This document shows, piece after piece, positions 1 through 64,000 of a DNA stretch of 64,000 bases. The DNA is taken from positions 1 to 64,000 of the IMG/VR virus record IMGVR_UViG_2706795703_000001; one strand, given 5' to 3'. The position numbers and the translations under genes were made by a program. Position 1 is the stretch's first letter. Every line of letters starts with the position of its first letter. The notes under the pieces were generated by a model. That model was not told the DNA's origin, searched no databases, and worked only from the letters and a program-made list of their open reading frames with translations. The stretch comes from a virus (lineage: Duplodnaviria; Caudoviricetes).

Positions 1-1440
1 ATGGCCTCCACTGTCGGAAAAACCACCAGCGTTTCCCCGTCCCAGCTGCACCTATTCCACAAGAACGCCCGCCGGGGCGACGTGCCCGCCATCATGGCCA
101 GCCTGCGCCGCCACACCCAGTACACCCCCATCACGGTCAACGTCGGCACCCACACCGGCCGCCCCAACGAGGTGCTGAAGGGCAACCACACCCTGATGGC
201 CTTCCGCGAGCTGGCCGAGACCGACCCGTTCGATAAGCAATGGCAGAAGATCGCGGTGTTCTGGGTCGACGTGGACGATGACCTGGCAGAACGCATCGTG
301 GTGGCCGACAACCAGATCGGGCGGCTGGGTGGCTTCGATGACGCCCAGCTGGCTGAGCTGGTCAGCGGGTTCGACGGTGACCTGGACGGCCTGGGCTTCA
401 CCGACGCCGACGTGGAGGCGCTGCTGGGGCTGAACGACGAGCCGGGCGGGGACGGTGACCCCAGCGGCGACGGTGGCGGCGCTGCCCCGTCCATTCCGTT
501 GGCTGACCGCTACGGTGTCCCGCCCTTCAGCGTGCTGGACCGCCGGGGCGGGGTCTGGCAGGAACGCAAGCGCGAGTGGTTGTCGGCCGGGCTGGGCCTG
601 GACAACCACGACGGGCGCGAGGAGACGCTGCTGCTGAAGATCGACCCGCAGGGCAGCGACATCTTCAGCACCGCCGTGCAGGCCAGTGGCGGGTCCACCA
701 GTGTCTTCGACCCGGTGTTGTGCGAGGTCGCCTACCGCTGGCACACCCCCGAAATCGACACCCCGGTGTCGGTGCTGGACCCCTTCGCGGGCGGGCCCGT
801 GCGCGGGCTGCTGGCCGGGGCCATGGGCCTGCATTACACCGGCATCGACGTGCGCGCCGAGCAGATCGCGGCCAACCACGCCGCGCTGGGTCGGCGGCCG
901 GAGTACGCCGACCGCGTGACCTGGCTGCACGGGGACGCCACGCGCATGGGTGAGGTGTTGGCCGACGACCAGGCGTTCGACCTGGTGTTCAGCTGCCCGC
1001 CCTACGGTGACCTGGAGTGCTACAACGACGACAACGACCGCGACATCAGCGCCTGGGACTACGAGGACTTCCTGGTCGGCCACGCCCAGGCCATCACCGA
1101 CGCTGCCGCCCGGCTGCGCGACGACCGTTTCGCGGTCTGGGTCACCAGCGACATCCGCGACAAGTCCGGCTACTACCGGGGCCTGGTGTCGGCCACCAAT
1201 GACGCCTTCGCCGCCGCCGGTCTGCGGCTGCTGAACGAAGCGGTCATCGTGGACCCCGTCGGGTCCACCCGCCTGCGCACCGCCCGGCCGTTTGAGGCGG
1301 GCCGCAAGATCGCGCGGATGCACCAGTACATGCTGATCTACGTCAAGGGCGACGTGCGCGCCGCGACCGAGTGGGCCAAGCAGGGACGGGAGTTCGTGGT
1401 ACCCGATGACGACAACGACGACATCGCTGACGCCGTTTAA
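1..1440 (+). CDS. ParB-like N-terminal domain fused to SAM-dependent amino-methyltransferase-fold domain (N4C/N6A type)
   Basis: N-terminus has ParB/Srx-like signature (GNHTLMA, RIVVADNQIG). C-terminus has motif I VLDPFAGG, GID, and motif IV-like LVFSCPPY. Acidic Gly-rich linker between them. Confidence 0.85.
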   Translation: MASTVGKTTSVSPSQLHLFHKNARRGDVPAIMASLRRHTQYTPITVNVGTHTGRPNEVLKGNHTLMAFRELAETDPFDKQWQKIAVFWVDVDDDLAERIVVADNQIGRLGGFDDAQLAELVSGFDGDLDGLGFTDADVEALLGLNDEPGGDGDPSGDGGGAAPSIPLADRYGVPPFSVLDRRGGVWQERKREWLSAGLGLDNHDGREETLLLKIDPQGSDIFSTAVQASGGSTSVFDPVLCEVAYRWHTPEIDTPVSVLDPFAGGPVRGLLAGAMGLHYTGIDVRAEQIAANHAALGRRPEYADRVTWLHGDATRMGEVLADDQAFDLVFSCPPYGDLECYNDDNDRDISAWDYEDFLVGHAQAITDAAARLRDDRFAVWVTSDIRDKSGYYRGLVSATNDAFAAAGLRLLNEAVIVDPVGSTRLRTARPFEAGRKIARMHQYMLIYVKGDVRAATEWAKQGREFVVPDDDNDDIADAV

Positions 1441-2275
1441 CCTGGTCAATGGCCGGTATTACAAGCGCGACGATCTGCACACCGGCGGGGGCGGGACCAA
1501 CGGCGGCAAGCTGCGCAGCTGCCAGGTCATGGTGGGCGACATGCTGGCCGACGGTGCCACCGCCATCATCACCGCCGCCAGCGTCCACAGCCCCCAGCAC
1601 GCCATCGTGGCCAACGTCTGCGCCGCCGCCGGTATCCCCAGCTACCACGTCGTAGGCGGCACCAAGCCCGCCGCCGCCATGCGCTGGCCCACGGTGTCGT
1701 CGGCGGTCGCCGCCGGTGGCCGTATGCACTACGCGCGGGCCGGGTACAACAGCGTCATCCAGCACGCCGCCGCGCGGCTGGCGGGCATGGTGCGCGGGGC
1801 CCAGGTGCTGCCCTTCGGCATTGCCCCGCCAGCTGGTGCCCCCGCGTCGGCCATCCTGCGCATGGCACGGGCCACCGGTGGCCAGGTCAACGGGCTGCCC
1901 GCCGACGTGCGCACCCTGGTGGTGCCGGTCGGCTCCGGCAACAGCGCCATCGGCATAGCCGAGGGCCTGGCGCGCACCGGCCGCCATGATGTGCGCATGG
2001 TGCTGGTGGAAGTCGGCCCGACCCGTCAGCAGTGGGTGACCCAGCGCGCGGCAGCGGCCGGTATCGCGCTGCCCGCGCTGACGTGGGTCAACCTGGAAGC
2101 CCTGGGGTTTGCGAAGTACCACGACAAGATGCCCGAGACCGTCGACGGGGTGGCGCTGCACCCGACCTATGAGGGCAAGGTGGTGCGCTACCTGAACACC
2201 GTCAAGCCCGCGTGGTGGACCGACCGCGACGGCACTACGTGCTTGTGGATTGTCGGCGGCGCGCTTCTGGTGTAG
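1406..2275 (+). CDS. PLP-dependent fold-type II enzyme, ACC deaminase / D-cysteine desulfhydrase-like
   Basis: YYKRDDL..GGTNGGKLR (Schiff-base Lys region), VVPVGSGNS (phosphate loop) and LHPTYEGK match the order of family motifs (KRDD..GGNKxRK, DPVYxGK). Confidence 0.75.
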   Translation: MTTTTTSLTPFNLVNGRYYKRDDLHTGGGGTNGGKLRSCQVMVGDMLADGATAIITAASVHSPQHAIVANVCAAAGIPSYHVVGGTKPAAAMRWPTVSSAVAAGGRMHYARAGYNSVIQHAAARLAGMVRGAQVLPFGIAPPAGAPASAILRMARATGGQVNGLPADVRTLVVPVGSGNSAIGIAEGLARTGRHDVRMVLVEVGPTRQQWVTQRAAAAGIALPALTWVNLEALGFAKYHDKMPETVDGVALHPTYEGKVVRYLNTVKPAWWTDRDGTTCLWIVGGALLV

Positions 2276-2278
2276 CTT
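2250..2278 (+). promoter_or_regulatory. Putative sigma-A promoter TTGTCG-17-TAGCTT
   Basis: Hexamers at 2250-2255 and 2273-2278, followed by the conserved leader hairpin (2292) and an AGGAG RBS before ATG 2327. Confidence 0.5.
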
Positions 2279-2326
2279 CGCGCTCAGCCCGGCGGGACCG
2301 ACCCGCCACCGCTGACAGGAGCACCC

Positions 2327-2515
2327 ATGGACGCCCCCGAGCGTGACCACCTGGACGACCAGGCCCGCGCCGATCTGCCCGGCCTGACCCCGCGCGAGCG
2401 GCACCTGACGCCGGTGCGCTGCACCCGTTGCGCCGCCCGGGTCTACACCTACGCCAGCAGCGCCGACGGGCTGCGCCACTACTGCCGCTGCATCGCCTGG
2501 CTGCCCGCCGCCTGA
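2327..2515 (+). CDS. Small hypothetical protein with Cys pairs (possible Zn-binding)
   Basis: AGGAG RBS upstream; CTRC and CRC motifs; phage-typical codon use. Confidence 0.65.
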   Translation: MDAPERDHLDDQARADLPGLTPRERHLTPVRCTRCAARVYTYASSADGLRHYCRCIAWLPAA

Positions 2516-2558
2516 ACACTTGCCCGACTAGGGCGGGCATCTGCGCTATCATGCGGGC

Positions 2559-3152
2559 ATGAAGCCTCGGATGATTTACCTGGTGGGCCAGCCCGGCGCG
2601 GGCAAGTCCACGCTGATGGCTGCGCTGACCAAGGGCCTGGTGCGCAGCCCCTGGCATGAGCACACCGTGCCCCACGATCAGCTGGTCGACCGCGTGACCG
2701 GCGAGACGGTGGCGGCTGAGCTGGGCGTGCAGCGCGGGGCCTTCAGCGGCACCGACGCGCTGGCCAGCAGCATCATCGACAAGGCCGTTCCGTGGATTCA
2801 GTCGCGCCCCTACGACCTGGTGCTGGCCGAGGGCGCGCGGCTGGCCAATCGGCGCTTCATCGACGCCGCCCTGGACGCGGGCTACGCCGTCACCATCGGC
2901 CTTCTCGACCATGACCAGGCCGACACCTGGCGCAAGCGCCGCAGCAAGGCGCTGGGACGCGAGCAGTCCCCGTCATGGGTCAAGGGTCGGCTGACCGCCA
3001 GCCGCAACCTGGCCGCCCACTACCCCGGCGCGCTGGTCGTCGCCGGGTCGGTCATCCCGGCTGAGCCGGGCAAGGCCATCGTGCTGGCCGGGCACCCCGA
3101 CGAACTCGAGCCGATCTTGGCGGCGGTCATGGCCCAGGACGTCGATGGCTAA
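2559..3152 (+). CDS. P-loop nucleotide/DNA kinase (adenylate-kinase-like fold)
   Basis: Walker A GQPGAGKST at the N-terminus, GTDAL and LAEGARL motifs. TATCAT 6 nt before ATG. Overlaps the terminase start. Confidence 0.8.
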   Translation: MKPRMIYLVGQPGAGKSTLMAALTKGLVRSPWHEHTVPHDQLVDRVTGETVAAELGVQRGAFSGTDALASSIIDKAVPWIQSRPYDLVLAEGARLANRRFIDAALDAGYAVTIGLLDHDQADTWRKRRSKALGREQSPSWVKGRLTASRNLAAHYPGALVVAGSVIPAEPGKAIVLAGHPDELEPILAAVMAQDVDG

Positions 3153-5796
3153 GAAGCCGGAGCTGGAGTTCCCCGACCATGGCAGCGGTGACCCCGCCGT
3201 AGCGGTCTGGCAGTCCGACGGCACGTTTGACACCCAGCGCGCCGAGCAGATATTCGAGGAGACGAAGGACTGGCCGCCGGAGCAGCGCGCGGCCATGCTG
3301 CGGTCGCTGCGCGCGGCTGAGACCCGGGCGACGGTGCGCACCAAGTACCGCCACCCCGCCGAAATGGCGGCAGCGGTGACGCCGGGCTACCGCATCACCC
3401 CCGCGCTGGCGATGATCAGCAACAGCATTGAGCGCGTGCTGAACAGCCACCGGAAAATCAACCTGTCGGTGTCCATGCCGCCGCAGGAGGGCAAGTCGTC
3501 GCTCTGCTCGGTGTGGGCCCCGCTGCGCGCGCTTCAGCTGAACCCCAACCGCCGCATCATCCTGGCCACCTACGCCCAGCCGCTGGCCGACATGCACTCC
3601 CGCAGCGCCCGCGACGTCATCAACGCCCACGGGGCGGGGCTGGTCGACCCGCTGACGGGGCTGACCGTGGAAGACAAGATCGGGCTACGCCTGGCCCAGG
3701 GCGCGAACAAGATCAGCTTCTGGGGCGTAGAGGGTGGTGCTGGGGGACTGCTGGCCGCAGGCATCGGCGCGACCATCACCGGTATGCCCGCCGACCTGCT
3801 GATCATTGATGACCCGTTCAAGAACATGATGGAGGCCGACAGCGCCACCCACCGCAACAATGTGGAGCTGTGGTTCTCGTCGGTCGCGCTGACCCGCCTG
3901 GCCCCCGATGCGTCGATAATCCTCATTCAGTGCATGACCGGCGACACCCCCGTGCTGCGACCTGACGGCACCGAGACGCCGCTTGCCGACATCCGTCCCG
4001 GTGACGAGATTGCCACCTATGAGGACGGCGCGCTCAGCACGGCCACCGTCAAGAACTGGGCCAGTCAAGGCTATGATCGTGTGAGTAAACTAGTATTTGC
4101 ATCAGGACGACAAGTGCGCGCTAACGCTCGTCACCCGTTCCTGGTGGCTCACGACGACGGGACAACCGAGTGGATCAGGCTGGCCGACCTCAAACCGGGA
4201 CATCGCGTGATTGCGACATCGACGGGTGCGAACGACCCCACCACGCCCGAGGACGGTGCAAGTCGCATTGGGCTGCATTGCGGCGCACCGAGCGAGGATT
4301 ACGGGTTCACCCCGAGGGACACTGGGGTAAATGGACCGGCGTCATCTGCTCTGCTGACGGCTGCGACCAGCCCGCCGTCATCGAGCCGGGGCTGTGCCAC
4401 AGCCACTATGACAAGCACAGATGGGCGTCTGGAATCCGGTACCCCTCGCACAGTGGGCGACCTCGCCGCAACGTGCTGCTGCGCAGGCGATACGGCATCG
4501 ACCACGACGAGTACGACCGCTTGCTCGCCGCCCAAGACGGGCGGTGCGCTATCTGCCGCCTTACGGCTGACGAGGCGCGTATGCCAGCGCATTGGAACGG
4601 CTATTTCTGCGTGGATCACGACGAGACGACCGGCGTGCGCGAACTGCTTTGCAACGACTGCAATGTCGGCCTCGGAAGGTTTCACCACGACCCCGCACGG
4701 CTCCGCGCTGCTGCCGACTATCTCGACCGACACATTGCTGCACATCGAACCTGACGGTATTGCCGAGGTGTTCGACATCGAGGTCGAGCGAACCGAGAAC
4801 TTCATCGCCAACGGGCTGGTCAGCCACAATACGAGGTGGCACCCCGAAGACTTGGCGGGCAAGGTACTGGAGGGCGAGCGGCTGCTGGACCGCGAGGAGC
4901 GCACCTGGCGGCACCTGAACATCCCCGCCATCGCGGAGGAGGGCATACCCGACGCCCTGGGCCGCCCGTACGGCGAGCCCATGGTGTCGGCACGTGACAC
5001 CCCCGAGGCCAAGCGGAACTTCGCGCAGACCCGCAAGCAGGTGGGCGAGCGCACGTGGTACGCGCTTTACCAGGGCAGCCCCCGTAACCCAGCTGGCGGC
5101 ATTTTCCAGCGCGCCTGGTTCGACCCCCGCCTACCCCAGCCGCCCAGCTACCCCGTGGCCGCCGTCGTCGGCATCGACCCGGCCGACAGCGGCGAAGGGG
5201 ATGACGCGGGCGTGGTCGGCGGCAGCCTGTACCACGACGGCAAGCAGTCCAAGGTGGCGCTGACCCATGATCGCTCCGGCAAGTTCACCAGCGACCAGTG
5301 GGCCCGCCAGGGCGTCATCCTGGCCCTGGAAATCGGGGCCCGCGTGGTCGCGGTGGAGGGCTACACCGCCGCCAAGACGTACACCCGCGTGGTGCGCCAG
5401 GCATACACCGCCATCCACAACGAGGCCATTGCGGCGCTGAACGCCGGGGCTGAGCTGACCGCCGTGCAGAAGCGCGCGCTGCCCGACATCCCGCCGTTCA
5501 TCATCAAGCCCTGGCGCGGTGCCAGCAAGGCCGACGCGGTGGCGCGGTCGGGCGGGCTGAGCCAGTCGCTGGAGACAGGGCGGTGCCGGACGGTGGAGGG
5601 CGCGCTGGCGGTGTTCGAGAACCAGGCGTGCGACTGGCAGCCCGGTCAGCACCAGCCTGACCGCGTGGCCGCGTCCATCATTGTCCACGACACCCTGATG
5701 GAAATGGCGGGCCAGCAGATGCACGTGGCCGCTCCGGTGCAGCGCAAAACTGCCCCGCCACCTGCATGGATGCGCAGAAGCATTGGGAAAGGTTGA
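3145..5796 (+). CDS. terL: Terminase large subunit, interrupted by an intein
   Basis: MPPQEGKS Walker A, LIIDDP Walker B, IQ|TRWH coupling motif split by the intein, C-terminal nuclease VGIDPA and DRVAA. Confidence 0.93.
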   Translation: MAKKPELEFPDHGSGDPAVAVWQSDGTFDTQRAEQIFEETKDWPPEQRAAMLRSLRAAETRATVRTKYRHPAEMAAAVTPGYRITPALAMISNSIERVLNSHRKINLSVSMPPQEGKSSLCSVWAPLRALQLNPNRRIILATYAQPLADMHSRSARDVINAHGAGLVDPLTGLTVEDKIGLRLAQGANKISFWGVEGGAGGLLAAGIGATITGMPADLLIIDDPFKNMMEADSATHRNNVELWFSSVALTRLAPDASIILIQCMTGDTPVLRPDGTETPLADIRPGDEIATYEDGALSTATVKNWASQGYDRVSKLVFASGRQVRANARHPFLVAHDDGTTEWIRLADLKPGHRVIATSTGANDPTTPEDGASRIGLHCGAPSEDYGFTPRDTGVNGPASSALLTAATSPPSSSRGCATATMTSTDGRLESGTPRTVGDLAATCCCAGDTASTTTSTTACSPPKTGGALSAALRLTRRVCQRIGTAISAWITTRRPACANCFATTAMSASEGFTTTPHGSALLPTISTDTLLHIEPDGIAEVFDIEVERTENFIANGLVSHNTRWHPEDLAGKVLEGERLLDREERTWRHLNIPAIAEEGIPDALGRPYGEPMVSARDTPEAKRNFAQTRKQVGERTWYALYQGSPRNPAGGIFQRAWFDPRLPQPPSYPVAAVVGIDPADSGEGDDAGVVGGSLYHDGKQSKVALTHDRSGKFTSDQWARQGVILALEIGARVVAVEGYTAAKTYTRVVRQAYTAIHNEAIAALNAGAELTAVQKRALPDIPPFIIKPWRGASKADAVARSGGLSQSLETGRCRTVEGALAVFENQACDWQPGQHQPDRVAASIIVHDTLMEMAGQQMHVAAPVQRKTAPPPAWMRRSIGKG
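3931..4830 (+). mobile_element. Intein (300 aa) in terminase
   Basis: Begins CMTGDTPV (Cys1), block B ANARHPF, ends FDIEVERTENFIANGLVSHN, followed by Thr(+1). Removal restores IILIQ-TRWHPEDL. Confidence 0.93.
4170..4754 (+). CDS. Endonuclease VII-family homing endonuclease encoded in the -1 frame inside the intein
   Basis: YGIDHDEYDRLLAAQDGRCAIC...VDHD..G.VRELLCNDCNVGLG...LRAAADYL is the EndoVII pattern. Two N-terminal Cx4C-x8/9-Cx2H motifs. GTG 4170 is the only conventional start before the first motif. Confidence 0.85.
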   Translation: MDQAGRPQTGTSRDCDIDGCERPHHARGRCKSHWAALRRTERGLRVHPEGHWGKWTGVICSADGCDQPAVIEPGLCHSHYDKHRWASGIRYPSHSGRPRRNVLLRRRYGIDHDEYDRLLAAQDGRCAICRLTADEARMPAHWNGYFCVDHDETTGVRELLCNDCNVGLGRFHHDPARLRAAADYLDRHIAAHRT

Positions 5797-5821
5797 CTTA
5801 CCCGACTTAGGCGGGTAACTT
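5793..5821 (+). promoter_or_regulatory. Near-palindromic promoter/operator, copy 1
   Basis: TTGACT-TACCCGACTTAGGCGGG-TAACTT (-35, 17 bp, -10) with TTACCCG-N7-CGGGTAA inverted repeat. Confidence 0.8.
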
Positions 5822-5887
5822 CATGGCTACCGGACAAACAGCAGCAAGGCGGGACCGTCCCGCCTGCTTTACCCGAAAGGGGCTCAC

Positions 5888-6019
5888 ATGTCCGGCTACT
5901 TTTACGAGGTCGATGGCCAGCGGTTTGACCAGCGCGTGGAGGCCATGGCCTACTGCGACATCTGGGGCTACCACTACGGGGCCATCCAGTGGGTCGACCC
6001 CGAGGCACCCTGGGCCTGA
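5888..6019 (+). CDS. 43-aa hypothetical protein not in the ORF track
   Basis: MSGYFYEVDGQRFDQRVEAMAYCDIWGYHYGAIQWVDPEAPWA; GAAAGG RBS, preceded by promoter copy 1 and the leader hairpin. Confidence 0.7.
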   Translation: MSGYFYEVDGQRFDQRVEAMAYCDIWGYHYGAIQWVDPEAPWA

Positions 6020-6036
6020 CCCAGCAGGCTGGCCCG

Positions 6037-6363
6037 CTAGTCCGGCGGGTCAGCCTCAAAGCAGACCAACACCATGCCGGGGCTGATGTAGTCGGTAAAC
6101 CACGCCTGACCGGCCGCCTGGGCGGCGTCCAGCCCGCCGACGAAGACACAGCGCATACGGTCCAGCAGATCGCTGGCGTTGCGATCTGCTACGAACCCCT
6201 CCAGGTGGTCCCAGATGGCCTGGCCCCATGCCACGGGGTCGGCCTGCAATTCGCTCAGCAGCACTGGTATCTCGACGCGGAACTTGCGGGCGCGCATGAC
6301 CTTGATGGCCACGCGGTCAGACCGACGGGCCTGCTGGTAGGCGAGCTTCGCTAGGTCGGCCAT
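6037..6363 (-). CDS. Hypothetical protein
   Basis: Start overlaps the resolvase stop (TGATG); fills the gap. Confidence 0.6.
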   Translation of the reverse strand: MADLAKLAYQQARRSDRVAIKVMRARKFRVEIPVLLSELQADPVAWGQAIWDHLEGFVADRNASDLLDRMRCVFVGGLDAAQAAGQAWFTDYISPGMVLVCFEADPPD

Positions 6364-6947
6364 CAGTCCTCCAGGGCGGCGACGACGTCATTGCGGTACT
6401 TGGTGACCGGCAGGATGGGCAGGCCCATCCGCTGGCAGACCGCTGCCCCCACGATAAGCGCGTCGGCGTCGTTGTTGTCGATGATGTCGACCACCCCGTT
6501 GAACAGGCGGCTGGTGGCCAGCAGCACTGCATCCTTGCTGGCGTTGCCGTTGCCGGTGGCGAACTTGGCGCGCTGGCTGGTGGCCACAATGGTCAGCGGC
6601 ACGTCGTACTTCTCGCATAACTCGACCACCCGGCCGAACACCCAGGGCAGCACCCAGACGCCTGACCCCTTGGCCCCGTAGGCGAGACCTTCCATGCCTA
6701 CCGCGTCGGGCTTCTCGTCGTCCCGAAAACACCCTTCTATCTGGTCGATCAGGTCGTTGACCCGCCTGGCCATGGCCCGTTTCGACTTGTCTTTCGTCGG
6801 TTTGGGCGCGCTGACGATGGCGGTGTCAGCGGTGAAGGCCACGGGCTCATCGGGCTGGCGGGGCGGGTTACTGGGCGGCCAGCTGGCCAGGTCGATACGG
6901 GCCAGGCCGGTGCCGGTCAGGCTGGTGTCGATCCCAAGTACGCGCAT
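6363..6947 (-). CDS. ruvC: RuvC-like Holliday junction resolvase
   Basis: MRVLGIDTSLTGTG, VGMEGL, KFATGNGNASKDAV, NNDADAL acidic catalytic pattern. Confidence 0.88.
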   Translation of the reverse strand: MRVLGIDTSLTGTGLARIDLASWPPSNPPRQPDEPVAFTADTAIVSAPKPTKDKSKRAMARRVNDLIDQIEGCFRDDEKPDAVGMEGLAYGAKGSGVWVLPWVFGRVVELCEKYDVPLTIVATSQRAKFATGNGNASKDAVLLATSRLFNGVVDIIDNNDADALIVGAAVCQRMGLPILPVTKYRNDVVAALED

Positions 6948-6953
6948 GGGGTC

Positions 6954-6981
6954 ACAGTACCGACATTAGCGGGTAAGTGCC
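6954..6981 (-). promoter_or_regulatory. Degenerate promoter/operator copy driving a leaderless resolvase mRNA
   Basis: GGCACT-TACCCGCTAATGTCGG-TACTGT on the - strand; the -10 ends 6 nt before ATG 6947. Confidence 0.55.
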
Positions 6982-7006
6982 ACCGCCAGCTGATACCATC
7001 GCGCGC

Positions 7007-7429
7007 ATGGACCTCGGTAATCCCGTGCTGCTGCTGACGCTGTATGCCCTGGCCGTCGCGCGCATCACCCGGCTGGTCAACGCCGACAAGATCACCGACC
7101 GCCTGCGGCTAGTCCCCGCCGCTAAGCTGCGCAGCCTCCAGACCCTGCGGCGCGAGCGTATGGCGCGTGGGGCGGTGGCCGAGGCCAATGAGCTGAACAG
7201 CCGCATCCTGCGCTGGGACAAGGTCGTTTACTACGTCAGCTGCCCGTGGTGCGTTGGCATGTGGGTGGCACTGGGCACTGTCTGGGCCCCGTTGTTCTTG
7301 GGCGGCAACGTCGTCGTGCAGTACCTGCTCATCGGCCTGGCCGTCAGCCACCTGGTCGGGGTCTTCGCGCAGTTTGCCGATACCGAGGAAATTGAGATCG
7401 TTGACGATGATGACGACGATGACCAGTAG
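7007..7429 (+). CDS. Membrane protein, DUF1360-like
   Basis: Hydrophobic segments, ARITRLVNADKI and CPWCVGMW motifs. Start moved to ATG 7007 because TACCAT lies 7 nt upstream. Confidence 0.7.
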   Translation: MDLGNPVLLLTLYALAVARITRLVNADKITDRLRLVPAAKLRSLQTLRRERMARGAVAEANELNSRILRWDKVVYYVSCPWCVGMWVALGTVWAPLFLGGNVVVQYLLIGLAVSHLVGVFAQFADTEEIEIVDDDDDDDQ

Positions 7430-7458
7430 CCGCACCACCAGGCGATAACCTGGCCCCC

Positions 7459-9357
7459 ATGGCTGCCTCCAATCTGCGCGTCACCCGCCGCCCCAAGGGC
7501 AGCCCCGCACGCCGGTCACTGACCGCCGCCAGCCAGCCCGTGCTGGACACCCGCAAGGCATTCCGCGCGGTCGCGGGCAACATCGGTCGCGCCGACTGGC
7601 AGGCCGAGGCGTGGGACAGCATGGACATGGTCGGCGAACTGCGCTACTACGTCGGCTGGCGCGCATCGTCGTGCAGCCGCGTGGACCTGATCGCCAGCGA
7701 GATTGATGACGAGACGGGCAAGCCCACCGGCGGCATCCGCGACGATGACCCCGACGGCCTGCGGTTTTTGCAGATCGTCAAGGCCATGGCGGGCGGGCCC
7801 CTGGGCCAGGCCCAGCTGCTCAAGCGCGCCGCCGAATGCCTGACGGTGCCCGGTGAGCACTACATCGTGCTACTGGACCAGGGCGACAAGAACAACGACG
7901 GCACGCCGCGCCATAACTGGTATGCGGTGACGCGCGAAGAAGTCAAGAACAAGGGTGGCGACGAGACCGATATTGAGCTGCCGGACGGCACGCTGCACCC
8001 GTACAACAAACGGCGCGACACCATGTTCCGCGTCTGGAATCCCCGGCCGCGCCGCGCCCAGGAACCCGACAGCCCGGTGCGCGCCTGCCTGGACAGCCTG
8101 CGCGAAATCATCCGCACTACCAAGAAGATTCGCAACGCCAGCAAGTCGCGGCTGATCGGCAACGGCGTGGTCTTCCTGCCCCAGGAACTCAGCTTGCCCA
8201 GCGCGCAGGCCCCGACGGCTGAGCCAGCTGACCCCGACCTGCCCGTGCCCATCGTCACCGGCGTACCGGCGGCCGACGAGCTGAGTAACCTGCTGTTCCA
8301 GACCGCCGAGGCAGCGGTGGACGACGAGGACAGCCAGGCCGCGCTCATCCCGCTGCTGGCCACCGTGCCCGGCGAGCACTTGCAGAAGATTTTCCACCTG
8401 AAGATCGGTAACGAAATTACCGAGGTGGAGATTAAGACCCGCAACGACGCCATCGCGCGCCTGGCCATGGGTCTGGACGTCAGCCCCGAGCGCCTGCTGG
8501 GTCTGGGCAGCAACAGCAACCACTGGTCGGCCTGGCAGATCGGTGACGAGGACGTACAGCTGCACATCAAGCCCGTCATGGAAGTGCTGTGCGCGGCCAT
8601 CTACCGCGAGGTGCTGGTCAAGGTACTGCGCGGCGAGGGCATCGACCCCGACAAGTACGTGCTCTGGTACGACGCCAGTGGGCTGACCGTCGACCCCGAC
8701 AAGACCGACGAGGCCACCGCCGCCAAGGAACAGGGCGCGATCACCCACGAGGCGTACCGCCGCTACCTTGGCCTGGCCGACGAGGACGGCTACGACCTGG
8801 AGACCCTGGAAGGTGCGCAGGCGTGGGCCCGGGACGCCATCGTGGCCGACCCCACGCTGATTACCACCCTGGCCCCGCTGCTGGAGGGCACCGACCTGGG
8901 CGAAATCGAGTTCCCCGTGCCCCAGCCAGCGCTACCGCCGGGGGAGTCCGACCAGACCGACGAGGACACCGAGGGCGGCGAACCAGCCACCGAGGACAAC
9001 GCGGGCAGCGACACCGCCGGGGCCGGGGTCAGCAGCGTGGCCGACATGGTGCTGGCCGAGCGTCTGCTGACCACGCGGGCGCTGGGCCTGGCAGGCAAGC
9101 GCCGCGTGAACGTGCGCGACACCGCCCAGAAGGCGCGGCTGACCGGCATTGCCCCGCACGACTACCACCGCGTCATGGGCCCGGTGGCCGACGCCGACAT
9201 CCCCCGGCTGATTGCAGGCTGGGACGAAGGACTCGAGGAGGAGGCGCTGGCGCTGCTGGGCATCGACACCGCCCGCACCGAGGCGCTGCGCAGCGCTGTA
9301 CGCGCCCAGGTACGTCGTGAGCTGACTATGCCCGTTGTTGACGCGGAGGTGTGCTGA
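7459..9357 (+). CDS. Portal protein
   Basis: 632 aa after terminase and before head genes; WQAEAW and SNHWSAWQI motifs. Confidence 0.8.
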   Translation: MAASNLRVTRRPKGSPARRSLTAASQPVLDTRKAFRAVAGNIGRADWQAEAWDSMDMVGELRYYVGWRASSCSRVDLIASEIDDETGKPTGGIRDDDPDGLRFLQIVKAMAGGPLGQAQLLKRAAECLTVPGEHYIVLLDQGDKNNDGTPRHNWYAVTREEVKNKGGDETDIELPDGTLHPYNKRRDTMFRVWNPRPRRAQEPDSPVRACLDSLREIIRTTKKIRNASKSRLIGNGVVFLPQELSLPSAQAPTAEPADPDLPVPIVTGVPAADELSNLLFQTAEAAVDDEDSQAALIPLLATVPGEHLQKIFHLKIGNEITEVEIKTRNDAIARLAMGLDVSPERLLGLGSNSNHWSAWQIGDEDVQLHIKPVMEVLCAAIYREVLVKVLRGEGIDPDKYVLWYDASGLTVDPDKTDEATAAKEQGAITHEAYRRYLGLADEDGYDLETLEGAQAWARDAIVADPTLITTLAPLLEGTDLGEIEFPVPQPALPPGESDQTDEDTEGGEPATEDNAGSDTAGAGVSSVADMVLAERLLTTRALGLAGKRRVNVRDTAQKARLTGIAPHDYHRVMGPVADADIPRLIAGWDEGLEEEALALLGIDTARTEALRSAVRAQVRRELTMPVVDAEVC

Positions 9358-11855
9358 TGTGGCCGCTGCCTGGTGAGGCGCTGAACCGAACCATCGAAGT
9401 GGAGGCGGGCATTGCCGACCTGTACGCCGAGGCCCTGAATACGTGGTGTCACGGGGCGCGCGCTGCGGTCCTGCCTGAGCTGCCGACCAGTGAAAACGAT
9501 GTTCTCACTGCTGCTGGGAGTTTGCCGCCTGAGCCTGGTTCTTCCGATGAAAACGCCGGGGTCTGGGACCAGCTATCGACTGAGCTGATCCTAGCAGGTG
9601 TGTCAACTCTGTGGGCGTTGTCGCTGGTAGAAGCAATGAATGGGATGGGTATTGACTTACCGAATATTGACCTGACCGGCCGTGATGCGCCGGTCATACC
9701 GTCTTCGGTTGCCCGTGCCATTACTTCGACTAGCGAAGTAGCTGTAGAAGAACTTCGAGCAGCGGTGGACACGGTCGAGTCGGTGCCTGCGCTGCGCCAG
9801 GCCCGCGACGACTACGTGGCTACCCAGCGCGAGGCGGTGGCAGCGGTACCGGCCGTGGTGCAGGACAAGGTCAGGGCAGCGGTGGACGCGGTCAAGGTGG
9901 ACGCCGCCCAGCATGACCCCATGCACGTGGACAACGACGTGCCGATTATCGAGGTCTACGTGACCCGCCAGCGCGAGGCAGCGGCGGCGGTGCTGACCCC
10001 GGGCAGCCCCGAGCTGCGCGACGTCGCGCGCAACGAGGGCTACCAGGCCGCCAGCATCCAGAACGCTGCGGTGGTGACCGCCGCCGCCCAGTCCGAGGAC
10101 GAGCTGGAGAAGGTCTGGATTGCCACCATTGACGGCAAGACCCGTCACACCCACTTCGCTGCCGACGGCCAGCGCGCACCCCTCGCCGGTAAATTCACCG
10201 TCGGTGCTGCCCTGCTGGAATTTCCGGCAGACCCCGCAGGCCCGGCGGCCGAGGTGAAGAACTGCCGTTGCCGGGTCGGCATCCTGGCACCGGACGAGGA
10301 GCTGCCTGACGAGGTCGACCGTCACACCGAGCGGCTGAATGGCCGCGACAGCGTGCAGGTCAACCGCAAGGGCAGCCAGGCCGACGAAATCCAGCGCCGG
10401 GCCAAGCAGGGCACGATCCGCGCCCGTGACGACGAGGACGGGGTAGGCCGCACGGCCAGCGCCGCACCAAGTGAACAGGAGTACGACATGCCCCAGCCCA
10501 CCCCGGCCGACACCGCTGCCGCCCTGGCCGCTGCTGCCGACGATGACGCGGCCGAGACCTTCCGCACCTTCACCGACCAGCCCATTGCGTTCGTCGGCGT
10601 GGAGACCAGCGACGGCCGGATGCTGGCCACCGACATCGAGTTCAGCGTGCGCACCCCGCCGCTGCCGATGATGTGGACCAAGCAGACCGGGTACGGCCAC
10701 GAGGACGCCTTCACCGTCGGGGTCATCGAGTCGGCCCGCGTCGACGGTGACACCGTGCGCGGGTCGGGCTACTGGCTGAACACCACCGAGGCCGACGAGG
10801 CGTTCAACGAAGCCAGCCACAAGGTCAGCCGCCCCAGCGTTGACCTGGCGCGCACCGAGTGGATGCTGGCCGACGAGGACGGCAAGGAAATCACCGAGGA
10901 GCAGTGGTGGGACATGCCGCCCGACGCCAAGGTGCTTCAGGTCATCACCGCCGGTGAGCTGATCGGGACCACCATGGTGGCCACCCCCGCCTTCGGCGAC
11001 ACCATGATCGAATTCAACGACGAGCGCGAGACCCGCGATGCTGCGCTGGTTGCCAGCGCCGCCGAGTCGTTCCGGCCCCGCGTCTACAAGGCCGAGCTGT
11101 TCGCGGACCCCCAGCTGTCGGGCCCGACGCTGCCAACCATGGACCCCGACACCGGCCGCATCTTCGGACACCTGGCCTGCTTCGGTGCCTGCCACCGCAG
11201 CATCCAGGCCGAATGCGTGGTGGCCCCGCGCAACGGCACCGACTACGACGAGTTCCACACCAGCCCGGCGGTGCAGCTGGACAACGGCACCCGCCTGGCC
11301 GTGGGACGGCTGACCGTCGGCACCGGCCACGCGCCCGACAGCCTGCGCGGTGGCCCAGCCCTGGCGCACTACGACAACACCGGCACCGCCTGGGCACTGG
11401 TCCACGTCTACGAAGATGCCCATGGCATTGCCTTCAGCGGCGTGGCTGCACCCTGGGCGACGGCCGAGCAGATCGAGGAGGGCCTGTCCAGCCCGCTGTC
11501 GGGCGACTGGCGCGACTTCGGCCGGGGCCTGAAGCTGATTGCCGCGCTGTCGGTCAATACCCCCGGCTTCGCCGTGCGCGGGCGCGAGGGCGACATGGGC
11601 CAGCCGGTCGCGTTGGTGGCCAGCCTGGGCCCCGACCCGCGCAAGCTGGCCGGGCAGCGTCAGGCGTTGGGGGCCAACGACATTGCCGACATCGTGGCCC
11701 GTGCCGTCACCACCGCCCTGGCCCAGCGCGACACCGACGCCGAGCTGGCGGTGCTGTTCGACCAGGCCGACGAGCAGCTGGGCCCGCTGCCGCAGCCGCT
11801 GACCCCCGACGAGGAAATCGACGCGCTGCTGGCCGACGCCGAGGCAGGTGCCTGA
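9351..11855 (+). CDS. MuF-like head morphogenesis domain fused to capsid maturation protease
   Basis: KVWIATIDGKTRHTH...FPADP...NCRCR is MuF-like; downstream GVETSDGR and PAF motifs are prohead-protease-like. Start could be ATG 9357. Confidence 0.8.
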   Translation: MLMWPLPGEALNRTIEVEAGIADLYAEALNTWCHGARAAVLPELPTSENDVLTAAGSLPPEPGSSDENAGVWDQLSTELILAGVSTLWALSLVEAMNGMGIDLPNIDLTGRDAPVIPSSVARAITSTSEVAVEELRAAVDTVESVPALRQARDDYVATQREAVAAVPAVVQDKVRAAVDAVKVDAAQHDPMHVDNDVPIIEVYVTRQREAAAAVLTPGSPELRDVARNEGYQAASIQNAAVVTAAAQSEDELEKVWIATIDGKTRHTHFAADGQRAPLAGKFTVGAALLEFPADPAGPAAEVKNCRCRVGILAPDEELPDEVDRHTERLNGRDSVQVNRKGSQADEIQRRAKQGTIRARDDEDGVGRTASAAPSEQEYDMPQPTPADTAAALAAAADDDAAETFRTFTDQPIAFVGVETSDGRMLATDIEFSVRTPPLPMMWTKQTGYGHEDAFTVGVIESARVDGDTVRGSGYWLNTTEADEAFNEASHKVSRPSVDLARTEWMLADEDGKEITEEQWWDMPPDAKVLQVITAGELIGTTMVATPAFGDTMIEFNDERETRDAALVASAAESFRPRVYKAELFADPQLSGPTLPTMDPDTGRIFGHLACFGACHRSIQAECVVAPRNGTDYDEFHTSPAVQLDNGTRLAVGRLTVGTGHAPDSLRGGPALAHYDNTGTAWALVHVYEDAHGIAFSGVAAPWATAEQIEEGLSSPLSGDWRDFGRGLKLIAALSVNTPGFAVRGREGDMGQPVALVASLGPDPRKLAGQRQALGANDIADIVARAVTTALAQRDTDAELAVLFDQADEQLGPLPQPLTPDEEIDALLADAEAGA

Positions 11856-12076
11856 TGTGCGGCTGCAACGGTGGCGCGGGCAGCGGCAACCGCAACGACA
11901 CCATCGGCTACTACGTCGTGCTGCCGGGCGGGGCCATGCTGCCCGACGGGGTCAACCCCACCGACCCTGCTGCTGGGGAGCCGCCGTACGCCTTCTACCA
12001 GGAGGCGCACAACCAGGTGGTACTGAACGGCGGGGGCACTGTGCGCCGCCTGCGCCGGGTGCCAGCAACCACCTAG
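11855..12076 (+). CDS. 73-aa hypothetical protein starting MCGC
   Basis: ATG overlaps the upstream stop (TGATG); C-terminal part of track ORF 11213..12076. Confidence 0.7.
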   Translation: MCGCNGGAGSGNRNDTIGYYVVLPGGAMLPDGVNPTDPAAGEPPYAFYQEAHNQVVLNGGGTVRRLRRVPATT

Positions 12077-12219
12077 CTAGGCGGCGACTTTGCGGCAGCG
12101 ATGCCGTTTGTTGCACACACCTTCGTTACTGTCGACCACCAGAGAGTTCCCGCCCGCGTTATGTACCGGGGGACGATCACCGAAAGCCATGTACGCGCTG
12201 CTTAGACAAGGAGTTCGCA

Positions 12220-14025
12220 GTGTTCGTCTCCCCCGCTCCGCATTACGGCGTGAGCTTCCGTGCCCGCAAGGTGGGCCAGTTCGACCACCAGATGCCTGCC
12301 ACGCTGCCGACCGACGCCGCCGCCCTGGCAACGCTGATCGCCAGCGCCGAAGCAGACATCAACGTCTACCGCGCCCGCCGTGGTGCAGGCGAGAAGCTGA
12401 CCGGCGCTGACGCCACCCGGCTGAAGTCGCTGCTGGCCGACGTCGGCACCCTGGCCGCCGCGCACGCCACCGCCGTGCTGGCCGATCAGGAGGCTGCCCC
12501 GGCTGACGAGGCTGAGCTGGACGCGCTGCTGAACCCGCCCGCTGACGAGGCCCCGGCCGACGAAGCGCCTGCGGACGAGGCACCGGCGGCCGACGACGAG
12601 GGCGACGCCCCCGCCGACGACGCCGACGCGCCAGCCGACGCCCCGGCTGTGCCGGTCGCTGCCAGCGCCACCCCGACCAACGGCACCCGCCCGGTCAACT
12701 TCAGCGCGGCCAATGGTGGCACCCCGCCCCCGGCTGGCAACGGCGAAGGCCCGACCCCCGGCTGGATCATGCAGCCCGGTGTCCCCGGGTACAAGGCCGG
12801 TCAGGACAAGGTCGGCTTCGCCCAGCTGGCCCGCCAGCTGGACACCATCCGGCCCGGCAGCCGGTCGGTGCGGGCCAACCGCCCCGACAAGCACATGGAC
12901 GGCCAGTCCTTCAGCGCCCAGGTCGTGTCGGCGCTGACCCGTGACATGCCGGTGGTGGACGACGCCCACGCGCTGGTCGCGGCCATCAACAAGGCCACCA
13001 GCGAGGTCAAGGGCGAGCGCGTCACGGCCGAGTCGCTGACGGCGGCCGGTGGCTGGTGCGCCCCGTCGGAGCAGCTGTATGACTTCTGTGACGTCCCCGA
13101 CGCCACCGACCTGCTCAGCCTGCCCGAAATCACCATCAATCGCGGTGGTGTGCGCTGGCCGCGTGAGCCCGATCTGTCCGGCATTTTCGAGGACTTCGAG
13201 TGGTTCTTCACCGAGCCGGAACTCGAGGCCGTCGACGGTGTCACGGGCTTGCCTACTGCCGTCAAGCAGTGCGTGGAAATCCCGTGCCCCGAGGACTTTG
13301 ACGAAATCCGCCTGAACGCCGTGGGCTGGTGCGTCGAAGCGGGCATCCTCCAGGAACAGGGCTGGCCGGAACTGATCGAGTGGTTCATGCGGTCGCTGAC
13401 CCAGGAGCACCTGCGGGCGCTGTCGCGCCGGTCGATCCTCAACATCGTCGCCGGGTCGGGTGCCGCCAAGGTCATCCCGCCCACGTCGGTCATGGGGTCG
13501 GTTGCGTCGGTGCTGAACAGCATTGCGCTGATGGCCACCAACATCCGGCTCAAGCGTGGTCTGTCGCGCACCGCCACCATCGAGGGCATCGCGCCGTCGT
13601 GGTTCTTCGAGGTGCTGCGCGCTGACCTGGCATTCCGCGAGGGCACCGACACGTTCGCCGTGTCGGACGCTCAGATCCTGGGCTGGCTGACCGCGCGCAA
13701 CATCGCGCTCCAGTTCGTCGGTGACTGGCAGACCCGTGGCGCGGGCCTGCCGGGCAACCTGGACACCCTGGTGTGGCCGTCCACCGTGCAGCTGGTGCTG
13801 TACCCGGCGGGTACCTGGTTCCGGTCGATGAGCAACGTCATTGAGCTGGGCGTCATGTACCCCAAGGAACAGCTCCAGGTCAACCGCTTCACGCGGATGT
13901 TCACCGAGGACGCCATTGCGGTGGGCAAGCGCTGCGGCGAGTCGGTCCTGGTGACCATCCCGCTGGACGTGACCGGTGCCATTGGCCAGCGCGAGTACCT
14001 GGCAGCCAATACGCCTGCACCGTAA
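12220..14025 (+). CDS. Major capsid protein (hexamer type) with acidic N-terminal extension
   Basis: AAGGAG RBS before GTG 12220; LTAAGGWCAPSEQLYD capsid motif; DEAPA x3 at 12544-12588. Confidence 0.85.
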   Translation: MFVSPAPHYGVSFRARKVGQFDHQMPATLPTDAAALATLIASAEADINVYRARRGAGEKLTGADATRLKSLLADVGTLAAAHATAVLADQEAAPADEAELDALLNPPADEAPADEAPADEAPAADDEGDAPADDADAPADAPAVPVAASATPTNGTRPVNFSAANGGTPPPAGNGEGPTPGWIMQPGVPGYKAGQDKVGFAQLARQLDTIRPGSRSVRANRPDKHMDGQSFSAQVVSALTRDMPVVDDAHALVAAINKATSEVKGERVTAESLTAAGGWCAPSEQLYDFCDVPDATDLLSLPEITINRGGVRWPREPDLSGIFEDFEWFFTEPELEAVDGVTGLPTAVKQCVEIPCPEDFDEIRLNAVGWCVEAGILQEQGWPELIEWFMRSLTQEHLRALSRRSILNIVAGSGAAKVIPPTSVMGSVASVLNSIALMATNIRLKRGLSRTATIEGIAPSWFFEVLRADLAFREGTDTFAVSDAQILGWLTARNIALQFVGDWQTRGAGLPGNLDTLVWPSTVQLVLYPAGTWFRSMSNVIELGVMYPKEQLQVNRFTRMFTEDAIAVGKRCGESVLVTIPLDVTGAIGQREYLAANTPAP

Positions 14026-14045
14026 GGCAGGCCGCACGTCAGACT

Positions 14046-14094
14046 GAGGGCGGGCGAAGTGGACAACCCGAGGCCGTCCGCTTAGCCCGCCCTC
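14046..14094 (+). terminator. Long stem-loop after the major capsid gene (terminator/attenuator)
   Basis: GAGGGCGGGC...GCCCGCCCTC outer stem with inner AAGTGGAC/GTCCGCTT stem, followed by TTCT. Confidence 0.6.
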
Positions 14095-14118
14095 TTCTCG
14101 TCTACCCAGGAGGACCAC

Positions 14119-14907
14119 ATGACCGCCCCCGTTATCGACGTGGTGCATTTCGACGTGCCGCCGGTCAACCCGACCACCTACGGCCTGTATGGCGCGGTCG
14201 GCACCTGGCAGACCGACGACGAGCCCAACCGCTGGCATCACGGTGTCGAGTTCCGCAGCACCGGCAACTACGGCGGCGAAGGCAGCTTCGGGGTCTGGAA
14301 CGCCCCGTGGTGCGGTGACCCGGTCCCCGCCGATCAGATCAAAGACGGCGAGCGCCCCGGCAACCTGGACCCATTCGAGCGCACCGTGGTGTGGGCCTAT
14401 GACGAATGTGACCTGACCGCGCCCAGCCGCGCAGAGGTCCAGGCGCGTGCTGCCCAGGTGCTGCGCCTGGAGGAACAGGTGGCAGTCGAGCGGGAGTTCG
14501 CGGCGCGGATGCTGCTGGACGCCGCCGACGTCGCTACCCCGATCCCCACCGCTGCCAGCCTGGCCCAGGCCGTCGGCGCGCTGGAGGCGGCGGTGGCGCT
14601 GACCAATACCCAGGCATACCTGCACATCGCGCCGCAGTGGGTGGCCCTGGACACCGACCTGTTCAAGAAGTCCGGCACCACCTGGACCAGCCCGCTGGGC
14701 AACATCTGGGTCATCGGTGGCGGCTACGTCGACGGCCTGGAAGACACCATCGTGGCCACCAGCCAGCCCTACGGCTGGCGCGACGAACCGACGGTGCGCA
14801 CGGCCATAGACGAGCGGGCAAACATCTTCGCCGCAGTGGCCGAGCGTAGCGTTCTCATCGGATACGAGGCGGTCATTGCCGCTGTGACCATCACGCCCAC
14901 CCCGTAA
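14119..14907 (+). CDS. Second capsid-associated protein (probable pentamer-type capsid protein)
   Basis: AGGAGG RBS; position directly after the major capsid matches the cluster B arrangement as I recall it. Confidence 0.6.
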   Translation: MTAPVIDVVHFDVPPVNPTTYGLYGAVGTWQTDDEPNRWHHGVEFRSTGNYGGEGSFGVWNAPWCGDPVPADQIKDGERPGNLDPFERTVVWAYDECDLTAPSRAEVQARAAQVLRLEEQVAVEREFAARMLLDAADVATPIPTAASLAQAVGALEAAVALTNTQAYLHIAPQWVALDTDLFKKSGTTWTSPLGNIWVIGGGYVDGLEDTIVATSQPYGWRDEPTVRTAIDERANIFAAVAERSVLIGYEAVIAAVTITPTP

Positions 14908-14917
14908 GGAGCACGAC

Positions 14918-15751
14918 ATGCCCGCAGGCATCATCGCCACCGTGGACAACGGCTACGCCACCATCGACTTCGTGGACCCGGCGCTGCGCGGTCCGGCGTT
15001 GCAGGAACTGATCGAAATTGGCGGGCCCGCCAGCGTGGAGACCATCACCCGCGACGGCCCGCGTCGCAAGTACCGCGTGCTGGTCGGCAACGCCCAGACC
15101 GCCGGACTGCTGGACGGTGACGAGGTCGGTGACGTCTGGTCTGCCGGGCGCGACACCGGGGCGGCAGCGGCGACGGTGGCGGCCGACCCCAACGTGAACC
15201 CGGGGTCGGACAATGCCAATTGGCACACCCCGGTGGCCGAGTACACCAGCGCCAACGCCTACGTCGGCAAGGTGCCCAACGCCACCGTGCTGCACAACCG
15301 CAACCAGGTCTACACCGGTGACGCCAACAGCACCGGCGGCGACGTGCAGCACCCGCCGACCCACGCCGAGGTCATCGCGGGCGTTCAGGCGGCCAAGACC
15401 CCGCCCACCGAGGGCTTCGCTGCCCCGCAGGCGCGGGCGGCCATGGTCGCGGGCAGCCTGGCTGAGCAGACCAGCGCGCTGGGCAGTGACCCGGGCGGCT
15501 GGGCAGAGCAGCCGGGTACCGACGAGGGGGCACCGGCTGACGCCCCCAGCGCCCCGCAGGGCGACGAAACCGCCACCGGCGACACAACGACCGCCGACAC
15601 CCCCGCCGAATATCCTGATGGCGAGCCGACGGTGGACTGGACCCGCAAGCAGCTGGACGCCTACGCGCTGGCCGTGAAGGGCCTGGACACCACCAAGCTC
15701 GACAGCAAGGCGGCTGTGCTGGCTGCGATCAACGAGGCACCCAAGGAGTAG
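14918..15751 (+). CDS. Hypothetical virion-region protein with short C-terminal helical (HeH/Rho-N-like) motif
   Basis: AAGGAG RBS; ends PTVDWTRKQLDAYA...KAAVLAAI. Confidence 0.7.
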   Translation: MPAGIIATVDNGYATIDFVDPALRGPALQELIEIGGPASVETITRDGPRRKYRVLVGNAQTAGLLDGDEVGDVWSAGRDTGAAAATVAADPNVNPGSDNANWHTPVAEYTSANAYVGKVPNATVLHNRNQVYTGDANSTGGDVQHPPTHAEVIAGVQAAKTPPTEGFAAPQARAAMVAGSLAEQTSALGSDPGGWAEQPGTDEGAPADAPSAPQGDETATGDTTTADTPAEYPDGEPTVDWTRKQLDAYALAVKGLDTTKLDSKAAVLAAINEAPKE

Positions 15752-15754
15752 CTG

Positions 15755-16156
15755 ATGACCGGTCATCAGACCGCCACCAGTGTGCGCGCGTGGCTACAGG
15801 CCCGCATCCCCGCCAGCTGGCGTGAAGCCTGGTACCGCATTGCGTCGGGTCTGGTCATGTTCCTCTTCGCCTTCGGGCTGCTGACCGCCGACGCGGTGAC
15901 GCTATGGCTTCAGCTGGCCGTGGCCACCGTGACGCTGCTGTTCGCGCTGCTGTATACGACCAGCCCGGTGCGCATCGCCTTGTATGCCATCGTGGCCCCG
16001 GTCGGTGCGGTGCTGCTGTTCTACGGCGTGGTTGACGATGTGCGCTGGGCCTTGATCAGCGCCGCCGTCGCCCAGGTCTTCGGTATCACCACAGCGGCGG
16101 CTAAGACGGTCACCGTCGATACTGGCGGTGCAGGCATTGGCCCGACACGGCAGTGA
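15755..16156 (+). CDS. Multi-pass membrane protein, holin candidate
   Basis: About four hydrophobic segments in 133 aa. Confidence 0.6.
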   Translation: MTGHQTATSVRAWLQARIPASWREAWYRIASGLVMFLFAFGLLTADAVTLWLQLAVATVTLLFALLYTTSPVRIALYAIVAPVGAVLLFYGVVDDVRWALISAAVAQVFGITTAAAKTVTVDTGGAGIGPTRQ

Positions 16157-16518
16157 CAAACCCGTGGGACGACGGTCCCCGACACCGGTCCTGGGCATCC
16201 AACACGATGCTCTCGTTTGTGCTGCTCATTGTGCTGATCATTGCCACGGTGGTCAGTGACTACTTCGGTGAACCGCCGAACTACCTTGTCGGCCTGCTGG
16301 GCACGGCGGCCGGTGCATTCTTTGCCGCCATTGGCAGCGACAAGCAGAAGCGCGACGCCGAGACCCGCGACATTGCCATCACGGCTGAAAAGACGGCACG
16401 CCGCGCCGAGGCCAAGGCCGACCATGACGGGGTCATTGAGACCACGCCGCCCGCCACCCCCGGGGAGGGCGTCGGAAGTGCCGGGGACGGGGACGGTGGG
16501 GGCGGTGGGCAACGGTGA
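16153..16518 (+). CDS. Membrane protein (two TM segments)
   Basis: GTGA overlap; two hydrophobic stretches then a charged tail. Confidence 0.65.
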   Translation: MTNPWDDGPRHRSWASNTMLSFVLLIVLIIATVVSDYFGEPPNYLVGLLGTAAGAFFAAIGSDKQKRDAETRDIAITAEKTARRAEAKADHDGVIETTPPATPGEGVGSAGDGDGGGGGQR

Positions 16519-17126
16519 CCGCTGTACTTGAACTTGTCTACAGCTTCCCATTCGCCACTGGGCTGGTGGTCGGTGTGGTCGGTCAGCGTGCGTACGCCCA
16601 CGGCGTGGCCAAGTACCAGGACGTCCACCACCCCCTGCCCAGCGGTCGGCACCGCAAGGTGCCCGGCATCAGCCGCGTCTGGGTAGCCGGGCTGGTGCTG
16701 CTGGCCACCCTGGGCTACGTGCTACTTCAGACCGGCCAGACCGAGGCCAAGTACCGGGGACTGGCGCGCAGCATGTACGACTGCCAACGCGAGTTCAACC
16801 AGGCGCTGAAGGCCCGTAGCCAGATCACCACCGAAAACGACCGCATCAGTACGCAGCAGCGCGATCTGTTCACCGCCCTGGACGAGGCGGCGGGGACACT
16901 GGTCGACCGCCAGCTGAACCCACCGGCCGACATTGCCGCGCTGCCCATGGACAGCCCCCGGCGGCTGGCGTGGAACGAGGACGTGGCCCGGGTGTACTAC
17001 CAGCGCACCAGCAAGCTGCGCGGCCAGATCGCTGACCTGCGGGCCGAGCAGACCCGGCTACAGCACGAACGGGCTGCGCACCCGCTGCCGGAACCGACAT
17101 GCGGCAGCACGCCGCCCGGGGCCTAG
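16515..17126 (+). CDS. Membrane protein with C-terminal coiled-coil
   Basis: GTGA overlap; two hydrophobic stretches, long amphipathic helix flanked by Cys. Confidence 0.65.
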   Translation: MTAVLELVYSFPFATGLVVGVVGQRAYAHGVAKYQDVHHPLPSGRHRKVPGISRVWVAGLVLLATLGYVLLQTGQTEAKYRGLARSMYDCQREFNQALKARSQITTENDRISTQQRDLFTALDEAAGTLVDRQLNPPADIAALPMDSPRRLAWNEDVARVYYQRTSKLRGQIADLRAEQTRLQHERAAHPLPEPTCGSTPPGA

Positions 17127-17208
17127 CTGCACCGTCGCCGCCTAGTGTTTGGGACAGCCTCGGAGACCGACCTGGCGCGTTGCGCCTGACACCAGGAGGA
17201 ACCAGCCA

Positions 17209-18015
17209 ATGCCTGGCATCCAGCCCGTCAAGGGCCGCCGCCTTCGGGCTACTAAGATCAACGGCTGCGGTATGCCACTCGCTGGCCCCCGCAATCGCCT
17301 CGTCACCTCCGGCTACGTCAGCCTGACCTTGACCGCTGTCATGCGCGAGGCCCAGGACTTGACGCAGGACAACGCCGAGGGCAAGGAGTGCTACAGCGAC
17401 CGCACCCCGCCGGAGCGCCGCTGGTACACCCCGCAGCTGGAGCTGTGCAACGTCAACACCGGTCTGCTGACCATGTTCACCGGCTGGGAGAACGTGCTCA
17501 GTGCCGATGACCTGCCGGTCGGCTACCGCGACCAGAAGGAAATCGAGACCGACCTGGGCATTGCCCTGGAGCTGTGGACGGCGGGCAAGTCGGACGAGGA
17601 TTGCGACGACATCCCCACCACTGACGCCGCGTTCACCGCGCCCGGCACTGGCCGCAGCTTCGGCTACTTCCTGCTGGGTGGCACCGAGTGGACCCCCGGC
17701 GACATCACCATCGGGGCCACGGTGTCGACGTTCACCCTGACCGGCCGCACCATCGCCATGCCGTACTGGGGCAAGGGCCCCTACAACGTGCAGGAGGACG
17801 ACACCGGGGCGGCTGGTCGTCTGGTGACGCCGACCAGCAAGAAGGAGCACCTGACGGTGTTCCGCACCATGATTGCCCCGCCGGAGCCCACGCCGGGCAC
17901 CGAGCCGGTGCCGCTGGCGACCAACAGCCTGTTCGTCGCGCCGGACTTCTACTACGGCGGGCCGACCAGCGAGCCGCCCGCCGACGTGGCACCCGAGCAG
18001 CCTGCGATCCCGTAG
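17209..18015 (+). CDS. Major tail protein
   Basis: AGGAGG RBS before ATG 17209; RLRATKINGCG, QDNAEGKECY, LELCNVN motifs; strong terminator downstream. Confidence 0.8.
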   Translation: MPGIQPVKGRRLRATKINGCGMPLAGPRNRLVTSGYVSLTLTAVMREAQDLTQDNAEGKECYSDRTPPERRWYTPQLELCNVNTGLLTMFTGWENVLSADDLPVGYRDQKEIETDLGIALELWTAGKSDEDCDDIPTTDAAFTAPGTGRSFGYFLLGGTEWTPGDITIGATVSTFTLTGRTIAMPYWGKGPYNVQEDDTGAAGRLVTPTSKKEHLTVFRTMIAPPEPTPGTEPVPLATNSLFVAPDFYYGGPTSEPPADVAPEQPAIP

Positions 18016-18038
18016 GCTGGTCTGCATCAGCGAAGCGA

Positions 18039-18069
18039 CAAGGCCCCCGGTCATTGACCGGGGGCCTTG
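18039..18069. terminator. Bidirectional hairpin between convergent genes
   Basis: CAAGGCCCCCGGTCA-T-TGACCGGGGGCCTTG, a perfect 15-bp inverted repeat. Confidence 0.85.
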
Positions 18070-18081
18070 CCGTTGTGTGGG

Positions 18082-18342
18082 TTAGGCGGCAGCTGCGGCC
18101 ACCGCCTCGTTGACCAGGTCGTAGGTGCCATAGCCGTTGCTGTAGAGGCGGCGCACCTGGGACGGCAGCAGGGTCAGGCGGGCGGCGGCACCGAAGGCCA
18201 CAGTGACGTCGTCGGTGGCGTGGACCTCGAGGATGGCGCGGGCCAGTCGGACCTCGTCGGTGCTGCTGCCCAGGTGGGCGGCGGCCTCGCGGATGCGACG
18301 GTCGAGGACGGCGGCGGCGAGGGTGCGGGTGGTGTGGGCCAT
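18082..18342 (-). CDS. Hypothetical protein, antisense insert in the tail region
   Basis: AAGGAG RBS, own promoter copy (18393-18422) and leader hairpin. Confidence 0.75.
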   Translation of the reverse strand: MAHTTRTLAAAVLDRRIREAAAHLGSSTDEVRLARAILEVHATDDVTVAFGAAARLTLLPSQVRRLYSNGYGTYDLVNEAVAAAAA

Positions 18343-18392
18343 GGTGACTCCTTGTGCTGGGCGGCGGGTCGGTCCCGCTTGCTTGTGTCACC

Positions 18393-18422
18393 ACACTAAC
18401 CCGCCTAAGTCGGGTAAGTCAA
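18393..18422 (-). promoter_or_regulatory. Promoter/operator copy 2
   Basis: TTGACT-TACCCGACTTAGGCGGGT-TAGTGT; first 24 nt identical to copy 1. Confidence 0.8.
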
Positions 18423-18470
18423 CACATTCGTAGAAGAAACTTCCGCACGTCGTCGGGCTACCCTGACCAC

Positions 18471-19205
18471 GTGGCTTTCACATGGCCGGTAGACCGGTCC
18501 GACTTCCCGGCCCTGCCGGACGACACCGACCCGGGGTATCCGGCGGCGGTGCTGGAGCAGACCGCAGCCGCCGACCTGGCCGTCCGCGTGCTGCACGCCC
18601 TGACCGGCCGCCAGTTCGGACTGCACGAGCACACCGTGCGCCCCTGCCGTGCCGACATGCCCATCTACGCCCCCGGCGGCGTCACCAGCTACGTACTCAG
18701 CTGGGAGGGCGACCGGTGGCTGTCGTGGTCCTGTGGGTGCCTGGGTGGCTGCAAACGCGGTGGGCCCCGCCAGGTCCACCTGCCCGGCCCCGTCTACGAC
18801 ATCATCGAAGTCAAGATCGCCGGGGTGGCCATCCCGCCGACGACTTACCGCGCCGAGGGAAATGTGCTGTACCGGCTGGGGGCACCCTGGCCCGTGCAGG
18901 ACTTCGGTAACCCTGCCGGTGAGGCCCGTACGTGGACGGTGACCTACCGCCGGGGCATTCCCGTGCCGTCGGGCTTCGCGGCGCTGACTGGCCTGCTGGC
19001 CAAGGAATTCCTGGCGGCGCTGAACGACGAAGGCCGGTGCCGACTGCCGCGCACCGTCACTACCGCCAGCCGCAACGGGGTCACCTACCGCGCCTATGAC
19101 CCCGCCGTCATCTACGCCAACGGCAAAACGGGTCTCCCCGAAATCGACCTGGTGCTGGCGTCGGTCAACCCGCACGCGCTCATGGCCGCCCCGACGGTGC
19201 GCTGA
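18471..19205 (+). CDS. Head-to-tail adaptor
   Basis: Position; ALTGRQFG..TVRPC, YRRGIPVP, GLPEIDL motifs. Start set at GTG 18471 (TACCCT 6 nt upstream). Confidence 0.7.
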   Translation: MAFTWPVDRSDFPALPDDTDPGYPAAVLEQTAAADLAVRVLHALTGRQFGLHEHTVRPCRADMPIYAPGGVTSYVLSWEGDRWLSWSCGCLGGCKRGGPRQVHLPGPVYDIIEVKIAGVAIPPTTYRAEGNVLYRLGAPWPVQDFGNPAGEARTWTVTYRRGIPVPSGFAALTGLLAKEFLAALNDEGRCRLPRTVTTASRNGVTYRAYDPAVIYANGKTGLPEIDLVLASVNPHALMAAPTVR

Positions 19206-19732
19206 TGACCAGCCCGTGCCGCACCGACCCGGCCATGGAAGTCATCGGCGGCGTCACCACCGCGCTGGCCGAGTTCTTCCGCGCTGACCAGGTGTGCCCG
19301 CCCATGGTCGGGGCCACCGCCAATATCCGTTTCTTCGCCGGTGACGGCGCACCGCTGGCGGCGTGGGACAGCCACGCCAGCCAGGGCTGCAATGAGCCGT
19401 TCGTCTGGGTGCGGGCCATGCGCCGCTACCAGAGCCAGACCTTCCCGAACCCCACGGTGGCCACCAACTGCAAGCTGCTGCGCGTGCTGCCGGTGGAGGT
19501 CGGCGTGGCCTGGTGCGCGGTGGTCGACCAGGAGCCCAAGTGGTCGGACTACGCCCACGAGGCGGCGGTGTCGATGGATACCGCGTGGCGGCTGGAGACC
19601 GCGCTGTGCGCCGCCGCCACCACCCTGCGCAACGACGACAGCGAGCGCCTGGTGGGAACCGACATCGTCAACCCGTACGGTCCAGAGGGCGGCGTCATTG
19701 CTTGGATCGCCACCCTGTACGCCAGCTACTAG
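19205..19732 (+). CDS. Head-tail connector/tail terminator-region protein
   Basis: TGATG overlap; position; GPEGG motif. Confidence 0.6.
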   Translation: MTSPCRTDPAMEVIGGVTTALAEFFRADQVCPPMVGATANIRFFAGDGAPLAAWDSHASQGCNEPFVWVRAMRRYQSQTFPNPTVATNCKLLRVLPVEVGVAWCAVVDQEPKWSDYAHEAAVSMDTAWRLETALCAAATTLRNDDSERLVGTDIVNPYGPEGGVIAWIATLYASY

Positions 19733-19742
19733 GAGGAACACC

Positions 19743-20084
19743 ATGGCCAAGGTCACCATCGAAGGCAGCATCACCCCCAGCACTTTCCTGGCCCGGGGTG
19801 CGCGCGTGACGGTGCAGCGCACCGAACGGGTGGAGCGGCTGATCAAGGCCGGGTTCGTGGTCGAGGTGCCCGACGCGCGCACCGACACCGAGCGCGAGGC
19901 TGACGACCAGGCGCAGGCTGCCCGCGACGAGCTGGGGGTGCCCGCGCGCAACGCCAGCCGCGACGATTGGGCAGAGTTCCTGGCCAGCCACCCCACCGGC
20001 GGGTTCGTCACCGAGGGCAAGAACCGCGACCAGCTGATTGCCGAGTGGGACGCCTACGACGCCCCGGCCGACGCCGAGGAGTAG
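19743..20084 (+). CDS. Hypothetical protein
   Basis: GGAGGA RBS before ATG 19743; C-terminal part of track ORF 19341..20084. Confidence 0.7.
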   Translation: MAKVTIEGSITPSTFLARGARVTVQRTERVERLIKAGFVVEVPDARTDTEREADDQAQAARDELGVPARNASRDDWAEFLASHPTGGFVTEGKNRDQLIAEWDAYDAPADAEE

Positions 20085-20088
20085 ACCC

Positions 20089-20502
20089 ATGGCGGCCACC
20101 GTCCGCATCCACATCAACGAGCCCGAGCTGGAACGCCAGTCCGGTGCGATATTCCGTGGCAAGCACCGCAGCCTGACCCGCCGCATCGCCACCCAGGCGC
20201 GTGCCGACGTGCCCGTGCGCACCGGCAACCTGGGCCGGACCATCGGGGAGCTACCGCAGCGCTACCGGCCTTTCCACGTCGACGGTGGGGTGGAAGCCAC
20301 GGCCGACTACGCGGCGGCGGTGCATGAGGGCAGCCGTCCCCACCGCATCACCGCCCGCCACGCCAGCGCGCTGCGCTTCGTCTGGCACGGGCGCGTGGTC
20401 TTCCGCAAGTCGGTGTGGCACCCCGGGGTACGGTCGCGCCCGTTCCTGCGCAACGCCGCCCAGCGCATCGCGGCCACCGACCCCGACATTCGCATGACGT
20501 GA
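20089..20502 (+). CDS. HK97 gp10-like tail completion/neck protein
   Basis: VPVRTGNLGRTI, YAAAVHEG and RPFLRNA motifs; GAGGAG upstream. Confidence 0.65.
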   Translation: MAATVRIHINEPELERQSGAIFRGKHRSLTRRIATQARADVPVRTGNLGRTIGELPQRYRPFHVDGGVEATADYAAAVHEGSRPHRITARHASALRFVWHGRVVFRKSVWHPGVRSRPFLRNAAQRIAATDPDIRMT

Positions 20503-20563
20503 CTACCCCGACAACGCTGGTATTCTCGCGGCCGGAATACCCCATCGCCTCGGGAGGGCACCC

Positions 20564-21106
20564 ATGACCACGTTCGGACCAGAAGGCACCAAGATCACCC
20601 CGCAGGAGCCCGACGCCGCCCAGCTGGTGCCGCCTGCGGACTACTGCGCGCCGGACGACGACAAAGACCCGGCCCCCGATGACGGCCTGGTCGAAGTGAC
20701 CCGCGTGCTGTCGGAGGTCGACGCGGACAACGCCGACGTGACCGTGGTGGAGCCCGACGAGGCCCCCGGCAACGCGGTGGCGCTGATCGAGCGGTTCGAC
20801 GTCACCGCCACCGACGAGGTCTGGAAGTTCGACTTCCTAGAGTTCCAGGGCGACAAGCTGGGCATCCGGCTGCCGCAGCGTCAGGCGCTGGCGGCGTTCT
20901 CCCTGGCGTCCAGCAAGTACGTGGCCATGGGCGTCAAGAACGACCTGACGGGCCTGTTCATTGCCCGGCACCTGTCGCCGGAAAGCTACGGCCGGGTGTT
21001 CAGCCGCCTGATGGACCCCGACGATGCCGCCTACACCGTCGACACCGTGGGCGAGCTGTTCAACGCGATTGTTACCGCTGCCATTGACGCAGACGACGAG
21101 GATTAG
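20564..21106 (+). CDS. Tail assembly chaperone-like protein
   Basis: Directly before tape measure; GGGAGG RBS; acidic. Confidence 0.65.
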   Translation: MTTFGPEGTKITPQEPDAAQLVPPADYCAPDDDKDPAPDDGLVEVTRVLSEVDADNADVTVVEPDEAPGNAVALIERFDVTATDEVWKFDFLEFQGDKLGIRLPQRQALAAFSLASSKYVAMGVKNDLTGLFIARHLSPESYGRVFSRLMDPDDAAYTVDTVGELFNAIVTAAIDADDED

Positions 21107-21133
21107 CAACGCCCCCTGGGATAGCCTGACCGG

Positions 21134-24100
21134 GTGACCGATGTCGGCAAGATCAGCCTTGGCGTTGAAATACATGCCGATGACCTGACTGCCCAGCTCG
21201 GTGAGGCTGTCCGTCGGGCCGTGCTGCCCACGCTGGACAAGCTGAACCGCAAGCTAAACGAGGTCCAGCGAGAATATCGCAACACCGGCAACGCGGCTGA
21301 GCGCAGCGCCGACAAGCAGGTGCGCCAGCTGCGCCGCGTGGCAGCTGAGGCCAACGCCACCGCCGCCGCTGTACGGGCGGCCACCACTGCCGCCTACGGG
21401 GGCCCGCGCACCGGTGACCCCGTCCCGCGCATCGAACGCCAACGACGCTCTACCGACGGGCTGGCCACCAGCACCGCCCGGGTGGCCGCAGCCCAGGCCG
21501 ACCTGAACACGTCCATCGACATCTTCGGCCGCCGCAGCCCCCAGGTCATCGCCGCCCAGCAACGCCTTGACCGGCTACAGGCCGCCCACACCGCCCAGCT
21601 GATACGGGCGGCGTCGGAGTCGCGCGCCAGCACCAACACCCGGGTGCGCGACTACGAACGGTTGGCACGCGCGGCCGAGGAGTCCGCAGCCCGGCAGATG
21701 GCGGCCAACCGCGTCTCAGCTGGCGGCGGCGGTGCTGCCAATCGCGGCGGTGGCCGTCGCGGGGTGCTGGGATTCCTGACCGGCCCCACCGGGCTGAACA
21801 GCATTGCCCTGGGCGCGTCGGCGCTGCCCGCAGTGGCAACGGGCGTTGTCAACATCGTGGGCGCGGTGCAGCAGCTGGGCCAGGCCGGTCTGGCACTGCC
21901 CGGCATCTTCGCTGGCGGCGCGGCGTCCATCGGTACCGCCGTCATCGGCTTCAAGGGCCTGGGCGACGCGGTCAAGGAATTGAACGAGGCGGCCAAGTCC
22001 GGCGACTACACCAAGGCCAACGAGCTGCTGAAGGACATGGCACCGGCGGCGGGCGAGGTGGCGCGCGAGGTGTCGCGGCTGACCCAGGGCCCGCTGAAAG
22101 ACTTCCAGAAGGCCATTGCCCAGCCCATGCTGGCCGGTGTCGCCGGTGACCTGACGACGTTTACCGACAAGGTGCTGCCCCGCGCGCAGACCGGCATGGG
22201 CAAGGTGGCCACCGCGTGGAACGGCACGCTGAAGACGTTGCTGCGCGAGGGGTCCAGCGACAAAACGCTGTCGCTGATGGACCAGATTTTCGGCAACACC
22301 GCCGAGGGCCAGACCCGGGCCAACAACGCCATCAAGCCCCTGATCAGTGCGTTTGGCACCTTGGCCAAGGAGGGCAGCTATTTCCTGCCCCGGCTGGGCG
22401 ACGGCATTACCAAGGTCACCGAGCGCTTCGACAAGTTCATCCAGAAAAACACCGCCAACGGCAACATCTTCCGATGGATTGATGAGGGCCTGAACGGTAT
22501 GCGGGCGTTCGGCAACGCCATCCTCAACGTCTTCAAGACGATCACGGGGCTGACCAAGGCGGCGGGCGCACTGAACGGCAGCCTGTCCGGCGACGGCGGT
22601 TTCCTGGGCTGGCTGGAGCGGTCGACTAAGGCCATGTCTGACCTGACCAACAGCGCCGACGGCCAGGCCAAGCTGACCCGGTTCTTCCGCGACGGGCGCG
22701 AAGACCTCAACCGCTGGGGCGATCTGCTCAAGGACATTTGGCCTGCGCTTAAGCAGATCATTGAGGGTTTCCAGGCGTGGGGCGACATCATTTTCCCCGT
22801 CGTCAAGGCCCTGGGCAGCGTCGCCGGGGCACTGGGCGAAGTCCCGGGGCTACTCCAGTCCATCCTGGTGGGCTTCCTGGCCTGGCGCACCATCGGCGGC
22901 ATCGTCGGCGGCATCACCGGCAAGATCAAGGGCATGAACGCCGCCGCAGCTGCGGGCGGCGGGGCGGCCGGTGGCTTCGGTAAGGGCCAGGCGGCGCTGC
23001 TGGGCGGCAGCCTGCTGCTGTCGGGCACCACCATGCAGCGCAACGCGGGCACCAGCACCACCAGCGGCGTGCTGGGGGCCTTGCAGACCATCGGCGGCGG
23101 TGCAGTCCTGGGCGGCACCATCGGCAGCGTCATCCCCGGCGTCGGCACCGGCATAGGCGCGGTCGTCGGCGGCGTCGCAGGCGCGGCGCTGGCCGGGTAT
23201 AACGCCCTGGTCAACCAGAACAAGGTGGCCACCGAGGCGGCGGCAGCTGCGGCTGAGAAGTGGGCGGCGACCAACGAGCGCAGCCACCAGGCCATGCTGG
23301 TCAACAGCCAGGCGATCAAGTCGATGAACGATGCGCTGGCTGAGTCCGGCGGCAAGCTGGACGCCAATTCGCAGGCGGCGGTCGGCCAGCAGATCGACGC
23401 CATACCCGAGCGCCTGGCCGGGGCGTATGACGAGGCGACGCTGAAGGGCATTGCCACCGCCCTGGGCGACGTCAACATGACCACCGACCAGATGGCAGCG
23501 ACCATCACCGGCAGCCAGGCGCAGTTTGACGCGCTGACCGCGCGGCTGAACAACATGGGCCCGGCCGGACAGATCGCCGCCGCCCAGCTGGCCACCATCC
23601 GCGATAACACCCTGGGCGCTGCCCAGAACGCCAGCCTGGCCGCGCCGCTGCTACAACAGCTGTCCGACAAGTTCGGCGGGCTGGCCGGAGCCCAGGTGGC
23701 GGTGCAAAACGCCTTCGCCGCCATCCCCGAAGACGTACCGGTGAACATCAACATGCCCAACGGGCAGGCGGTGTTCGACATCCTCAAGGAAATCGGTGCC
23801 CAGATACAGGTCAACAAAGACGGCCTGATCAACGTCACCGCCCCGTTGGCCCCGTCGACGCTGGAGCAGCTGAAGGCGCTGGGCGTGCAGATTCAGCAGA
23901 ACAAAGACGGCACCATTGTGGTGCAGCTGGACCAGGCCCGTTACCAGGACACCATCGCCAAGCTGGGCACCGTCGGCCAGCTGTACGACGATCTGTTCCG
24001 CAAGTCCGGCGCGCTACCCCTGCCGCCGGTCCCCGGTCCCCAGCGCAACAACGCCGCCGACCCGTTCCAGCTACCCGGCGGTGCTGACGGCATGGTTGTG

Positions 24101-27100
24101 CCCGGCTACGCGCCCGGCCACGACATTGTCAACGCCGTGCTGGCCCCTGGCGAAGGCGTGCTCATCCCCGAGGCCGTGCGCGGGCTGGGTGGCCCGGCCG
24201 GGGTCTATGCCATCAACAGCCGCTACCGCAGCGGGCTGAGCAAGCGCTACTACGCCGACGGCGGCGTGCATGTCGGCAGCGGCGCGCTGCCCGGGCCGCC
24301 CGGCGGCGAGACCGAGCTGGGCGTGCTCATGCAGATTCGTGACCTGCTGGCGGGTAAGGGTGGCGTCGGCGCGGTGGCAGCGACCGCCAGCGCCACCGAC
24401 ACCATTGCCAAGGCCAGCACCGGCACCACCGGCCAGACCATGGGCCCCTTCGGTACACCGATCAAGGCGCGCAATCGCGGCTACGAGGCAGCGGCGGCAG
24501 CCATCCAGGCGCTCGGTGGTGACCCAGAGAAGTGGATCGGGGCCGACCCCACCACCTACATCGCCCCGACCGCCAGCGGCGCGCTGGGCGGCACTACGGC
24601 GGCATTGCCGGGCACCGTCGACATCGCCGCGCTCCAGAAGTTCGCACTGACCGGCAACACCGCCGACCTGCCGCCGGGGCTGTCGATGAATGACCCCGTC
24701 GTCACCGCCATTGTCGGGGCAAGGAACAAGAAGAAGGGACTGAGCGACCAGGCCATCAGTGACCTGGTCGGCCAGGGCCTGGCCCCCGGTGGCTTCACCG
24801 GCACGCTGGACTCCGACAACACCAGCCTGGTCAAGGCGCTGGAGCGGCTGCGCACCAAGGGCACCAAGGTGCCGGGCGGCACGGCAGCGGTGGCGGGGTC
24901 CACCGGCGTGCCCATGTACGGCATCCCTGCGGGTGTCATGGACCCCATCAGCGCCTACGCGCAGCAGCACACCGGCGGGCAGTACAGCTGGGGCAGCAGT
25001 GACCTGGCGGCCGGGCTGAGCGACTGTAGCGGCGCGGTCAGTGACCTGGTCGAAATCATCACCCAGGGTCAGGCCACCAGCAAGCGCCTGTTCAGCACCG
25101 CCGACGCGGGCAGTGTGCTGTCCAGCCTGGGCGCGGTGTCCGGCGCGGTGCCGGGCGCGCTTCAGATCGGCTGGTCAGCCGAGCACATGCGCGCCACGCT
25201 GCCCAACGGCGTGGCTTTCGAGTCCGGCGGCGGGACCGGCCAGGGTGCCACCTACGGCGGCAACGCCAAGGGTGCGGCCGGTATGCCGAACATCATGTCG
25301 CTGCCGGTCAACGGTGTGCCCCTGGGCGCGGGCATGTCCGGCGCACTGCCGGGCGGCGCAGCTGGCGGCGGCACCCCGGTGTTCGTCACGAACTGGCCCG
25401 GCCAGGGTCAGGCCCCGCCCGGGGTCAACGCGCTGCTGGGTGGGCTGGCCAGCGGTGGCGGCCAGGCGGCGCAGAACGTCCTGGGCGACGTCATGGGCGC
25501 GGTGGCCGGGGTCGGCCAGGAGGGCTGGGCGACCAAGGGCGCGACGTACGCCCAGCTGTCGCAGCTGACCAAGGAGGGCAACCCACTGGCGCTGGCCAAG
25601 GCGTTCGGCCTCAATGTCGAGGACTTCACGCGCCAGGGCGGTGCGGGTACCGACGTCGAGAAGAATGACCAGGCTTATGACGCCAGCGGTCGGCTGTTCA
25701 GCGACACGTCGGCGCTGTTCGACCGCACCCTGACCAGCCTTAACGCCCAGCTGGACGCCATGCGCCAGCAGATGGTCGACGTCATCGAGCAGGTCAGCCA
25801 GAAGCTGAACGACAGCGCACTGGAGCCGGTGGTCAAGGCGGGCGTGCAGTCGGCACTGGAGGGGCTGAAGGACAGCGTCAGCAGCGCCATCGGCACCGCC
25901 ATGGGCAACGCCGCCGCCCCGCCCATCGCGGAGGCGGTCAGCAGCGCGGTGTCCAGCCTGCCCATCGACAACAGCGGCGCGGGCAACGTCGGCGGCAACG
26001 CAGCAGGCGCGGTCACCGGCGTGCTCGGTATGGCCGCAGGCGGCGCGGTGTCCGGCGGCGTGGCAGGCAAAGACAGCGTTCCGGCCCTGCTGATGCCGGG
26101 CGAGTTTGTGCTGAACACCACCGACGTGGCCCGCATGGGTGGCACCGCCGGGGTGGAGGCTGCCCGGCGCAAGGGCTTTCGGCACTACGCCACCGGCGGC
26201 GGGGTCATCGGCAACGACACCGTCGGCGCGGAGTTCTTCGGGGTCAGTCAGGTGCCGATCATCGGTGCCATCGTCAACCTGCTGGTGCGGGTGCTGCTCC
26301 AGGTCATCGGTGTGCAGATCGAAGTACGCGACACCATGAACGAAATGTCGTCGGACTTCCGGCAGTTCCGTGGTGACGCCTTCCAGGCATTCGACGCCCA
26401 GGGCCGTCTGCTCAACGACACGTCGGGACTGATCGAGCGCACCAGCAGCAGCGAGGAAACCGCAGCTGAGGAGCGTATTCGCATCCTCAAAATCGTCATC
26501 CAGGCGCTTATCAAGTACATCATCGAGAAGGTCATCGTCCCCATTACCAAGGCGGTGGCCAACGCGGCTATCCAGGCCGGGGCGTCGGCAGCGGGTGCAG
26601 CGGTCAACACCCAGGCCCCCGGCGCTGGCGGCATCGTGTCCAGCCTGATCAGCAGCGCGGGCCAGGCCGGTGTCGACATCGCCGCCGAGGTCGGTACCGA
26701 CTTCGCCCTGGCCATCAGCGAGACCCTTATCGACATGGTGGGCGACCAGCTGCAATCGTCCTTCCCCGACCTGATGGCCGGGGTGTTCGGCGGCGGCGCG
26801 CTGGCGTCGATCTTCGATCCCGCCGGTGGTTTCCTGGGCACGCTGATCGGCGGTCTGCTGTCGGGCATCACCGCGATCTTCGGTGGCCTGTTCGGCGGCG
26901 CGTCCACCGTCATCCCCGGCACCCCGTTTGACGAGGGCGGCCTGGCCGTCGGCAAGGGCTATTTGCCCAAGGCAGTGGACGACGCCGAACTGGTGCTCAG
27001 CCCGACCGAGACCGACCTGTTCGGGCGGTTCGTGTCGGCGCTGGAGCGCGGCGGGTTTGGCGGCGGTGGCAGTCGCACCGTCCACGCCCCCATTACTGTG

Positions 27101-27163
27101 ATCGGCGGCGGCACCGACACCGCCGACGCGATTGAGAACCGCTTGCTCAAGCTGATGCCGTAG
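21134..27163 (+). CDS. Tape measure protein with internal NlpC/P60-like domain
   Basis: 2009 aa, Ala/Gly-rich helical; DVGKISLGV N-terminus; YSWG..DCSG..H segment at about 24940-25270. Confidence 0.92.
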   Translation: MTDVGKISLGVEIHADDLTAQLGEAVRRAVLPTLDKLNRKLNEVQREYRNTGNAAERSADKQVRQLRRVAAEANATAAAVRAATTAAYGGPRTGDPVPRIERQRRSTDGLATSTARVAAAQADLNTSIDIFGRRSPQVIAAQQRLDRLQAAHTAQLIRAASESRASTNTRVRDYERLARAAEESAARQMAANRVSAGGGGAANRGGGRRGVLGFLTGPTGLNSIALGASALPAVATGVVNIVGAVQQLGQAGLALPGIFAGGAASIGTAVIGFKGLGDAVKELNEAAKSGDYTKANELLKDMAPAAGEVAREVSRLTQGPLKDFQKAIAQPMLAGVAGDLTTFTDKVLPRAQTGMGKVATAWNGTLKTLLREGSSDKTLSLMDQIFGNTAEGQTRANNAIKPLISAFGTLAKEGSYFLPRLGDGITKVTERFDKFIQKNTANGNIFRWIDEGLNGMRAFGNAILNVFKTITGLTKAAGALNGSLSGDGGFLGWLERSTKAMSDLTNSADGQAKLTRFFRDGREDLNRWGDLLKDIWPALKQIIEGFQAWGDIIFPVVKALGSVAGALGEVPGLLQSILVGFLAWRTIGGIVGGITGKIKGMNAAAAAGGGAAGGFGKGQAALLGGSLLLSGTTMQRNAGTSTTSGVLGALQTIGGGAVLGGTIGSVIPGVGTGIGAVVGGVAGAALAGYNALVNQNKVATEAAAAAAEKWAATNERSHQAMLVNSQAIKSMNDALAESGGKLDANSQAAVGQQIDAIPERLAGAYDEATLKGIATALGDVNMTTDQMAATITGSQAQFDALTARLNNMGPAGQIAAAQLATIRDNTLGAAQNASLAAPLLQQLSDKFGGLAGAQVAVQNAFAAIPEDVPVNINMPNGQAVFDILKEIGAQIQVNKDGLINVTAPLAPSTLEQLKALGVQIQQNKDGTIVVQLDQARYQDTIAKLGTVGQLYDDLFRKSGALPLPPVPGPQRNNAADPFQLPGGADGMVVPGYAPGHDIVNAVLAPGEGVLIPEAVRGLGGPAGVYAINSRYRSGLSKRYYADGGVHVGSGALPGPPGGETELGVLMQIRDLLAGKGGVGAVAATASATDTIAKASTGTTGQTMGPFGTPIKARNRGYEAAAAAIQALGGDPEKWIGADPTTYIAPTASGALGGTTAALPGTVDIAALQKFALTGNTADLPPGLSMNDPVVTAIVGARNKKKGLSDQAISDLVGQGLAPGGFTGTLDSDNTSLVKALERLRTKGTKVPGGTAAVAGSTGVPMYGIPAGVMDPISAYAQQHTGGQYSWGSSDLAAGLSDCSGAVSDLVEIITQGQATSKRLFSTADAGSVLSSLGAVSGAVPGALQIGWSAEHMRATLPNGVAFESGGGTGQGATYGGNAKGAAGMPNIMSLPVNGVPLGAGMSGALPGGAAGGGTPVFVTNWPGQGQAPPGVNALLGGLASGGGQAAQNVLGDVMGAVAGVGQEGWATKGATYAQLSQLTKEGNPLALAKAFGLNVEDFTRQGGAGTDVEKNDQAYDASGRLFSDTSALFDRTLTSLNAQLDAMRQQMVDVIEQVSQKLNDSALEPVVKAGVQSALEGLKDSVSSAIGTAMGNAAAPPIAEAVSSAVSSLPIDNSGAGNVGGNAAGAVTGVLGMAAGGAVSGGVAGKDSVPALLMPGEFVLNTTDVARMGGTAGVEAARRKGFRHYATGGGVIGNDTVGAEFFGVSQVPIIGAIVNLLVRVLLQVIGVQIEVRDTMNEMSSDFRQFRGDAFQAFDAQGRLLNDTSGLIERTSSSEETAAEERIRILKIVIQALIKYIIEKVIVPITKAVANAAIQAGASAAGAAVNTQAPGAGGIVSSLISSAGQAGVDIAAEVGTDFALAISETLIDMVGDQLQSSFPDLMAGVFGGGALASIFDPAGGFLGTLIGGLLSGITAIFGGLFGGASTVIPGTPFDEGGLAVGKGYLPKAVDDAELVLSPTETDLFGRFVSALERGGFGGGGSRTVHAPITVIGGGTDTADAIENRLLKLMP

Positions 27164-27171
27164 GAGGCAGC

Positions 27172-28605
27172 GTGGCGTTCCGTGGCTACTTCGCCTTAGA
27201 CGGTGTTGAGTTTGCTAACAGCAGCCGGGTGGTCGCGCACATTGGTGCCAACATTCCCACCATGGACCTGGGGGTATTCGGGGAGCCAGGCGATTGCTCG
27301 CTGACCCCGGTGGACGGTAGCCCGCTGCTGGCCGAAATGCCCGCCAGCAGCGTGCCCATCGGGCCGGGGCGGCTGCTGGGGACAGTCCCCGACGGCACCC
27401 GGCTGTACGGCCCGAAGCTGGGCCTGGTGGGCGACTGCTGGACCCCTGACAATATGTGCTTCGGGTGCCGTGACGCCGTTGCCTTCGATGACAGCTGGCC
27501 CGCCCTGGCCGACATGCTGGACCACAGCATCTACCGGCCCGAGCTGGCACCGTGGTACACCACGCGGGTGCCGGAATCAGGCGAGTTCGGCGGGGTCTGG
27601 GTGATGGACGTCAAGGGCCTGGACACCACACCGACCCAGCGCGACATCACCGAGACCGCCGGTGCGGGCGGCGTACCCGGCCCCGTGCGCAACCCCAGCC
27701 GTACCGTGACGTTCGACGCCCTGCTGATCGGCTGCACCAACGCCGGAGTGACCTACGGCCTCCAGTGGCTGACGTGCCTGCTGCGGGGCACCGACGCCGA
27801 CGAGGGCAGCGTGCTGCGCTACCTGGCCGCGCACCCCGGCGGCAGCACCGCCGACCCCGTGACGCTCATCCGCGAAGTCCACGGGGTGGTGCTGACCCAG
27901 GAGCCGCAGATACAGGACGCGGTCAACGCCGCCCGGCACCCCAACAGCCAGGCCACGGTGTACCGCGTGCAATGGACCATGACCGTGACCCGGCCGTATG
28001 CCTACAGCCCGCCGGTCGACGTCGCGGTGGACTGGGACACCACGGTGCTGGAGCCCATCAGCTGGGTGCACGGGGCCGACTGCAAAACCCCCGCCAGCTG
28101 TGCCGACATGCCGGTGTTCCTGGCCGAGGGCTGCTCGGTCGAGCGCATCGAGGTGGTCAGCACCCCGCCGCCGACGTGCGGCGGCTGTATGCCGGTCTGC
28201 GCGGTCGAGACGCGGCTGTTCGAGCTGCCGACGTTCGACACCCCATATCGGTGCCGCGAGACAGCGGTGACGCTGCGGGTGACCAACAACAGCGAGGACA
28301 CCCTGACGCTGCAAGCCTGGTACCGCCGCCGCAACACCCGCGAGCAGTGCAACGACCAGCTGCACCCCGTTCAGCTGACCGGCGTGCCCAGCCAGGGCAC
28401 CGTAGTGCTCGATGGCATCAGCGGGGGCTTCTGGCTGGAGTGGGCCGGGCGCAAGCGCCGCCCCTTCTACATGGTCAGCACCCCCAGCGGGGCCCCGTGG
28501 CGGCCAGCGGTCATCGACCGCAGCCAGGACTGGGAGCTAGTGGTGGTCACCGACGGCGCTGCCACCTTCGACATGGGCATGACCCTGGTGGACCGGGAGG
28601 TGTGA
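27172..28605 (+). CDS. Minor tail protein (distal tail-like)
   Basis: First gene after tape measure; AGGAGG RBS; MAFRGYFALDGVE start. Confidence 0.75.
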   Translation: MAFRGYFALDGVEFANSSRVVAHIGANIPTMDLGVFGEPGDCSLTPVDGSPLLAEMPASSVPIGPGRLLGTVPDGTRLYGPKLGLVGDCWTPDNMCFGCRDAVAFDDSWPALADMLDHSIYRPELAPWYTTRVPESGEFGGVWVMDVKGLDTTPTQRDITETAGAGGVPGPVRNPSRTVTFDALLIGCTNAGVTYGLQWLTCLLRGTDADEGSVLRYLAAHPGGSTADPVTLIREVHGVVLTQEPQIQDAVNAARHPNSQATVYRVQWTMTVTRPYAYSPPVDVAVDWDTTVLEPISWVHGADCKTPASCADMPVFLAEGCSVERIEVVSTPPPTCGGCMPVCAVETRLFELPTFDTPYRCRETAVTLRVTNNSEDTLTLQAWYRRRNTREQCNDQLHPVQLTGVPSQGTVVLDGISGGFWLEWAGRKRRPFYMVSTPSGAPWRPAVIDRSQDWELVVVTDGAATFDMGMTLVDREV

Positions 28606-28606
28606 T

Positions 28607-29689
28607 GTGGCAGTCGTTACCGACGATCTGCTGGTCAGCCTGCACACCGCCCAGGGTGATGGCGTCTACCAATTCACCCCCGACGACTACAGCGGCCTGA
28701 ACTGGACGCGCGACCACCGCGACACCAGCCGCTGCGATCTAACGGTGCCACCGCTGCTGCCCGGCGGCAGTCGGCTGCCGGACATCGTCTACTGGCACCA
28801 CTGGCTGACCGTCTGGGACGGTGACCGGCTGGGCAGCGCCGAGGGCGTGCTGTGGACCGGGCCTATCAAGAAAATCCGCGACAACCGCGCGGGGCTGACG
28901 CTTCAGGCCGTCGACCACAGCGCCTACCTGGCCCGCACCCGCAACCCGATGACCAAGCGCTGGGACGCCGCCGACCCCGCCACGGTGGCCGGTGAGCTGT
29001 GGTCGGCCATGGTGTTGGCCCAGGGTCTGCGCACCAGGCCGGTGGTGCTGGCCGACCCCGAGGGCGACCGCTACGACTTCCAGGTGGTCACCGATGAGAA
29101 GACCCTGGACCAGACCCTGGGGGACTTGGTCAGCTACGGCCTGCGCTGGTCGGTCGTCGCGGGCACCCCGGTGCTGGGCCCGCTGTCGCTGGAGCCGGTG
29201 GCCACCCTGGGCGAGGAGCACTTCCTGGGCGACGGCATCGACTTCGTGCGCGACGGCAGCGCGGTGGTCAACAACGTACTGGTGCGGGGCCCGGTCAACC
29301 TGGCCCGCGCGGCGGTGGACTTCTACGGCCAGAATCTTCAGGCAATTGTCAACGTGGACAACATGTCTGGGGTCAGCAACGTCACACGTGCCGCCCAGCA
29401 ATATGTGCAGTCGGCCGGTCGGGTGCGCACCACGCTCGAGCTGCCCGGCAGCACCGTGCTGTCCCCGACCGCGCCGGTGTCCATTGACCAACTGATGCCC
29501 AGCGCGCGGTTCATTATCGAGGCCCGGGGCACCCGGCAGCTGATGGCGCTGACCGGCTGCGAGGTCGACCGCCGCGCCGGTGCAGCTACCGTGAAGGTCA
29601 GCATGGAGACCGTCGAGGAGAAGATAGAGCTGACCAGCCAGAAGACCGGTCAGGCGCTGACCCTTGGTGCCGGGGCGGCGGGGCGGTGA
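28607..29689 (+). CDS. Minor tail protein
   Basis: Position; beta-rich baseplate-hub-like composition. Confidence 0.7.
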   Translation: MAVVTDDLLVSLHTAQGDGVYQFTPDDYSGLNWTRDHRDTSRCDLTVPPLLPGGSRLPDIVYWHHWLTVWDGDRLGSAEGVLWTGPIKKIRDNRAGLTLQAVDHSAYLARTRNPMTKRWDAADPATVAGELWSAMVLAQGLRTRPVVLADPEGDRYDFQVVTDEKTLDQTLGDLVSYGLRWSVVAGTPVLGPLSLEPVATLGEEHFLGDGIDFVRDGSAVVNNVLVRGPVNLARAAVDFYGQNLQAIVNVDNMSGVSNVTRAAQQYVQSAGRVRTTLELPGSTVLSPTAPVSIDQLMPSARFIIEARGTRQLMALTGCEVDRRAGAATVKVSMETVEEKIELTSQKTGQALTLGAGAAGR

Positions 29690-31983
29690 CCGCGCTGCTG
29701 GTGCCGGGGCGCACCCCGCAGAACGACGCCGAGCTGGCCCGGTCCTTCCATGACCGTCTGCGCAAGCTGGAGACCGCCAGCACCGTGCGCGTCGGCCCGT
29801 GGGTGCTGTCCAACGATCCGACCACGGGCAACCTGCGGGCCACCCGGCCGGGGCAGACCGTGGTTATTGACGACCAGGGCGCAACCCAGACCCTGGACGC
29901 CGCCAGCCTGAACCTGTCCGGCTACGTCACCGACAAAGAGCTGGTAGACGCGCTAAGCCAGATCGACACCGGCGGCTCGCTGGAGTCCATGTGGTCTGAC
30001 CTGTACACCGCGCTGACGGGCCTGCTGAACCCGGTCAATGCGCTGGCGGCGCTGGCCAACTTCTTCAAGGTCGAGCTGGGCAGCCCGATCACCAGCAATC
30101 GCCTCCCACTCATCCCGCTGTCGCACATCCGGCCGGTCAACCCGAACCTGCTGCTCGACGGCAGTTTCGATGACGAGGCCACGCTGTCGGGCTTCCCAGA
30201 CTGGGACTACGACGAGGCCGACGGTCGCAGCCGCCCCGGTAGCGCCTACACCATGGCCGACGGGCTGACCCACACCATCCGCAGCAACGCGGTGGAGGTG
30301 GAGGCCGACGACGAGCTGGACGCGGAGGTGTACGCCAAGTGGGTGGGCCTGGTGGTCAGCGCCGCCACGCCCATTCAGCTGGCCATTGCCAGCTACGACG
30401 AGAACGACGTACTGATCGGCGGCGCGCCTGCGGTGGTGGCCAGCGCCGGGGCAGCGGGCAACAGCGGCGGGACCAACGGCTGGGGCACCAAGCTGAGCGT
30501 TACCGGGTGGAGCCCGCCCAGCAATGCCAAGTACGTGGTGGTGGAACTGACGGTGACCCCCGGCGCGACCGGCGGCACCGTCAAGTACGACGATGCGGCG
30601 CTGCGCAAGACCGGCACCCTGCCCCAGCAGTACATCACTGGGCTGGTCGACGCACTATCGGGGCTGTGGGCAGGTGTGCAGGCCCGCATTGACGACTTCA
30701 TGGACCTGCTGGATGCCTTCGGTGGTTTCGTCATCGGCACCGGCCAGGGCCAGCTGACCGACGTGATTACCCGGCTGCAAGCGCTCAACCCGCTCACCGG
30801 TGTGTTCGACGCCAGCAAGCTCGGCAACCTGGCCAACATCCCGGCCATCGGCCAGGACAAGATCATCGGCCTGGTGGACGACCTGGCCGACGCGGTGGCC
30901 AATGGTGGCCAGACCGTGCGGGATGCGATCGTGCAGGCGCTGACGGGTGCGGTGCCGCCGGGCGGCGCGACAGACGCCAACGTGATCAGCGCGCTGACCA
31001 GCATTCCGGCCACGTTGGTGCAGAGCGCGGTGGAGGGCGCGAGCAACATTGACGACGCCATCCAGCAGGCGCTGAACGCCGTGGTGGAAGGCGCGAGCGG
31101 CGTGCTGAGCGCGCCCGGCACCTTCGTGGACATGATCAACCAGCTGGCGGGCCTGCGGAACAGCGCCGCCGGTGCGAACGCGGCGGTGGTCAATCTCCAG
31201 GCGACCGTGGCCGGGCTGGACCCGGCGGCGTCGTCGGAGGTCATCAACTTCGGCGAGTACGTGGACGCGGCCACGCCGCCCAGCATGTTCACGAAGTTCT
31301 CCGACACCGGTTCCGGCGCGCTGATCACCAGCGCCGGTGAGCTGCGCTGGGACAGTGCCAGCGCTGGGCGCGAGCTGTACCTGTTCAACGGCGGCCCACT
31401 CCAGACCGACCTGTTCGAGGTGTCGGTGGTGCTGCCGCAGGTGCCGACGCACGGCTGGTTCGGTGCCGACAGCACGAACTACATCTGGCTGATCGGTCGG
31501 TCGAATGCGGGCAGCACTGCCCTGGTGGCGGCGCGCCTGGCCTGGGATGAGATTCGCCTGTACAACCTGGCGGGCGGCACGTTTACACAGTTTGGCCCCA
31601 CCATCAGCGAGAGCGACCTGCTCACCGCCGGTTGCTCGGTCAGCTTCAAGGGCGGCACGGTGGCCGATCCCCGGTACTTCCATGTGTCCATCAATGGCAC
31701 CAAGAAGCTGGTCTACACCGACGGCTCCGGTGGCCCGCCGGTCACGGTGCTGGGGCCGGATTACCGGAACTGTGGCCTGGGCGTGGAGAAGGGCAGCAGC
31801 TACCTCACCGCCACGGTGAGCACCTGGTCCATGCTCGACGGCGGCAGCAGCGCCGGGTCCGGTGTGGTGGCCGGTTACACCGCCGCTGGTCTGACCAACC
31901 TGAACCTCTGGAAGGGCACCGCCGCGCAGTACGCGGCCATCCCGACCAAGAACCCGAACACCATCTACGTGGTGAAGAACTGA
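29686..31983 (+). CDS. Minor tail protein
   Basis: GTGA overlap; 765 aa with carbohydrate-binding-like beta segments; ends KNPNTIYVVKN. Confidence 0.75.
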   Translation: MTALLVPGRTPQNDAELARSFHDRLRKLETASTVRVGPWVLSNDPTTGNLRATRPGQTVVIDDQGATQTLDAASLNLSGYVTDKELVDALSQIDTGGSLESMWSDLYTALTGLLNPVNALAALANFFKVELGSPITSNRLPLIPLSHIRPVNPNLLLDGSFDDEATLSGFPDWDYDEADGRSRPGSAYTMADGLTHTIRSNAVEVEADDELDAEVYAKWVGLVVSAATPIQLAIASYDENDVLIGGAPAVVASAGAAGNSGGTNGWGTKLSVTGWSPPSNAKYVVVELTVTPGATGGTVKYDDAALRKTGTLPQQYITGLVDALSGLWAGVQARIDDFMDLLDAFGGFVIGTGQGQLTDVITRLQALNPLTGVFDASKLGNLANIPAIGQDKIIGLVDDLADAVANGGQTVRDAIVQALTGAVPPGGATDANVISALTSIPATLVQSAVEGASNIDDAIQQALNAVVEGASGVLSAPGTFVDMINQLAGLRNSAAGANAAVVNLQATVAGLDPAASSEVINFGEYVDAATPPSMFTKFSDTGSGALITSAGELRWDSASAGRELYLFNGGPLQTDLFEVSVVLPQVPTHGWFGADSTNYIWLIGRSNAGSTALVAARLAWDEIRLYNLAGGTFTQFGPTISESDLLTAGCSVSFKGGTVADPRYFHVSINGTKKLVYTDGSGGPPVTVLGPDYRNCGLGVEKGSSYLTATVSTWSMLDGGSSAGSGVVAGYTAAGLTNLNLWKGTAAQYAAIPTKNPNTIYVVKN

Positions 31984-33323
31984 TGCCAGTTTTCATCGGT
32001 GACGAGACCATCGACACTCTGCTGAACCAGCTGGGCCAGGACTACGACAGCGTGTATATCGGCAGCGACAAGGTGTGGCCGGACATCACGTTCCCCTACA
32101 CCCTGGTGAACACCAACGTCACCGGCGCGGCCATCCCACCGGGCGCGACCGGCGCATGGGTTCACCTCTGGGGCCGGGGCACTCCTGGCGGCAACGGCGG
32201 GCACGAGGACGGCACCCCGTCCAATGGTGACGCACCGGGCGGCTCGGGCGGCGGCGGCGGCGGGCACGTGCACAAAATCTTCATCTACGTGGAGGACATG
32301 GGCTCGGACTGGTCGCTGTTCTACGGGCCAGCTGCGGGCGCTCCCAACCGCTTCATCACGGGCGGCATCGACCTGATCGCCAACAGCGCCAACGGCGTGA
32401 ACGGTGGCACCGCCGTGGCCAACGGGCTGACCGCCGACTACTACTCGCCACGGGCATCCAATGGCGGCAACCGGGGCCAGGACTCCAACGGGGGCGGTGC
32501 AGGCGGCGCGAACGGCGGTAGTGCCAGCTGGACAGGTGACAACGCACCGAACACCAGCCCGCCCGGCCAGCGCGGCATCGGTTCCAACGGCGGCACCAAC
32601 GGCGGTACTGGCGGCATCGCCTACGGCTCAGGCAACGCGCATCACTACGCCAGCGGTGGCGGTGGCGGTGGCGGTGGTGGATACACCGCTGGCGGTCCCG
32701 GTGGCGCGGGCACACAGAACACGGGCGGCACTGGCGGGTCCGGCGGCGCGGCGCGTGCCGAGGTCATCTGGACCAACGAGATTGTTCCCAAGGACAAGAC
32801 CTGGGAGTACGCGCCCGGTGCGTGGAGCTGGACCGTACCTGCCTGGGCGCAGACCGGATGGGCGGTCGACCTGATCGAGTTCGGCGGCGGCAAGGGCGGC
32901 AACAACGGCGGCAGCACCAGCGCCGGAAACGGTGGCCTGGGCAGCGTCGGCGTCGGCCAGACGCTCATCATCGGTACCGACATTGCCCTGGGCGGCACCC
33001 TGAGCGGCAACGTGGGCAGCGGCGGCGCAAGCAACGGCGGCAACGGCGGGAACACCACCTGTACGCAGACCGGCCTCACCAGCAACGGCGCAACGGGCAC
33101 CAACAGCGCCCAGGCGGGCACGGCGGCCACCGGCGTCACCATCGGCGGCAAGACCTACGGCGGCGGCGCTGGCGGGTCTACGGGTAGCACGACGTCGGCA
33201 GGGCAGGCGGGCAGCCCGCCGGGCGGTGGCGGCCAGGGCGGCGGGTCGATCTTCTTTGTCGGCCAGGCTGGTGGCGTCGGCGGCGAGGGCCGGGTGTACG
33301 TGCGGCTGCGGCAGGTGGTCTAG
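31983..33323 (+). CDS. Glycine-rich minor tail protein
   Basis: ATG overlaps upstream TGA; many GGxGG runs. Confidence 0.75.
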   Translation: MPVFIGDETIDTLLNQLGQDYDSVYIGSDKVWPDITFPYTLVNTNVTGAAIPPGATGAWVHLWGRGTPGGNGGHEDGTPSNGDAPGGSGGGGGGHVHKIFIYVEDMGSDWSLFYGPAAGAPNRFITGGIDLIANSANGVNGGTAVANGLTADYYSPRASNGGNRGQDSNGGGAGGANGGSASWTGDNAPNTSPPGQRGIGSNGGTNGGTGGIAYGSGNAHHYASGGGGGGGGGYTAGGPGGAGTQNTGGTGGSGGAARAEVIWTNEIVPKDKTWEYAPGAWSWTVPAWAQTGWAVDLIEFGGGKGGNNGGSTSAGNGGLGSVGVGQTLIIGTDIALGGTLSGNVGSGGASNGGNGGNTTCTQTGLTSNGATGTNSAQAGTAATGVTIGGKTYGGGAGGSTGSTTSAGQAGSPPGGGGQGGGSIFFVGQAGGVGGEGRVYVRLRQVV

Positions 33324-33325
33324 CG

Positions 33326-34483
33326 GTGACGGGCTGGTTCCAGGCCCTGTCGCCGCCACCGCTGCCCGCACCGGGCTGGTTCGACAGCGAGGCCACACCA
33401 CAGCCGCCGGAGCCCGACGTGGCCTGGTGGGCGGTGCTTACCGTCGACATGGCCCACACCGTGGCGGCGGTCAACACCATGGAGCTGGGTGCGTTCAAGG
33501 CCCTGGGCATCGTCCACAGCGTTCACGCCACCCACCAGCTGGCGCTCCAGGCGCTGCTGCGGCTGAACGTGGCGCACAGCGTCACCGCACAGAACACCCT
33601 GGCCTTCCAGGGGCTCTACATGCTGGACATGTCACTGGCGCTGAGCGTGCAGCACGCGCTCACCCTGGCCCGCGTGAAGGACATCGCGGTGCCCATGCCG
33701 GTGGCGGTCGGCCACCAGCTGACCCTGGCCCGCGTGCTGGACATGCAGCTGGAGCACGCCCTGGCCAGCAGCCAGGTGCTGACGCTCCAGAAGTACCGCA
33801 CGCTGGCCGTGACGCAGAACGTGGCGGTCGGCCAGTCGCTGGACCTGGCCAAGGTGCGCACCCTGGCCATGGCGCACAGCCTGGGCGTCACCCACCAGAT
33901 GGCCATGGGCTTCCCGCCGACGGGCCTGCCCGCCCCGGCCAACTTCACCACCGCCGGGGCTTACACCTACGTGTTCCCGCGCAACTGTGACTTCGTGGAC
34001 GCGGTGCTGCTCGGGGCCGGGGGCGGCGGGGCCAGCTCGGGCACGTTCTACACACTCAAGGGCTACCCCGGCGAGGCGGGCGTCTGGGCCACCGCCACCC
34101 TCCAGCGCGGGCTGACGCTGGCGTGGACGGTCACGCAGTTCACCGGCCAGGTGGGCACGGGCGGCGCTCGCGGTAGCGGTGGCTTCACGGGCACCGCCGG
34201 GCAGGCCGGTACCGCCACCACGTCGGCCGCAACCGGCTGGGGCGGGCTCAGCGGCGCGGGCGGTGCCGGTGGCATTGCGAACGCCACGGGCACCAGCGAC
34301 AACGTGGGCCGGTCACCGGGGAACATCACGTACAACGGCATTCCGTACACGGGCGGCGGCACGCAGAGCACCAACGGCGCAGCCGGTAACCCGCCTGGTG
34401 GCGGCGGTGCGGGCGGTTCCAACTTCGGCGGGGCTGGCGGTGTCGGCGCTGCGGGGGCGGCTCGTTACAGGGCCTACCAGTAG
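33326..34483 (+). CDS. Glycine-rich minor tail protein with ~18-aa repeats
   Basis: Repeated (L/H)x(V/L)xHxLxLxx units then a Gly-rich domain. Confidence 0.7.
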   Translation: MTGWFQALSPPPLPAPGWFDSEATPQPPEPDVAWWAVLTVDMAHTVAAVNTMELGAFKALGIVHSVHATHQLALQALLRLNVAHSVTAQNTLAFQGLYMLDMSLALSVQHALTLARVKDIAVPMPVAVGHQLTLARVLDMQLEHALASSQVLTLQKYRTLAVTQNVAVGQSLDLAKVRTLAMAHSLGVTHQMAMGFPPTGLPAPANFTTAGAYTYVFPRNCDFVDAVLLGAGGGGASSGTFYTLKGYPGEAGVWATATLQRGLTLAWTVTQFTGQVGTGGARGSGGFTGTAGQAGTATTSAATGWGGLSGAGGAGGIANATGTSDNVGRSPGNITYNGIPYTGGGTQSTNGAAGNPPGGGGAGGSNFGGAGGVGAAGAARYRAYQ

Positions 34484-34493
34484 GATCACGACC

Positions 34494-34886
34494 GTGGCTG
34501 TGGGAATGACCGCCTACTTGGCGAACAAGTTGCTGGACCACGTGTTCCGCAACGTGGCATACACCCCGCCAGCTGTGGTGTACTTCCGGCCGCACATCGG
34601 TGACCCCGGCGCGCTGGGCACCGCCAACGGGTCGGCGAATACCACGCGCTACGCGATGAGCTTCGGCGTGGCCGGGGCCAGCACCGCCGGGCAGATCGCC
34701 CTGACCAACTTCCCCGAGCACACCCTGAACGCCACCGAGACCATCACGCACGGTTCGATCTGGGACGCCGCCAGCGGCGGCAACTGCTTGATCACCGGCC
34801 AGGCCACCGTCAGCAAGGGCGGCGTCAGCGGTGACATCATCCGGCTCGCTTCCGACATCGTGGGCATCACGCCCATTGCCGCATAG
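34494..34886 (+). CDS. Minor tail protein
   Basis: MAVGMTAYLANKLLDHVFR, HGSIWDAASGGNCL; TAGGAT 7 nt before GTG 34494. Confidence 0.7.
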   Translation: MAVGMTAYLANKLLDHVFRNVAYTPPAVVYFRPHIGDPGALGTANGSANTTRYAMSFGVAGASTAGQIALTNFPEHTLNATETITHGSIWDAASGGNCLITGQATVSKGGVSGDIIRLASDIVGITPIAA

Positions 34887-34895
34887 GAGACACCC

Positions 34896-35249
34896 ATGCC
34901 CGCACTCACCTGGTCGGTGGCCTGGGAGGTCGCTACACCGCCCGTGGAGCTGCTGCCTGCCCAGCCCGTCCCACCGACGCCGCCCGGCGACGACGCCGAC
35001 GAGGCGGCGGCGCAGCAGTACAGCGACGATTACGCCGCCTACGAGGTGGCCCTGGACGCGGCCTATCACCAGACCCAGACCGTGCTGGCCGATGAGCAGT
35101 GGTGGTCAGTGACGCGGCTGGAGTTCACAGACGAGGCCGAGGCCCGCGCCACGCTGCCGACCATGGTCCGCGCCAACGCCAGCAGCCCCTACGCGCGCAA
35201 CTTCCGTCTGGAGACATCCCCGCCCCGGGTGTGGTCCCCCGTAAGCTGA
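34896..35249 (+). CDS. Hypothetical tail-region protein
   Basis: AGGAGA RBS; Pro/acidic composition. Confidence 0.65.
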   Translation: MPALTWSVAWEVATPPVELLPAQPVPPTPPGDDADEAAAQQYSDDYAAYEVALDAAYHQTQTVLADEQWWSVTRLEFTDEAEARATLPTMVRANASSPYARNFRLETSPPRVWSPVS

Positions 35250-35253
35250 GCGC

Positions 35254-35907
35254 GTGACCACGCCCAGCGTTTGCGTAGCGGAGAACCTGGTCGTCGGTGA
35301 CGACGGCAAGCTACGCCTGGCCCCGTGGTCGGTCCCGCGCAACGTCGTGGACATCCTGGCCCGCAGCGGCGCTGACACCACCAAGCTGCTGGAGACGTCG
35401 ACGCTGCCCGGCCGTCTACTCATCGACGTGCCGCCGGAGGCCGTGCTGTGGACCAACACCACCCCGGTGGACCACATGGTGCGCATCGTGGTCACCCGGC
35501 GCTGGAAGCGGTGGATCACCAGCAACCCGAACGCGGTGCAGTTCCGTGACCGCTGGTCTACCGCCGTCACCCCGGCGGGCAACGACGCGGTGATGCCTGC
35601 GGTGCCGGTGGTGTCGGGCATCTTCAACAGCCAATGCGGCAGCGCCGGTGACCTGGGCAGCAACACCGTGGCCGAGCCCGTGCCGGGCAAGTTCTGGGGC
35701 TGGTGGGGCACCAACGCCAGCGAGGAGTGGATAGAGCCGGTGGCCCCTGGTGACACCCTGCGCGTGGCCTACCGCTGCTATGTCTGGACCCCGCCACCCT
35801 TCAGCGACAACGCGAACAAGAACGCCCCCGCCCACGAGGCCGAGGCGGGCTACACCCGCATCCAGCTAACGGCCTTCCCCAAGCAGGGAAAGCTGGTGAC
35901 CGGATGA
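35254..35907 (+). CDS. Minor tail-region protein (paralog 1 of 3)
   Basis: TAAGCT 6 nt before GTG; shares motifs with the next two ORFs. Confidence 0.65.
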   Translation: MTTPSVCVAENLVVGDDGKLRLAPWSVPRNVVDILARSGADTTKLLETSTLPGRLLIDVPPEAVLWTNTTPVDHMVRIVVTRRWKRWITSNPNAVQFRDRWSTAVTPAGNDAVMPAVPVVSGIFNSQCGSAGDLGSNTVAEPVPGKFWGWWGTNASEEWIEPVAPGDTLRVAYRCYVWTPPPFSDNANKNAPAHEAEAGYTRIQLTAFPKQGKLVTG

Positions 35908-36506
35908 CCAGCCTGAAGCTATGCACCGCCGAATACATGCTCAGCGACGTGCGCGGCGTCGGCGTACGCAACACCTGGCTGCCCCAGGTCATAGCCGAGC
36001 AGTTCCTGGAGTCCACGAAGGACGGCGAGATAAAGCTGTCCCCCGACCCGGTGACCATGATTGACGGCGATTTGACCTGGTACAACAACAGCCCCGACCG
36101 GGTGCGGGTGTGGGTGCTGGTCCACCGGGCACCCCGCAGCATCGTGGCGCAGAACCCGGCCACCGTGGTCATCCACGACGCTTGGGCCCACCAGGTCGGT
36201 AAGTCCCCCAGCGCGGACTACCCCAGCGTCATGCAGGACACTTTCGGCGGGCGCTTGCAGGTGGACCGCGCCAGCGTGGCCAAGGACTTGCTCCAGTTCG
36301 GTCGGTTCTTCCTCGACGGTGACGACAGCCAGACCTACGTCGATCTGGGTGTGGTGCCGCCTTATCAGTCGTTCCACTTCCGTTACCTGGCCGCTGTCCA
36401 GACCCCGGGCGTCTGGACACAGCCCAGCGAGTTCGAGCCGCGCTGGGAGGCATACGCGCGGTGGACCCGGTTGGTGGCCCTTGGCAGCCCGGTGGGGGCG
36501 CTGTGA
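35904..36506 (+). CDS. Minor tail-region protein (paralog 2 of 3)
   Basis: ATGA overlap; WYNNSP..V..HR motif. Confidence 0.65.
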   Translation: MTSLKLCTAEYMLSDVRGVGVRNTWLPQVIAEQFLESTKDGEIKLSPDPVTMIDGDLTWYNNSPDRVRVWVLVHRAPRSIVAQNPATVVIHDAWAHQVGKSPSADYPSVMQDTFGGRLQVDRASVAKDLLQFGRFFLDGDDSQTYVDLGVVPPYQSFHFRYLAAVQTPGVWTQPSEFEPRWEAYARWTRLVALGSPVGAL

Positions 36507-37255
36507 GCGATTGCGTAGACGAGACACACCTGCAAGAGCTGGACGGGGTCATCAGCCCCCAGCCGTGGATGCAGTGGCGGCACGTCGGCGGCGTGGAGGC
36601 CCCCAGCAAAACGGGCAACTACAACGTCACCATGACGTCAGGCGGCCTGGGCACCGTCGACGTCTTCGGCACCATCGGCAGCCTGTTCGGCAGCCTGTTC
36701 TCGTCCATCCCACTGCTGTTCGGCAAGTCGTCGCCGCTGGCCGGGCTGCTGGCGTCGGCCAGCGCGGGCGGCAACAAAAACGACCTGCTGCACGCGCTTC
36801 AGCTGAGCTGGACCAACGGCAGCCCCGTGGCCCAGGACGTCTACGGGCTGATCACGCGCGGCGGTGCGCGGGTCAGCCTTCAGCCGCGCAGCCGGGGCGG
36901 GCTGGTGCTGCGCAGCGGCTACGCCAAGCACGCCAGTGACCCCGGCACCCTGACCGACAGCTCCATGTTCGGCGTCGGTGCCGACCTGGGGCGCGGCGGG
37001 ACACTGAGCCTGGGGACGACCTACGGCGTGGCCGAGCACCGCATGAACAGCGTGACCATCCCGCTGGCACCGGAGCGCACCGGCTGGCTGCGCCTGGCCC
37101 CCGGTGAGACCATCACCGCCGCCCTGGAGCTGCGCTTTATCAGCGAGTTCTGGGAAAACACCACCATCGACGGCGGCGACACCGGCAGCGAGTCGAGCTA
37201 CACCACCGGCGCAACGCGCCTGGACCTGTTCGCGGTACCGGTAATCTCTGGGTGA
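36503..37255 (+). CDS. Minor tail-region protein (paralog 3 of 3)
   Basis: GTGA overlap at 36503; WTNGSP..V..TR motif. Confidence 0.65.
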   Translation: MSDCVDETHLQELDGVISPQPWMQWRHVGGVEAPSKTGNYNVTMTSGGLGTVDVFGTIGSLFGSLFSSIPLLFGKSSPLAGLLASASAGGNKNDLLHALQLSWTNGSPVAQDVYGLITRGGARVSLQPRSRGGLVLRSGYAKHASDPGTLTDSSMFGVGADLGRGGTLSLGTTYGVAEHRMNSVTIPLAPERTGWLRLAPGETITAALELRFISEFWENTTIDGGDTGSESSYTTGATRLDLFAVPVISG

Positions 37256-37282
37256 CTACCCCTCCGGCCTCGGGAGACTGCC

Positions 37283-37645
37283 TTGCTGTACGAACCGCCC
37301 CCAGGGTTTGACGATTGCGAGGCTGACGCCGACGCAGCCCCGACGCCTGCCAGCTGGCCGTACCACGAACTGGAGGTCGAGGGGGTGGGCACGCTGCACG
37401 CCCGGCGACCACTGCCCAACGCCATCCCCAACCTAGCCGGGGCTGCGCGGGCCAAGATCAAGCCCCAGGCGCGCATCGACCACCTGGACCTGTTCGTGCA
37501 GAACCACCTGGCCGAGGGCGAGTTCGAGACGCTGCTGGCGCGCATGATGACCGAGGACGACATGCCGCCGGACGCCATGCTGCGGGTCAGCCGCGCGATT
37601 GCGACGGCGGGCACTGCCCGCCCTACACGGCGGTCATCTACCTAG
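37283..37645 (+). CDS. Tail assembly chaperone-like protein (G part), paralog of 20564..21106
   Basis: GGGAG RBS before TTG; aligns by eye to 20564 ORF (LEVEG/LEFQG, LFVQNHL/LFIARHL, RMMTEDD/RLMDPDD). Confidence 0.6.
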   Translation: MLYEPPPGFDDCEADADAAPTPASWPYHELEVEGVGTLHARRPLPNAIPNLAGAARAKIKPQARIDHLDLFVQNHLAEGEFETLLARMMTEDDMPPDAMLRVSRAIATAGTARPTRRSST

Positions 37646-37962
37646 CGTTGATGGCCGCGCACAATTGGCGGGCGTTGCGCACCCGCGCGTGGGAGAAGGG
37701 CCACGACAACCTGATGGGTGCCCCGACCATGCACGTGGTGCTCGACGCCATGGAGCAGTTGGGGCTGGAGTCGGCAATGTCGGGCGTCAAGTCCAACGCT
37801 GAAGCCCAGTCGGCCATGGCGTCGTTCTATGCCAAGCTGTACCGCCCCGACCCCACGGCATACAAGGTCAACGGCGAGGGCTATATGCCGCCACCGCCCG
37901 GGTTCAGCGACGAGGAAATGGAAGCGTCGTTTGACGCCTTCCTGTCCAGCGGGGCACGGTAA
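37621..37962 (+). CDS. Probable -1 frameshift extension (T part) of the 37283 chaperone
   Basis: -1 frame is open from before 37561; reads PYTAVIYLALMAAHNWRALR...; no RBS before TTG 37648. Confidence 0.5.
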   Translation, partial: PYTAVIYLALMAAHNWRALRTRAWEKGHDNLMGAPTMHVVLDAMEQLGLESAMSGVKSNAEAQSAMASFYAKLYRPDPTAYKVNGEGYMPPPPGFSDEEMEASFDAFLSSGAR

Positions 37963-38009
37963 CCACCGCTAAACACCGCTGGGGACGGCTGGGCAGCTAT
38001 CCTGCACCC

Positions 38010-38429
38010 ATGGCTATAACGACGGTGCTGATGGATACCAGCGCTCCGTCGGGCTCAAAGCTGGACCCCGCTTTCGCTGCCGAGGTCGCGGCGGTAGCCC
38101 CAGGCAACATCGAGCCGGGCGAAGTCGACACCATCCACCTGGCTGACGAGTCGGTCACCAGACCCAAGATCGCCCCAGGGGCCGTAGACAGCCCCCAGAT
38201 TGCCACCGGCGGCGTGAAGGCGGTCAACGTGGCCGCCGGTGCCGTCGGCACGCCCGCGCTGGCTGACGGGGCCGTGACAGCCGCCAAGGCCGGGGTGGGC
38301 GTGGTCACCGCCTACGACAGCGCAGGCAACCCTGTCACGCGCAAGGAGGTGGAGGTGACCACGGCGCAGTACAACGCGCTGGTCACCGCTGGGACGGTCG
38401 ACCCGAACACCCGGTACTTCGTCAGCTGA
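38010..38429 (+). CDS. Tail-region protein with AVT/GAV-type short repeats
   Basis: TATCCT 6 nt before ATG; ends TAQYNAL...DPNTRYFVS. Confidence 0.7.
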   Translation: MAITTVLMDTSAPSGSKLDPAFAAEVAAVAPGNIEPGEVDTIHLADESVTRPKIAPGAVDSPQIATGGVKAVNVAAGAVGTPALADGAVTAAKAGVGVVTAYDSAGNPVTRKEVEVTTAQYNALVTAGTVDPNTRYFVS

Positions 38430-39565
38430 TGCCGGTCTACCAGGGCGCGGCCAACCACCCGGCGTTCACGCGGTGCTACGTCGGCACCCAGCGCTACCGC
38501 AAAATCTACGACGGCACCACACTGGTGTGGTCCGACACCGCCATCCACGACGGGTTCGACTGGGACGGCTGGCTGCAAGGCTGGATTAACGAGCTGTGCA
38601 GCGCCGAGGACTTGGGCGAGCTGATCAGCGACGGCTACGGCATGATCGTGGACGGCCTGGGCAACGTCGTCGGTTCGACCGTGGCCTACATTCAGGACGG
38701 CGTGAACGAGACGGGCAAGCTGGTGGCCAACGCGGGCACCAGCCTGGTGGATGCATACTGCGGGGCCTGGGGCGGCAGCGCGCCGCCGGACGGGCTCATC
38801 GGCCTGGTGAACGGCATTCCGATCATCGGCGGCATCCTGGCCGACTGGCTGGCCGGGGACATCGACATCGAAAGCATCATCGGCAGCCTGCCGGTCATCG
38901 GCAATATCGCCAAGCAGATCGGCCTGTTGCCCGACAGCGCCGGGCACCTGCTGGACCCGCTGAACTACGTCATTGACGAGCTGGGCAACGTGGTCGGGAC
39001 ACTGACCTGCGGCAAGTACACCAACATCGGCGGCGGCATAGGCGAGGACATCTGCTACGTCATCGGCGTGGTCGAGCAGGCGGCGCGGCTGCTGGTCCCC
39101 GACGGCCTGATGTCGCTGGACCAGCGCATCAGCCGGGTGCGGCACCCCACCACGCTGACAGCTGATGACGGGTGGCTGGAAGTGCAGATCGCCAACAGCG
39201 GCAGCCCCGGCTTCAGCACCCAGGTCTTCCGGCGCTACGCCAACGACGGCAGCGGGGCGCGCGGCGTGGGCATGGACTTCACCGACAACGCGGCGTCGAT
39301 TGTGCGGCGCGTCGGCGGCGTCGACGCGCTGGTGGGCCCCAACATCTGCCGCTACACCGAGGGCGACGTGCTGACCATCGACCAGACGGGCAACCTGCAC
39401 ACCTTGCTGCTGAATGGCACCGACGTAGGGCAGTGGGACGATAGCGGCGCTACGGCGGCGTCAGGTGCCTCAAACCGCTCTGTGGGCATGGTCATGCAAG
39501 GGGCCAAGGAATTTCTTGGCTCCCGGCGCTTCAGCCCGGCGCTGAATTACCTTGACGCTGGCTAG
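38429..39565 (+). CDS. Minor tail-like protein
   Basis: TGATG overlap; N-terminus MPVYQG..YVG..IYDGTTLVW; C-terminal beta-sandwich-like region. Confidence 0.65.
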   Translation: MPVYQGAANHPAFTRCYVGTQRYRKIYDGTTLVWSDTAIHDGFDWDGWLQGWINELCSAEDLGELISDGYGMIVDGLGNVVGSTVAYIQDGVNETGKLVANAGTSLVDAYCGAWGGSAPPDGLIGLVNGIPIIGGILADWLAGDIDIESIIGSLPVIGNIAKQIGLLPDSAGHLLDPLNYVIDELGNVVGTLTCGKYTNIGGGIGEDICYVIGVVEQAARLLVPDGLMSLDQRISRVRHPTTLTADDGWLEVQIANSGSPGFSTQVFRRYANDGSGARGVGMDFTDNAASIVRRVGGVDALVGPNICRYTEGDVLTIDQTGNLHTLLLNGTDVGQWDDSGATAASGASNRSVGMVMQGAKEFLGSRRFSPALNYLDAG

Positions 39566-39745
39566 CTCGCGGCTGTCGCGGTAGCGCAGCCAGGACCATA
39601 TACCGATCAATCCGGCCCCGGCGGCGGCGGTCACACCGGGGTGCGGATTGACGGTGAAAAACGACACGGCGAGCAACAGCGTTCCAGTTCCACCCATGAG
39701 GGCGACAGTAACGGGTCGGCTGTCGCGGCGCGCGTGCCTGGTCAT
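39470..39745 (-). CDS. Small membrane protein
   Basis: ATG 39745 overlaps upstream TAA; two hydrophobic segments; 3' end overlaps the convergent + strand gene by 96 nt. Confidence 0.5.
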   Translation of the reverse strand: MTRHARRDSRPVTVALMGGTGTLLLAVSFFTVNPHPGVTAAAGAGLIGIWSWLRYRDSRELASVKVIQRRAEAPGAKKFLGPLHDHAHRAV

Positions 39746-39951
39746 TACCGGCCGCCCCACCAGCCACGGCCTGGGCGCTCGGCGTGCCAAGCGTCGATGG
39801 TCTCCTCTTTCCAGCCCTTGTGGCGGCCCACCATCACATCATGCGGTGGCAGGTCGATGCCGGACAAGCTGCGCACCGACTTCATGCCCAGGCGCTTGGC
39901 CACGTCCTGGCGGGACAGGTACACCGGCACCTTGCGTTCGGTGGTGGTCAT
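39745..39951 (-). CDS. HTH DNA-binding protein (AlpA/excisionase-like)
   Basis: YLSRQDVAKRLGM...GWKEETIDAW; GAGAGGA RBS. Confidence 0.75.
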   Translation of the reverse strand: MTTTERKVPVYLSRQDVAKRLGMKSVRSLSGIDLPPHDVMVGRHKGWKEETIDAWHAERPGRGWWGGR

Positions 39952-39953
39952 GG

Positions 39954-40379
39954 CTACGCCGTCCTCTCCCGTGGTGTGTTCCCCGACATCGTAAGGGTTA
40001 TCACCGGCGACTCGTCGTCATCAGCAACGATCACGGCGGCGCGTCCGGCCACCAGACGGTGCCACTCCTGCCCCGGGGCATTGCTGACAGCTACCACCAG
40101 CAGGCGGTTTGCCGTCTCCTCGGCTGCGGCGATGATCTTGGCCACGTCGTCATCGAAGGCGTCGGTGACGCCTTCTACCTTGGTCAGCAGCCCCGGCGGG
40201 CAGGCGTCCTGGCCGGACTCGATGCGCTGGTAGTCGCGGCGGGACTTGCCCAGCATGACGGCCATTTCGCGCTGGTTCAGGCCCACGTACATGCGGTGGG
40301 CGCGGATGATTTCGCCGAACCCGTGCTCGTAACCCTCGGGCCTGACCTCCCGGGCGGGCTGGTCTGCGGTGATGGTCAT
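39954..40379 (-). CDS. XRE-family HTH protein
   Basis: IRAHRMYVGLNQREMAVMLGKSRRDYQRIESG; CCACCACGAAAGGA RBS before ATG 40379. Confidence 0.78.
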   Translation of the reverse strand: MTITADQPAREVRPEGYEHGFGEIIRAHRMYVGLNQREMAVMLGKSRRDYQRIESGQDACPPGLLTKVEGVTDAFDDDVAKIIAAAEETANRLLVVAVSNAPGQEWHRLVAGRAAVIVADDDESPVITLTMSGNTPRERTA

Positions 40380-40447
40380 TGTGTTCTGTCCTTTCGTGGT
40401 GGTGGCCCCGGCACCGAGGGGCGGTGCCGGGGCCATGGGCTGGCGGG

Positions 40448-41068
40448 TTACCAGCCCATCTTGTCGGCGCAGACGGGGCCGATGCCCCGGGCGCGGCTGT
40501 CGTCGTTGGTCAGCTGCCGACCGCACACCCCGCACTCGCCAATCTCGTGGCCGTAGCGGGCGCTGGCGACCTCGGCACCGGCGGCGGCGATGCGGGACAG
40601 GATGGCCCGTCCCTGCTTCATGCTCAGCTTCTGCTCGTCGCCGCCGATGACCTGCTTGACGAAGACGTACCCGGCCCAGCGGCCGGTCTCGGGGCGGTCC
40701 ACCTTGTAAAACGCGGTGCCGTTGACCGCGTGGACCTGGGTGTCGATGGCGTATCGACCGGCGGGCACGGCCACCTTGGTGTCGGCGGCAGGGGCCTTGG
40801 CGCGGCCGGTGTAGCCCTCAGCCTTCAGGCGGTCGATGTTGGCCGACACGGTGCGCTGGCTGCCGTTGTTCTCCAGGTACATGTCGATGCTGACCTGGGC
40901 GGCCAGCATGTCCGCGCCGGACGCCTGGGCCTTCTCGGTCATCAGCGCGCGCAGGTAGTCGACGCTGGCCGGGCTGGCGGGCTTGATGTAGGCGGCCGGG
41001 TCACCGGCGGTCTGGACGGCCCCGTGCGCGTCGGCCTGGGCGCTGATGGTGTCAAACGGTGTTCCCAT
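40448..41068 (-). CDS. Hypothetical protein with C-terminal Zn-finger (DUF6011-like)
   Basis: CGVCGRQLTNDDSRARGIGPVC; TAGGAG RBS; first gene after promoter copy 3. Confidence 0.72.
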   Translation of the reverse strand: MGTPFDTISAQADAHGAVQTAGDPAAYIKPASPASVDYLRALMTEKAQASGADMLAAQVSIDMYLENNGSQRTVSANIDRLKAEGYTGRAKAPAADTKVAVPAGRYAIDTQVHAVNGTAFYKVDRPETGRWAGYVFVKQVIGGDEQKLSMKQGRAILSRIAAAGAEVASARYGHEIGECGVCGRQLTNDDSRARGIGPVCADKMGW

Positions 41069-41118
41069 GGTGTGCTCCTAGTTGCGGCGGGTCAGTCCCG
41101 CGTGGCTGGTATGTGACC

Positions 41119-41148
41119 AGACTAGACCGACTTAGGCGGGTTAGTCAA
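41119..41148 (-). promoter_or_regulatory. Promoter/operator copy 3
   Basis: TTGACT-AACCCGCCTAAGTCGGTC-TAGTCT; the N7 core is inverted relative to copies 1 and 2. Confidence 0.75.
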
Positions 41149-41173
41149 CACCGGCATTGATACGATCAGCCCC

Positions 41174-42871
41174 GTGAGCTTCATCCGGTCAAAATTCGCG
41201 CCCCGGGCCCTGCTGACCGTCGACCAGTGGATAGCCATATTCGTGGCGGTGGCCGACGAGCTGGACATGCCGGACAAGCGCGGCGCGGTGATCTGCGCCG
41301 CTATGTGCGCCTTCCAGGAAGCCGGGGCCGACCTGGACGATGGCCGGGGCAGGCAGATATGGATCCCCGGCAACATGGCCGACCCGTGCTATGCCGCCGA
41401 CCCCGACGCCTACCCGCACGACAGCGAGGGCAACGACGGCCAGAGCACCGGCCCGTTCCAGCAGCAGATGAACCGGCCCGGCACTACGCCGTGGGGCTGG
41501 GGCGGCAACTACGGCGACTGCACCGGCACCCGCAAGCGCATGGACCCCTGGGACTCCACCCGCATGTTCTTCGGATGGCCGGGCAGCGGGCTGCGGGACA
41601 AGGGCTACGACGCCAGCAGCGCCCAGGCCGCCAACGACAGCATCCAGCGGGTCCAGGGCAGCGGTGTGCCGTGGGCCTACGGCCAGCACTGGGGCCTGGC
41701 CCAGGCGGCATACGCCCGTTACCTGGGCAACCCGATCCCGGCACCGCCCAGCCCTGGCGGCGGCGGTCCTGCACCGGCGCTGGCCCCAAACCCCGACTGG
41801 CGCGGAGACCCCCTCTATCTGCCCCAGCTACTGCGCGCGTTTGGGGTCAGCGTCACCACCTACACCGACGCCGACGGCATTCCGTGGGACCAGCGCGGCC
41901 ACGGCGACTTCGGCCGTATCAGCTGGGTGCTGTGGCACCACACCGGCAGCGTCAACGAGACCGACAACGGCATTGCCCACCACCCGGCGCTGGGCCTGGC
42001 CGCCAATATGCTGATCCACCCCGACGGTCACGTGGTGCTGACCGGGTCCGGCATTGCCTGGCACGGCGGGGCGGGCATATACCCCGGCATACCCGAAGAC
42101 AACATCAACGGCATCAGCATCGGCATCGAATGCAGCTACGGGCCCGACCGCAACGGCCAGTACACCCTGCCCTGGCCGACCGCGCAGATGAACGCCATGA
42201 TCGCGGTGGGCGGTGCCATCAGCTGGTTCTTGGGCGACACCCTGCCACCCAGCCACCAGATCGCTCACAAGGAATGGGCGGGTCGGGACAACCCGCTGGG
42301 CATCAATAAGCAAGGCAAGCCCGACCCCGGCAACCTCGACATGACCTGGTTTCGCGCGCAGATCGCCGCGCGTGCCACCGCTGGCCCTACCGACCAAGGA
42401 GACGACTGGATGAGCAACCCCGACGCGCTACAGATGTTGGCCGACATTCACCGCGAAACGGTGACGCAGAAATCGCCCAGCCGGGCGTTCGTGGCCGAGG
42501 ACGGCAAGCAGATCGACACCCCACTGGGCATCCTGTGGAACGTCGACGGCAACGCCTGGACCCTGGTGCTGACCGAGGGCTACTGGAATGACGTGCCGCT
42601 GGCCGTCGCGGTGGTCGAGGACATTGCGGCCAACGGGGTGCGGCAGACCAGCTGGGCGGGGTCGGCCGACAAAGACTCCGACGTCAAGTTCAACCAGTGG
42701 CTGCGCGACTTCGGCCAGGCGTACTGCCAGGGCCTGGTCCGGCGCAAGGCGCAGTGGAATGCCATGTCGGCGGCCATCATCGCGCTGTCGGCCGCGCAGG
42801 CGGCGACGCCCAAGGCAGCCCCGCGCAAACGGGCGGCGAAGAAGGCCACCGCGACCAAGGCCGACCAGTGA
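41174..42871 (+). CDS. lysA: Lysin A (N-terminal hydrolase-like domain, Zn amidase_2 domain, C-terminal binding domain)
   Basis: WHHTGS, SIGIEC, IAHKEW...KPDPG amidase motifs; STGPFQQQ in the N-domain; TACGAT 7 nt before GTG. Confidence 0.88.
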   Translation: MSFIRSKFAPRALLTVDQWIAIFVAVADELDMPDKRGAVICAAMCAFQEAGADLDDGRGRQIWIPGNMADPCYAADPDAYPHDSEGNDGQSTGPFQQQMNRPGTTPWGWGGNYGDCTGTRKRMDPWDSTRMFFGWPGSGLRDKGYDASSAQAANDSIQRVQGSGVPWAYGQHWGLAQAAYARYLGNPIPAPPSPGGGGPAPALAPNPDWRGDPLYLPQLLRAFGVSVTTYTDADGIPWDQRGHGDFGRISWVLWHHTGSVNETDNGIAHHPALGLAANMLIHPDGHVVLTGSGIAWHGGAGIYPGIPEDNINGISIGIECSYGPDRNGQYTLPWPTAQMNAMIAVGGAISWFLGDTLPPSHQIAHKEWAGRDNPLGINKQGKPDPGNLDMTWFRAQIAARATAGPTDQGDDWMSNPDALQMLADIHRETVTQKSPSRAFVAEDGKQIDTPLGILWNVDGNAWTLVLTEGYWNDVPLAVAVVEDIAANGVRQTSWAGSADKDSDVKFNQWLRDFGQAYCQGLVRRKAQWNAMSAAIIALSAAQAATPKAAPRKRAAKKATATKADQ

Positions 42872-44193
42872 CCGCCCCGTGGCACCAGCCCAACACCGTG
42901 GGCGACGTCGACGCGGCCATTGTCCTGGCCAAGCAGAAGCTGGCCCGCTACAGCTACGGCAAGCCTGCCAACGACGGCACGCCGATCTACACCGTCGCAT
43001 TCGGCACCGCGCTGGCTGAGTACCAACGTCGCCGCAACATCGAAATTGACCAGGGCAAGTACCCCGGGCCCAAGATGACCAAGCCCGGCGAGCTGGACTA
43101 CGCCACCAAAATTCAGCTGGAAATCGTGCCGCGCGCAGGCGGTGGGGCCAACCCACCGGCGGTGACCCGGCTGGGTGACGTGCATTACCTGGGCGCACCA
43201 GGCAGCGGGGCAGGCTGGTGGATCGGACCGTCGTTCGACGTGGGCGAGTGGCTGAAGGAAAACCTGGGCGTGCACCACTGGCCGCTGGGCTTCCCCATTG
43301 GCGGCTACCTGGGGCTGATGGGCGGGGATAGCGCCCAGTCCTACATCGACACCGTCGCGCTGTGCGGGGCCGAACTCGAACGGCGTATCCGTGAGGACGT
43401 GCTGCCGCTGTACGGGGTGCAGCTGGCCCCCGGCGAGACCATCAGCATGGAGGACACCGACGCGCTGCCTGCGGGCTTCAAGCTGCTGGTCAGCGGCTAC
43501 AGCCAGTCAGCTGAGGCGGTGGTGCGGGCGTGCGAGCGCCTGTTCGGCGACGGCGGCATTTACGCCGCGCTGCGGTCCTACCTCACGGGCGTGCTGGTCT
43601 TCGGCAGCCCCGTCCGGCAGGGCGGGCCGACGCGCTACGGTCGCAGCCCGCGCGGCAAGGGCATCAGCGGCTACGTCGCCCCTGCCTGGCTGGCGGCGCT
43701 GCTCATCGACGTGGTCACCGAGACCCCGACCGCGCCGGACTTCTACGCCTGCAACGTCAGCCCCATTGCCACCGCCGTCTACGACGTGGTGATCCATGCC
43801 GAGACCGAGCTGCCGTTCGTGGTCTACCTGGCCAAGCTGGCAATTCCGGCCATCCTGGGCCTGGTCAGCGGCGGCATCTTCGGCCCCGGCGGCGTCGGCG
43901 GGGTACTGACCAGCGCGGCCACGGTGCCGATCCTGGCAGGGCTGACCGGCATGACCGGCGGCCAGCTGCTGCCATTCGTCAACATGGCCCAGGGTGCCGA
44001 TGACGACGTGCTGGCACCCCTGCGGGCGGCGCTGACACCGACGGGGCTACTGACCAGCCTGCCCGAGCTGATTGGCCTGTTGCTGGCACTGCCCGGCATC
44101 CAGACCCACGGGGAATACCACCTGCCCAAGAGTGAATTCGGTGGGCGCACCGGCGTGCAGGTTGGAATCGACCAGCTCAGGGCACTGCTGTAA
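42868..44193 (+). CDS. lysB: Lysin B (cutinase-like alpha/beta hydrolase)
   Basis: GTGA overlap with lysA; LVSGYSQSA nucleophile elbow, VFGSPVR, late HGEY His. Confidence 0.82.
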   Translation: MTAPWHQPNTVGDVDAAIVLAKQKLARYSYGKPANDGTPIYTVAFGTALAEYQRRRNIEIDQGKYPGPKMTKPGELDYATKIQLEIVPRAGGGANPPAVTRLGDVHYLGAPGSGAGWWIGPSFDVGEWLKENLGVHHWPLGFPIGGYLGLMGGDSAQSYIDTVALCGAELERRIREDVLPLYGVQLAPGETISMEDTDALPAGFKLLVSGYSQSAEAVVRACERLFGDGGIYAALRSYLTGVLVFGSPVRQGGPTRYGRSPRGKGISGYVAPAWLAALLIDVVTETPTAPDFYACNVSPIATAVYDVVIHAETELPFVVYLAKLAIPAILGLVSGGIFGPGGVGGVLTSAATVPILAGLTGMTGGQLLPFVNMAQGADDDVLAPLRAALTPTGLLTSLPELIGLLLALPGIQTHGEYHLPKSEFGGRTGVQVGIDQLRALL

Positions 44194-44232
44194 TCTGCGC
44201 ATAGCGGCTCTCGTGGTTGTGGGTCCAGCGGG

Positions 44233-44269
44233 CAACGCCCCGACACCTGGGGAAGGTGTCGGGGCGTTG
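44233..44269. terminator. Bidirectional terminator between the left and right arms
   Basis: CAACGCCCCGACACCT-GGGGA-AGGTGTCGGGGCGTTG, a 16-bp stem, then TTTG. Confidence 0.85.
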
Positions 44270-44285
44270 TTTGTGCCGGGGACTG

Positions 44286-44903
44286 CTACAGCGACTTGCG
44301 CCATTCCTGGTAAATCGCCTTGTCCTCGTCGGACCCGGCGGCCAGGATGTAGGGCGCGGACTGACCGGGCTTCTTGTTGCCCTTCACGATCCGGCCCAGC
44401 AGCCACGCGGTGCCCTTGTCCAGGGCCTTCTTACCCTCGCGCACCAGCGGCTTGTTGTACACCATGATGTCCTCGATGCGTTCGCCCACCTTGTAGGTCT
44501 CAAACACCTCGATTTCGCCATCCTTGTTCAGGCAGGCCACGCCGTCGTCGGTGGCCACGGCCACCGTCATGTTCGGCGTACCCGCCTCCGGCAACGTCAG
44601 CGGGATGATGTCGAAGCGGACGAACTCCGACTCCTCGCCGGGCTTGCTGACCGTGGTGGCCATGCTGCCGTGTTCGGTGGCGTGCATGAGCACCAGCTGG
44701 CCCAGGAAGGCCATGGGCTTGTAGCCGCTGATGCCAGTGGGGTCACTGGCGGCGAAGGGGTCACCCTTGCCCAGGGTGGTCTCCTCGCCCACGTTGGTCA
44801 CGTCGTCAGCACCGGGCAGCGGTGCCTTCTCCTTGGCCGGTGCGGCAGCGGCGGGCTTGGCGGCGGTGGCGGTGCCGCCCTTCTTGTCAAACGGGCTTCC
44901 CAC
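44286..44903 (-). CDS. Hypothetical protein (possible ssDNA-binding/annealing partner of the exonuclease)
   Basis: AAGGAG RBS with CAACAC repeats; position after the exonuclease. Function is inferred from context only. Confidence 0.6.
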   Translation of the reverse strand: MGSPFDKKGGTATAAKPAAAAPAKEKAPLPGADDVTNVGEETTLGKGDPFAASDPTGISGYKPMAFLGQLVLMHATEHGSMATTVSKPGEESEFVRFDIIPLTLPEAGTPNMTVAVATDDGVACLNKDGEIEVFETYKVGERIEDIMVYNKPLVREGKKALDKGTAWLLGRIVKGNKKPGQSAPYILAAGSDEDKAIYQEWRKSL

Positions 44904-44939
44904 GGTATTGCTCCTTGTGTTGGTGTTGGTGTTGATGGG

Positions 44940-46277
44940 TTACAGCAGCTCAGCGACGGTGCCGCCAAACTCGTTCAGTTCGTCGTCCCAGACGTCCTGA
45001 TACGTCTCATAGACCGCCTGCCCCTCTTCGGCGGTCGTAATCTCCGACAGTGCCAGCCGCGCGGTGGCGTAGCGCACTGCCTCCTTGCTGGGCATGGGCA
45101 CCGCGTGCTGCGGTACCAGCTTCTCGGCCTCCTTGCGGCGGCGACGGGCGTCCAGGCTGGCCACCATGGTCTCAGCGCCCCAGGTCAGGTCGATGGTGAT
45201 GGCGGCGGCGCGGTCGGGCTGGTTGCTGGGCACGTGCAGCAGGATGGCGAAGTCGTCGCGGATGTCGGGCATGGGCTCCCATCCCTTGCCGTCGATGGTC
45301 AGCATCTTGGTGGCCCAGCCATAGACCCCGCCGACCTGCACGCCGAATGGCAGCCAGCTGTACTCCAGGGACTTGCTGGACTTGACGTCACCCAGCACCA
45401 GCTCGCCGGTGGTCACCAGCTTGAAAATGCGGTCGATCTTGCCCGCCACCGGCTCGTCGCCCCGGTCGTTCAGCACCGTGCGTTCGACGTACTCCGGCAG
45501 CGCCACGATGCCCCGGTGGGCCATGACCTTGCGGGCGTAGTGCACGTGGGGCTTGACGACGTCGGGCACCTGGTGCAGCAGCACCAGCCCGCAATCCAGG
45601 GCTTCCAGCCAGGCGTGGACACATTCGCCCAGTTCGCGGGCGTCGGCCCCGCCCATGCAATTGTCGATGGTCTCCAGCACCGCGTTGATGCGGGTCACCT
45701 TGGGCTGGTTGGTCGCTTCGTCCAGCAGGCCGATCAGGTCGGCGGCGGTGACGCCTTCGGGGCTGCCATCGTCGTAGACCTTGGTGGCCGGGTCCATACG
45801 CAGCAGCGCCACCACCCGCCCGACGGTCTCGCGCATGGCCCATTTGTGCAGGCCGCTGACGTCGTCCAGTGTCTTGGCAATGGTGGTGGCCCGGGGGTAG
45901 CCGGTGGGGCGGCCGGTGGTCGGGCTGGGCAGCTGGTACCAGCCCCACCCGTTGAACTTGGACTCGGCGCGCGGCGGGGCCGGGGGCAGCGGGTAATGCA
46001 TCCACTGGGTGACGCGCGCCACCGCCTGGAAGTCCTCGGTCAGCTCGGTGGGGCCAGAACGTGCCATGGTGGGCGTCTCCTCGGTGTTGGGGGTGGTTGT
46101 GTCGGCCGGGGCCGTTTCGTGCGCCTGCGGGGCAGCCAGGGGCTCAGGGGCCCCGTCTGCGCGGTAGTCGGGGTGGGCCTGGTTGATGTCGGCGGTCCAC
46201 CCGTCACCCTTGGTCTCGCGGTACCAGGTGGTGCCGTTGGTGTCGGTGCGGGCCGGATGCATCAGCGCAAACCTCAC
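44940..46277 (-). CDS. PD-(D/E)XK exonuclease (Cas4/RecE-like)
   Basis: VAGKIDRIF...VLGDVKSSK motif. Second in-frame start at ATG 46067 with GAGGAG. Confidence 0.78.
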   Translation of the reverse strand: MRFALMHPARTDTNGTTWYRETKGDGWTADINQAHPDYRADGAPEPLAAPQAHETAPADTTTPNTEETPTMARSGPTELTEDFQAVARVTQWMHYPLPPAPPRAESKFNGWGWYQLPSPTTGRPTGYPRATTIAKTLDDVSGLHKWAMRETVGRVVALLRMDPATKVYDDGSPEGVTAADLIGLLDEATNQPKVTRINAVLETIDNCMGGADARELGECVHAWLEALDCGLVLLHQVPDVVKPHVHYARKVMAHRGIVALPEYVERTVLNDRGDEPVAGKIDRIFKLVTTGELVLGDVKSSKSLEYSWLPFGVQVGGVYGWATKMLTIDGKGWEPMPDIRDDFAILLHVPSNQPDRAAAITIDLTWGAETMVASLDARRRRKEAEKLVPQHAVPMPSKEAVRYATARLALSEITTAEEGQAVYETYQDVWDDELNEFGGTVAELL

Positions 46278-46465
46278 GCCGACCTCCGCAGCCAGCCGCG
46301 CACCGTGGACGGGTCACGGCGCAGCTTGCGGGCAATCTGGCCGGGCGTCAGGCCCCGGGCGGCCATGTCGACCGCCTGGGCAATCAGCTCGGGGCTGGCC
46401 GGTGGCTGGCGCTTGGCCAGCTGGGGCGCAGCCAGGGCGGTGACCGCCCGACCCCGGCGCATCAC
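46274..46465 (-). CDS. Small HTH protein
   Basis: GLTPGQIARKLRRDPSTVRGWL; GTGA overlap with the helicase stop. Confidence 0.7.
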   Translation of the reverse strand: MMRRGRAVTALAAPQLAKRQPPASPELIAQAVDMAARGLTPGQIARKLRRDPSTVRGWLRRSA

Positions 46466-48162
46466 GCCTCCAGCCCACGGTCGAGCACCCGGCTGGTGAC
46501 GCGGATGCTGATTTCGTCGGACAGCCGCGCCTTGGTCATGTCCTCGGCCAGCACGATGCCCAGGCTGGCGGCGTAGTTCAGCTGGGCCTGGCTGGGGGCC
46601 TGGTTGTTGCGCCATGACGCCTTACGTTCGGGCAGCTGCTGGTCCGACTCGACAATCCACACCTCGGCGTTCTCCAGCGCGGTGGTCAGGTCGGTGTAAT
46701 CCGGCTCGTCGCACGGGTACCTGCCGCTAGCGGTTACCCAGCCCCCGCGCTTGACGCGGGTACCAATCTGACCGATGGCCCAGCGGGTGCTGGCGACGTC
46801 GTCGCGGGCGGGCATAACCCCATCCTCGGGCCAGACAAATACCACCTGGTTGTTTTCCATCAGCGGCAGGAAGGGCACCCCGCCGACGGTCTCCATCCAC
46901 ACCAGGTCGCTGTTGGCCAGCAGGTCGATGCTGACCATTTCGACGGGGCCCTGGCGCACCACCTTGATGTCGGGCTCGCCACCGCCCAGCAGCTCCTCCA
47001 GGTCGGGCTCGATGTCCTGGCCCGCCTCGTCCACCTCGCGCACCTCTGCGCCGGTGTCCAGCTGGGTCAGGCTGACCAGCTTCATGGCCCGCGCCGACCC
47101 GGCCAGGTCCAGCACCAGGGCGTCGGACTTGTCGGGGTACAGCCGCAGCGCGCGCCCGACCATCTGGCTGTAGAGGTTACGGCTGCGGGTCGGCCGGGCC
47201 AGCACCACGGTGTCGCACATCGGGAAGTCCGCGCCCTCGGTCAGCACCTGGACGGTCACCAGTGCGCGGGCGGTGCCGTCACGGAAGCTGTCGTAGACCG
47301 GCAGCCGGTCGGCGTACTGCATGGCCCCGGTGACCGCGACGGCGGGGAAATCGGCTTCGGTCAGCGCGTCGGCGATGTGGTGGGCGGCGTCGACGCTGGC
47401 GGCGAAGATGATCGGGCGGCGGTCGGCGGCGTGCATCTTGATGGCGTCCACGACGTACTCGGTGGCGGCCTCCATGACCTCGGCCAGCTCGCCCTGGTGG
47501 AAGTCACCGGCGACGCTGCGCACGTCGTTCAGGGCGTCCAGGCCCTTGATGCGCACGGTCAGCCCGCGCGGCTGGACCAGGAAACCCTTCTTGATGGCCC
47601 AGCGAATATCCTTCTCGTAGCTGATCTTCTGGATGACGTCGCCCAGGCCAATGACCCCGCGTTCGTTGCGGTACATGGTGGCGGTGAACCCGGCCATCAG
47701 GGCGTCGTCGTAGCCGCCCAGCTCGCTGAATGTGGTGTGGAAACCTTCGGCACCAGCGTGGTGGACCTCGTCCCACAGGATGACGTGGCGCTTGCCCAGG
47801 GCGTGGCGGCGGTGGGCCGTGGCCAGGGTCTGCAACGTGGCGAAGACGATGGGGCAGTGGTGGTCATCCACCTCGGCGCGCACGATGCCGATGTGGTCGG
47901 GGTCGATGGTGGGGTCGACGGCCAGCAGATCGCGGCGCATCTGGTCCAGCAGTTCGCCCCGGTGGGCCAAGGCGACAACGCGCTGGCCCCGGCGGTAGGC
48001 GCGGCGGGCGACTTCGCCGATGACGCTGGACTTGCCGGACCCGGTCGGGAGGACGACACCGACGCGGTTGCTTCCTTCGGCCCAGTCGCGCTCTACGGCG
48101 TCGGCGGCTGCCACCTGGTAGTCGCGGAGCTGGCGCGGGGCCGGTACTGCGGTGCTGGTCAT
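46462..48162 (-). CDS. SF2 DEAD/H-box DNA helicase
   Basis: LRDYQ Q-motif, LPTGSGKS, WDEVHH, FTAT, LTEGAD, QMVGRALR; real start ATG 48162. Confidence 0.9.
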   Translation of the reverse strand: MTSTAVPAPRQLRDYQVAAADAVERDWAEGSNRVGVVLPTGSGKSSVIGEVARRAYRRGQRVVALAHRGELLDQMRRDLLAVDPTIDPDHIGIVRAEVDDHHCPIVFATLQTLATAHRRHALGKRHVILWDEVHHAGAEGFHTTFSELGGYDDALMAGFTATMYRNERGVIGLGDVIQKISYEKDIRWAIKKGFLVQPRGLTVRIKGLDALNDVRSVAGDFHQGELAEVMEAATEYVVDAIKMHAADRRPIIFAASVDAAHHIADALTEADFPAVAVTGAMQYADRLPVYDSFRDGTARALVTVQVLTEGADFPMCDTVVLARPTRSRNLYSQMVGRALRLYPDKSDALVLDLAGSARAMKLVSLTQLDTGAEVREVDEAGQDIEPDLEELLGGGEPDIKVVRQGPVEMVSIDLLANSDLVWMETVGGVPFLPLMENNQVVFVWPEDGVMPARDDVASTRWAIGQIGTRVKRGGWVTASGRYPCDEPDYTDLTTALENAEVWIVESDQQLPERKASWRNNQAPSQAQLNYAASLGIVLAEDMTKARLSDEISIRVTSRVLDRGLEA

Positions 48163-48266
48163 GTGCGGGTGCTTTCGTCTATGTGGTTGTGGTGCTGGTG
48201 TTTGTGTTGTGTGGTGTGCCGGTCGGCCGGGGTGACCTGGATGCAGCCCGGCCGACCGACTCCCAC

Positions 48267-48296
48267 AAACTAACCCGACAGTGGCGGGTAAGTCAA
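48267..48296 (-). promoter_or_regulatory. Promoter/operator copy 4
   Basis: TTGACT-TACCCGCCACTGTCGGGT-TAGTTT upstream of the helicase. Confidence 0.75.
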
Positions 48297-48521
48297 CTAG
48301 GACCGGTAATCGTCCTCGGCGTCTGTGAAAACGTCCACGTCGCGCATCTGCGGAACGTCGTCCAGCTCCAGGGTGACCGTGACGCCTTCGCGCACGTTGC
48401 CCAGCTGGGCCAGCATGTCGCGTACCTTGTCGGTGATGCGCTGCTGCGCCTCCTCGATGTCGGTGGCGAAATGCGGGTCGATGTCCACCGAGGTCACGAC
48501 GCGCGCCCGTATGACAATCAT
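48297..48521 (-). CDS. Hypothetical protein
   Basis: ATGA overlap at 48521. Confidence 0.6.
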   Translation of the reverse strand: MIVIRARVVTSVDIDPHFATDIEEAQQRITDKVRDMLAQLGNVREGVTVTLELDDVPQMRDVDVFTDAEDDYRS

Positions 48522-48916
48522 GCGGCGATCCATCCCGGCTCGTCCCAGAGCGGTGTGTTGACCGCGCCCGGGGCGTCGCTGACGTCGTAGACCTCGACCC
48601 CGTTACTGCGGAACGGCACATAGCGTTCGGGGTAGTAGTTGCAGATGCGGTAATAGGTACCCGAGCAGCTGCTGTAGGCGTTGATGGTGTGGGCGGGGGT
48701 ATAGAACTCGCGGTAGCGGGTCCAGCTGCCGTCGGCCCTGCGCGGGGTGTCGCAGAGGTCGCGGGCGGTGCCCTTGCCCAGCCAGATGCCGGTGGTGGTC
48801 TGGCAGTGCGTACCCGGGGGCAGCACGTCGGCCTTGGCGTCAGTGGTGGAAGCGGCGAAGCCGATCACCAACAGGGCGCTCAGGCTGACGATGGCCAGCG
48901 CTATGCGGCGCTTCAC
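48518..48916 (-). CDS. Secreted/exported Cys-containing protein (CDGP-like)
   Basis: Signal peptide MKRRIALAIVSLSALLVIGFAAST..AKA; LCDTPRRADGSWTR.R motif; four Cys. Confidence 0.65.
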   Translation of the reverse strand: MKRRIALAIVSLSALLVIGFAASTTDAKADVLPPGTHCQTTTGIWLGKGTARDLCDTPRRADGSWTRYREFYTPAHTINAYSSCSGTYYRICNYYPERYVPFRSNGVEVYDVSDAPGAVNTPLWDEPGWIAA

Positions 48917-49377
48917 GATGCCACCTCGTTGGCTGCGGCCTGGAAGACGTGGCCCAGCTTGGTCAGCCCCAGCAGCTTCAGCTCGTTGGCGCTGACGGTG
49001 TCGCCGGTGGCCGCCTTAAGCACCTCCAGCAGCGCCCGGGTCTCGGTCACCTGCACCGCCGACAGCAGGCCCTGGGGCTTGGTGACGGCCTTACGGATGT
49101 CGTAGTCGGCGGGCGGGGCGTAGAAGACGTACTCGACGTCCGACAGCCCCAACGCCTTGTGGGCGTCGAACTTGGTGGGGGCGGCGTTGCCCGCCTTGCG
49201 CAGCTGCTTGCTCAGCCAGTCGCGCAGCTGGGCCATGGCCTGCGGGGACCATTCGCCCCGGTGGTTGTCCTGGTAATCCTTGATGGCCCGGGCGTGGTCC
49301 TTCTGGGCCTTCTCGTGGTTGGTCAGTGCCGCCTGGGCAGTCTTGACCAGCGCAGTGCGACTGAATGAAACGGACAT
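48913..49377 (-). CDS. Hypothetical protein
   Basis: ACAACCACGAAGGAG RBS; promoter copy 5 upstream. Confidence 0.7.
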   Translation of the reverse strand: MSVSFSRTALVKTAQAALTNHEKAQKDHARAIKDYQDNHRGEWSPQAMAQLRDWLSKQLRKAGNAAPTKFDAHKALGLSDVEYVFYAPPADYDIRKAVTKPQGLLSAVQVTETRALLEVLKAATGDTVSANELKLLGLTKLGHVFQAAANEVAS

Positions 49378-49421
49378 AGCGGTGGTTCTCCTTCGTGGTT
49401 GTGTACTGCGGTGTTGTGGGG

Positions 49422-49451
49422 AGACTAGCCCGACATAGGCGGGCTAGTCCA
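49422..49451 (-). promoter_or_regulatory. Promoter/operator copy 5
   Basis: TGGACT-AGCCCGCCTATGTCGGGC-TAGTCT; perfect 10-bp arms GACTAGCCCG-N7-CGGGCTAGTC. Confidence 0.75.
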
Positions 49452-49459
49452 CTCCCGTT

Positions 49460-52273
49460 TTAGTCCTGGTCGTTGACTTCGGCAGCGGCCAGTACACGTG
49501 CCTGCTCGGCGGTGTTCACGCTGGGGATGTAGCGCGCCCCCGACGGGGTGCCGGTCAGGGTCTCAATCAGCCCGTAGCGCAGGCCACGGTCCACGGCTTC
49601 GGCCACGCGCTGCTTCCAGTAGACCGGGGTGTCCTTCCGGCTGAGCGCGTAGGCGTCAGGGCGCACGGCCAGGGCAATCTCGGTGCGCGTCGCACCCTGC
49701 TGGGTCAGGTTGTCGACAAACTCGCGGATGCGGATCGCGGTCTCCACCACGGTCTCCGGCAGCGGCCTGGCCAGCACGACGGCACCCTGCATCGGGTCAA
49801 CGTCACCGTTGGGCCCGGTGATCAGTGGCGCGGACACGTCACCGCCCAGGTCATGGTTCAGCATCAGCAGCGGGATGGGGGTTTCCAGCTGCTCGGCGTT
49901 CTTCTGCTTGCTGGTGGTGATTTCGATGCACTTGCCGGGTAGCCGCCCGTCGGCGTCGGCAATCTGGGTGATGTCCCAGGTAGCCATGCGCACCAGCAGC
50001 TCGCTGTCCAGTGCCCCGTTCAGTGCGCTGGACCCCCGGGCGGTGTCGGGTGCGCCCTTGGCGGTGTGGTGCACCACCATGACCCCCGCGTTGGTCAGCT
50101 CGCGCAGCTTGTCGAACCGGCGCACGGCCTTGCCCACGTCGGTCGCGCTGTTCTCCTCCAGCCCGGCTGACATGCGGGCGAAGGTGTCGAAGACGACCAG
50201 GCCGATGCCCTGGCGGGCGATGTAGGCGGCGATCTCGCCCCACGCCTCGTTCTGGGCGCTGACCAGGATGATGCCGTTGCCCAGCAGCAGGTCATCCTCC
50301 AGTTCGACGTCGTGGGCATCCTCCCACGCCTTCAGGCGCTGCACCGCACCCGACAGACCTTCGCCAGGCAGGTACAGCACGCGGGTTTTGCGGGTGGTCC
50401 GGCCCTGCCAGTTCTTGCCGGTGGCGATGTGGCACAGCATGTCGAGCACCACGGTGGACTTGCCGACCCCGGGCGGGCCGATGACCGACGACAGCCCGCC
50501 GTGTTCGATCAGCCCGTCGATGATGTACTCCGGCGGCGGCATGTCGCGCCAGTGGCTGAAGGGCGCGATGCGGGGCACCCCGTTGTGCGGGGAGTCGAAC
50601 ACGTCGGGGTCGGGGTCGTCCACCTCGTCGGCATACGGGCTGTCGGCCTTGCCGAAGTCGGCGGGCAGGTCGCTCAGGTCGGCGGCGTAGTCCACCGGGG
50701 TGTCAGCCAGCCGCTCCTCCACCAGGTCGGGGGCTTCGATCAGATGGTCCTCGGCGGCGTCGGCGGTACCGCTGTGGTGGTACCACTGGCCTTCCGACTC
50801 GAAAGCGTCGTCCGGCCCGATGGTTGCGCCGCACTGGCAGACCACCGTGTTGTCCTCGGCCTGGTCCTCGGGATAGATGTTGCGGTCCTGCTGCTCACGC
50901 ACGGCCAGCTCGGACTCGTCAACCTGGGGCAGGTCGAACTCGCCGTCGCCGTTCATCTTGTGCTCGCGATCGACACCCTTGGGGTCCAGGCCCGGCTCCA
51001 CGCTCAGGTCCGGCGTCACGTCCATGTCGTCCATGGCCTTGCCGACGTTGCCGCCGTAGTTGATCAGCGCCACCGCCTGGAGCTTGCTGATGGTGCTGGT
51101 GCCCTTGTCAGCCACCCACTGGTCAAACGGCTCGGCGGGGTTGTCGGTCCAGATGTGCAGCGGCGCGTTCGTCTCGGTGTAGCGCCCGGCGGTGCAGCCG
51201 GTGTCATGCGCGGTGGCCGACTTCGGGCTGGCGTGGGTGCCGGGGGCGGTCCACACCGCGCACCCGCACCCGTCGGCACGCGGGGCCGGGGTCCACCCCA
51301 GCGGTTCCAGGATGTTGGCCCAGGTGACCGTCTCAGCCCAGGCGTCGATGGCGGTAGCCAGTTCGGTGGCCTCGGGGCTGTCGGCGTTGGCGGCGGCGCG
51401 CTGCACCCGGCGTTCGCCAGCTGCCATGATGGCCTGGCCCAGCCAGTCGGGCAGTTCGTAAACGTGCCCCAGCTGCTCATAGGCCCCCTCGGGCCGGGTC
51501 GACGGCGGGATGAGGACGTAGCGGCGGTCCCACAGCACGGCGAACCCGTTGTCGCCGCCCCAGGTCATGGCACCGATGTGGCGGGGCAGCACCGGCAGCA
51601 GTTCGTCGGGGACGGTGAACCAGAAGTGCCCGCCGTCGGCGTGGGCCCACGTGGTCGGGTCATCGGGGTCAGCGTCGGGCCCCAGCTGGCCCGGCGTCAG
51701 CACGGTGGGGGCCGGGCGCTGGGTCGGGTCATCAATCTCGGCGGCCTCGAACCAGCGGTCTACCTGGGCGGCGGTGTCGCAATCCACGACGACCACGCCG
51801 CTGCTGCCGACCTCGACCGCCAGGTTGACGGCGGCGGGCTTCACCATGACGATTTCGCCCGCGTCGAACGCCTTCTTGGTGTAGTTGACCTCGTCGCCGG
51901 TGACGACTGCCCCGCCTGCGGCGTCGACCCCGTCGGTGACCACTACCGCCCACGTGCTGAACAGTTCGATGTAGCGCTTCAGGTACCGCTCGAGTGTGGC
52001 CTTGTCGCTGGTGGCCAGCGCCAGCCCCGATGCGCTCTTGACGGTGTGCCAGTCGCGGCGACCGGCAGCCTGCGCGGCCTCCTGGGCGGCCTTGTCGTCC
52101 TTCTTGCGGGCCAGCGGGGTACGCAGGTCGGCAGGGGCCTTGCTGTCGGGGTAGATAAACATCAAGTTCAGGCCCAGGTCAGCGGCCTGCCGGACGTACG
52201 CGCGGACGGCGTCGTGGTTGGTGTTGTCGATACCGGAGCCCAATACGGCCTCCAGCGGTTTCGATCCCAGCAT
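49460..52273 (-). CDS. Bifunctional primase/polymerase-like domain fused to RecA-like (AAA_25) helicase
   Basis: VVVVDCD and GGHFWF prim-pol motifs; GPPGVGKS, VLYLPGEG, VVFDTFAR, VVHHTAK, RGSSAL helicase motifs. Confidence 0.88.
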   Translation of the reverse strand: MLGSKPLEAVLGSGIDNTNHDAVRAYVRQAADLGLNLMFIYPDSKAPADLRTPLARKKDDKAAQEAAQAAGRRDWHTVKSASGLALATSDKATLERYLKRYIELFSTWAVVVTDGVDAAGGAVVTGDEVNYTKKAFDAGEIVMVKPAAVNLAVEVGSSGVVVVDCDTAAQVDRWFEAAEIDDPTQRPAPTVLTPGQLGPDADPDDPTTWAHADGGHFWFTVPDELLPVLPRHIGAMTWGGDNGFAVLWDRRYVLIPPSTRPEGAYEQLGHVYELPDWLGQAIMAAGERRVQRAAANADSPEATELATAIDAWAETVTWANILEPLGWTPAPRADGCGCAVWTAPGTHASPKSATAHDTGCTAGRYTETNAPLHIWTDNPAEPFDQWVADKGTSTISKLQAVALINYGGNVGKAMDDMDVTPDLSVEPGLDPKGVDREHKMNGDGEFDLPQVDESELAVREQQDRNIYPEDQAEDNTVVCQCGATIGPDDAFESEGQWYHHSGTADAAEDHLIEAPDLVEERLADTPVDYAADLSDLPADFGKADSPYADEVDDPDPDVFDSPHNGVPRIAPFSHWRDMPPPEYIIDGLIEHGGLSSVIGPPGVGKSTVVLDMLCHIATGKNWQGRTTRKTRVLYLPGEGLSGAVQRLKAWEDAHDVELEDDLLLGNGIILVSAQNEAWGEIAAYIARQGIGLVVFDTFARMSAGLEENSATDVGKAVRRFDKLRELTNAGVMVVHHTAKGAPDTARGSSALNGALDSELLVRMATWDITQIADADGRLPGKCIEITTSKQKNAEQLETPIPLLMLNHDLGGDVSAPLITGPNGDVDPMQGAVVLARPLPETVVETAIRIREFVDNLTQQGATRTEIALAVRPDAYALSRKDTPVYWKQRVAEAVDRGLRYGLIETLTGTPSGARYIPSVNTAEQARVLAAAEVNDQD

Positions 52274-52304
52274 GTGGTGCCTTTCGTGGTTGTGGTGGGT
52301 CGGT

Positions 52305-53132
52305 CTAGGTGTGGCGGCCGGGCTTGGCGGCGATGGCCCCGCCCAGGGCGGCGTAACCGATCATGTCGGCCCAGCTGTCGGCGTGGTCGATGGTCACCGT
52401 CAGCCGTGACGCCTTCAGCAGCACCATGCACAGCGCCACCTGCTCGGCGCTGACGTCGATGCCCAGCACGGCCGACCACAGTTTCCCGGTCTGGTCGAAG
52501 TTGTCCAGGGCGTCGCCGTAGTCGGCGTTGCGGGGGCCGTTGACCAGCCCGGCGGCGGTGGCGCACAAGTCCCCTGCCCGCTGGGCGGTGCTGCGCTGGT
52601 CCATGATCTTGTCGCGCTGATCGGGGGTGATCATGCCCGCTTCCACGGCTTCGTCAATCGACCGTTCAATGGCGGCGTCGAATGCCTCGGCGGTGCGCTG
52701 GCGCGTGGTCTGCGCGTCGGCCCATGCGATGTAGTCGGCCTCGGTGGCGAACCGCACGTGCGGCGGTGGCACCCCGGGGGTCGGGGCCCCGTGGCGGCGG
52801 CAGTCCATGCCGGGCAGCGACCAGCAGCTGCACGGCGGATCCAGCTTCATACCGACGACCTGCTGGTGGCGCTGGACCCAGTCGGATACGACGTGGCATC
52901 GGCACCCGATGACGTGGTTGTCGTTGGGGCATTCGTCGCTGGGGTCTGGGGGCAGCATCGGCGGGCCGAAATCCTCGTCAGCGTCAGGCACTGCGGTCTC
53001 CTTCGTGGTGGTTGTGGTTGCGGTGGTACCGGGCAGCCTAGCCGCGCCGATGACGGCCTTGAATGCCCCGCAGGTGCAGGCGATCCCGGCCGGGGTCAGG
53101 AACTCGCACCCCGGGGCGTGCAGCACGGTCAC
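52305..53132 (-). CDS. DUF6378-like protein
   Basis: LVNGPRNADYGDALDNF...VALCMVLLKASR...DSWADMIGYAA. Strong second start at GTG 52991. Confidence 0.65.
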   Translation of the reverse strand: MTVLHAPGCEFLTPAGIACTCGAFKAVIGAARLPGTTATTTTTKETAVPDADEDFGPPMLPPDPSDECPNDNHVIGCRCHVVSDWVQRHQQVVGMKLDPPCSCWSLPGMDCRRHGAPTPGVPPPHVRFATEADYIAWADAQTTRQRTAEAFDAAIERSIDEAVEAGMITPDQRDKIMDQRSTAQRAGDLCATAAGLVNGPRNADYGDALDNFDQTGKLWSAVLGIDVSAEQVALCMVLLKASRLTVTIDHADSWADMIGYAALGGAIAAKPGRHT

Positions 53133-53335
53133 GACCGCGTCCAGGTGGTGACGGTCTGGCGGCTGACGCCCAGCGCCCGGGCCAGGTCGGCGCGGCTGAC
53201 GCCCTGGGCGCGGTACTGCTTGGCGGCGCGGCGGGCGGCGGCCATGGCGCGGTCGACGTCGCGGCGGGCGGTGGCCAGCTGCTGCCCGGCGTGCTCCAGG
53301 TGGCGGCGCTGTTCGTCGGTCATACCTTGGCCCAT
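53129..53335 (-). CDS. Small HTH protein
   Basis: GVSRADLARALGVSRQTVTTW. Confidence 0.72.
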   Translation of the reverse strand: MGQGMTDEQRRHLEHAGQQLATARRDVDRAMAAARRAAKQYRAQGVSRADLARALGVSRQTVTTWTRS

Positions 53336-55146
53336 GCCCTTCCCATGTCGGCGCGGTCGGTGCGCAGCACGGGGGTGCGCTGCGCCCAGGTGATCAGGAA
53401 CGGCGGTGGGGTCAGCATGATGCGCTGCACCGCCTCGGCCACCTCGGTGTCGACCACCAGTTCGTCGTGCATGGCCAGCTGTAGGTGGTCGGCCAGGCCC
53501 TGGCGTTCCATCTCCACAATGCTGGCGGCCAGCACGTCGTAGGCCGACCCCTGGATGGCGTAGTTGACCGCCTTGTATTCAAACCCCGGGTCGACCGGCA
53601 GGATGCGCCCGCCAGCGGTGACGACCCGCCCGTAGGTCTCAGCCACGTTCTGCACCTTGCGCATCCAGCGTTCGCAGCCCTTCATGGCCTCGAACATCTG
53701 GCGGCGTATCTGGGCGGCCGACTCTTCGGTGTGGCCGATGTTGCGGGCCAGCTTGGCGGTGCCCAGCCCGTACATCGTGCCCAGCAACACCACCTTGGCC
53801 ACCGGGCGTTCGATCCCGGCGCTGCGCATGATCGGTTCGTAGAGGTCTTCGCCCGCCTCGAACGGGGCCAGAAATTCCACGTCCTGGGCCATCAGCGCCA
53901 TGGTCACCGGCTCAATCTGGCTCCAGTCAATACTGGTCAGGCCCTGCCCGTCGTCGGTGATGATGGGCCGGGCGTCGGCGGGGAACTGCTGGAGTTCGGG
54001 GCTGCCGTAGGACATGCGTCCGGTGGCGCTGGCACCCAGCACCCCGACCTGGGGGTGGCACCGGCCGGTGACCGCCGCCTGACGGCTGACCTTCTCCAGG
54101 TATCCGGTGACCTTGTCGATGACCGCCAGCTTGCGCTGCGCATCGGCCAGCGGGTGGTCCAGGGCCTCCAGGTCGGCCTTGGTCGCGCGCAGCTGCTTGG
54201 TCGGGGTGCGCGGCCAGTTCGCAGGCAGCTCGCCCCGGTCATACAGGTACTGCACCAGCGCCTTGCCCTTGCCGCTGCCGCCTTCCAGCCCGTGCGCGGC
54301 CAACTCGGCAATGGCCAGGTTGCGGTCGACGTCCACCTGTTCCTGGTAGCGGTCGAGGTAGTCCATGTCTACGGCCAGCCCGACCGCTGACCGGCGCAGC
54401 ATGACCCGGTGCACGGTCTCCTGGGTCCACAGCAGCTGCTCGGCCTCGGCCTCGGTGGTGGCCCCGTAGGTGACGAACGGGTGGTCGGTGGCCCAGTGGT
54501 GCGCCTTGGCCCGCATGATCGGCTCGACCGCCAGGGTGGCCACGGTGTCGGCCATGGCCCCGTAGCGGTAGACGGGGCTGGTGATGTCCATGCCCTCGAA
54601 ACCAGCGGCCTGGGTTTTGTACCCGGCGGCTTTGAACGCGCGTTCCAGCCCGCCCTTGTCGTCGGTCAGCCCCAGGTGCCGGACCGACAGCGCGGTCAGG
54701 TTCTTGGGCACCATGACGTCGGGCACGGCGAAGCGGGTGATCAGCAGGGTGTCCACGATGCGCTTGATGGTGCTGTCGGTGATCAGCCCCGCGTGGTACA
54801 GCGGCGGCACGTCAAACGGGGCGTTGTGGAAGATGACCCAGCTGGCATGGTGCAGCAGCGCCACGGTGACCTCGAAATGGTTCTGGTCGCGCTGGGGGTC
54901 CAGCAGGATGGTCTGCACCCCGCCGTCGGGGGTGGTCCAGGCGGCGGTGACGCAGTTGATCGTGAAGACGTTATCCAGACCCGGGGTCTCGATGTCGAAG
55001 GCGATGGGCTGGCTGCGGAAGTCGTACCCGTTGATGAACCGGTCAGCCGCCCGCACCGCCTCGTGACCGGTGGCCATGGTCGCGCCCAGCAGCGGGTCAT
55101 ACCAGGCGCGGCTGGGTACCCGGGGCACTGCACTGGTCTGGGTCAC
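53320..55146 (-). CDS. polA: Family A DNA polymerase with 3'-5' exonuclease
   Basis: Exo motifs FDIET, FHNAPFD, YGAMAD; motif A DWSQIE, motif B RPVAKVVLLGTMYG, motif C MHDEL. Confidence 0.92.
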   Translation of the reverse strand: MTQTSAVPRVPSRAWYDPLLGATMATGHEAVRAADRFINGYDFRSQPIAFDIETPGLDNVFTINCVTAAWTTPDGGVQTILLDPQRDQNHFEVTVALLHHASWVIFHNAPFDVPPLYHAGLITDSTIKRIVDTLLITRFAVPDVMVPKNLTALSVRHLGLTDDKGGLERAFKAAGYKTQAAGFEGMDITSPVYRYGAMADTVATLAVEPIMRAKAHHWATDHPFVTYGATTEAEAEQLLWTQETVHRVMLRRSAVGLAVDMDYLDRYQEQVDVDRNLAIAELAAHGLEGGSGKGKALVQYLYDRGELPANWPRTPTKQLRATKADLEALDHPLADAQRKLAVIDKVTGYLEKVSRQAAVTGRCHPQVGVLGASATGRMSYGSPELQQFPADARPIITDDGQGLTSIDWSQIEPVTMALMAQDVEFLAPFEAGEDLYEPIMRSAGIERPVAKVVLLGTMYGLGTAKLARNIGHTEESAAQIRRQMFEAMKGCERWMRKVQNVAETYGRVVTAGGRILPVDPGFEYKAVNYAIQGSAYDVLAASIVEMERQGLADHLQLAMHDELVVDTEVAEAVQRIMLTPPPFLITWAQRTPVLRTDRADMGRAWAKV

Positions 55147-55727
55147 GGGGCCACCTGGTTCCAGGCGTCGGCCAGGGCCTCGCGCAGCTCGTCGGCAGTG
55201 GCGTCGTCACCCACGCGGCTGATGGCCGCGAACAGTGCGTCCTCCAGCTCCTGGCGCATCTCGGTGCGACCCTGCTTGGTGCCCAGCTCCTCGGCGTCGG
55301 CCACCTTCTCGGACAGCTCGTCCTCGGTGTACATCGTCTCGTTGTCGATGTCCTCCTGGGCCTGGGCACCGTCGGCGTGGCCCTCGTCGTACTTGGCTGC
55401 CAGCTGATCATCGGTGACGGCCGGGCCAGCCATGGAGCCAGCGGTGCCCGGCGGGCAGGTGTACTGGCCGGTCTCGGTGTGAATCCAGCCCCGATCCGGC
55501 CCGTTGGTGGTGTGCACCGGATGGCTGCACTCGGGGCACGCACCCCGGTCGGTCAGGTACTCGGTGGCGATGGTCAGCGGGTCGGCCACCGGCGGGAATG
55601 TCTCCAGCTCAACGGCGGCGCGCTTCATGCGCTTGAGCATCGCGGCGCTGACGTTGCCCACGATGTCACCGTGGTTCTCCAGCAGGGCCACGGCGGCGTT
55701 CAGCTCGGCTGCGGTTGGGGTGGTCAC
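55143..55727 (-). CDS. Hypothetical protein (CPEC..H..C motif, acidic C-terminal helix)
   Basis: GTGA overlaps at both ends. Confidence 0.65.
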   Translation of the reverse strand: MTTPTAAELNAAVALLENHGDIVGNVSAAMLKRMKRAAVELETFPPVADPLTIATEYLTDRGACPECSHPVHTTNGPDRGWIHTETGQYTCPPGTAGSMAGPAVTDDQLAAKYDEGHADGAQAQEDIDNETMYTEDELSEKVADAEELGTKQGRTEMRQELEDALFAAISRVGDDATADELREALADAWNQVAP

Positions 55728-56434
55728 TCGTACACCTTTCCAAGGACAAATTCGGCCGACTCCTTGGTCAGGCCACGGGCTTTAAACGGTCGCAGTGCGT
55801 CGGCAAATTCGCCCAGCAGCGGCACCTCGTCGGGCTTGAGCATGACCGGCGCGCCGCGTACCGGCTTCGGTCCCTCCCAGCCGTCCACGCTCAGCTCGTC
55901 CACCCGGCCATCGCTGTAGCGCACCCGTACCCCGCCCAGGGGCGGCGCGGTGACATCCACGACCACCTGGACAATCTCGGTGCCCGCCTCGGGCTCGCCG
56001 GGGTCCAGGTAGTCCTGGAACTGAGTCGCCAGCGCCAGGGTGACGGCCGCTGGCCCGCCCCGGCCGGTGTTCACGCGGGCGGCGCACTCCAGCGCCTTCT
56101 CACGCGCCCAGGTGCCGCCGTGGTCGGCCACACCGCTGAGCATGGGCAGTTCGCTGCCCAGGTATTCCGCGTTCTGGTAGTCGCCGACGCGCACCACCGT
56201 GGCGGGGTAGGTGACCCCGGCGGCGGCGATGGTCTGCGGATCCCAGCCACCGGGGCTGATCCACACGTCCACCGTGGGGAAGCCCGACTCGGTGCTGACC
56301 TCGCGCCGGATGAACGCCACCGCCTCGCTGGTCGGGTCACCGACGATGCGCAGCCAGCTGATGATGGTGCCGTCGGGCAGGGTGCGCAGATGGGCCTCGT
56401 CGCGGATCACCGCCACGTCGTTGTAGGTGGTCAC
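55724..56434 (-). CDS. Hypothetical protein
   Basis: GTGA overlap; LRTLPDGTII motif. Confidence 0.62.
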   Translation of the reverse strand: MTTYNDVAVIRDEAHLRTLPDGTIISWLRIVGDPTSEAVAFIRREVSTESGFPTVDVWISPGGWDPQTIAAAGVTYPATVVRVGDYQNAEYLGSELPMLSGVADHGGTWAREKALECAARVNTGRGGPAAVTLALATQFQDYLDPGEPEAGTEIVQVVVDVTAPPLGGVRVRYSDGRVDELSVDGWEGPKPVRGAPVMLKPDEVPLLGEFADALRPFKARGLTKESAEFVLGKVYE

Positions 56435-56862
56435 CGGTCACCGCCGTCAGCAGCGACACCGGCCACGGTGGTTTCGTAGTCGGTCAGGCCCTTGGCCACG
56501 GCTGCGGGCAGCGCGTCGCGGTTCACCCCGGTGCTGTAGCTGTTGAACTCCCGCTTGCGGTAGCTGTTGGCGTTGTCACTGACCTCGCCGGACACCAGGC
56601 GGCGCGGCCCCGACAACGTCACGCTCATCAGCACGCCGTTGGTCCACTTGGCGCGCACCAGGGCGGGCTTGAAGCTGACGCTGCGGCTGAACTCGGCCAG
56701 CATGTCGGGCACCAGGGCCTGCACAGCGAAGTCGGCGCGGTGGCGCACGATGTGGGTGTCGGTGTAGCCCTTCAGGCCCTGGGGCTCGGCGTAACGCCGG
56801 GTCTCCACAGTGTTGGTGCTGTCCAGCCACTGGAGGGGGCCCAGGGGGTCGGTCGTGGGCAT
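56431..56862 (-). CDS. Hypothetical protein
   Basis: Start moved to ATG 56862, preceded by CCACAACCGCGAAAG. Confidence 0.62.
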   Translation of the reverse strand: MPTTDPLGPLQWLDSTNTVETRRYAEPQGLKGYTDTHIVRHRADFAVQALVPDMLAEFSRSVSFKPALVRAKWTNGVLMSVTLSGPRRLVSGEVSDNANSYRKREFNSYSTGVNRDALPAAVAKGLTDYETTVAGVAADGGDR

Positions 56863-56894
56863 AGCGGTTCTCACTTTCGCGGTTGTGGTGGGTG

Positions 56895-57203
56895 CTACTT
56901 GTCGATGATCGGGTCGACCAGGTGGGGGTAGTCGCTGTAATCGGCGGGTGGGTTGACGCTGACGGGGTGCATGACGTCCAGCGTCACCTCCCGTTCGGCA
57001 CCGTAGCCGTAGGTCAGGAACACCTGGTCGGACTTGCTGCTGATCTGGCACAGCTCGGCGTCCACCATCGTGGTGATCTGGCGGTAATCGTCATAGGTGC
57101 TGAAGCGGATGGTCAGGCCGATATGGTCCATGGCGTTCAGCTTGCCCGCTGCCACCACCCGCCAGGTGCTGGGGACCGTTGCCGGGGCCGTTGCCTTGCT
57201 CAC
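56895..57203 (-). CDS. Hypothetical protein
   Basis: GTGA overlap with the upstream gene. Confidence 0.6.
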   Translation of the reverse strand: MSKATAPATVPSTWRVVAAGKLNAMDHIGLTIRFSTYDDYRQITTMVDAELCQISSKSDQVFLTYGYGAEREVTLDVMHPVSVNPPADYSDYPHLVDPIIDK

Positions 57204-57535
57204 CGGGCACCGCCCAGCACGAAGTCGACCAGGGTGGTGGTCGGCAAGGTCGGGCGGTACAGCCCCGGCGGTACGCCCTGGGCGTTGTCGGGGCCGCAGA
57301 TGTGGTTGCCGTGCAGGCGGCAGTCGAACGCCGGGTCATCCTCGGCGGGCTCCAGGCCGGTCACCATGAAGACGTACTCGGCATAGGTCACCGACTGGCC
57401 GGTGGCGGCGTCGTCGGGCACCGCCTTGTCGGTGTTAGGCCAGACCAGCGCGGCACCGATGGGCATACCGACGGCCAGGCCGACCAGAAGCCCGGCGGTG
57501 AATACCACCGCGCGGTCGGAATTGGTAATGGGCAC
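57200..57535 (-). CDS. Membrane-anchored protein with CxxxGNxxCG motif
   Basis: N-terminal TM; DCRLHGNHICGP; GGAAGGA RBS and leader hairpin upstream. Confidence 0.65.
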   Translation of the reverse strand: MPITNSDRAVVFTAGLLVGLAVGMPIGAALVWPNTDKAVPDDAATGQSVTYAEYVFMVTGLEPAEDDPAFDCRLHGNHICGPDNAQGVPPGLYRPTLPTTTLVDFVLGGAR

Positions 57536-57590
57536 GTGAGTGGTCCTTCCAGGTCAACCGTAGCGGGACTGTCCCGCTGGGGTGACTAAG

Positions 57591-57620
57591 GTTATAGCTT
57601 ATTGACCGTTGCCCCGTCAA
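57591..57620 (-). promoter_or_regulatory. Putative promoter TTGACG-18-TATAAC
   Basis: Seen on the - strand; followed by the leader hairpin at 57563-57577. Confidence 0.55.
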
Positions 57621-58016
57621 CTACTTGCCCGACACCGGCGGGCGAACACCTGTCTGGGCCCATGCCTGACCACGCTGCATCTGGTACAGCAGCGACAGCG
57701 ACCGGGCCACGTCGGGCGGCAGGGTGGTCAGCAGCAGACCCCACTGGCCGCCGCTGATCGCGCGGTCACCGACCACCGCCGGACGCGCCATCAGTTCCTG
57801 GCACATCGCCACGAACGGGCCGAAGCGGTTGGCGTCCACGCGCTGGGTCACCGCCGCCCCCAAGGCGAACGCCAGGGCGATGGTGGGTGCGGCCGACAGC
57901 GGGGTGGTGTCGGCGAAGGTCGGCTCGGGCACGGCGGGCAGTCGCCGGGATGGTCCGGTGCCGGGCGGGTAGCCACTGGCGGTGTGTTGGCTGCCGTCGT
58001 CGTAGGTGTCGGTCAC
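57621..58016 (-). CDS. Hypothetical protein (leaderless)
   Basis: TAGTCT ends 6 nt before GTG 58016. Confidence 0.62.
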   Translation of the reverse strand: MTDTYDDGSQHTASGYPPGTGPSRRLPAVPEPTFADTTPLSAAPTIALAFALGAAVTQRVDANRFGPFVAMCQELMARPAVVGDRAISGGQWGLLLTTLPPDVARSLSLLYQMQRGQAWAQTGVRPPVSGK

Positions 58017-58022
58017 TGCCCC

Positions 58023-58052
58023 AGACTAGCCCGCCCTTGTCGTGGTTGTCAC
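58023..58052 (-). promoter_or_regulatory. Degenerate promoter/operator copy
   Basis: GTGACA-ACCACGACAAGGGCGGGC-TAGTCT. Confidence 0.55.
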
Positions 58053-58357
58053 CGGCGTCAGCCTCAGGCGCGTGCGCGCGGGCGCGTCAGCGTACCGGAA
58101 TGACCCCCATTTTGTCAAGGGGCCTTGCATAGACCTTGACATGGACACTAGGCTGGCCCGCTAGCGCCTACCAGCCAGTGACCCCCGTCTTCGGCAAGAG
58201 AATGAGTTTTACTAAGACAAGCGGTTGACACGGGCTGGTAGAAGAACCGGGGCGACGCCCACGGGGCCCTACCCGCCCCCGGCCTCGCCGGGCGGGTATC
58301 CCCAACGGCCATGCCAGTGGTTGCCGAAGCGGTTATTAGTGGGTTAGCGTAAATGTT

Positions 58358-59101
58358 ATGACCACAACCAAGCGCACGACCACAGCACCCAAGGGTGATG
58401 TGCGGACAGAGACCCTGGACGAGTTCGATGACCTGCTGGGCGAGTACGCCAATGGCGAGACGGACTTCGCCTACCTGGTGCGGTCCCTGTGGGCCACCCG
58501 CGAAGGGATCAAGCAGCTGGACGCTGCACGCAAAGCAGTCTTCGAGCACGTCAAGGCCGCCCACACCCTGGGCCATACCACCGTGGCCGGGTACCGGCTG
58601 AAGATGACCAGCCCACCGGAGCCGACCGCCTACACCAGCGTGGCCAGTGCAGCGGTGAAGACTGCCGACGTGGCCGCGTGGCGGCGGGCGCAGGCCCTGG
58701 CACCGTTCGTGCAGGTGAAGGCACCGGCGGGGATGGCGGTGGCAGAGGAAGCGGTGCCGGAGGAGGCGGCGGTGGACTTCGTCGCACCCGAGGCGGCGGT
58801 GGTCTGCTACAAGGAACACCCCGCGTGGGCCCGGCTGCGCGAGCTGCGGGTGGTGGAACAGGAGACCCTGGGGCGGCTGGAGAAGCTGGCGGCGGATTTC
58901 GGCTGGGACGGTGACCTCAAGGTTTTCGCCGATGGCTGGTCGGTGCAGCTGCGGCGCTTGCAGTTCAGCGCGGAGAAGCTGGCAGCGACCGACCCGGCGG
59001 TGTTTGACCGGTGCGCAGTGACCAAGCTGAAGGTGGTCAACCCGCACGTCATCGTGGCCAGGGTGCGCGACGACGGCACAGAAGACGACGGCGTGGAATA
59101 G
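58358..59101 (+). CDS. Hypothetical protein
   Basis: 247 aa, helical; TAGCGT 7 nt before ATG. Confidence 0.68.
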   Translation: MTTTKRTTTAPKGDVRTETLDEFDDLLGEYANGETDFAYLVRSLWATREGIKQLDAARKAVFEHVKAAHTLGHTTVAGYRLKMTSPPEPTAYTSVASAAVKTADVAAWRRAQALAPFVQVKAPAGMAVAEEAVPEEAAVDFVAPEAAVVCYKEHPAWARLRELRVVEQETLGRLEKLAADFGWDGDLKVFADGWSVQLRRLQFSAEKLAATDPAVFDRCAVTKLKVVNPHVIVARVRDDGTEDDGVE

Positions 59102-59109
59102 CCCCGTGA

Positions 59110-59143
59110 GCTGCGGCGATGGTGTTGGTACTAGCGCCGCAGC
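59110..59143 (+). terminator. Possible hairpin after the 58358 gene
   Basis: GCTGCGGCG...CGCCGCAGC with a 16-nt loop; no U-tract. Confidence 0.35.
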
Positions 59144-59167
59144 AAAATACGGGTTATATGTATAACC

Positions 59168-59425
59168 ATGGTCCAGATAAAAGGCCCCCGCCGGGGCCGC
59201 CCACCCGGCCCAGCCAAGTTGCTGGTGCCCGTCAAAATGCTGCCTGAGCAGCGCAAACGCTTCAAGGTGATGTGTGCTGCGCAAGGCGTCAGCTACGAGG
59301 AGAAAATCGTGCAGTGGATGGACAACGAGGAGGCCAACGCGCGGCGTAAAGCTGCACGTCAGGCCCACCCCTTGCACCAGCCCAAGCCCGCCAGCTACTA
59401 CCCCGGCGGTGGTCGTAATGGCTGA
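59168..59425 (+). CDS. Ribbon-helix-helix DNA-binding protein
   Basis: KLLVPVKMLPEQRKRFKVMCAAQGVSYEEKIVQWM follows the RHH pattern. Confidence 0.7.
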   Translation: MVQIKGPRRGRPPGPAKLLVPVKMLPEQRKRFKVMCAAQGVSYEEKIVQWMDNEEANARRKAARQAHPLHQPKPASYYPGGGRNG

Positions 59426-59750
59426 GGGCGGCGCGGTGGCTGGCCCCGGCCCGGCCGACGACGACAGCGTGGCCGCCATGCTGTCGCCTGGGGCAACGGT
59501 GTGGACGGGGCTGCCCGTCACCTGCACCAGCTGTCACAACGCCGGTATGCCGGTCATGGGGCAGGACGGCTGGCAGCTGCCCGTCCACGGCCGGGTGCAG
59601 CAGGAGTTCCCCTTCGGCATCGTCACCTGCCCCGGGTCCATGACGCCGGTGACGGCCATGCAGACCCCGCAGGCCATGACCGACCGCATCGAGCAGCACG
59701 TGGTGGACGCCATGCCCCCGCGCATTAACGAGGAGTACGACACACCATGA
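59418..59750 (+). CDS. Hypothetical protein (CxxC...H...C)
   Basis: ATG 59418 overlaps the RHH 3' end. Confidence 0.6.
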   Translation: MAEGGAVAGPGPADDDSVAAMLSPGATVWTGLPVTCTSCHNAGMPVMGQDGWQLPVHGRVQQEFPFGIVTCPGSMTPVTAMQTPQAMTDRIEQHVVDAMPPRINEEYDTP

Positions 59751-59902
59751 CGCCCTGGACGCTGCCCCCGTGGCAGGTAGCCCTCATGCGCACCATCGGC
59801 GCGCTGCCGGATAAGGCCCAGCTGGTGGCGGCGATGCCACGCCAGTACGGTCACCGGCTGCGCGGTCACCGCCTGATCAGGACGGGGCAGCGCCGTGGAT
59901 GA
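59747..59902 (+). CDS. 51-aa hypothetical protein not in the ORF track
   Basis: GAGGAG RBS; ATGA overlap; MTPWTLPPWQVALMR...; fills the gap. Confidence 0.55.
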   Translation: MTPWTLPPWQVALMRTIGALPDKAQLVAAMPRQYGHRLRGHRLIRTGQRRG

Positions 59903-60416
59903 ATGGCCCGAGCTGGAGGAATTGGCCCGCGCCGTCGACGCCTGGCGCGACTGGCCCGTGGCGCTGCCCGTCGACGCCCAGCGCGTCATCGACGCGGCCG
60001 GGCCGGTGGTCGACAACTACCGCAGCCAGAAGGTGCTGATCGAGCACTACAAGAACATGCCGCCGATCAGCCTGGAGACGTTGCGCCACCAGGGTCTGGT
60101 GTCCACCGAGCAGTACGCCCGCCAGGTCGGCATCCCCTTCCACCGCACCTGCTGCACGTCGACCATCGACCAGGCCCACCTGGCCAGCTGCGCCCAGTCC
60201 GACCACGGCCAGACCCTGCCGACCGCAGCGGTAGCGGCAGCTGAGGCGGCGGCCGACGCCGCCCTGGACGGCCTGGGCCTGACCGGCTACAAGGCGGTCA
60301 TGGAGGTGGCCGGGCTGGACGACCAGGAGGTGGCCTGCCCTGGCGGGTGCGGCATGTACTACCGGCCGTTGTTTAGCTGCCACGTCTGCCCCGGGCCACC
60401 GGCGGCGACGACGTGA
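59895..60416 (+). CDS. Hypothetical protein with C-terminal Cys cluster
   Basis: CPGGCG..CHVC; operon continuity. Confidence 0.6.
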   Translation: MDEWPELEELARAVDAWRDWPVALPVDAQRVIDAAGPVVDNYRSQKVLIEHYKNMPPISLETLRHQGLVSTEQYARQVGIPFHRTCCTSTIDQAHLASCAQSDHGQTLPTAAVAAAEAAADAALDGLGLTGYKAVMEVAGLDDQEVACPGGCGMYYRPLFSCHVCPGPPAATT

Positions 60417-60643
60417 CCCACCTGACCGCGCCCGGCGGCTGGCGGCTGCCCACCGAGTACGTCTACGAGTTCACCGATGTACCCGCGCCCGTGGTGGACA
60501 TGCTGCTGCCCGGCTTCACCATCGTCAGGGGCGGCATCCGCTACCCCATCGGCCCGGTCCGGCACTACCGATGGCGTGCCCGTGCCCGCTGGGGTAGGCG
60601 CATCAAGCGCGTGCTGTTCGGTGTGCAGTGGGTCGACCGGTGA
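60413..60643 (+). CDS. Hypothetical protein
   Basis: GTGA overlaps at both ends. Confidence 0.55.
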   Translation: MTHLTAPGGWRLPTEYVYEFTDVPAPVVDMLLPGFTIVRGGIRYPIGPVRHYRWRARARWGRRIKRVLFGVQWVDR

Positions 60644-60828
60644 CCCTGGACCACACCAACCGCGACATCACCCGGTCACGGGTGGACCAGGCCACCGCCT
60701 GCTACTACGCCCGCAGCCGCCGGGTCATCGTCGTGGCCGACAAGGGCGACTTCAGCGCGGCCATGCGGGCGCTGACCGAGCTGCGCGACCACGTGGGGGC
60801 AACCCATGGGGAACAATCGGCACCATGA
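60640..60828 (+). CDS. Hypothetical protein
   Basis: GTGA overlap at 60640. Confidence 0.5.
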   Translation: MTLDHTNRDITRSRVDQATACYYARSRRVIVVADKGDFSAAMRALTELRDHVGATHGEQSAP

Positions 60829-61445
60829 GCGGCACCGATGACGACGACGGCAGCACCGTCAGTGACGCCGACCTGGGCGCGCTGCTGGACGAGGAGCTGC
60901 TGGCCCGGCGCACCAAGGTCATGTTCCTGCGCAACGCCGGGGCCACCTGGGCGGCGGTGGCCAAGGAGGTGGGGGCGGCGGTGTCCACCGTCCGCAAGGA
61001 TTACAAGATCGTCTGCCGCGACATCAACAACGAGCAGCCCGCTGACGTGGTGGCACGTCACCGCGCGGTCATCTTCGATATCCAGCGTGCCAACTACCCG
61101 GCCATGATGCGCGGGGACAAGGATGCCGCCGCCATCGTGCTGCGCGCGCTGGACCGCGAGGCCAAGCTGCTGGGCCTGGACGCCCCGACGCGGATCCTGG
61201 CCGGGGTCAGCGACGTGGAGTTCGCCAACGAGGCTGCGCGGCTAATTGACCGTATCGTCACACTGGACCCCACAACCATGAAGGAGCTAAGCCGTGCCAC
61301 CAGTTCAGGCCCCCGCATCATCGACGCCGAACCCGCTGACGTTCCCGCTGACGCGCAAGGTGCTACGCAACCTGCGCCGGTGTCTGCGGCGCAACGTGAC
61401 GCTGACCCCGGTGCCGACGATGACGACTGGAGCAACATCGCCTGA
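60825..61445 (+). CDS. HTH protein, terminase small subunit-like
   Basis: LRNAGATWAAVAKEVG..STVRKD HTH, then GDKDAAAIVLRALDREAKLLGLDAP; ATGA overlap at 60825. Confidence 0.6.
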   Translation: MSGTDDDDGSTVSDADLGALLDEELLARRTKVMFLRNAGATWAAVAKEVGAAVSTVRKDYKIVCRDINNEQPADVVARHRAVIFDIQRANYPAMMRGDKDAAAIVLRALDREAKLLGLDAPTRILAGVSDVEFANEAARLIDRIVTLDPTTMKELSRATSSGPRIIDAEPADVPADAQGATQPAPVSAAQRDADPGADDDDWSNIA

Positions 61446-61959
61446 CCCGCACCAGAGCTGGACGGTCAAACACACCGCCCAGCTGGTGGAACGCCACGAG
61501 GTCTACGCCACCACCGCCGAGGACCGCCCCGACGTGGCCAACTACGGCGACGCGGTGGCCGCCATGTTCGACCAGGCCCGCGCCTGGCACGACGCGCACA
61601 ACCTGGCCCCCATGGACCTGGCCCGCTTCGTCCGCGTCGCCGCCGACGGCAAGCCCGCCGCCGTCGGGGTCAGCTGGACGGTCACCGTCGGCCGGGGCGA
61701 CATCAGCACCGACCAGCGCCTGCCCGGTGTCATGGACGCCTGGCGGTGGTCGGCACGCTTCCACCACTGGCGTCGGGTATTCAACCGCCTAGACGGGCGT
61801 CAGGGCCGTCTGTTGGCCGCCCGCGACGACGCACGCGGGGCCACCGTGCACAAGCTCTTTCCCGAGCACGACCGCGCGGCCGACACCGTGGTGCCCTGGG
61901 CCCAGCTACCGCCGGAGCTGAACGTGACGCCGTTTGACCCGCCCCCGGCCACCCAGTAG
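61420..61959 (+). CDS. Hypothetical protein
   Basis: Start uncertain (ATG 61420 chosen to limit overlap). Confidence 0.5.
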   Translation: MTTGATSPDPHQSWTVKHTAQLVERHEVYATTAEDRPDVANYGDAVAAMFDQARAWHDAHNLAPMDLARFVRVAADGKPAAVGVSWTVTVGRGDISTDQRLPGVMDAWRWSARFHHWRRVFNRLDGRQGRLLAARDDARGATVHKLFPEHDRAADTVVPWAQLPPELNVTPFDPPPATQ

Positions 61960-61973
61960 CTATCCTGACCGCT

Positions 61974-62207
61974 ATGGGCCTCGATGACCGCAACCCCGCC
62001 ACCGTCCACCTGGCACGCCTGCTGGAGCCGAACCCGAACTTGCCGGACCGGATGCACAACGTGGCCGACGTCGCGGCCTGTCACCGCGACAAGATGCTGG
62101 AGCTGCTGGGGGACGGGCCCGAGCTGACCGCCGGGCTGCGCAAGCTGCTGGAGGCCAAAGACTGCTTCGTGCGCCAGGCGCTGCTGGACGAGGTCGATGG
62201 GCAGTGA
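61974..62207 (+). CDS. Hypothetical protein
   Basis: ELTAGLRKLLEAKDCFVR; TATCCT 7 nt before ATG. Confidence 0.7.
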   Translation: MGLDDRNPATVHLARLLEPNPNLPDRMHNVADVAACHRDKMLELLGDGPELTAGLRKLLEAKDCFVRQALLDEVDGQ

Positions 62208-62443
62208 CGGCCGACGACCAGCTGGAGCCGGTGACCATAGTCGACAAGCGCGCCCAGCGTCGTGCCGACAAGGTGCTGACCGAGCACCTACGCAACGCCC
62301 AGCGCGACCAGCTGGCCGCCAACGTGCGCCAGCTGGCGGGCACCACCTGGTGGGCCGCCCAGTCCAGCCCGACCCCCGACGAGGTGCTGGCCAGCCGTGA
62401 CGCCCTGGTCATGGAGGCCCGGATGCAAGGGCTGGACGTATGA
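62204..62443 (+). CDS. Hypothetical protein
   Basis: GTGA/ATGA overlaps. Confidence 0.6.
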   Translation: MTADDQLEPVTIVDKRAQRRADKVLTEHLRNAQRDQLAANVRQLAGTTWWAAQSSPTPDEVLASRDALVMEARMQGLDV

Positions 62444-63015
62444 CCGCTGACCCTGACACCGACGAGCCCGACTGCCGGGGCTGGGTGCCCGACTACCAGC
62501 TGGTGCCCGCGATCCTGGCGGGATCGGCCACCACCATGGCCGACCTGACCCCACCCGACCGCGCCTGGGCGGTGGCGGGGCTACTGCGCGAGGGCCACAC
62601 CGCCGAGCAGATCAAGGATCGGATGGGGTGCAGCTTGCGGCTGGTGCGCACCGTGTCAGCCTGGGCGGCCACGGCGGTGTGCCAGCTGCTGCAAGCCGAA
62701 GCCGAGCACTTCGCGGACACCTACCGGATGCAGGACGTGGAGCTACGGCGGCTGACGGCCGACCTGGTCACCGCCAACGCCACCGCCGACCGCTACCAGC
62801 GCCAGCTGGCGCGGCTGCTGGACAGCTACCTGGTGGGCGAGTCGGGCCCCAGCTTCCCCAAGTGTGGACACCCGAAGACCAGGTACAACACCTATACCGC
62901 CCCGAAGACGGGGAAGACGTCGTGCCGGATGTGCCACTGTGACGCCCAGCGGGCCTATGAACAGCGCAAGGCGGCAGCGTCAGCACTGCCGCCTTCGTCG
63001 CCGGTGGGTCAGTAG
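62440..63015 (+). CDS. HTH plus C-terminal Zn-finger-like protein
   Basis: GHTAEQIKDRMGCSLRLVR HTH; CGHP..CRMC. Confidence 0.62.
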   Translation: MTADPDTDEPDCRGWVPDYQLVPAILAGSATTMADLTPPDRAWAVAGLLREGHTAEQIKDRMGCSLRLVRTVSAWAATAVCQLLQAEAEHFADTYRMQDVELRRLTADLVTANATADRYQRQLARLLDSYLVGESGPSFPKCGHPKTRYNTYTAPKTGKTSCRMCHCDAQRAYEQRKAAASALPPSSPVGQ

Positions 63016-63266
63016 CCGTAGTCCTCGGCCGGGGCGTCGGCATCCTCGAAGAGGTCTTGGTCGTAGGCCCCGCCCAGGCGGCCGAAGTTGGCACCGTAGC
63101 GCTGGCCGCTGTCCTTCGTGACCACCTTGGCATCCTCGCCGTAGGTGTCGATGGCTTCCTGCACGGCGGCGAGCAGGTCGGCCAGGGTCATGTCGGTGCT
63201 GACCTGGTCGGCGGCGTATCCCTGGTTGTTGTCGGTGGCCATGATGACGGTGACGTTGCTGGACAT
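63009..63266 (-). CDS. Small acidic hypothetical protein
   Basis: CAGGAG RBS, leader hairpin and promoter copy 6 upstream. Confidence 0.72.
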   Translation of the reverse strand: MSSNVTVIMATDNNQGYAADQVSTDMTLADLLAAVQEAIDTYGEDAKVVTKDSGQRYGANFGRLGGAYDQDLFEDADAPAEDYGY

Positions 63267-63318
63267 GTGGGTCTCCTGACTGCTGGGGCGGGTCGGTCCC
63301 GCCGGGCTGGTGAAGACG

Positions 63319-63347
63319 AAGTTACCCGCCTATGTCGGGTAAGTCAA
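63319..63347 (-). promoter_or_regulatory. Promoter/operator copy 6
   Basis: TTGACT-TACCCGACATAGGCGGG-TAACTT; one mismatch to copy 1. Confidence 0.8.
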
Positions 63348-63365
63348 ACGGCGTAGTGTCGGCCC

Positions 63366-63686
63366 ATGGCCAAGACGAAGGCCCGCAAGGGCACTAGACG
63401 CGCCGGTGCGCTACGTGGCGGCACGCGAAAAATCGCTCGTTCCCGCAGGCCAGGCACCATCGCGCTGCACGCCAAGGCAGGCGGCATTGCCACCTTCGCC
63501 AAGGGTGGCGGGGGCGGCTACCGGGGCTTCAAATCGAAGAAACAGTGGCGCTGGGCCTGGGCGACGAAACAGCCGTGGGCGCGCAAGAAGTCCCATGAGA
63601 CCGCCGGGGGACCGAAGGTGCGCTACCGCCGGTTACCGGCCAGCAAGCACAGCGGGCACAAGGGCACCAGACGCCCCAAGTCCTGA
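63366..63686 (+). CDS. Very basic K/R/G-rich protein
   Basis: GFKSKKQWRWAWA motif; TAGTGT 6 nt before ATG. Confidence 0.7.
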   Translation: MAKTKARKGTRRAGALRGGTRKIARSRRPGTIALHAKAGGIATFAKGGGGGYRGFKSKKQWRWAWATKQPWARKKSHETAGGPKVRYRRLPASKHSGHKGTRRPKS

Positions 63687-63703
63687 TAACCACCTGATAA
63701 CCA
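63682..63703 (+). repeat. Tandem 11-bp repeat CCTGATAACCA x2
   Basis: Read directly, between convergent genes. Confidence 0.7.
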
Positions 63704-63705
63704 CG

Positions 63706-64000
63706 TCAACCGAACGCGCCCAGCGCGCTGGCCAGAAACACCAGCGACAGCAGCGCGGTCAGGGCGATATAGCCGATCTGCCGCCAGTCGGCTGCTTCGC
63801 GGGCCCGCTCGGTCACCACCGCGTCGTCGTCTTCCCACGGGGACACCCACAACGCCGGGGTGCCGACGCCCGGCCCCAGGCAGCCCCGGCACAAGAACGC
63901 CCCGTCGACGGTCCAGCGCATGTCGGCCCGGTACCGCGTGGTGTCGCAGCCCCGGCACCAGTCCGCGCGGTCATCCAGCAGGCTCTGGACACCGGGCTCC
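63706..64000 (-). CDS. 5'-truncated membrane protein with two CxxC motifs
   Basis: The frame of track ORF 63706..63921 stays open to the window end (..DWCRGC..FLCRGC.., C-terminal TM). Confidence 0.55.
   Translation of the reverse strand, partial: EPGVQSLLDDRADWCRGCDTTRYRADMRWTVDGAFLCRGCLGPGVGTPALWVSPWEDDDAVVTERAREAADWRQIGYIALTALLSLVFLASALGAFG

Follow-up and report, generated by a model that had tools for sequence, protein, structure and literature searches.

The closest described systems are those of Salmonella phage ViI, which makes 5-NeOmdU, and Pseudomonas phage M6, which makes 5-NedU; both use a 5-hmdU DNA kinase, an amino-acid:DNA transferase (AADT) and a PLP decarboxylase (Lee et al. 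2018, PMC5889632; 2021, PMC8989533). The ViI enzyme gp226 is a proven PLP decarboxylase of O-serinyl-thymine in DNA (PMC8989533), and the PLP and P-loop kinase families are both established in thymidine-hypermodification clusters (PMC8989533; bioRxiv 10.1101/2025.08.14.668559). The ParB C-terminal domain is required to activate a thymine dioxygenase (O'Toole et al., PNAS 2026, PMC13229309). Relatives of the phage studied here, in mycobacteriophage Cluster B, carry ParB-TET or ParB-TET-AADT genes at a slot upstream of the kinase-TerL pair; ParB proteins do accompany such loci, as had been proposed.

We analyzed a stretch of 64,000 nucleotides (the window) from a complete mycobacteriophage genome of 72,139 bp. 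A preliminary description of the window had proposed that a ParB-methyltransferase fusion, a PLP enzyme and a P-loop kinase constitute a single hypermodification pathway. All three genes were found where it had placed them, with an overlap of 35 nt between the methyltransferase (MT) and PLP genes and an overlap of 8 nt between the 3′ end of the kinase gene and the start of terL (3145). The features of the locus are as follows.

1-1440, + strand: gene 1, ParB::MT fusion, 479 aa (family matches and motifs)
aa 1-~150 of gene 1: ParB nucleotide-binding domain (phrog_6392, E 2e-84)
aa ~165-479 of gene 1: class-I amino-methyltransferase-type domain (phrog_498, E 3e-109)
778-795, + strand: motif I of gene 1, DPFAGG
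991-1005, + strand: motif IV of gene 1, S-CPPY
1406-2275, + strand: gene 2, ViI gp226-type PLP enzyme (fold type II), 289 aa (family and structure matches)
1508-1510, + strand: Schiff-base lysine of gene 2, Lys35
1931-1942, + strand: GSGN phosphate loop of gene 2
2168-2179, + strand: YEGK motif of gene 2
2291-2307, + strand: leader hairpin GGCGGG-ACCGA-CCCGCC, read from the sequence and followed by the AGGAG ribosome-binding site of the 62-aa ORF
2327-2515, + strand: Cys-rich ORF of 62 aa (family match, phrog_29466)
2519-2552, + strand: promoter-like TTGCCC ... TATCAT, read from the sequence, with its 3′ end 6 nt upstream of the kinase start codon
2559-3152, + strand: gene 4, Ploopntkinase3 P-loop kinase, 197 aa (PF18751, 243 bits)
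2586-2612, + strand: Walker A motif of the kinase, GQPGAGKST
3145-5796, + strand: terL, large terminase, with an intein at aa ~276-562

The small Cys-rich ORF and the two expression signals between the PLP and kinase genes had been overlooked. A 67-aa ORF lies at the matching position in the relative L096, and only one distant copy, in phage Indlovu, was found in the phage collection. terL, which carries no intein in L096, is a neighbor of the cluster and stands outside the modification chemistry.

Gene 1 shares 78% identity with the ParB nucleotide-binding domain of Stinger gp1 over aa 3-147 and is unrelated to this protein beyond. It has a ParB N-terminal domain, a SAM motif I, a PPY catalytic motif and a class-I methyltransferase fold, and the CPPY motif was invariant across 29 members of its MT family. 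Its dN/dS was 0.225 in comparison with the relative L006. By architecture, gene 1 would be a ParB-fused N6/N4 amino-methyltransferase, which may transfer a methyl group, or another portion of SAM, to DNA. The profile searches suggested earlier for the three proteins gave a divided outcome. Gene 2 matched PALP (PF00291, 40.6 bits), gene 1 reached 24.4 bits with the Pfam N6_N4_Mtase model, under the cut-off of 26.7, and the kinase fell outside the characterized 5-HMUDK clades HMUD1 and HMUD2, with PF18751 as its sole match. In the AF2 model of gene 1, block pLDDT was mostly 84-97 in the ParB and MT cores, and the top solved structure in a fold search was aTrm11, an m2G methyltransferase. This search found only generic class-I methyltransferases, the closest being m2G tRNA methyltransferases, and no specific likeness to known 3-amino-3-carboxypropyl (acp) or aminopropyl transferases. 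It does not discriminate methyl transfer from acp or aminopropyl transfer.

Gene 2 matched phrog_3650 (E 2.7e-106) and, by tblastn, the ViI gp226 gene Vi01_182 (orf00226; E 3e-9). Among solved structures, the ACC-deaminase homologue 1j0a was the best match (E 5.5e-12) and D-cysteine desulfhydrase the next. All 49 invariant columns of a 32-sequence family alignment are kept by gene 2, and Lys35, GSGN and YEGK are invariant in the 32 homologues. A pattern search of IMG/VR with the single PLP protein returned no relatives, and an alignment-based search succeeded. Judged by sequence, gene 2 is a true relative of ViI gp226, in agreement with the earlier link to the PLP enzymes of thymidine hypermodification; it may decarboxylate amino-acid:base conjugates in DNA. 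As the match covers only positions 18-255 of the 392-position phrog_3650, a truncated pseudogene was considered. This was rejected because the relatives are all ~285-295 aa and the C-terminal YEGK is present. The dN/dS of gene 2 against L006 was 0.247 (dS 0.4). In the tree, ViI gp226 nests within the AADT-linked PLP clade. The clade of gene 2 splits off at the base of this clade or next to it; FastTree and IQ-TREE differ on whether it falls inside, and the AU test decides for neither placement (p 0.53). Gene 2 may have been recruited from a thymidine cassette or may belong to an old MT-linked lineage.

Six-frame translations of the whole genome were screened with Pfam models and with custom HMMs of the families. 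In the 72,139 bp, this detected neither Tet/JBP nor AADT, and no dUMP hydroxymethylase, ThyA or ThyX. For AADT, neither PF18724 nor a custom HMM built from 72 sequences matched any of the six frames; ThyA and ThyX were included as nucleotide-level sources of modified dUMP. As a positive control, the Tet_JBP search detected the gene in four Cluster B relatives. Thus, the known thymidine route cannot run in this phage. The preliminary description had already reported that AADT, TET/JBP and dUMP hydroxymethylase are absent from the window, which holds for the whole genome, and had suggested that they might lie in the unseen genome end. The latter was rejected, as the complete genome contains no known 5hmU source and no AADT; in the 64-72 kb region, beyond base 64,000, there are only a DUF932 protein, an HNH-like ORF and small genes of unassigned function. 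The kinase accordingly has no 5hmU source (Tet/JBP or dUMP hydroxymethylase) in its own genome to qualify it as a 5-HMUDK, and gene 2 has no partner AADT of the kind that accompanies a gp226/gp52-type decarboxylase. The order proposed earlier, in which the kinase acts first and is followed by amino-acid transfer and PLP tailoring, has no substrate here, since the known 5hmU sources and AADT are missing and the kinase is separate. The earlier suggestion of chemistry unlike the described routes still stands.

The neighborhoods of PLP homologues bear on the same question. Of 84 homologue-encoding loci taken from other sources, 78 had an AADT within ~2 kb of the PLP gene and 75 had a neighboring kinase of the Ploopntkinase3 type. 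A classical pathway could operate cryptically if 5hmU and amino-acid transfer were supplied by unrecognized, non-homologous phage proteins or by the host, with the PLP enzyme and kinase still making hypermodified thymine. Such a pathway would be consistent with the many phage genes that have no family match and with the retention in gene 2 of every residue invariant in the AADT-linked family. However, sensitive family HMMs found no match in six frames, and, with an AADT so regularly found close to the PLP gene, a substitute that is remote or non-homologous would be a rare exception. To our knowledge, Mycolicibacterium smegmatis has no host route to 5hmdU, which also counts against this explanation, and we regard it as highly improbable.

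The kinase is a P-loop kinase of the Iyer/Aravind set with the conserved residues G10-S17, T65-D66, E91-G92, R125 and R128, and, as described earlier, belongs to a family found in thymidine-hypermodification clusters. Its Walker A, GTDAL, EGARL, R125 and R128 recur in the kinases throughout Cluster B, B1 among them. The family occurs in 373 mycobacteriophage records, almost all of Cluster B, and lies directly upstream of TerL in those examined. B1 phages keep the kinase intact without modification genes at the slot; Vortex, for example, has no Tet/JBP. The start codon appears to be a leaderless start behind the gene's own putative promoter, although a strict sigma-70 scan did not report the promoter-like element at 2519-2552 among its sites.

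These observations bear on whether all three enzymes could form one pathway: activation of a base substituent by the kinase, and tailoring by the PLP enzyme of whatever group takes the place of the phosphate, in chemistry unlike the 5hmU route. The frequent pairing of PLP and Ploopntkinase3 genes (75 of the 84 loci) points in this direction, as does the locus L008, where the two genes are adjacent and no AADT lies within 7 kb; both families are also accepted in thymidine-hypermodification clusters (PMC8989533; bioRxiv 10.1101/2025.08.14.668559). The complete genome, however, lacks a hydroxymethyl source or transferase, the putative promoter would make the kinase transcriptionally separate, B1 phages retain the kinase by itself, and MT-PLP modules elsewhere never occur with a kinase at the loci inspected. 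We judge a three-enzyme pathway improbable, and the earlier view of the three genes as one unit did not hold. From their arrangement, ParB::MT and PLP are better read as one unit and the kinase and TerL, coupled in the Cluster B records examined, as a second.

The overlap of 35 nt between genes 1 and 2 is kept in three lineages, L096 and L006 being among the sequences that have it, and a sewage contig of 69,962 bp has its genes in the same order, ParB::MT-PLP-small ORF-kinase-TerL. In Pseudanabaena phage Pam4 gp70, the PLP domain is nested between MT motifs I and IV, and the metagenomic proteins P0134, P0138, P0139 and P0237 are PLP::MT fusions. A PLP-like ORF is located directly downstream of the MT gene in 7 of 80 IMG/VR MT loci. 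Neither kinase, AADT nor TET was found at the fused or adjacent MT-PLP loci inspected, and our literature search found no paper describing MT-PLP fusions. Purifying selection, the kept overlap and the recurrent fusion or adjacency suggest that the proteins of genes 1 and 2 probably cooperate. Pam4 gp70 counts against this in one respect: in our own reading of the Rossmann fold, its PLP domain would sit in a helix-to-strand loop on the side opposite the SAM pocket.

The other 73 of the 80 sampled MT-family loci have no PLP partner and the same invariant CPPY core; therefore, the MT family may simply methylate. Orphan N6-adenine/N4-cytosine methyltransferases often sit upstream of terminase genes, and ParB::MT could be an ordinary one, the PLP enzyme being left from a TET-AADT-PLP-kinase cassette and now having an unrelated or accessory job such as SAH removal. 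ParB-MT fusions beside terminase without a PLP partner (e.g., M. abscessus prophiT37-1 gp72) and the invariance of CPPY with or without this partner fit plain methylation. A leftover origin agrees with the Cluster-B-like contig L010, which carries a full TET-AADT-PLP-kinase-TerL cassette; grouping of the gene 2 clade with the L010 PLP enzyme was not rejected by the AU test. A roleless leftover would be expected to decay, but gene 2 keeps 49 of 49 family-invariant residues with dN/dS 0.25 across dS 0.4, its overlap with gene 1 persists in three lineages, and independent MT/PLP fusions elsewhere favor cooperation over coincidence. We consider methylation with a leftover PLP enzyme rather unlikely.

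Our tentative reading, to which we give slightly less than an even chance as a whole, is that ParB::MT and PLP form one DNA-modifying module in a variable slot and that the kinase is separate. The thymine hydroxylase (Tet/JBP) and AADT would have been lost from the slot in the lineage of the window, where a SAM-dependent amino-methyltransferase-type domain is attached to the ParB nucleotide-binding domain and the next gene, in an overlapping frame, encodes a gp226-type PLP enzyme. This module would modify phage DNA at an exocyclic amine, that of A or C. The target of its PLP partner would be the alpha-amino-acid moiety that stems from methionine, whether in SAM, in SAH or in an acp group already transferred. 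The adduct favored in this reading would arise by trimming of acp to aminopropyl or by movement of aminopropyl from decarboxylated SAM. The kinase would be inherited throughout Cluster B, co-expressed with TerL and dispensable for the MT-PLP module. The product could be plain methylation or a SAM-derived aminocarboxypropyl or aminopropyl adduct; that it is more than a plain methyl seems unlikely. It is distinctly doubtful that the MT domain of gene 1 adds acp to the amine of A or C and the PLP enzyme decarboxylates it to aminopropyl, or that the PLP enzyme decarboxylates SAM first and the MT fold is an aminopropyl transferase, in either case not by methylation. Since the PLP enzyme is kept and paired with a methyltransferase-type enzyme, the phage may make an undescribed DNA mark.

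PLP enzymes are not known to act on DNA outside thymidine hypermodification. Gene 2 is kept under selection though no known route for placing an amino acid onto thymine remains, and it is tied to a SAM-dependent DNA enzyme. If the MT-PLP pair makes a new adduct, a two-gene route would be added to known phage DNA chemistry; in the acp or aminopropyl form, the product would be a cationic hypermodification of a purine or of cytosine, in a phage group growing on M. smegmatis. Should the AADT-linked clade descend from the PLP branch of the window, this branch would link SAM-based and amino-acid-based DNA hypermodification in evolution. Phage DNA marks matter for restriction evasion and enzymatic DNA labeling. 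In Cluster B mycobacteriophages, the DNA-modification cassette varies at the slot that separates ParB from the kinase-TerL pair, and at least six different modification gene sets are located there beside the terminase gene, at least five of them from isolated phages of one laboratory host. This fixed slot is a natural comparison series, and a new mark, if made, would be testable in a well-studied phage group.

Compared with the ViI and M6 pathways, gene 2 and its homologue ViI gp226 share the best template (1j0a), the PLP lysine and the phosphate loop, and near gene 2 there is a P-loop kinase from the same predicted set. Unlike in those pathways, the gene to which the PLP gene is coupled is of methyltransferase type, the genome has neither a 5hmU source nor an AADT, and the kinase falls in the uncharacterized PF18751 clade, whereas ViI gp243 matches PF18747 (HMUD2). 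The ParB-dependent thymine dioxygenase clusters of Stinger, Prince, LilMcDreamy and Rich occupy the same slot, with the kinase and TerL immediately downstream; in gene 1, an MT domain replaces the ParB C-terminal domain, and the dioxygenase is absent. Enterococcus phiFL3A gp36, Listeria B054 gp77 and M. abscessus prophiT37-1 gp72 belong to the MT family of gene 1 (35-43% identity). These temperate-phage fusions, annotated as plain methylases, have the same ParB-then-MT order and are often beside packaging genes; the prophiT37-1 gp72 locus differs from the window in having no adjoining PLP gene. Pam4 gp70, P0134, P0138, P0139 and P0237 are members of the same MT family (47-53% identity), and their PLP domain has the same catalytic motifs. 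They are fused, whereas MT and PLP of the window are separate overlapping genes, and its PLP protein branches at the base of the AADT-linked clade or next to it, outside the MT-fused PLP clades.

The complete phage genome is 72,139 bp long with 69% G+C, and the window is its first 64 kb. Across the kinase gene and terL, the DNA is ~83% identical to Cluster B4-type mycobacteriophages (such as Stinger, Prince, and Fortunato), and identity is far lower elsewhere in the window. The three genes named in the preliminary description were confirmed by family matches, and the reported kinase-terL overlap is present. The features at this end are as follows.

1–1440: gene 1, 479 aa; ParB domain (residues 3–147) and an amino-methyltransferase-type (MT) remainder
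1406–2275: gene 2, fold-type II PLP enzyme; 35-nt overlap with gene 1
2327–2515: Cys-rich ORF, 62 aa, preceded by a leader hairpin
after the Cys-rich ORF, ending 6 nt before the kinase ATG: promoter-like TTGCCC...TATCAT, read from the sequence
2559–3152: kinase gene, Ploopntkinase3 (243 bits)
3145–5796: terL with an intein; start overlapped by the kinase stop codon

The ParB residues of gene 1 share 78% identity with Stinger ParB (gp1), and the remainder, which carries motif I (DPFAGG) and motif IV (S-CPPY), is unrelated to Stinger gp1. The best solved relative of gene 2 is 1j0a, an ACC-deaminase homologue. The Cys-rich ORF has a C-x2-C ... C-x-C pattern and its own ribosome-binding site in addition to its hairpin; only one further copy was found in the phage collection, located at the right end of the Indlovu genome (56% identity). 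A close relative with the same layout (L096) has a 67-aa ORF in this position. The intein occupies aa 276–562 of TerL (Pfam Intein_splicing); TerL of L096 is 582 aa and intein-free.

Gene 2 was compared with 84 PLP loci, namely 80 IMG/VR loci retrieved with the family alignment and four others. An amino-acid:DNA transferase (AADT) gene lies within ~2 kb in 78 of them and a kinase of the window's type in 75; ParB (39/84), a hydroxymethylase-like gene (21/84), and a Tet/JBP thymine dioxygenase (TET) gene (15/84) are less frequent. The commonest order is ParB-(TET)-AADT-PLP-kinase. Gene 2 retains all 49 family-invariant columns (Lys35, the GSGN loop, and YEGK among them) and is on this evidence a genuine member of the PLP family associated with DNA hypermodification. 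Its relatives in the phage collection are limited to Glutamicibacter phage Montesquieu (34% identity), ViI-like Ackermannviridae, and some Vibrio phages; no homologue was found there in any other mycobacteriophage. The ViI match is Vi01_182, labelled orf00226 (gp226), which decarboxylates O-serinyl-thymine in DNA to 5-NeOmdU (PMC8989533). In Montesquieu, the PLP gene is flanked by an aGPT-Pplase/AADT gene and two Ploopntkinase3 paralogues, with a dUMP hydroxymethylase upstream. These tandem paralogues follow the AADT-PLP pair (L005:6866-8059) and are annotated 'ABC transporter' and 'thymidylate kinase'. At two other loci (L008:7879-8861 and L009:1990-2942), the PLP gene is followed by a conserved protein pair (~76 aa and 240–251 aa) with no Pfam match. 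L008 is arranged as ParB-kinase-PLP and has no AADT gene within 7 kb; its 251-aa protein could therefore be an accessory factor or a transferase not yet described.

The preliminary description had placed possible missing pathway genes in the unseen genome end, and the searches spoke against this. The Pfam Tet_JBP and ADDT models gave no match in a six-frame translation of the entire genome; the same Tet_JBP search was positive in Stinger, Prince, Rich, and LilMcDreamy. Custom HMMs (72 AADT, 13 TET, and 21 hydroxymethylase sequences; all filters off) also gave no match in the genome, and the control kinase and ParB models matched at E values of 3e-53 and 5e-50. ThyA and ThyX were not found in the genome. 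On the circular map, base 1 is preceded by small reverse-strand genes, as confirmed by a junction-spanning contig (L006). The right arm past the window carries an HNH-like ORF (64188–64640) and a 462-aa DUF932 protein (68453–69841, reverse strand), neither related to base modification. Judged by gene content, the classical thymidine-hypermodification pathway cannot run in this phage.

The gene content just before the conserved kinase-TerL pair differs from relative to relative, which marks this position as a site of variable cassettes.

Stinger, Julie1: ParB-TET
Prince: ParB-TET-AADT
LilMcDreamy: ParB-TET-AADT and an Asp/Arg-hydroxylase-like cupin
Rich (B5): TET, TET-associated glycosyltransferase, and PIG-L deacetylase
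Vortex (B1): empty; the kinase is gene 1
L010 (IMG/VR fragment): TET (65% to Prince), AADT (72%), PLP (52% to the window), kinase (47%), TerL (50%)

L010 represents the full cassette in a Cluster-B-like phage. A ParB-dependent thymine dioxygenase system was recently described (PMC13229309). The glycosyltransferase and PIG-L-type deacetylase of the B5 slot (L090:1710-3028, Rich) suggest a base-J-like sugar on thymine, possibly de-N-acetylated, in these mycobacteriophages. In RefSeq/GenBank, the Cluster B Tet/JBP gene is labelled 'queuine tRNA-ribosyltransferase' or 'oxidoreductase' (L001:776-1744, Stinger gp2; L091:855-1787; L092:807-1763), and the kinase 'terminase small subunit' or 'adenylate kinase'. 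Stinger gp2 matched Pfam Tet_JBP and the scanned kinases (window, L008, and Montesquieu) matched Ploopntkinase3; the L091 and L092 genes are known by product name only. The DpdA/DpdB reading in the CRB2 paper rests on the same Tet/JBP gene label (PMC6392294).

The kinase occurs in 373 mycobacteriophage records and adjoins TerL in every record examined. Conservation of Walker A and other core positions extends even to Vortex, a Tet/JBP-free phage, and the kinase gene has its own promoter-like element and a leaderless start, both read from the sequence. The kinase is therefore read as a separate unit, and the coupling at this locus is predicted to join the methyltransferase to the PLP enzyme. 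The interpretation given in the preliminary description is partly supported.

The layout ParB::MT-PLP-small ORF-kinase-TerL is repeated in a 69,962-bp sewage contig (90% identity for MT, 95% for PLP), and ParB::MT-PLP was found again in two ENA contigs (~86%). Against the 86% relative, gene 1 had a dN/dS of 0.225 and gene 2 one of 0.247 (dS ~0.4). Among MT-domain homologues, Pseudanabaena phage Pam4 gp70 has a ParB domain followed by an MT domain into which a PLP domain like that of gene 2 is inserted, between motifs I and IV, and four metagenomic proteins (~50% identity) are PLP::MT fusions. The two fusion loci inspected lie in temperate-phage-like DNA with no kinase, AADT, or TET. A PLP-like ORF lies directly downstream of the MT gene in seven of 80 further IMG/VR loci, and these seven contain no kinase, AADT, TET, or hydroxymethylase. 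All MT-fused and MT-adjacent PLP domains retain the lysine, the GSG loop, and Y-[ED]-[GA]-K. The main rival explanation is plain methylation, with the PLP enzyme accessory or leftover. It is favored by the 73 of 80 MT loci without a PLP gene, by the CPPY motif, which is invariant across the MT family, and by the ordinary occurrence of terminase-adjacent ParB-MT genes without a PLP gene, such as in prophiT37-1.

FastTree nested the window's PLP clade within the AADT-linked clade, beside L010, whereas IQ-TREE (mixture model) placed it as sister to the entire AADT-linked clade, of which ViI gp226 is a member, and left the MT-fused and MT-adjacent clades outside. Both placements were retained by the AU test (p 0.53). 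Under either tree, the gene 2 product is placed nearest, among MT-linked PLP enzymes, to the proven DNA-adduct decarboxylases. Gene 2 shares VVPVGSG and GGK with the MT-fused clade, whereas the corresponding states in AADT-linked proteins are VIPFGSG and G[AS]K.

The AF2 prediction for gene 1 is of good quality in both cores (ParB and MT), and its best match is aTrm11, an exocyclic-amine methyltransferase. This fits an N-directed SAM enzyme and is silent on which part of SAM moves. An enzyme of the gene 2 family would need a free alpha-amino acid, and in this genome that could only be the methionine moiety (of SAM or of SAH) or a 3-amino-3-carboxypropyl (acp) group moved to DNA. On these grounds, cooperation of the gene 1 and gene 2 proteins is fairly probable, and a SAM-derived acp or aminopropyl adduct, not methyl, is a rather unlikely DNA product.

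In work on T-hypermodification clusters, PF18751, the family of this kinase, is the marker for the 'P-loop kinase' (bioRxiv 10.1101/2025.08.14.668559), but ViI gp243, the kinase that has been characterised, falls in a different Pfam clade (PF18747). The two Ploopntkinase3 paralogues of Montesquieu parallel the two 5-HMUDK paralogues of ViI. The two-gene arrangement is unusually accessible to testing, since it lies at a hotspot of thymidine hypermodification in a phage group that has been studied well. Its components belong to known families, and their arrangement as two separate genes is an unstudied variant.

Follow-up and report, generated by a model that had tools for sequence, protein, structure and literature searches.

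The phage genome analysed here carries ten copies of a short G/C-stemmed hairpin, each in the predicted leader of a non-structural transcription unit, and the same hairpin was found in all 15 phages examined. We give an even chance to the view, drawn from the sequences, that it serves as the transcribed stem-loop in a portable cassette for early expression and as a docking site for one conserved reader. Its letters are unchanged in relatives that infect three bacterial genera, which probably means that something reads it.

Ten leader hairpins in one genome

The source is a Cluster B (Bclasvirinae) mycobacteriophage with a genome of 72,139 bp, of which the first 64,000 nucleotides form the window. 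An earlier sequence-only reading had proposed a conserved hairpin in six leaders. A scan of the window with the pattern GCGGGACNGWCCCGC returned matches at 2292, 5849, 18364, 41087, 57563 and 63288, reproducing all six coordinates and their loop letters, against 0.02 matches expected from shuffles. The proposed leader placement also held: the six sites lie 13-27 nt 3′ of the -10 hexamer of a sigma-70/SigA-like promoter and 18-27 nt 5′ of a start codon preceded by a Shine-Dalgarno sequence (SD), on the sense strand of the gene that comes next, transcription starts being predicted from the hexamers. Two more exact GCGGG-N5-CCCGC matches, the sole others of the window (35845 and 37607), are intragenic and have unrelated loops. 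Predicted folding energies of the window hairpins range from -8.8 to -12.2 kcal/mol, and no curated Rfam model reached its gathering score in the window.

The six sites are real, and the observation had been understated. Outside the window, a whole-genome scan found four further hairpins (66779, 69918, 71174 and 72058, all on the minus strand). A covariance model, which the earlier reading had suggested as a check, recovers exactly these ten genomic sites, in sense orientation, at 27-37 bits, with the best non-member match at 19.5 bits. The loop previously given as ACNGW is correct for the window sites but widens to A-C-N-G-N when the four additional sites are included. Each of the ten non-structural transcription units is led by a cassette of promoter, hairpin and SD. 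The consensus of the leader hairpin is (G)GCGGG-A-Y-N-G-N-CCCGC(C), 15-17 nt long, with an all-G/C stem of 5-6 bp, and every copy is on the sense strand.

Table 1. Leader hairpins of the window with their promoters and genes
Feature	Position	Strand	Remarks
Leader hairpin 1	2291-2307	+	GGCGGG-ACCGA-CCCGCC, 6-bp stem; covariance model 36.9 bits; -11.1 kcal/mol
Promoter of hairpin 1, SigA-like	2250-2278	+	TTGTCG-17-TAGCTT, without spacer palindrome; -10 to hairpin start 13 nt; predicted from consensus
First gene of unit 1	2327-2515	+	62-aa Cys4 protein, PHROG 29466
Leader hairpin 2	5848-5864	+	GGCGGG-ACCGT-CCCGCC; alternative closure as 7-bp stem with triloop; 28.4 bits; -12.2 kcal/mol
Cassette promoter of hairpin 2	5793-5821	+	TTGACT-[TACCCGACTTAGGCGGG]-TAACTT; -10 to hairpin start 27 nt
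First gene of unit 2	5888-6019	+	43 aa, PHROG 1575
Leader hairpin 3	18364-18378	-	GCGGG-ACCGA-CCCGC, sixth pair A.C; 30.3 bits; -8.8 kcal/mol
Cassette promoter of hairpin 3	18393-18422	-	TTGACT-...-TAGTGT; -10 to hairpin start 14 nt
Sole gene of unit 3	18082-18342	-	86 aa, DUF7185
Bidirectional terminator hairpin closing unit 3	18040-18070		
Leader hairpin 4	41087-41101	-	GCGGG-ACTGA-CCCGC, sixth pair C.C; 30.1 bits; -8.9 kcal/mol
Cassette promoter of hairpin 4	41119-41148	-	TTGACT-[AACCCGCCTAAGTCGGT]-CTAGTCT, palindrome flipped; -10 to hairpin start 17 nt
First gene of operon 4 (lineage-wide)	40448-41068	-	206 aa, C-terminal DUF6011
XRE-type HTH gene after the DUF6011 gene	39954-40535		
Xis-type HTH gene, following the XRE-type gene	39745-39951		
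Leader hairpin 5	57562-57578	-	AGCGGG-ACAGT-CCCGCT, sixth pair A-U; leads the replication operon; 27.3 bits; -10.5 kcal/mol
Promoter of hairpin 5	57591-57620	-	TTGACG-18-TATAAC, differs from cassette type; -10 to hairpin start 13 nt
First gene of unit 5	57200-57535	-	111 aa, GTG start, PHROG 1148
Leader hairpin 6	63287-63303	-	GGCGGG-ACCGA-CCCGCC; 36.1 bits; -11.1 kcal/mol
Cassette promoter of hairpin 6	63319-63347	-	TTGACT-[TACCCGACATAGGCGGG]-TAACTT; -10 to hairpin start 16 nt
First gene of unit 6	63009-63266	-	85 aa, PHROG 3939; other genes at the same locus in B4 relatives

Conservation, pairing and position across the lineage

The wide distribution of the element among phages had escaped the earlier reading. 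The 15 phages represent subclusters B1-B6 and B9, the Bclasvirinae phages BirdsNest and Hashim76, the Tsukamurella phage TPA2 and a Gordonia phage; each genome holds 5-11 copies, giving 120 leader copies in total. Among these, the fourth loop position is G in 117 and the second a pyrimidine in 114, and a separate census in which an A at the first loop position (A1) was no requirement found it in 93 of 94 copies. The hairpins of the replication operon and the DUF6011 operon occupy stable orthologous positions in all 15 phages, and conservation in the leader of the DUF6011 gene is 100% for the stem, A1 and G4 and about 50% for the flanks. Between orthologous sites the flanking leader, the -35 hexamer and the spacer have diverged, whereas the stem, A1 and G4 have not, and an alignment of 92 sites has no conserved block beyond columns 10-26. 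The downstream genes differ between copies while the letters of the hairpin stay.

Among the matches listed in a scan of viral contigs, multiple sense-strand copies occur only on contigs of ~70 kb, the size of Cluster B genomes. The matches listed for bacterial genomes are scattered and single, many of them in high-GC taxa; 38 actinobacterial metagenome-assembled genomes, which are not host genomes, gave 13 matches in ~125 Mb, the background rate. A host census by way of LysA found no bacterial loci.

Pairing is nearly complete, with 99.3% of alignment cells paired and double changes at three pairs, and none of 500 shuffles did as well. In an unbiased scan of promoter-to-SD leaders no stem had a single mismatch; four stems were doubly compensated, and one copy with a register-shift deletion retained the fold. 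An alternative stem is present in only ~4% of copies, and GCCGG/CCGGC is among these natural compensated variants. Copies in PG1 whose arms lie 2 bp closer together (leaving a triloop) and a register-shifted copy in Reprobate still fold. The sixth pair varies across orthologous sites (G-C, A.C, A-U or G.U), its G.U (8) and A.C (5) cases being uninformative as to strand. Since the stem, A1 and G4 are fixed amid diverged flanks, and no stem has a single mismatch, we infer an RNA stem-loop under sequence-specific selection. The census, the orthologous leaders and the pairing tests thus bear out the previous proposal that stem and loop are more conserved than folding alone would require, as expected for recognition. 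The symmetric double changes in so short a palindrome could also come from templated (quasi-palindrome) mutation, so covariation is not proof that the element acts as RNA.

In most copies the hairpin starts 10-16 nt 3′ of the -10 hexamer of a SigA-type promoter (26-35 nt in two outlier cases), and the spacing varies little inside any one subcluster (10-11, 13-14 or 12-16 nt). The gap to the SD is variable (1-26 nt), the hairpin ending 1-3 nt before the SD in many B1, B3, BirdsNest, TPA2 and Gordonia copies, and the start codon follows the hairpin by 13-36 nt. A SigA-like promoter precedes 83 of 92 copies and the replication-operon promoter 7 more; the two promoter-less copies, in Nigel and BirdsNest, are intercistronic. 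According to a B1 preprint, the right arm has ten or more strong SigA-like promoters. Given the distance from the -10 hexamer, the hairpin is predicted to begin at about +5 to +10 of the mRNA, leaving a 5′ overhang of 4-10 nt. In some folds the extreme 5′ leader pairs with the SD region; we set this pairing aside because those bases probably lie before the transcription start.

A possible reader and competing explanations

In the mechanism that we favour, the cassette would run from a SigA-type promoter through a 5′-proximal GC hairpin to the SD, and the hairpin would act as RNA. As its reader one may think of a phage protein conserved in the lineage or of conserved host machinery (RNA polymerase, the ribosome, or RNase E, RNase J or RppH), and this reader would give all hairpin-led mRNAs one common post-transcriptional fate. 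A single conserved reader is suggested by the fact that the letters of the stem, A1 and G4 are fixed, and not the fold alone. Our best guess at that fate is 5′-end protection, coordinated translational control or both, with the hairpin marking an early/middle regulon and having no role in antitermination; protection and translational control were both among the options of the earlier reading, and the sequence alone does not separate them. Translational control is proposed because the hairpin abuts the SD or lies within 1-14 nt of it. Stem-loops at the 5′ ends of mRNAs are established stabilisers (reviewed in PMC3997798); the predicted overhang would be long for a purely 5′-terminal protector.

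It is possible, though we would not call it probable, that the hairpin is the RNA operator of a new regulator that tags phage early mRNAs as a class, with either a phage-borne or a host reader; jointly with this, and just as tentatively, a phage reader might be a small protein conserved from Cluster B to the Gordonia and Tsukamurella phages. Searches with tblastn of all open reading frames against 14 relatives, and sequence searches of Pfam, PHROGs and PDB, found no RNA-binding protein as a candidate. The small non-structural proteins found lineage-wide resemble DNA binders (Xis-type and XRE-type HTH) or an HNH-like protein, and there are DUF proteins besides. The 62-aa Cys4 protein of the first unit has no homologue among the 14 relatives. 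An Arg-rich 76-aa open reading frame at 60413-60643 was rejected as reader, since only two of the four B4 phages, Adawi and Cooper, conserve it in synteny. The searches gave no lineage-wide candidate for an N-like Arg-rich protein either.

Alternatively, any stable hairpin in this position might serve as a purely structural stabiliser or insulator that shields the mRNA from RppH, RNase E and RNase J and keeps the SD free, the letters being uniform because one cassette spread by duplication and recombination. We consider this unlikely. The position of the hairpin is indeed tied to the promoter and not to the SD, its stem is all G-C, the cassettes are mosaic junctions with paralogous matches to each other, and stabilisation by 5′ stem-loops is established (PMC3997798). 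However, the stem letters, A1 and G4 are held fixed at orthologous sites where the leader, -35 hexamer and spacer have diverged, and other stems are rare; furthermore, RppH requires 2-3 unpaired nucleotides (PMC3997798), so the predicted overhang would still be open to it.

An action as DNA is improbable. Here a dimeric phage regulator would bind the inverted repeat of 15-17 bp (roughly +5 to +21) in duplex form and block or tune the promoter next to it. Analogues are the conserved inverted repeats of phiC31 and the stoperators of Cluster A phages. The repeat is perfect and keeps a fixed distance from the -10 hexamer, and lineage-wide HTH proteins are encoded within a hairpin-led operon, both of which would suit such a role. 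Yet the central 5 bp are asymmetric and their orientation is always that of transcription, and two copies have no promoter to control. Some variants alter both half-sites symmetrically in genomes whose other sites are canonical, and the PG1 triloop and Reprobate register-shifted copies, which fold, would misalign the half-sites.

The sequence-only reading had offered a boxB/nut-like antitermination signal as one interpretation, and this we consider very improbable. In a nut- or put-like mechanism the hairpin of the nascent RNA, with or without an N-like protein, would modify RNA polymerase for processive read-through of terminators. The boxB hairpins of lambda and P22 are likewise 15-nt, promoter-proximal RNA hairpins in which a G/C-rich stem of 5 bp carries a pentaloop, and a protein reads that loop. 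However, the boxB pentaloop is G-A-rich (GAAAA, GAAGA or GACAA) and folds like a GNRA tetraloop, whereas the loop here is A-Y-N-G-N; the 92-site alignment has no boxA-like conserved block in the flanks; and there are ten copies per genome abutting SDs, not one to three. The unit at 18364 is monocistronic and has a bidirectional terminator of its own; past that point the strand is antisense to late genes. Within operons, terminator-like sites of the U-tract type, the only type scored, are at chance level (observed 5 and 7, expected 3.5 and 8.0, respectively).

Least probable of all is a mere recombination linker, in which the cassette is kept for modular gene shuffling and the hairpin has no role in expression: synteny blocks against B4, B6 and B9 phages do start and stop at cassettes, the genes after the hairpins at 63288, 69918 and 71174 are swapped, and promoter-early stem-loops (PeSLs) set a precedent (PMC2839356), but the element also stands at stable orthologous sites before conserved genes in all 15 phages, 15-17 bp are short for homologous exchange, and strand-specific loop conservation would be left unexplained.

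Few groups of sequenced mycobacteriophages are as large as Cluster B, and our searches turned up no publication on its gene-expression programme; the searchable literature yielded no transcription-start, RNA or binding data for the cluster. The literature searched, which included the B1 preprint, the CRB2 paper and PMC3029335 and had the TPA2 genome paper (PMC3067230) outside its scope, held no description of the hairpin. The hairpin offers a concrete handle on that programme: it defines a regulon of about ten units per genome, is present in Gordonia and Tsukamurella phages too, and lends itself to simple reporter tests in M. smegmatis. If a specific reader exists, it would provide actinobacterial genetics with a new RNA-protein pair for orthogonal control of translation or stability, and a clue to early-gene timing in lytic actinophages. 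Were the hairpin an RNA operator, early mRNAs could escape infection-induced RNA decay or translational shut-off, or be switched off jointly at the early-to-late transition, and the phage would carry a ‘self-mRNA’ mark of a type for which actinophages have no documented example. In addition, the compact cassette of promoter, hairpin and SD can be used as it stands as a module for strong expression.

Comparison with known systems

The closest parallels in layout are the PeSLs of T4-type phages (Arbiol et al. 2010, PMC2839356), which likewise combine a strong host-sigma promoter, a GC stem-loop and an SD in repeated units, precede small early genes and a few replication genes, and lie at the borders of swapped modules, as do the cassettes here at the ends of blastn blocks. 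As mosaic junctions, the cassettes extend the PeSL idea from T4-type phages to actinophages. PeSL stem-loops are variable in sequence and position, lie mostly inside or overlapping the promoter, and terminate upstream transcription (PMC2839356). In contrast, the present hairpin is one invariant element with a conserved loop and no U-tract, placed in the predicted leader at a fixed distance after the -10 hexamer, and in this phage it is the promoter-spacer palindrome that holds the usual PeSL stem-loop position.

The start-associated sequences (SAS) and extended SAS (ESAS) of Cluster K phages are also short, asymmetric, conserved and oriented with transcription just 5′ of non-structural gene starts, and are kept across subclusters before unrelated genes, with 11-19 copies per genome (PMC3203893). 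SAS is an unstructured 13-nt sequence, GGGATAGGAGCCC, that includes the SD, and ESAS consists of subcluster-specific 17-bp imperfect repeats (PMC3203893), whereas the hairpin is separate, invariant, 5′ of the SD and coupled to a promoter. GGGATAGGAGCCC is absent from the window, where allowing up to two mismatches gave a single, intragenic match against 1.9 expected.

The leader stem-loops of ompA, papA and aprE (PMC3997798) are similarly stable hairpins near the 5′ end, followed by a good ribosome-binding site; those are structure-only and gene-specific, whereas here one sequence recurs about 120 times in phages of three host genera. Finally, in the translational operators of the MS2 and PP7 coat proteins and of T4 RegA the hairpin lies at or next to the SD or AUG and a cognate protein reads its loop bases; the hairpin described here ends 1-26 nt before the SD.

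Copies of the leader hairpin and the units that they head

The window covers the first 64,000 bp of a phage genome of 72,139 bp (69% G+C), whose gene order is of the Cluster B type. The subcluster B4 mycobacteriophages Stinger, Cooper and Zemanar, which belong to the genus Coopervirus in the subfamily Bclasvirinae, match most of the window at 81-83% identity. Genes for packaging, head, tail and lysis run rightward in the left and centre, replication genes leftward at ~44-57 kb, and small genes of unknown function leftward in the right arm. The six leader hairpins claimed in the sequence-only reading are all present as GCGGGACNGWCCCGC, with the loops that it gave and against a chance expectation of 0.02 matches, and four further copies lie past the window. 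A covariance model made from 92 copies of the leader hairpin, when run on the genome, found exactly the same ten copies, on the sense strand and with 27-37 bits; the best other match (19.5 bits) is the antisense of a copy with a palindromic loop. Most copies gain a sixth pair from a flanking G...C, and the predicted folding energies range from -8.8 to -12.2 kcal/mol. Exact GCGGG-N5-CCCGC matches also occur at 35845 and 37607, both intragenic and with unrelated loops. The second of these (37607-37621, GCGGG-CACTG-CCCGC) is directly 5′ of CCTACAC, and is kept at the orthologous site, with differing loops, in PG1, Hashim76, Reprobate, BirdsNest, CRB2 and KayaCho.

Features of the phage genome discussed in the text (leader hairpins by start coordinate)
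Feature	Position	Strand	Details
Leader hairpin 1	2292	+	loop ACCGA; promoter TTGTCG-17-TAGCTT, sigma-70-like
Leader hairpin 2	5849	+	loop ACCGT
Leader hairpin 3	18364	-	loop ACCGA
Leader hairpin 4	41087	-	loop ACTGA
Leader hairpin 5	57563	-	loop ACAGT; promoter TTGACG-18-TATAAC, sigma-70-like
Leader hairpin 6	63288	-	loop ACCGA
Leader hairpin	66779	-	loop ACCGA
Leader hairpin	69918	-	loop ACCGC
Leader hairpin	71174	-	loop ACAGC
Leader hairpin	72058	-	loop ACAGA
Spacer palindromes, window	5799-5815, 18399-18415, 41126-41142, 63325-63341
Spacer palindrome, window	48273-48289	-
Spacer palindromes, past window	66816-66832, 69955-69971, 71211-71227, 72092-72108
Bidirectional terminator hairpin	18040-18070		AAGGCCCCCGGTCATTGACCGGGGGCCTT; GC-rich, separates the major tail protein gene from the convergent DUF7185 gene
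Xis-type HTH	39745-39951		lineage-wide
XRE-type HTH	39954-40535		lineage-wide

If the usual 6-nt gap after the -10 element is assumed, the five-pair stem, 13-27 nt past the -10, lies at ~+7 to +21 from the predicted start site, as had been proposed. In this genome's ten copies, 18-27 nt separate the hairpin's 3′ end from an SD-preceded ATG or GTG. Spacing between the -10 and the six-pair stem varies little within a lineage, at 12-16 nt in this phage, 13-14 nt in B4, and 10-11 nt in B1, B2, B3 and BirdsNest, apart from two outliers (26 and 35 nt), whereas across lineages the hairpin is 1-26 nt from the SD and 13-36 nt from the start codon. The tight -10 spacing and loose SD spacing suggest that the transcription start sets the hairpin's position, leaving ~4-10 nt of predicted 5′ overhang before the stem.

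The units headed are two small rightward left-arm genes, one reverse gene within the tail region, an operon adjoining the lysis genes, the replication operon and five right-arm units. The first genes of all ten are genuine and conserved in phages, with PHROG matches (E 1e-18 to 1e-94), and have no known function, in line with the claim that the hairpin mostly heads small genes of unknown function; two carry DUF7185 and DUF6011. The units are putatively early, a label drawn from promoter type and position. The 62-aa protein after hairpin 1 (2327-2515) has a CxxC-N17-CxC pattern, matches PHROG 29466 and has no homologue among 14 relatives compared; in size and cysteine spacing it is similar to Com, the translational activator of phage Mu. 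Hairpin 2 lies in a long leader (5828-5900; fold z-score -5.1) in which a 5′ CCGGACA can pair with a UGUCCGG spanning the start codon, a possible gene-specific translational trap besides the common hairpin. Genes 1 and 2 of a right-arm unit are separated by a hairpin of 11 bp with GUGA as its loop (GGCGGGGUCGG-GUGA-CCGGCCCCGCC; 66445-66470, minus strand), just 5′ of the next SD.

Conservation and a possible reader

The hairpin is present in all relatives examined: PG1 (B1), Rosebush (B2), Phaedrus (B3), Reprobate (B5), KayaCho (B6) and CRB2 (B9), the B4 phages Cooper, Stinger, Nigel and Adawi, and Hashim76 and BirdsNest. Outside Bclasvirinae, it occurs in TPA2, a phage of Tsukamurella with seven leader copies, and in the Gordonia phages CloverMinnie and MakoManhole (six each); these phages share only patches of ~73% identity with the window. 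Altogether, there are 120 leader copies in 15 genomes, 5-11 in each. The searchable literature, whose coverage does not extend to the TPA2 genome paper, yielded no description of the hairpin. Its loop consensus is A, C/U, any, G, any: position 1 is A in 93 of 94 copies (in a census not requiring A), and 117 of 120 copies have G at position 4. In the orthologous leader of the DUF6011 gene, all 15 phages are identical at the ten stem positions and at A1 and G4 of the loop, while in the flanks (45 nt upstream, 30 nt downstream) the majority base is found in only ~50% of phages.

These patterns bear on whether the hairpin is merely a passive 5′ stabiliser. Stem-loops at the 5′ terminus do stabilise bacterial mRNAs, and RppH requires only 2-3 unpaired nucleotides (PMC3997798). 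However, a passive hairpin could drift among stems of equal stability, whereas ~96% of copies retain one stem, and two bases of the loop do not vary among phages with otherwise nearly randomised leaders. The hairpin thus looks like more than a passive stabiliser, and this combination, from which recognition had already been suggested, is the signature of a sequence-specific reader. In many B1, B3, BirdsNest, TPA2 and Gordonia copies the leader is barely more than the hairpin and SD (e.g. CCCGCcGAGGAAGGA), so a bound factor would occupy the edge of the ribosome landing site. The most probable reading, to which we give about even chances, is that one factor reads the hairpin and co-regulates the stability and/or translation of the non-late mRNAs. 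No reader was identified among the lineage-wide small non-structural proteins, which comprise the two HTH proteins, a DUF6011 protein, 191-aa and 205-aa proteins of unknown function, and an HNH-like protein. The reader could equally be a conserved host machine, since the hosts are three genera of one order.

RNA hairpin, DNA operator or nut site

Comparison of the copies favours an element that acts as an RNA hairpin, with four observations pointing that way. The loop is asymmetric and its orientation to the downstream gene always identical, and covariance scores are 15-25 bits higher on the sense than on the antisense strand. Pairing is under selection: among 92 distinct copies 99.3% of cells pair, with double changes at three of six pairs, and none of 500 shuffles matched any of five pairing measures. 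A variant scan of promoter-to-SD leaders in which pairing was not required found no single stem mismatches and four two-change stems, all compensatory (GCCGG/CCGGC in Hashim76 and BirdsNest; CCGGG/CCCGG and UCGGG/CCCGA in Phaedrus); a single Reprobate copy with a deletion refolds by shifting register. The sixth pair at orthologous sites is G-C, A.C, A-U or G.U. Finally, two PG1 copies with a 3-nt loop and two promoter-less copies (Nigel 45519 and BirdsNest 69187) are awkward for a dimer bound to two DNA half-sites beside a promoter. We nevertheless retain such a DNA operator as an improbable alternative, because symmetric double changes can also arise by templated mutation in quasi-palindromes, and the numbers of G.U (8) and A.C (5) at the sixth pair are uninformative as to strand.

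The boxB/nut-like antitermination signal of the sequence-only reading is not supported: the loop is not GNRA-like, no boxA-like block is conserved in the flanks, the genome has as many as ten copies, U-tract terminators within operons show no excess over shuffles, and the 18364 unit is a single gene with its own bidirectional terminator, the sequence beyond being antisense to the major tail gene. The hairpin is not a member of that family.

The promoter cassette and known systems

Eight of the ten copies share one promoter type, TTGACT, a 17-18-nt spacer, then TAACTT or TAGTNT. The spacer is an imperfect palindrome, TTACCCG-N7-CGGGTAA, in either orientation, and three such palindromes scored as terminator-like in a terminator-pattern scan (7-bp stem, then T-rich CTTCGTCTTC). 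The -35 is TTGACA/T in most lineages, TAGACT in B5 (Reprobate), GAGACA in B2 (Rosebush), GTGTGT/C-like in B9 (CRB2) and TTGCGC in Gordonia phages (CloverMinnie); spacer sequences also vary, while the hairpin is unchanged. Lineage-specific -35 elements hint that some lineages need an activator or modified sigma. At 48200-48296 (minus strand), the DNA helicase gene is preceded by a cassette-type promoter and then, in place of the standard hairpin, by a ~14-bp one (GTCGGTCGGCCGGG...CCCGGCCGACCGGC) and a long CA-rich leader. Stinger, Cooper, Nigel and Adawi conserve this layout.

When B4, B6 and B9 phages are compared by blastn, synteny blocks of the right arm begin or end at cassettes (promoter, hairpin and SD), which match one another paralogously; after hairpins 63288, 69918 and 71174, relatives have other genes. 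We conclude that the element is a real RNA leader hairpin common to a wide phage lineage, under sequence-specific selection and within a portable promoter-hairpin-SD cassette. Uncultured viral contigs (47-64% G+C) from unrelated phages each have an analogous cassette in two or three copies, with a TTGACC-type promoter, a GGGGCGGG-GCAAT-CCCGCCCC hairpin, a U-rich stretch, then SD and ATG; the pairing of a promoter with an invariant leader hairpin therefore recurs outside actinophages.

The nearest mycobacteriophage precedent, the SAS/ESAS repeats of Cluster K (PMC3203893), is unlike the leader hairpin in sequence, structure and position. In T4-type phages, PeSL cassettes (early promoter, stem-loop and SD before ORFans) mediate modular shuffling (PMC2839356), and in both systems cassettes lie at junctions of swapped modules. 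The differences are substantial, however: the stem-loops of PeSL cassettes differ in sequence from copy to copy, are mostly located inside the promoter and have terminator action (PMC2839356), a place taken here by the spacer palindrome, which by analogy could be an operator and/or terminator of the upstream unit, whereas the leader hairpin is a second, invariant and transcribed element.

Follow-up and report, generated by a model that had tools for sequence, protein, structure and literature searches.

Background

In the actinobacteriophage inteins classed as ‘OOF ENDO VII’, a homing endonuclease resembling endonuclease VII is encoded in reading frame 3. Gosselin, Arsenault and Gogarten (bioRxiv 10.1101/2025.01.02.630785) described these inteins, reporting an unstructured in-frame middle together with an Endo VII-like predicted fold; their Table S1 holds 27 entries of this kind, among them Phlyer, Pipefish, Chandler, Vivi2, and Nordenberg. 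Here, we analyze an intein in the large terminase subunit gene (terL) of a caudoviricete phage, contained in a stretch of 64,000 nucleotides (IMG/VR record IMGVR_UViG_2706795703_000001, positions 1 to 64,000; hereafter, the window). It shows the hallmarks of that class—a same-strand ORF in another frame that sits between the splicing blocks and leaves the host frame open throughout—and is identical in architecture, with no difference in kind. The supplementary alignment of the preprint also lists the intein analyzed here, with matching coordinates (AlanGrant 3931–4830 and Vincenzo 3931–4830), so that the doubt about novelty voiced in an earlier reading of the window, made from its letters alone (the sequence-only reading), was justified: the element is already known, and its discovery belongs to the 2025 preprint. 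What appears to be added here is the placement of the nuclease start on a conserved Trp codon, dN/dS estimated frame by frame, the loss of a catalytic histidine, and a patch of A/T-ending codons; the main text of the preprint never uses the words start codon, ribosome, promoter, or synonymous, and ‘purifying’ occurs there once, in passing.

The window intein belongs to the same family as the TerL6-f intein that Kelley et al. (2016, mBio, PMC5050341) described from mycobacteriophages of clusters B3 and B4, and it occupies the same site, at the ATPase C-motif. Of these, Chandler gp6, which spliced quickly in an MBP-intein-GFP reporter in that study, has DNA 77.5% identical to the splicing halves of the window intein and contains the same nested ORF. 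The accessible part of Kelley et al. describes no endonuclease for TerL6-f and reports cleavage tests only for LAGLIDADG inteins at other sites.

For the nuclease, one counterpart is F-CphI, an Endo VII-motif protein proven to be a homing endonuclease (2018, PMC6083498); Endo VII-motif proteins can therefore be site-specific homing enzymes. The window nuclease shares the catalytic core of the F-CphI family (Cys-x2-4-Cys ... DH-H ... R ... Cys-x2-Cys-Asn) but reads DHDE, without the second signature His, and has two additional N-terminal zinc-knuckle motifs; moreover, the F-CphI gene is free-standing beside intron-containing psbA, whereas the window nuclease is nested in an intein. One of its best matches, T4 endonuclease VII (gp49), resolves Holliday junctions and has a C-terminal dimerisation domain for which the window nuclease shows no match.

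Endonuclease genes housed within other elements are also known from the antisense homing-endonuclease ORF in the Synechocystis DnaX intein and from mobE in Aeh1 nrdA (Gibb and Edgell 2007), both cited in the preprint (10.1101/2025.01.02.630785). As in the window, each is an endonuclease gene in its own right, sheltered in an insertion that removes itself or is tolerated. In the case of mobE, the host gene is divided into two ORFs. The window differs from both cases in that its nuclease is read from the strand of the host gene but in a shifted frame, and the host frame must remain open through it.

Results

Architecture of the element

The phage is a cluster-B (Coopervirus-like) mycobacteriophage, for which terL is essential. 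Its terL ORF (Table 1) has zero internal stops, encodes a product matching the PHROG terminase large subunit (5e-91), and is 84–85% identical in nucleotides to intein-less Coopervirus/cluster B terL genes. In one such relative, Fortunato, and in about 370 cluster-B terL genes, the insertion point reads IILIQ/TRWH without interruption and without the 900 nt (DNA across the point in Fortunato or Cooper: ...ATCCTCATTCAG/ACCCGCTGGCAC...; slashes mark the junction). As also noted in the preprint, the distribution of the intein is patchy among near-identical exteins.

Table 1. Features of the terL locus, in window coordinates
Feature	Position	Strand	Basis or remark
terL (large terminase subunit) precursor	3145..5796	+	ORF list; 883 aa, spliced length 583 aa
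Class-1 intein, 300 aa (Cys1 ... His-Asn / Thr+1)	3931..4830	+	PF14890, 3e-13; boundaries vs Fortunato
N-terminal splicing (Hint) half, intein residues 1-100	3931..4230	+	AlphaFold2 pLDDT 83-95, beta strands
Ten consecutive rare A/T-ending codons, candidate internal promoter or ribosome-pause element	4083..4112	+	P = 1e-9
Weak Shine-Dalgarno-like GGGA	4159..4162	+	Sequence; 7 nt before nuclease start
Putative homing-endonuclease gene, -1 frame, 194 aa, GTG start, TGA stop	4170..4754	+	Pfam Endonuclease_7, 3.4e-17
First zinc-knuckle-like motif, Cys15-x4-Cys20-x9-Cys30-x2-His33	4212..4268	+	Alignments
Intein-frame linker, 157 residues, T/S/A/C/R-rich, stop-free	4231..4701	+	pLDDT 34-47
Second zinc-knuckle-like motif, Cys60-x4-Cys65-x10-Cys76-x2-His79	4347..4406	+	Common to all relatives
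Endonuclease VII (beta-beta-alpha-metal) catalytic core, nuclease residues 104-186	4479..4727	+	Pfam; pLDDT 90-98
Active-site motif DHDE (Asp149 His150 Asp151 Glu152)	4614..4625	+	Alignment vs family DHDH
C-terminal splicing half, intein residues 258-300	4702..4830	+	pLDDT 86-96

The sequence-only reading had proposed an intein with complete splicing motifs in the terminase frame, and profile and boundary evidence bear this out. The junctions (IILIQ/CMTGDT...GLVSHN/TRWH) supply the Cys1, the C-terminal VSHN, and the Thr+1 nucleophile of a class-1 intein; the Pfam Intein_splicing profile covers intein residues 13–300; and AlphaFold2 predicts a two-half Hint fold around an insertion, with beta-rich halves (residues 1–100 and 258–300, pLDDT 83–96) that have sequence matches to solved mini-inteins. 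The first ~50 nt of the C-terminal half are shared with the C-terminal helix of the nuclease. Between the halves, the stop-free, low-complexity text that had been noticed in the intein frame is indeed open and lacks secondary structure in the AlphaFold2 model, which identifies it as a predicted disordered linker joining the splicing halves, stop-free yet otherwise unconstrained. Because terL is essential, and by analogy with Chandler gp6, the window intein probably excises itself and restores the 583-aa terminase.

The nested ORF, which had been read as an Endonuclease VII with two N-terminal Cys/His motifs, lies in the -1 (that is, +2) frame relative to terL, and this assignment was upheld by alignments, in which both motifs take the form Cys-x4-Cys...Cys-x2-His, and by profile matches to Pfam Endonuclease_7 (residues 104–186) and PHROG endonuclease VII families (2e-24). 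The first zinc-knuckle-like motif is an extra copy, missing in most relatives and present in L014 and in the three closest metagenome relatives (L015–L017); in the second, C60, C65, C76, and H79 show no variation in alignment A1. Within the core, the zinc cysteines C126, C129, C161, and C164 (Cys-x2-4-Cys ... Cys-x2-Cys) are invariant or almost so, and the catalytic D149, H150, R157, and N165 are present (equivalents of T4 D40, H41, R54, and N62). The AlphaFold2 model has a pLDDT of 84 overall, and its best matches in both sequence and structure, covering residues ~113–187, are T4 endonuclease VII and Hpy99I (Foldseek probability 1.00 to 1e7l, 2qnf, and 1en7, and 0.99 to 3fc3, rmsd 3.0 over 65 columns; the Foldseek E-values are modest, 2e-3).

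We rejected the idea that this protein is the phage’s own junction resolvase, given that the phage has a RuvC-like resolvase gene at 6363–6947 and that intein-free relatives lack an Endo VII gene; no second copy of the nuclease was found elsewhere within the 64-kb window. In the phage records that we fetched, the locus is annotated solely as ‘terminase’, and metagenome gene callers either skipped the nuclease or split terL. A narrow text pattern for the ‘shadow’ of LLCNDCN in TerL proteins marked 47 of 120; this is an undercount that we do not rely on, as the shadow was seen by inspection in most of the others.

Selection in the two frames

Frame-by-frame dN/dS was estimated mainly from a gap-free set of ~85%-identical relatives (L015–L017), which is free of the bias toward the nuclease frame that affects some of our other codon alignments, guided as these were by the nuclease protein. 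Over the whole nuclease ORF, dN/dS in the nuclease frame was 0.09–0.12, and at nt 4215–4751 it was 0.08–0.09, compared with 1.8–2.7 in the intein frame. Upstream, in the N-splicing part (nt 3931–4169), the pattern was 0.10–0.14 in the intein frame and >3 in the -1 frame, and it extended into the first 45 nt of the overlap, where the intein frame gave 0.11–0.18 and the nuclease frame at least 1.5 (omega vs the window); past the nuclease stop, in the C-splicing part at 4755–4830, intein-frame dN/dS was 0.03–0.18. Substitutions by nuclease codon position numbered about 58 at position 3 against 10–19 at positions 1 and 2. For pairs at greater distance, omega was 0.19–0.46 in the nuclease frame versus 1.0–3.2 in the intein frame. 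Along the nuclease, pN/pS was 0.11–0.13 in the first zinc motif, 0.19–0.23 in the second, and 0.08–0.11 at residues 104–176, and was relaxed (0.4–0.7) in the C-terminal helix, residues 177–194. Purifying selection on the -1 frame, for which dN/dS in both frames across homologues had been suggested as a check, is therefore evident, with omega about 0.1–0.35.

The terL frame across the nuclease gene is held open by codon choice: if the nuclease ORF is recoded at random with synonymous codons drawn according to phage usage, 3.4 stops are expected in that frame (P(open) = 0.003), and the third frame contains 5 stops. The codon choices singled out in the sequence-only reading are exact, with Val-Ile written GTC-ATC twice and Leu-Thr written CTT-ACG at 4560. 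Its broader claim, that about 500 nt must stay open in two frames, stands as far as openness goes; dual constraint on both proteins is limited to about 45–60 nt at each end of the overlap. The splicing halves are constrained in the terL frame alone and the nuclease body in the -1 frame alone, where the terL frame merely avoids stops.

A conserved start on a Trp codon

We compared 50 intein copies, comprising 13 first loci and 37 IMG/VR loci. Their sources are mycobacteriophages of clusters B3 and B4, Gordonia DE1 phages, five loci from metagenomes, and 37 of the best 80 IMG/VR nuclease loci. The frame relation of nuclease to intein is the same in all 50, and each has an ATG or GTG at the identical position, overlapping a conserved Trp codon. 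In the window, GTG 4170 consists of the last base of the Glu80 codon and the TG of the Trp81 codon, and it is the sole start codon between the upstream stop (4122–4124) and the first zinc motif. Conservation of the start is partly a by-product of the Trp codon, which fixes the TG and leaves the preceding wobble base alone free. A G-rich/purine or GGAG-like run lies at most about 10 nt upstream of the start in most copies, with Affeca among the few in which it is weak or missing; the GGGA that had been noticed before GTG 4170 is present as described. Both the weakness of this Shine–Dalgarno-like site and the use of GTG count against initiation here, as would competition with ribosomes translating terL.

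A patch of A/T-ending codons upstream of the nuclease

The ten codons at 4083–4112 (AGT AAA CTA GTA TTT GCA TCA GGA CGA CAA), 58–87 nt upstream of the nuclease start, all end in A or T (10/10 against a background GC3 of 0.87) and have a GC content of 40%, versus 69% for the genome. Enrichment at this patch was seen in the majority of 30 distinct copies, in which the S-G-R/K codons are mostly TCW GGN MGA or AAR, and a decayed copy (L100) retains it at 9/10. To see whether the patch goes together with the nuclease, we looked for control inteins of the family lacking the out-of-frame gene; the two loci considered for their LAGLIDADG Pfam hits (L098 and L099) proved to hold two inteins each, of which the CMTGDT-type one still has an out-of-frame ORF. 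A scan of 3000–6000 for sigma-70 consensus promoters gave nothing near the nuclease; the patch holds the TANNNT hexamers TAAACT and TAGTAT, which are individually non-significant, and not one hexamer is kept throughout the window’s own clade.

Loss of the second catalytic histidine

Where the family motif reads DHDH, the second His (T4 endonuclease VII His43) is replaced by Glu152 in the window, a position at which 119 of 121 aligned sequences have His. The closest relatives read DHDA (L015 and L016) and DHDE (L017), and this loss, common to three independent metagenome relatives, led us to reject a sequencing error. Relative to the preprint, the loss of this residue in the clade despite strong purifying selection is an apparently new detail. 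Since T4 endonuclease VII requires His43 for cleavage, and the equivalent residue is missing both in the window nuclease and in the three relatives closest to it, the cleavage activity of the clade is uncertain.

Discussion

Taking the observed anatomy, selection regime, and start conservation together, we consider it highly probable that the locus is a bipartite selfish element in terL, consisting of a class-1 intein and a separate, out-of-frame, independently initiated Endonuclease VII gene that would act in homing. The first part would be translated within TerL and excise itself to give the mature terminase. The second, a gene of the free-standing Endonuclease VII/‘DHHRN’ type, would fill the slot usually taken by an in-frame endonuclease, one base out of step; ribosomes initiating internally at GTG 4170, on the Trp codon of the intein and behind a weak Shine–Dalgarno site, would make it as a separate 194-aa protein and not as a portion of the excised intein. 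A separate out-of-frame gene lies inside a complete intein, and nuclease synthesis would therefore be decoupled from splicing, as the sequence-only reading had supposed. If it behaves like other homing endonucleases, the nuclease would then cut intein-free terL alleles at IILIQ/TRWH in mixed infections, and repair of the cut allele would copy in the whole element. The patchy distribution and the purifying selection point to this predicted homing function only indirectly.

Of the two expression routes that had been put forward for the nuclease, its own start at GTG 4170 is, judged from sequence comparison, the most likely, and programmed -1 frameshifting near the end of the N-splicing domain, producing an N-extein/N-intein/nuclease fusion, is very unlikely. 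The -1 frame is already open from 4125, 45 nt ahead of GTG 4170, and the Shine–Dalgarno site is weak in the window’s clade, both of which would suit a shift; however, the 15 -1-frame codons upstream of the start are unconserved, and neither the conserved slippery heptamer nor the downstream stimulatory structure of programmed frameshifting was found. The interval of the window in which a shift is permitted lacks any X_XXY_YYZ heptamer and any homopolymer run, no slippery site is common to eight lineages (Affeca alone has one, downstream of its start), and RNA folding around the candidate shift site is not unusual (z = 0.73). A fusion would also waste TerL precursor and could not splice, and the conserved ATG/GTG with its SD-like site in most copies accounts for expression without a shift. 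It is highly implausible that the -1 ORF is a decaying pseudogene, open because GC-rich DNA yields long chance ORFs: such phage DNA does have many long alternative-frame ORFs, and a decayed derivative is known in L100 (where codon 27 is a premature stop and a large segment has been deleted), but the profile match, a dN/dS of about 0.1 with substitutions mostly at codon position 3, an ORF intact in 50 of 50 intein copies, and a confidently predicted fold all speak against decay here. The concern that compensating frameshift errors in sequencing might mask an ordinary in-frame endonuclease domain can be dismissed as practically negligible, since independent isolates and metagenome assemblies repeatedly show the same offset and start and a stop ahead of the C-terminal splicing blocks, an identical protein occurs on two contigs, and an identical intein is found under two separately named phage entries.

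A separate question is whether the nuclease of the window and L015–L017 is no longer a double-strand-cutting homing enzyme and is kept for another role, such as site-specific binding, nicking, or aid to the phage or intein. Strong selection after the loss of the catalytic histidine would imply either that catalysis now proceeds by a different mechanism or that the protein has acquired a new role without cutting, and the change from DHDH to DHDE or DHDA in 4/4 clade members, at a site that itself varies between E and A while nearly all aligned sequences retain His, is consistent with another role of this kind. In T4 Endo VII, H43T is inactive (PMC6083498), losing cleavage and keeping binding, and an H43N mutant was used for the DNA complex structure; the low pN/pS of the core and of both zinc motifs indicates a protein clearly still in use. 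Against this, the nuclease retains Asp149, His150 (equivalent to the general base), Arg157, Asn165, and the full set of four zinc cysteines; strong constraint on the core would be expected of an active enzyme; PMC6083498 gives His43 as conserved in ‘most’ rather than all members of the family; and another intein copy (L036, DHCY) likewise lacks the His. On balance, we regard such a loss of double-strand cutting in favour of another role as possible but rather unlikely. Somewhat speculatively, the A/T-ending patch—as an internal promoter, or as a pause opening a gap in terL translation for a 30S start—and the His-less nuclease of this clade, with its changed mechanism or non-cutting role, are both unreported and might conceivably act together.

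The bipartite element offers a clean natural example of two frames that share DNA by turns and not by true double constraint. It is a selfish gene hidden inside another selfish element in an essential gene, at a cost to its host of a disordered linker, and the nested nuclease has been overlooked by gene callers.

An out-of-frame nuclease in the terminase intein

The finding of an out-of-frame nuclease gene in the terL intein is real and was correctly read. It is also already known, because the preprint of Gosselin, Arsenault and Gogarten (bioRxiv 10.1101/2025.01.02.630785), whose Table S1 has 27 "OOF ENDO VII" entries, holds the window's own intein in its supplementary alignment, as AlanGrant 3931–4830 and Vincenzo 3931–4830; the doubt about novelty raised in the sequence-only reading was therefore justified. 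Given these equal coordinates, the window begins at base 1 of a cluster-B (Coopervirus-like) mycobacteriophage genome. Its terL DNA is 84–85% identical to that of Fortunato, Cooper, Nigel and about 370 other cluster-B phages, from which 900 nt in mid-gene are missing, and the insertion point is exact, with intein-free Fortunato reading IILIQ|TRWH there. The complete splicing motifs proposed for the terminase frame are present, together with a match to Pfam Intein_splicing (3e-13). Kelley et al. 2016 (PMC5050341) saw rapid splicing of the Chandler gp6 intein (TerL6-f) in a reporter; that intein has the same site and layout as the window intein, and Chandler DNA is 77.5% identical to the window's splicing halves. 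The gene before terL, which it overlaps by 8 nt, is called "adenylate kinase" or "terminase small subunit" in deposited records.

Features of the window around the terL intein
Feature	Position	Description
P-loop nucleotide kinase	2559–3152	Pfam Ploopntkinase3, 1.6e-72
TerL ORF	3145–5796	883 aa, uninterrupted
Class-1 intein	3931–4830	TerL residues 263–562; Cys1, terminal His-Asn, Thr+1
A/T-ending codon patch	4083–4112	ten codons, 58–87 nt upstream of nuclease start
Upstream −1-frame stop	4122–4124	
G-rich run	4159–4162	weak GGGA
Nuclease ORF	GTG 4170 to TGA 4754	194 aa, −1 frame
Glu152 of nuclease	4623–4625	DHDH -> DHDE
RuvC-like Holliday junction resolvase	6363–6947 (minus strand)	PHROG 159, 1.2e-45; no Pfam match at 1e-3

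The identification of the −1-frame ORF as an Endonuclease VII gene with two Cys/His motifs also holds: residues 104–186 match Pfam Endonuclease_7 (3.4e-17), both Cys-x4-Cys...Cys-x2-His motifs are present, and the N-terminal part matches PHROG families annotated HNH endonuclease. The predicted fold (pLDDT 84, core 90–98) best matches T4 endonuclease VII and Hpy99I.

A layout with the same site and frame offset recurs in cluster B3 phages (Phlyer, Pipefish, Chandler and others), in Coopervirus phi1_186018, in Gordonia DE1 phages (Affeca, Angelicage, Nordenberg, Vivi2 and others), in metagenome contigs L009 and L014 and in 37 of the best 80 IMG/VR nuclease loci. Three close metagenome relatives, L015–L017, share the layout and carry a 300-aa intein and 194-aa nuclease at about 85% nucleotide identity to the window, with no gaps. 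Searching proteins with the intein region gave 1010 TerL matches; LAGLIDADG Pfam domains occurred in 2 of the best 120, both in a second intein. Loci L098:201-3704 and L099:10-3354 encode TerL proteins of 1114–1167 aa with apparently two inteins each, the LAGLIDADG matches pointing to the second, upstream one and the downstream CMTGDT-type intein holding an out-of-frame Endo VII ORF of 159–200 aa. In L009, an Endonuclease VII gene standing on its own (1974–2423, minus strand; Pfam 4.7e-21) is found immediately downstream of the intein-bearing terL, a position occupied in cluster-B phages by other small genes and the RuvC-like resolvase. This gene could be where nested nucleases come from or where they end up.

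Two open frames, one constrained at a time

With the nuclease protein fixed and codons redrawn from the phage's own usage, 3.4 stops are expected in the terL frame, with a 0.3% chance of none; the frame is thus open through the nuclease more than by chance, and the third frame has five stops there. The hazard lies in Leu/Val codons ending in TG before an A-starting codon, and such pairs are written GTC or CTT/CTC in the window and every relative checked, every codon detail of the sequence-only reading proving correct on inspection.

Across the gap-free set, the constrained frame changes over twice along the intein, and comparison of both frames finds purifying selection on the nuclease frame through most of the overlap. 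Differences at nuclease codon positions 3, 1 and 2 stand at about 58 : 19 : 12, and more distant pairs show the same pattern (dN/dS 0.19–0.46 in the nuclease frame versus 1.0–3.2). Constraint inside the nuclease falls on the catalytic core (pN/pS 0.08–0.11) and both zinc motifs (0.11–0.23), whereas the first 13 residues and last helix, where structured intein overlaps, are relaxed.

dN/dS by frame along the intein in the gap-free set (window, L015, L016 and L017)
Segment	Intein frame	Nuclease frame
N-terminal splicing part	0.10–0.14	>3
First 45 nt of overlap	0.11–0.18	1.5 or more (against window)
Rest of nuclease	1.8–2.7	0.08–0.09
After nuclease stop	0.03–0.18	unconstrained, 0.9–1.2 where measurable

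Structure prediction for the in-frame intein gives confident Hint halves (residues 1–100 and 258–300), separated by 157 residues at pLDDT 34–47 without secondary structure. The proposed overprinting therefore stands insofar as two frames are open, but because predicted structures and selection indicate one folded or constrained frame at a time, it is mostly time-sharing, with two folded proteins predicted from the same DNA over only about 45–60 nt at each end.

Probable internal initiation of the nuclease and an upstream codon patch

Two expression routes had been proposed, an internal start and −1 frameshifting. The start is an ATG or GTG at the identical position in 50/50 intein copies examined (31 ATG and 6 GTG among IMG/VR copies), formed by the wobble base before the intein's conserved Trp codon plus the TG of TGG, and in the window no start codon other than this GTG lies between the −1-frame stop at 4122–4124 and the first zinc motif. 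Most copies have a G-rich or GGAG-like run at most about 10 nt upstream, built from Asp/Glu/Gly codons, though in Affeca and a few others it is weak. A slippery heptamer, which frameshifting might use, is absent from the window and none is common to the lineages compared, and local RNA folding is unremarkable. Taken together, these features make independent initiation much the likelier route.

The patch of ten A/T-ending rare codons in a row falls within the N-terminal splicing domain; its GC content is 40% against 69% for the genome, and it departs from the genome GC3 of 0.87 (P = 1e-9). L015 and L017 have 9/10 such codons, and across the intein family the patch is conserved, with enrichment in the majority of 30 distinct copies and with Ser-Gly-Arg/Lys mostly written TCW GGN MGA or AAR. 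It includes the TANNNT hexamers TAAACT and TAGTAT in the window, and TAGGAT, TAGAAT or TAAAAT in others. The patch may serve as an internal promoter or as a ribosome-pause site letting the internal start be used, or it may simply be what a local Ile/Lys/Met-rich strand leaves behind. A control intein without an out-of-frame nuclease was sought among L098, L099 and L100 and not found. The last (L100:201-2219) is a decayed copy of the double-zinc-motif type: its nested ORF has a stop at codon 27, and a large deletion that removed most of the nuclease has reduced the intein to a mini-intein within a TerL of 672 aa. It keeps the GTG and the patch (9/10).

Function and the lost histidine

The nested gene is ruled out as the phage's resolvase, since a RuvC-like resolvase gene is already present and Endo VII is missing from the intein-free relatives. 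The natural reading is that the nuclease would home at IILIQ|TRWH. Fang et al. 2018 (PMC6083498), who defined the DHHRN signature, showed the Endo VII-motif protein F-CphI to be a true homing endonuclease. In the window, Glu152 replaces the near-invariant second catalytic His of the family: DH-H is found in 119/121 sequences of an alignment of 120 homologues and the window. The window shares DHDE with L017, and the motif of L015 and L016 is DHDA. The counterpart of the lost residue in T4 endonuclease VII is His43; the H43T mutant of that enzyme is inactive with DNA binding retained (PMC6083498), and an H43N mutant has been crystallised on DNA. The loss predates the split of the window and L015–L017 lineages (nuclease-frame dS about 0.6), and since the catalytic core nonetheless shows pN/pS of about 0.1, the nuclease appears to be still in use. 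Either this lineage could do without the histidine or the activity may have changed.

Start sites and frame-specific selection are not analysed in the main text of the preprint, to which the results on initiation, selection, the lost histidine and the codon patch add modestly.
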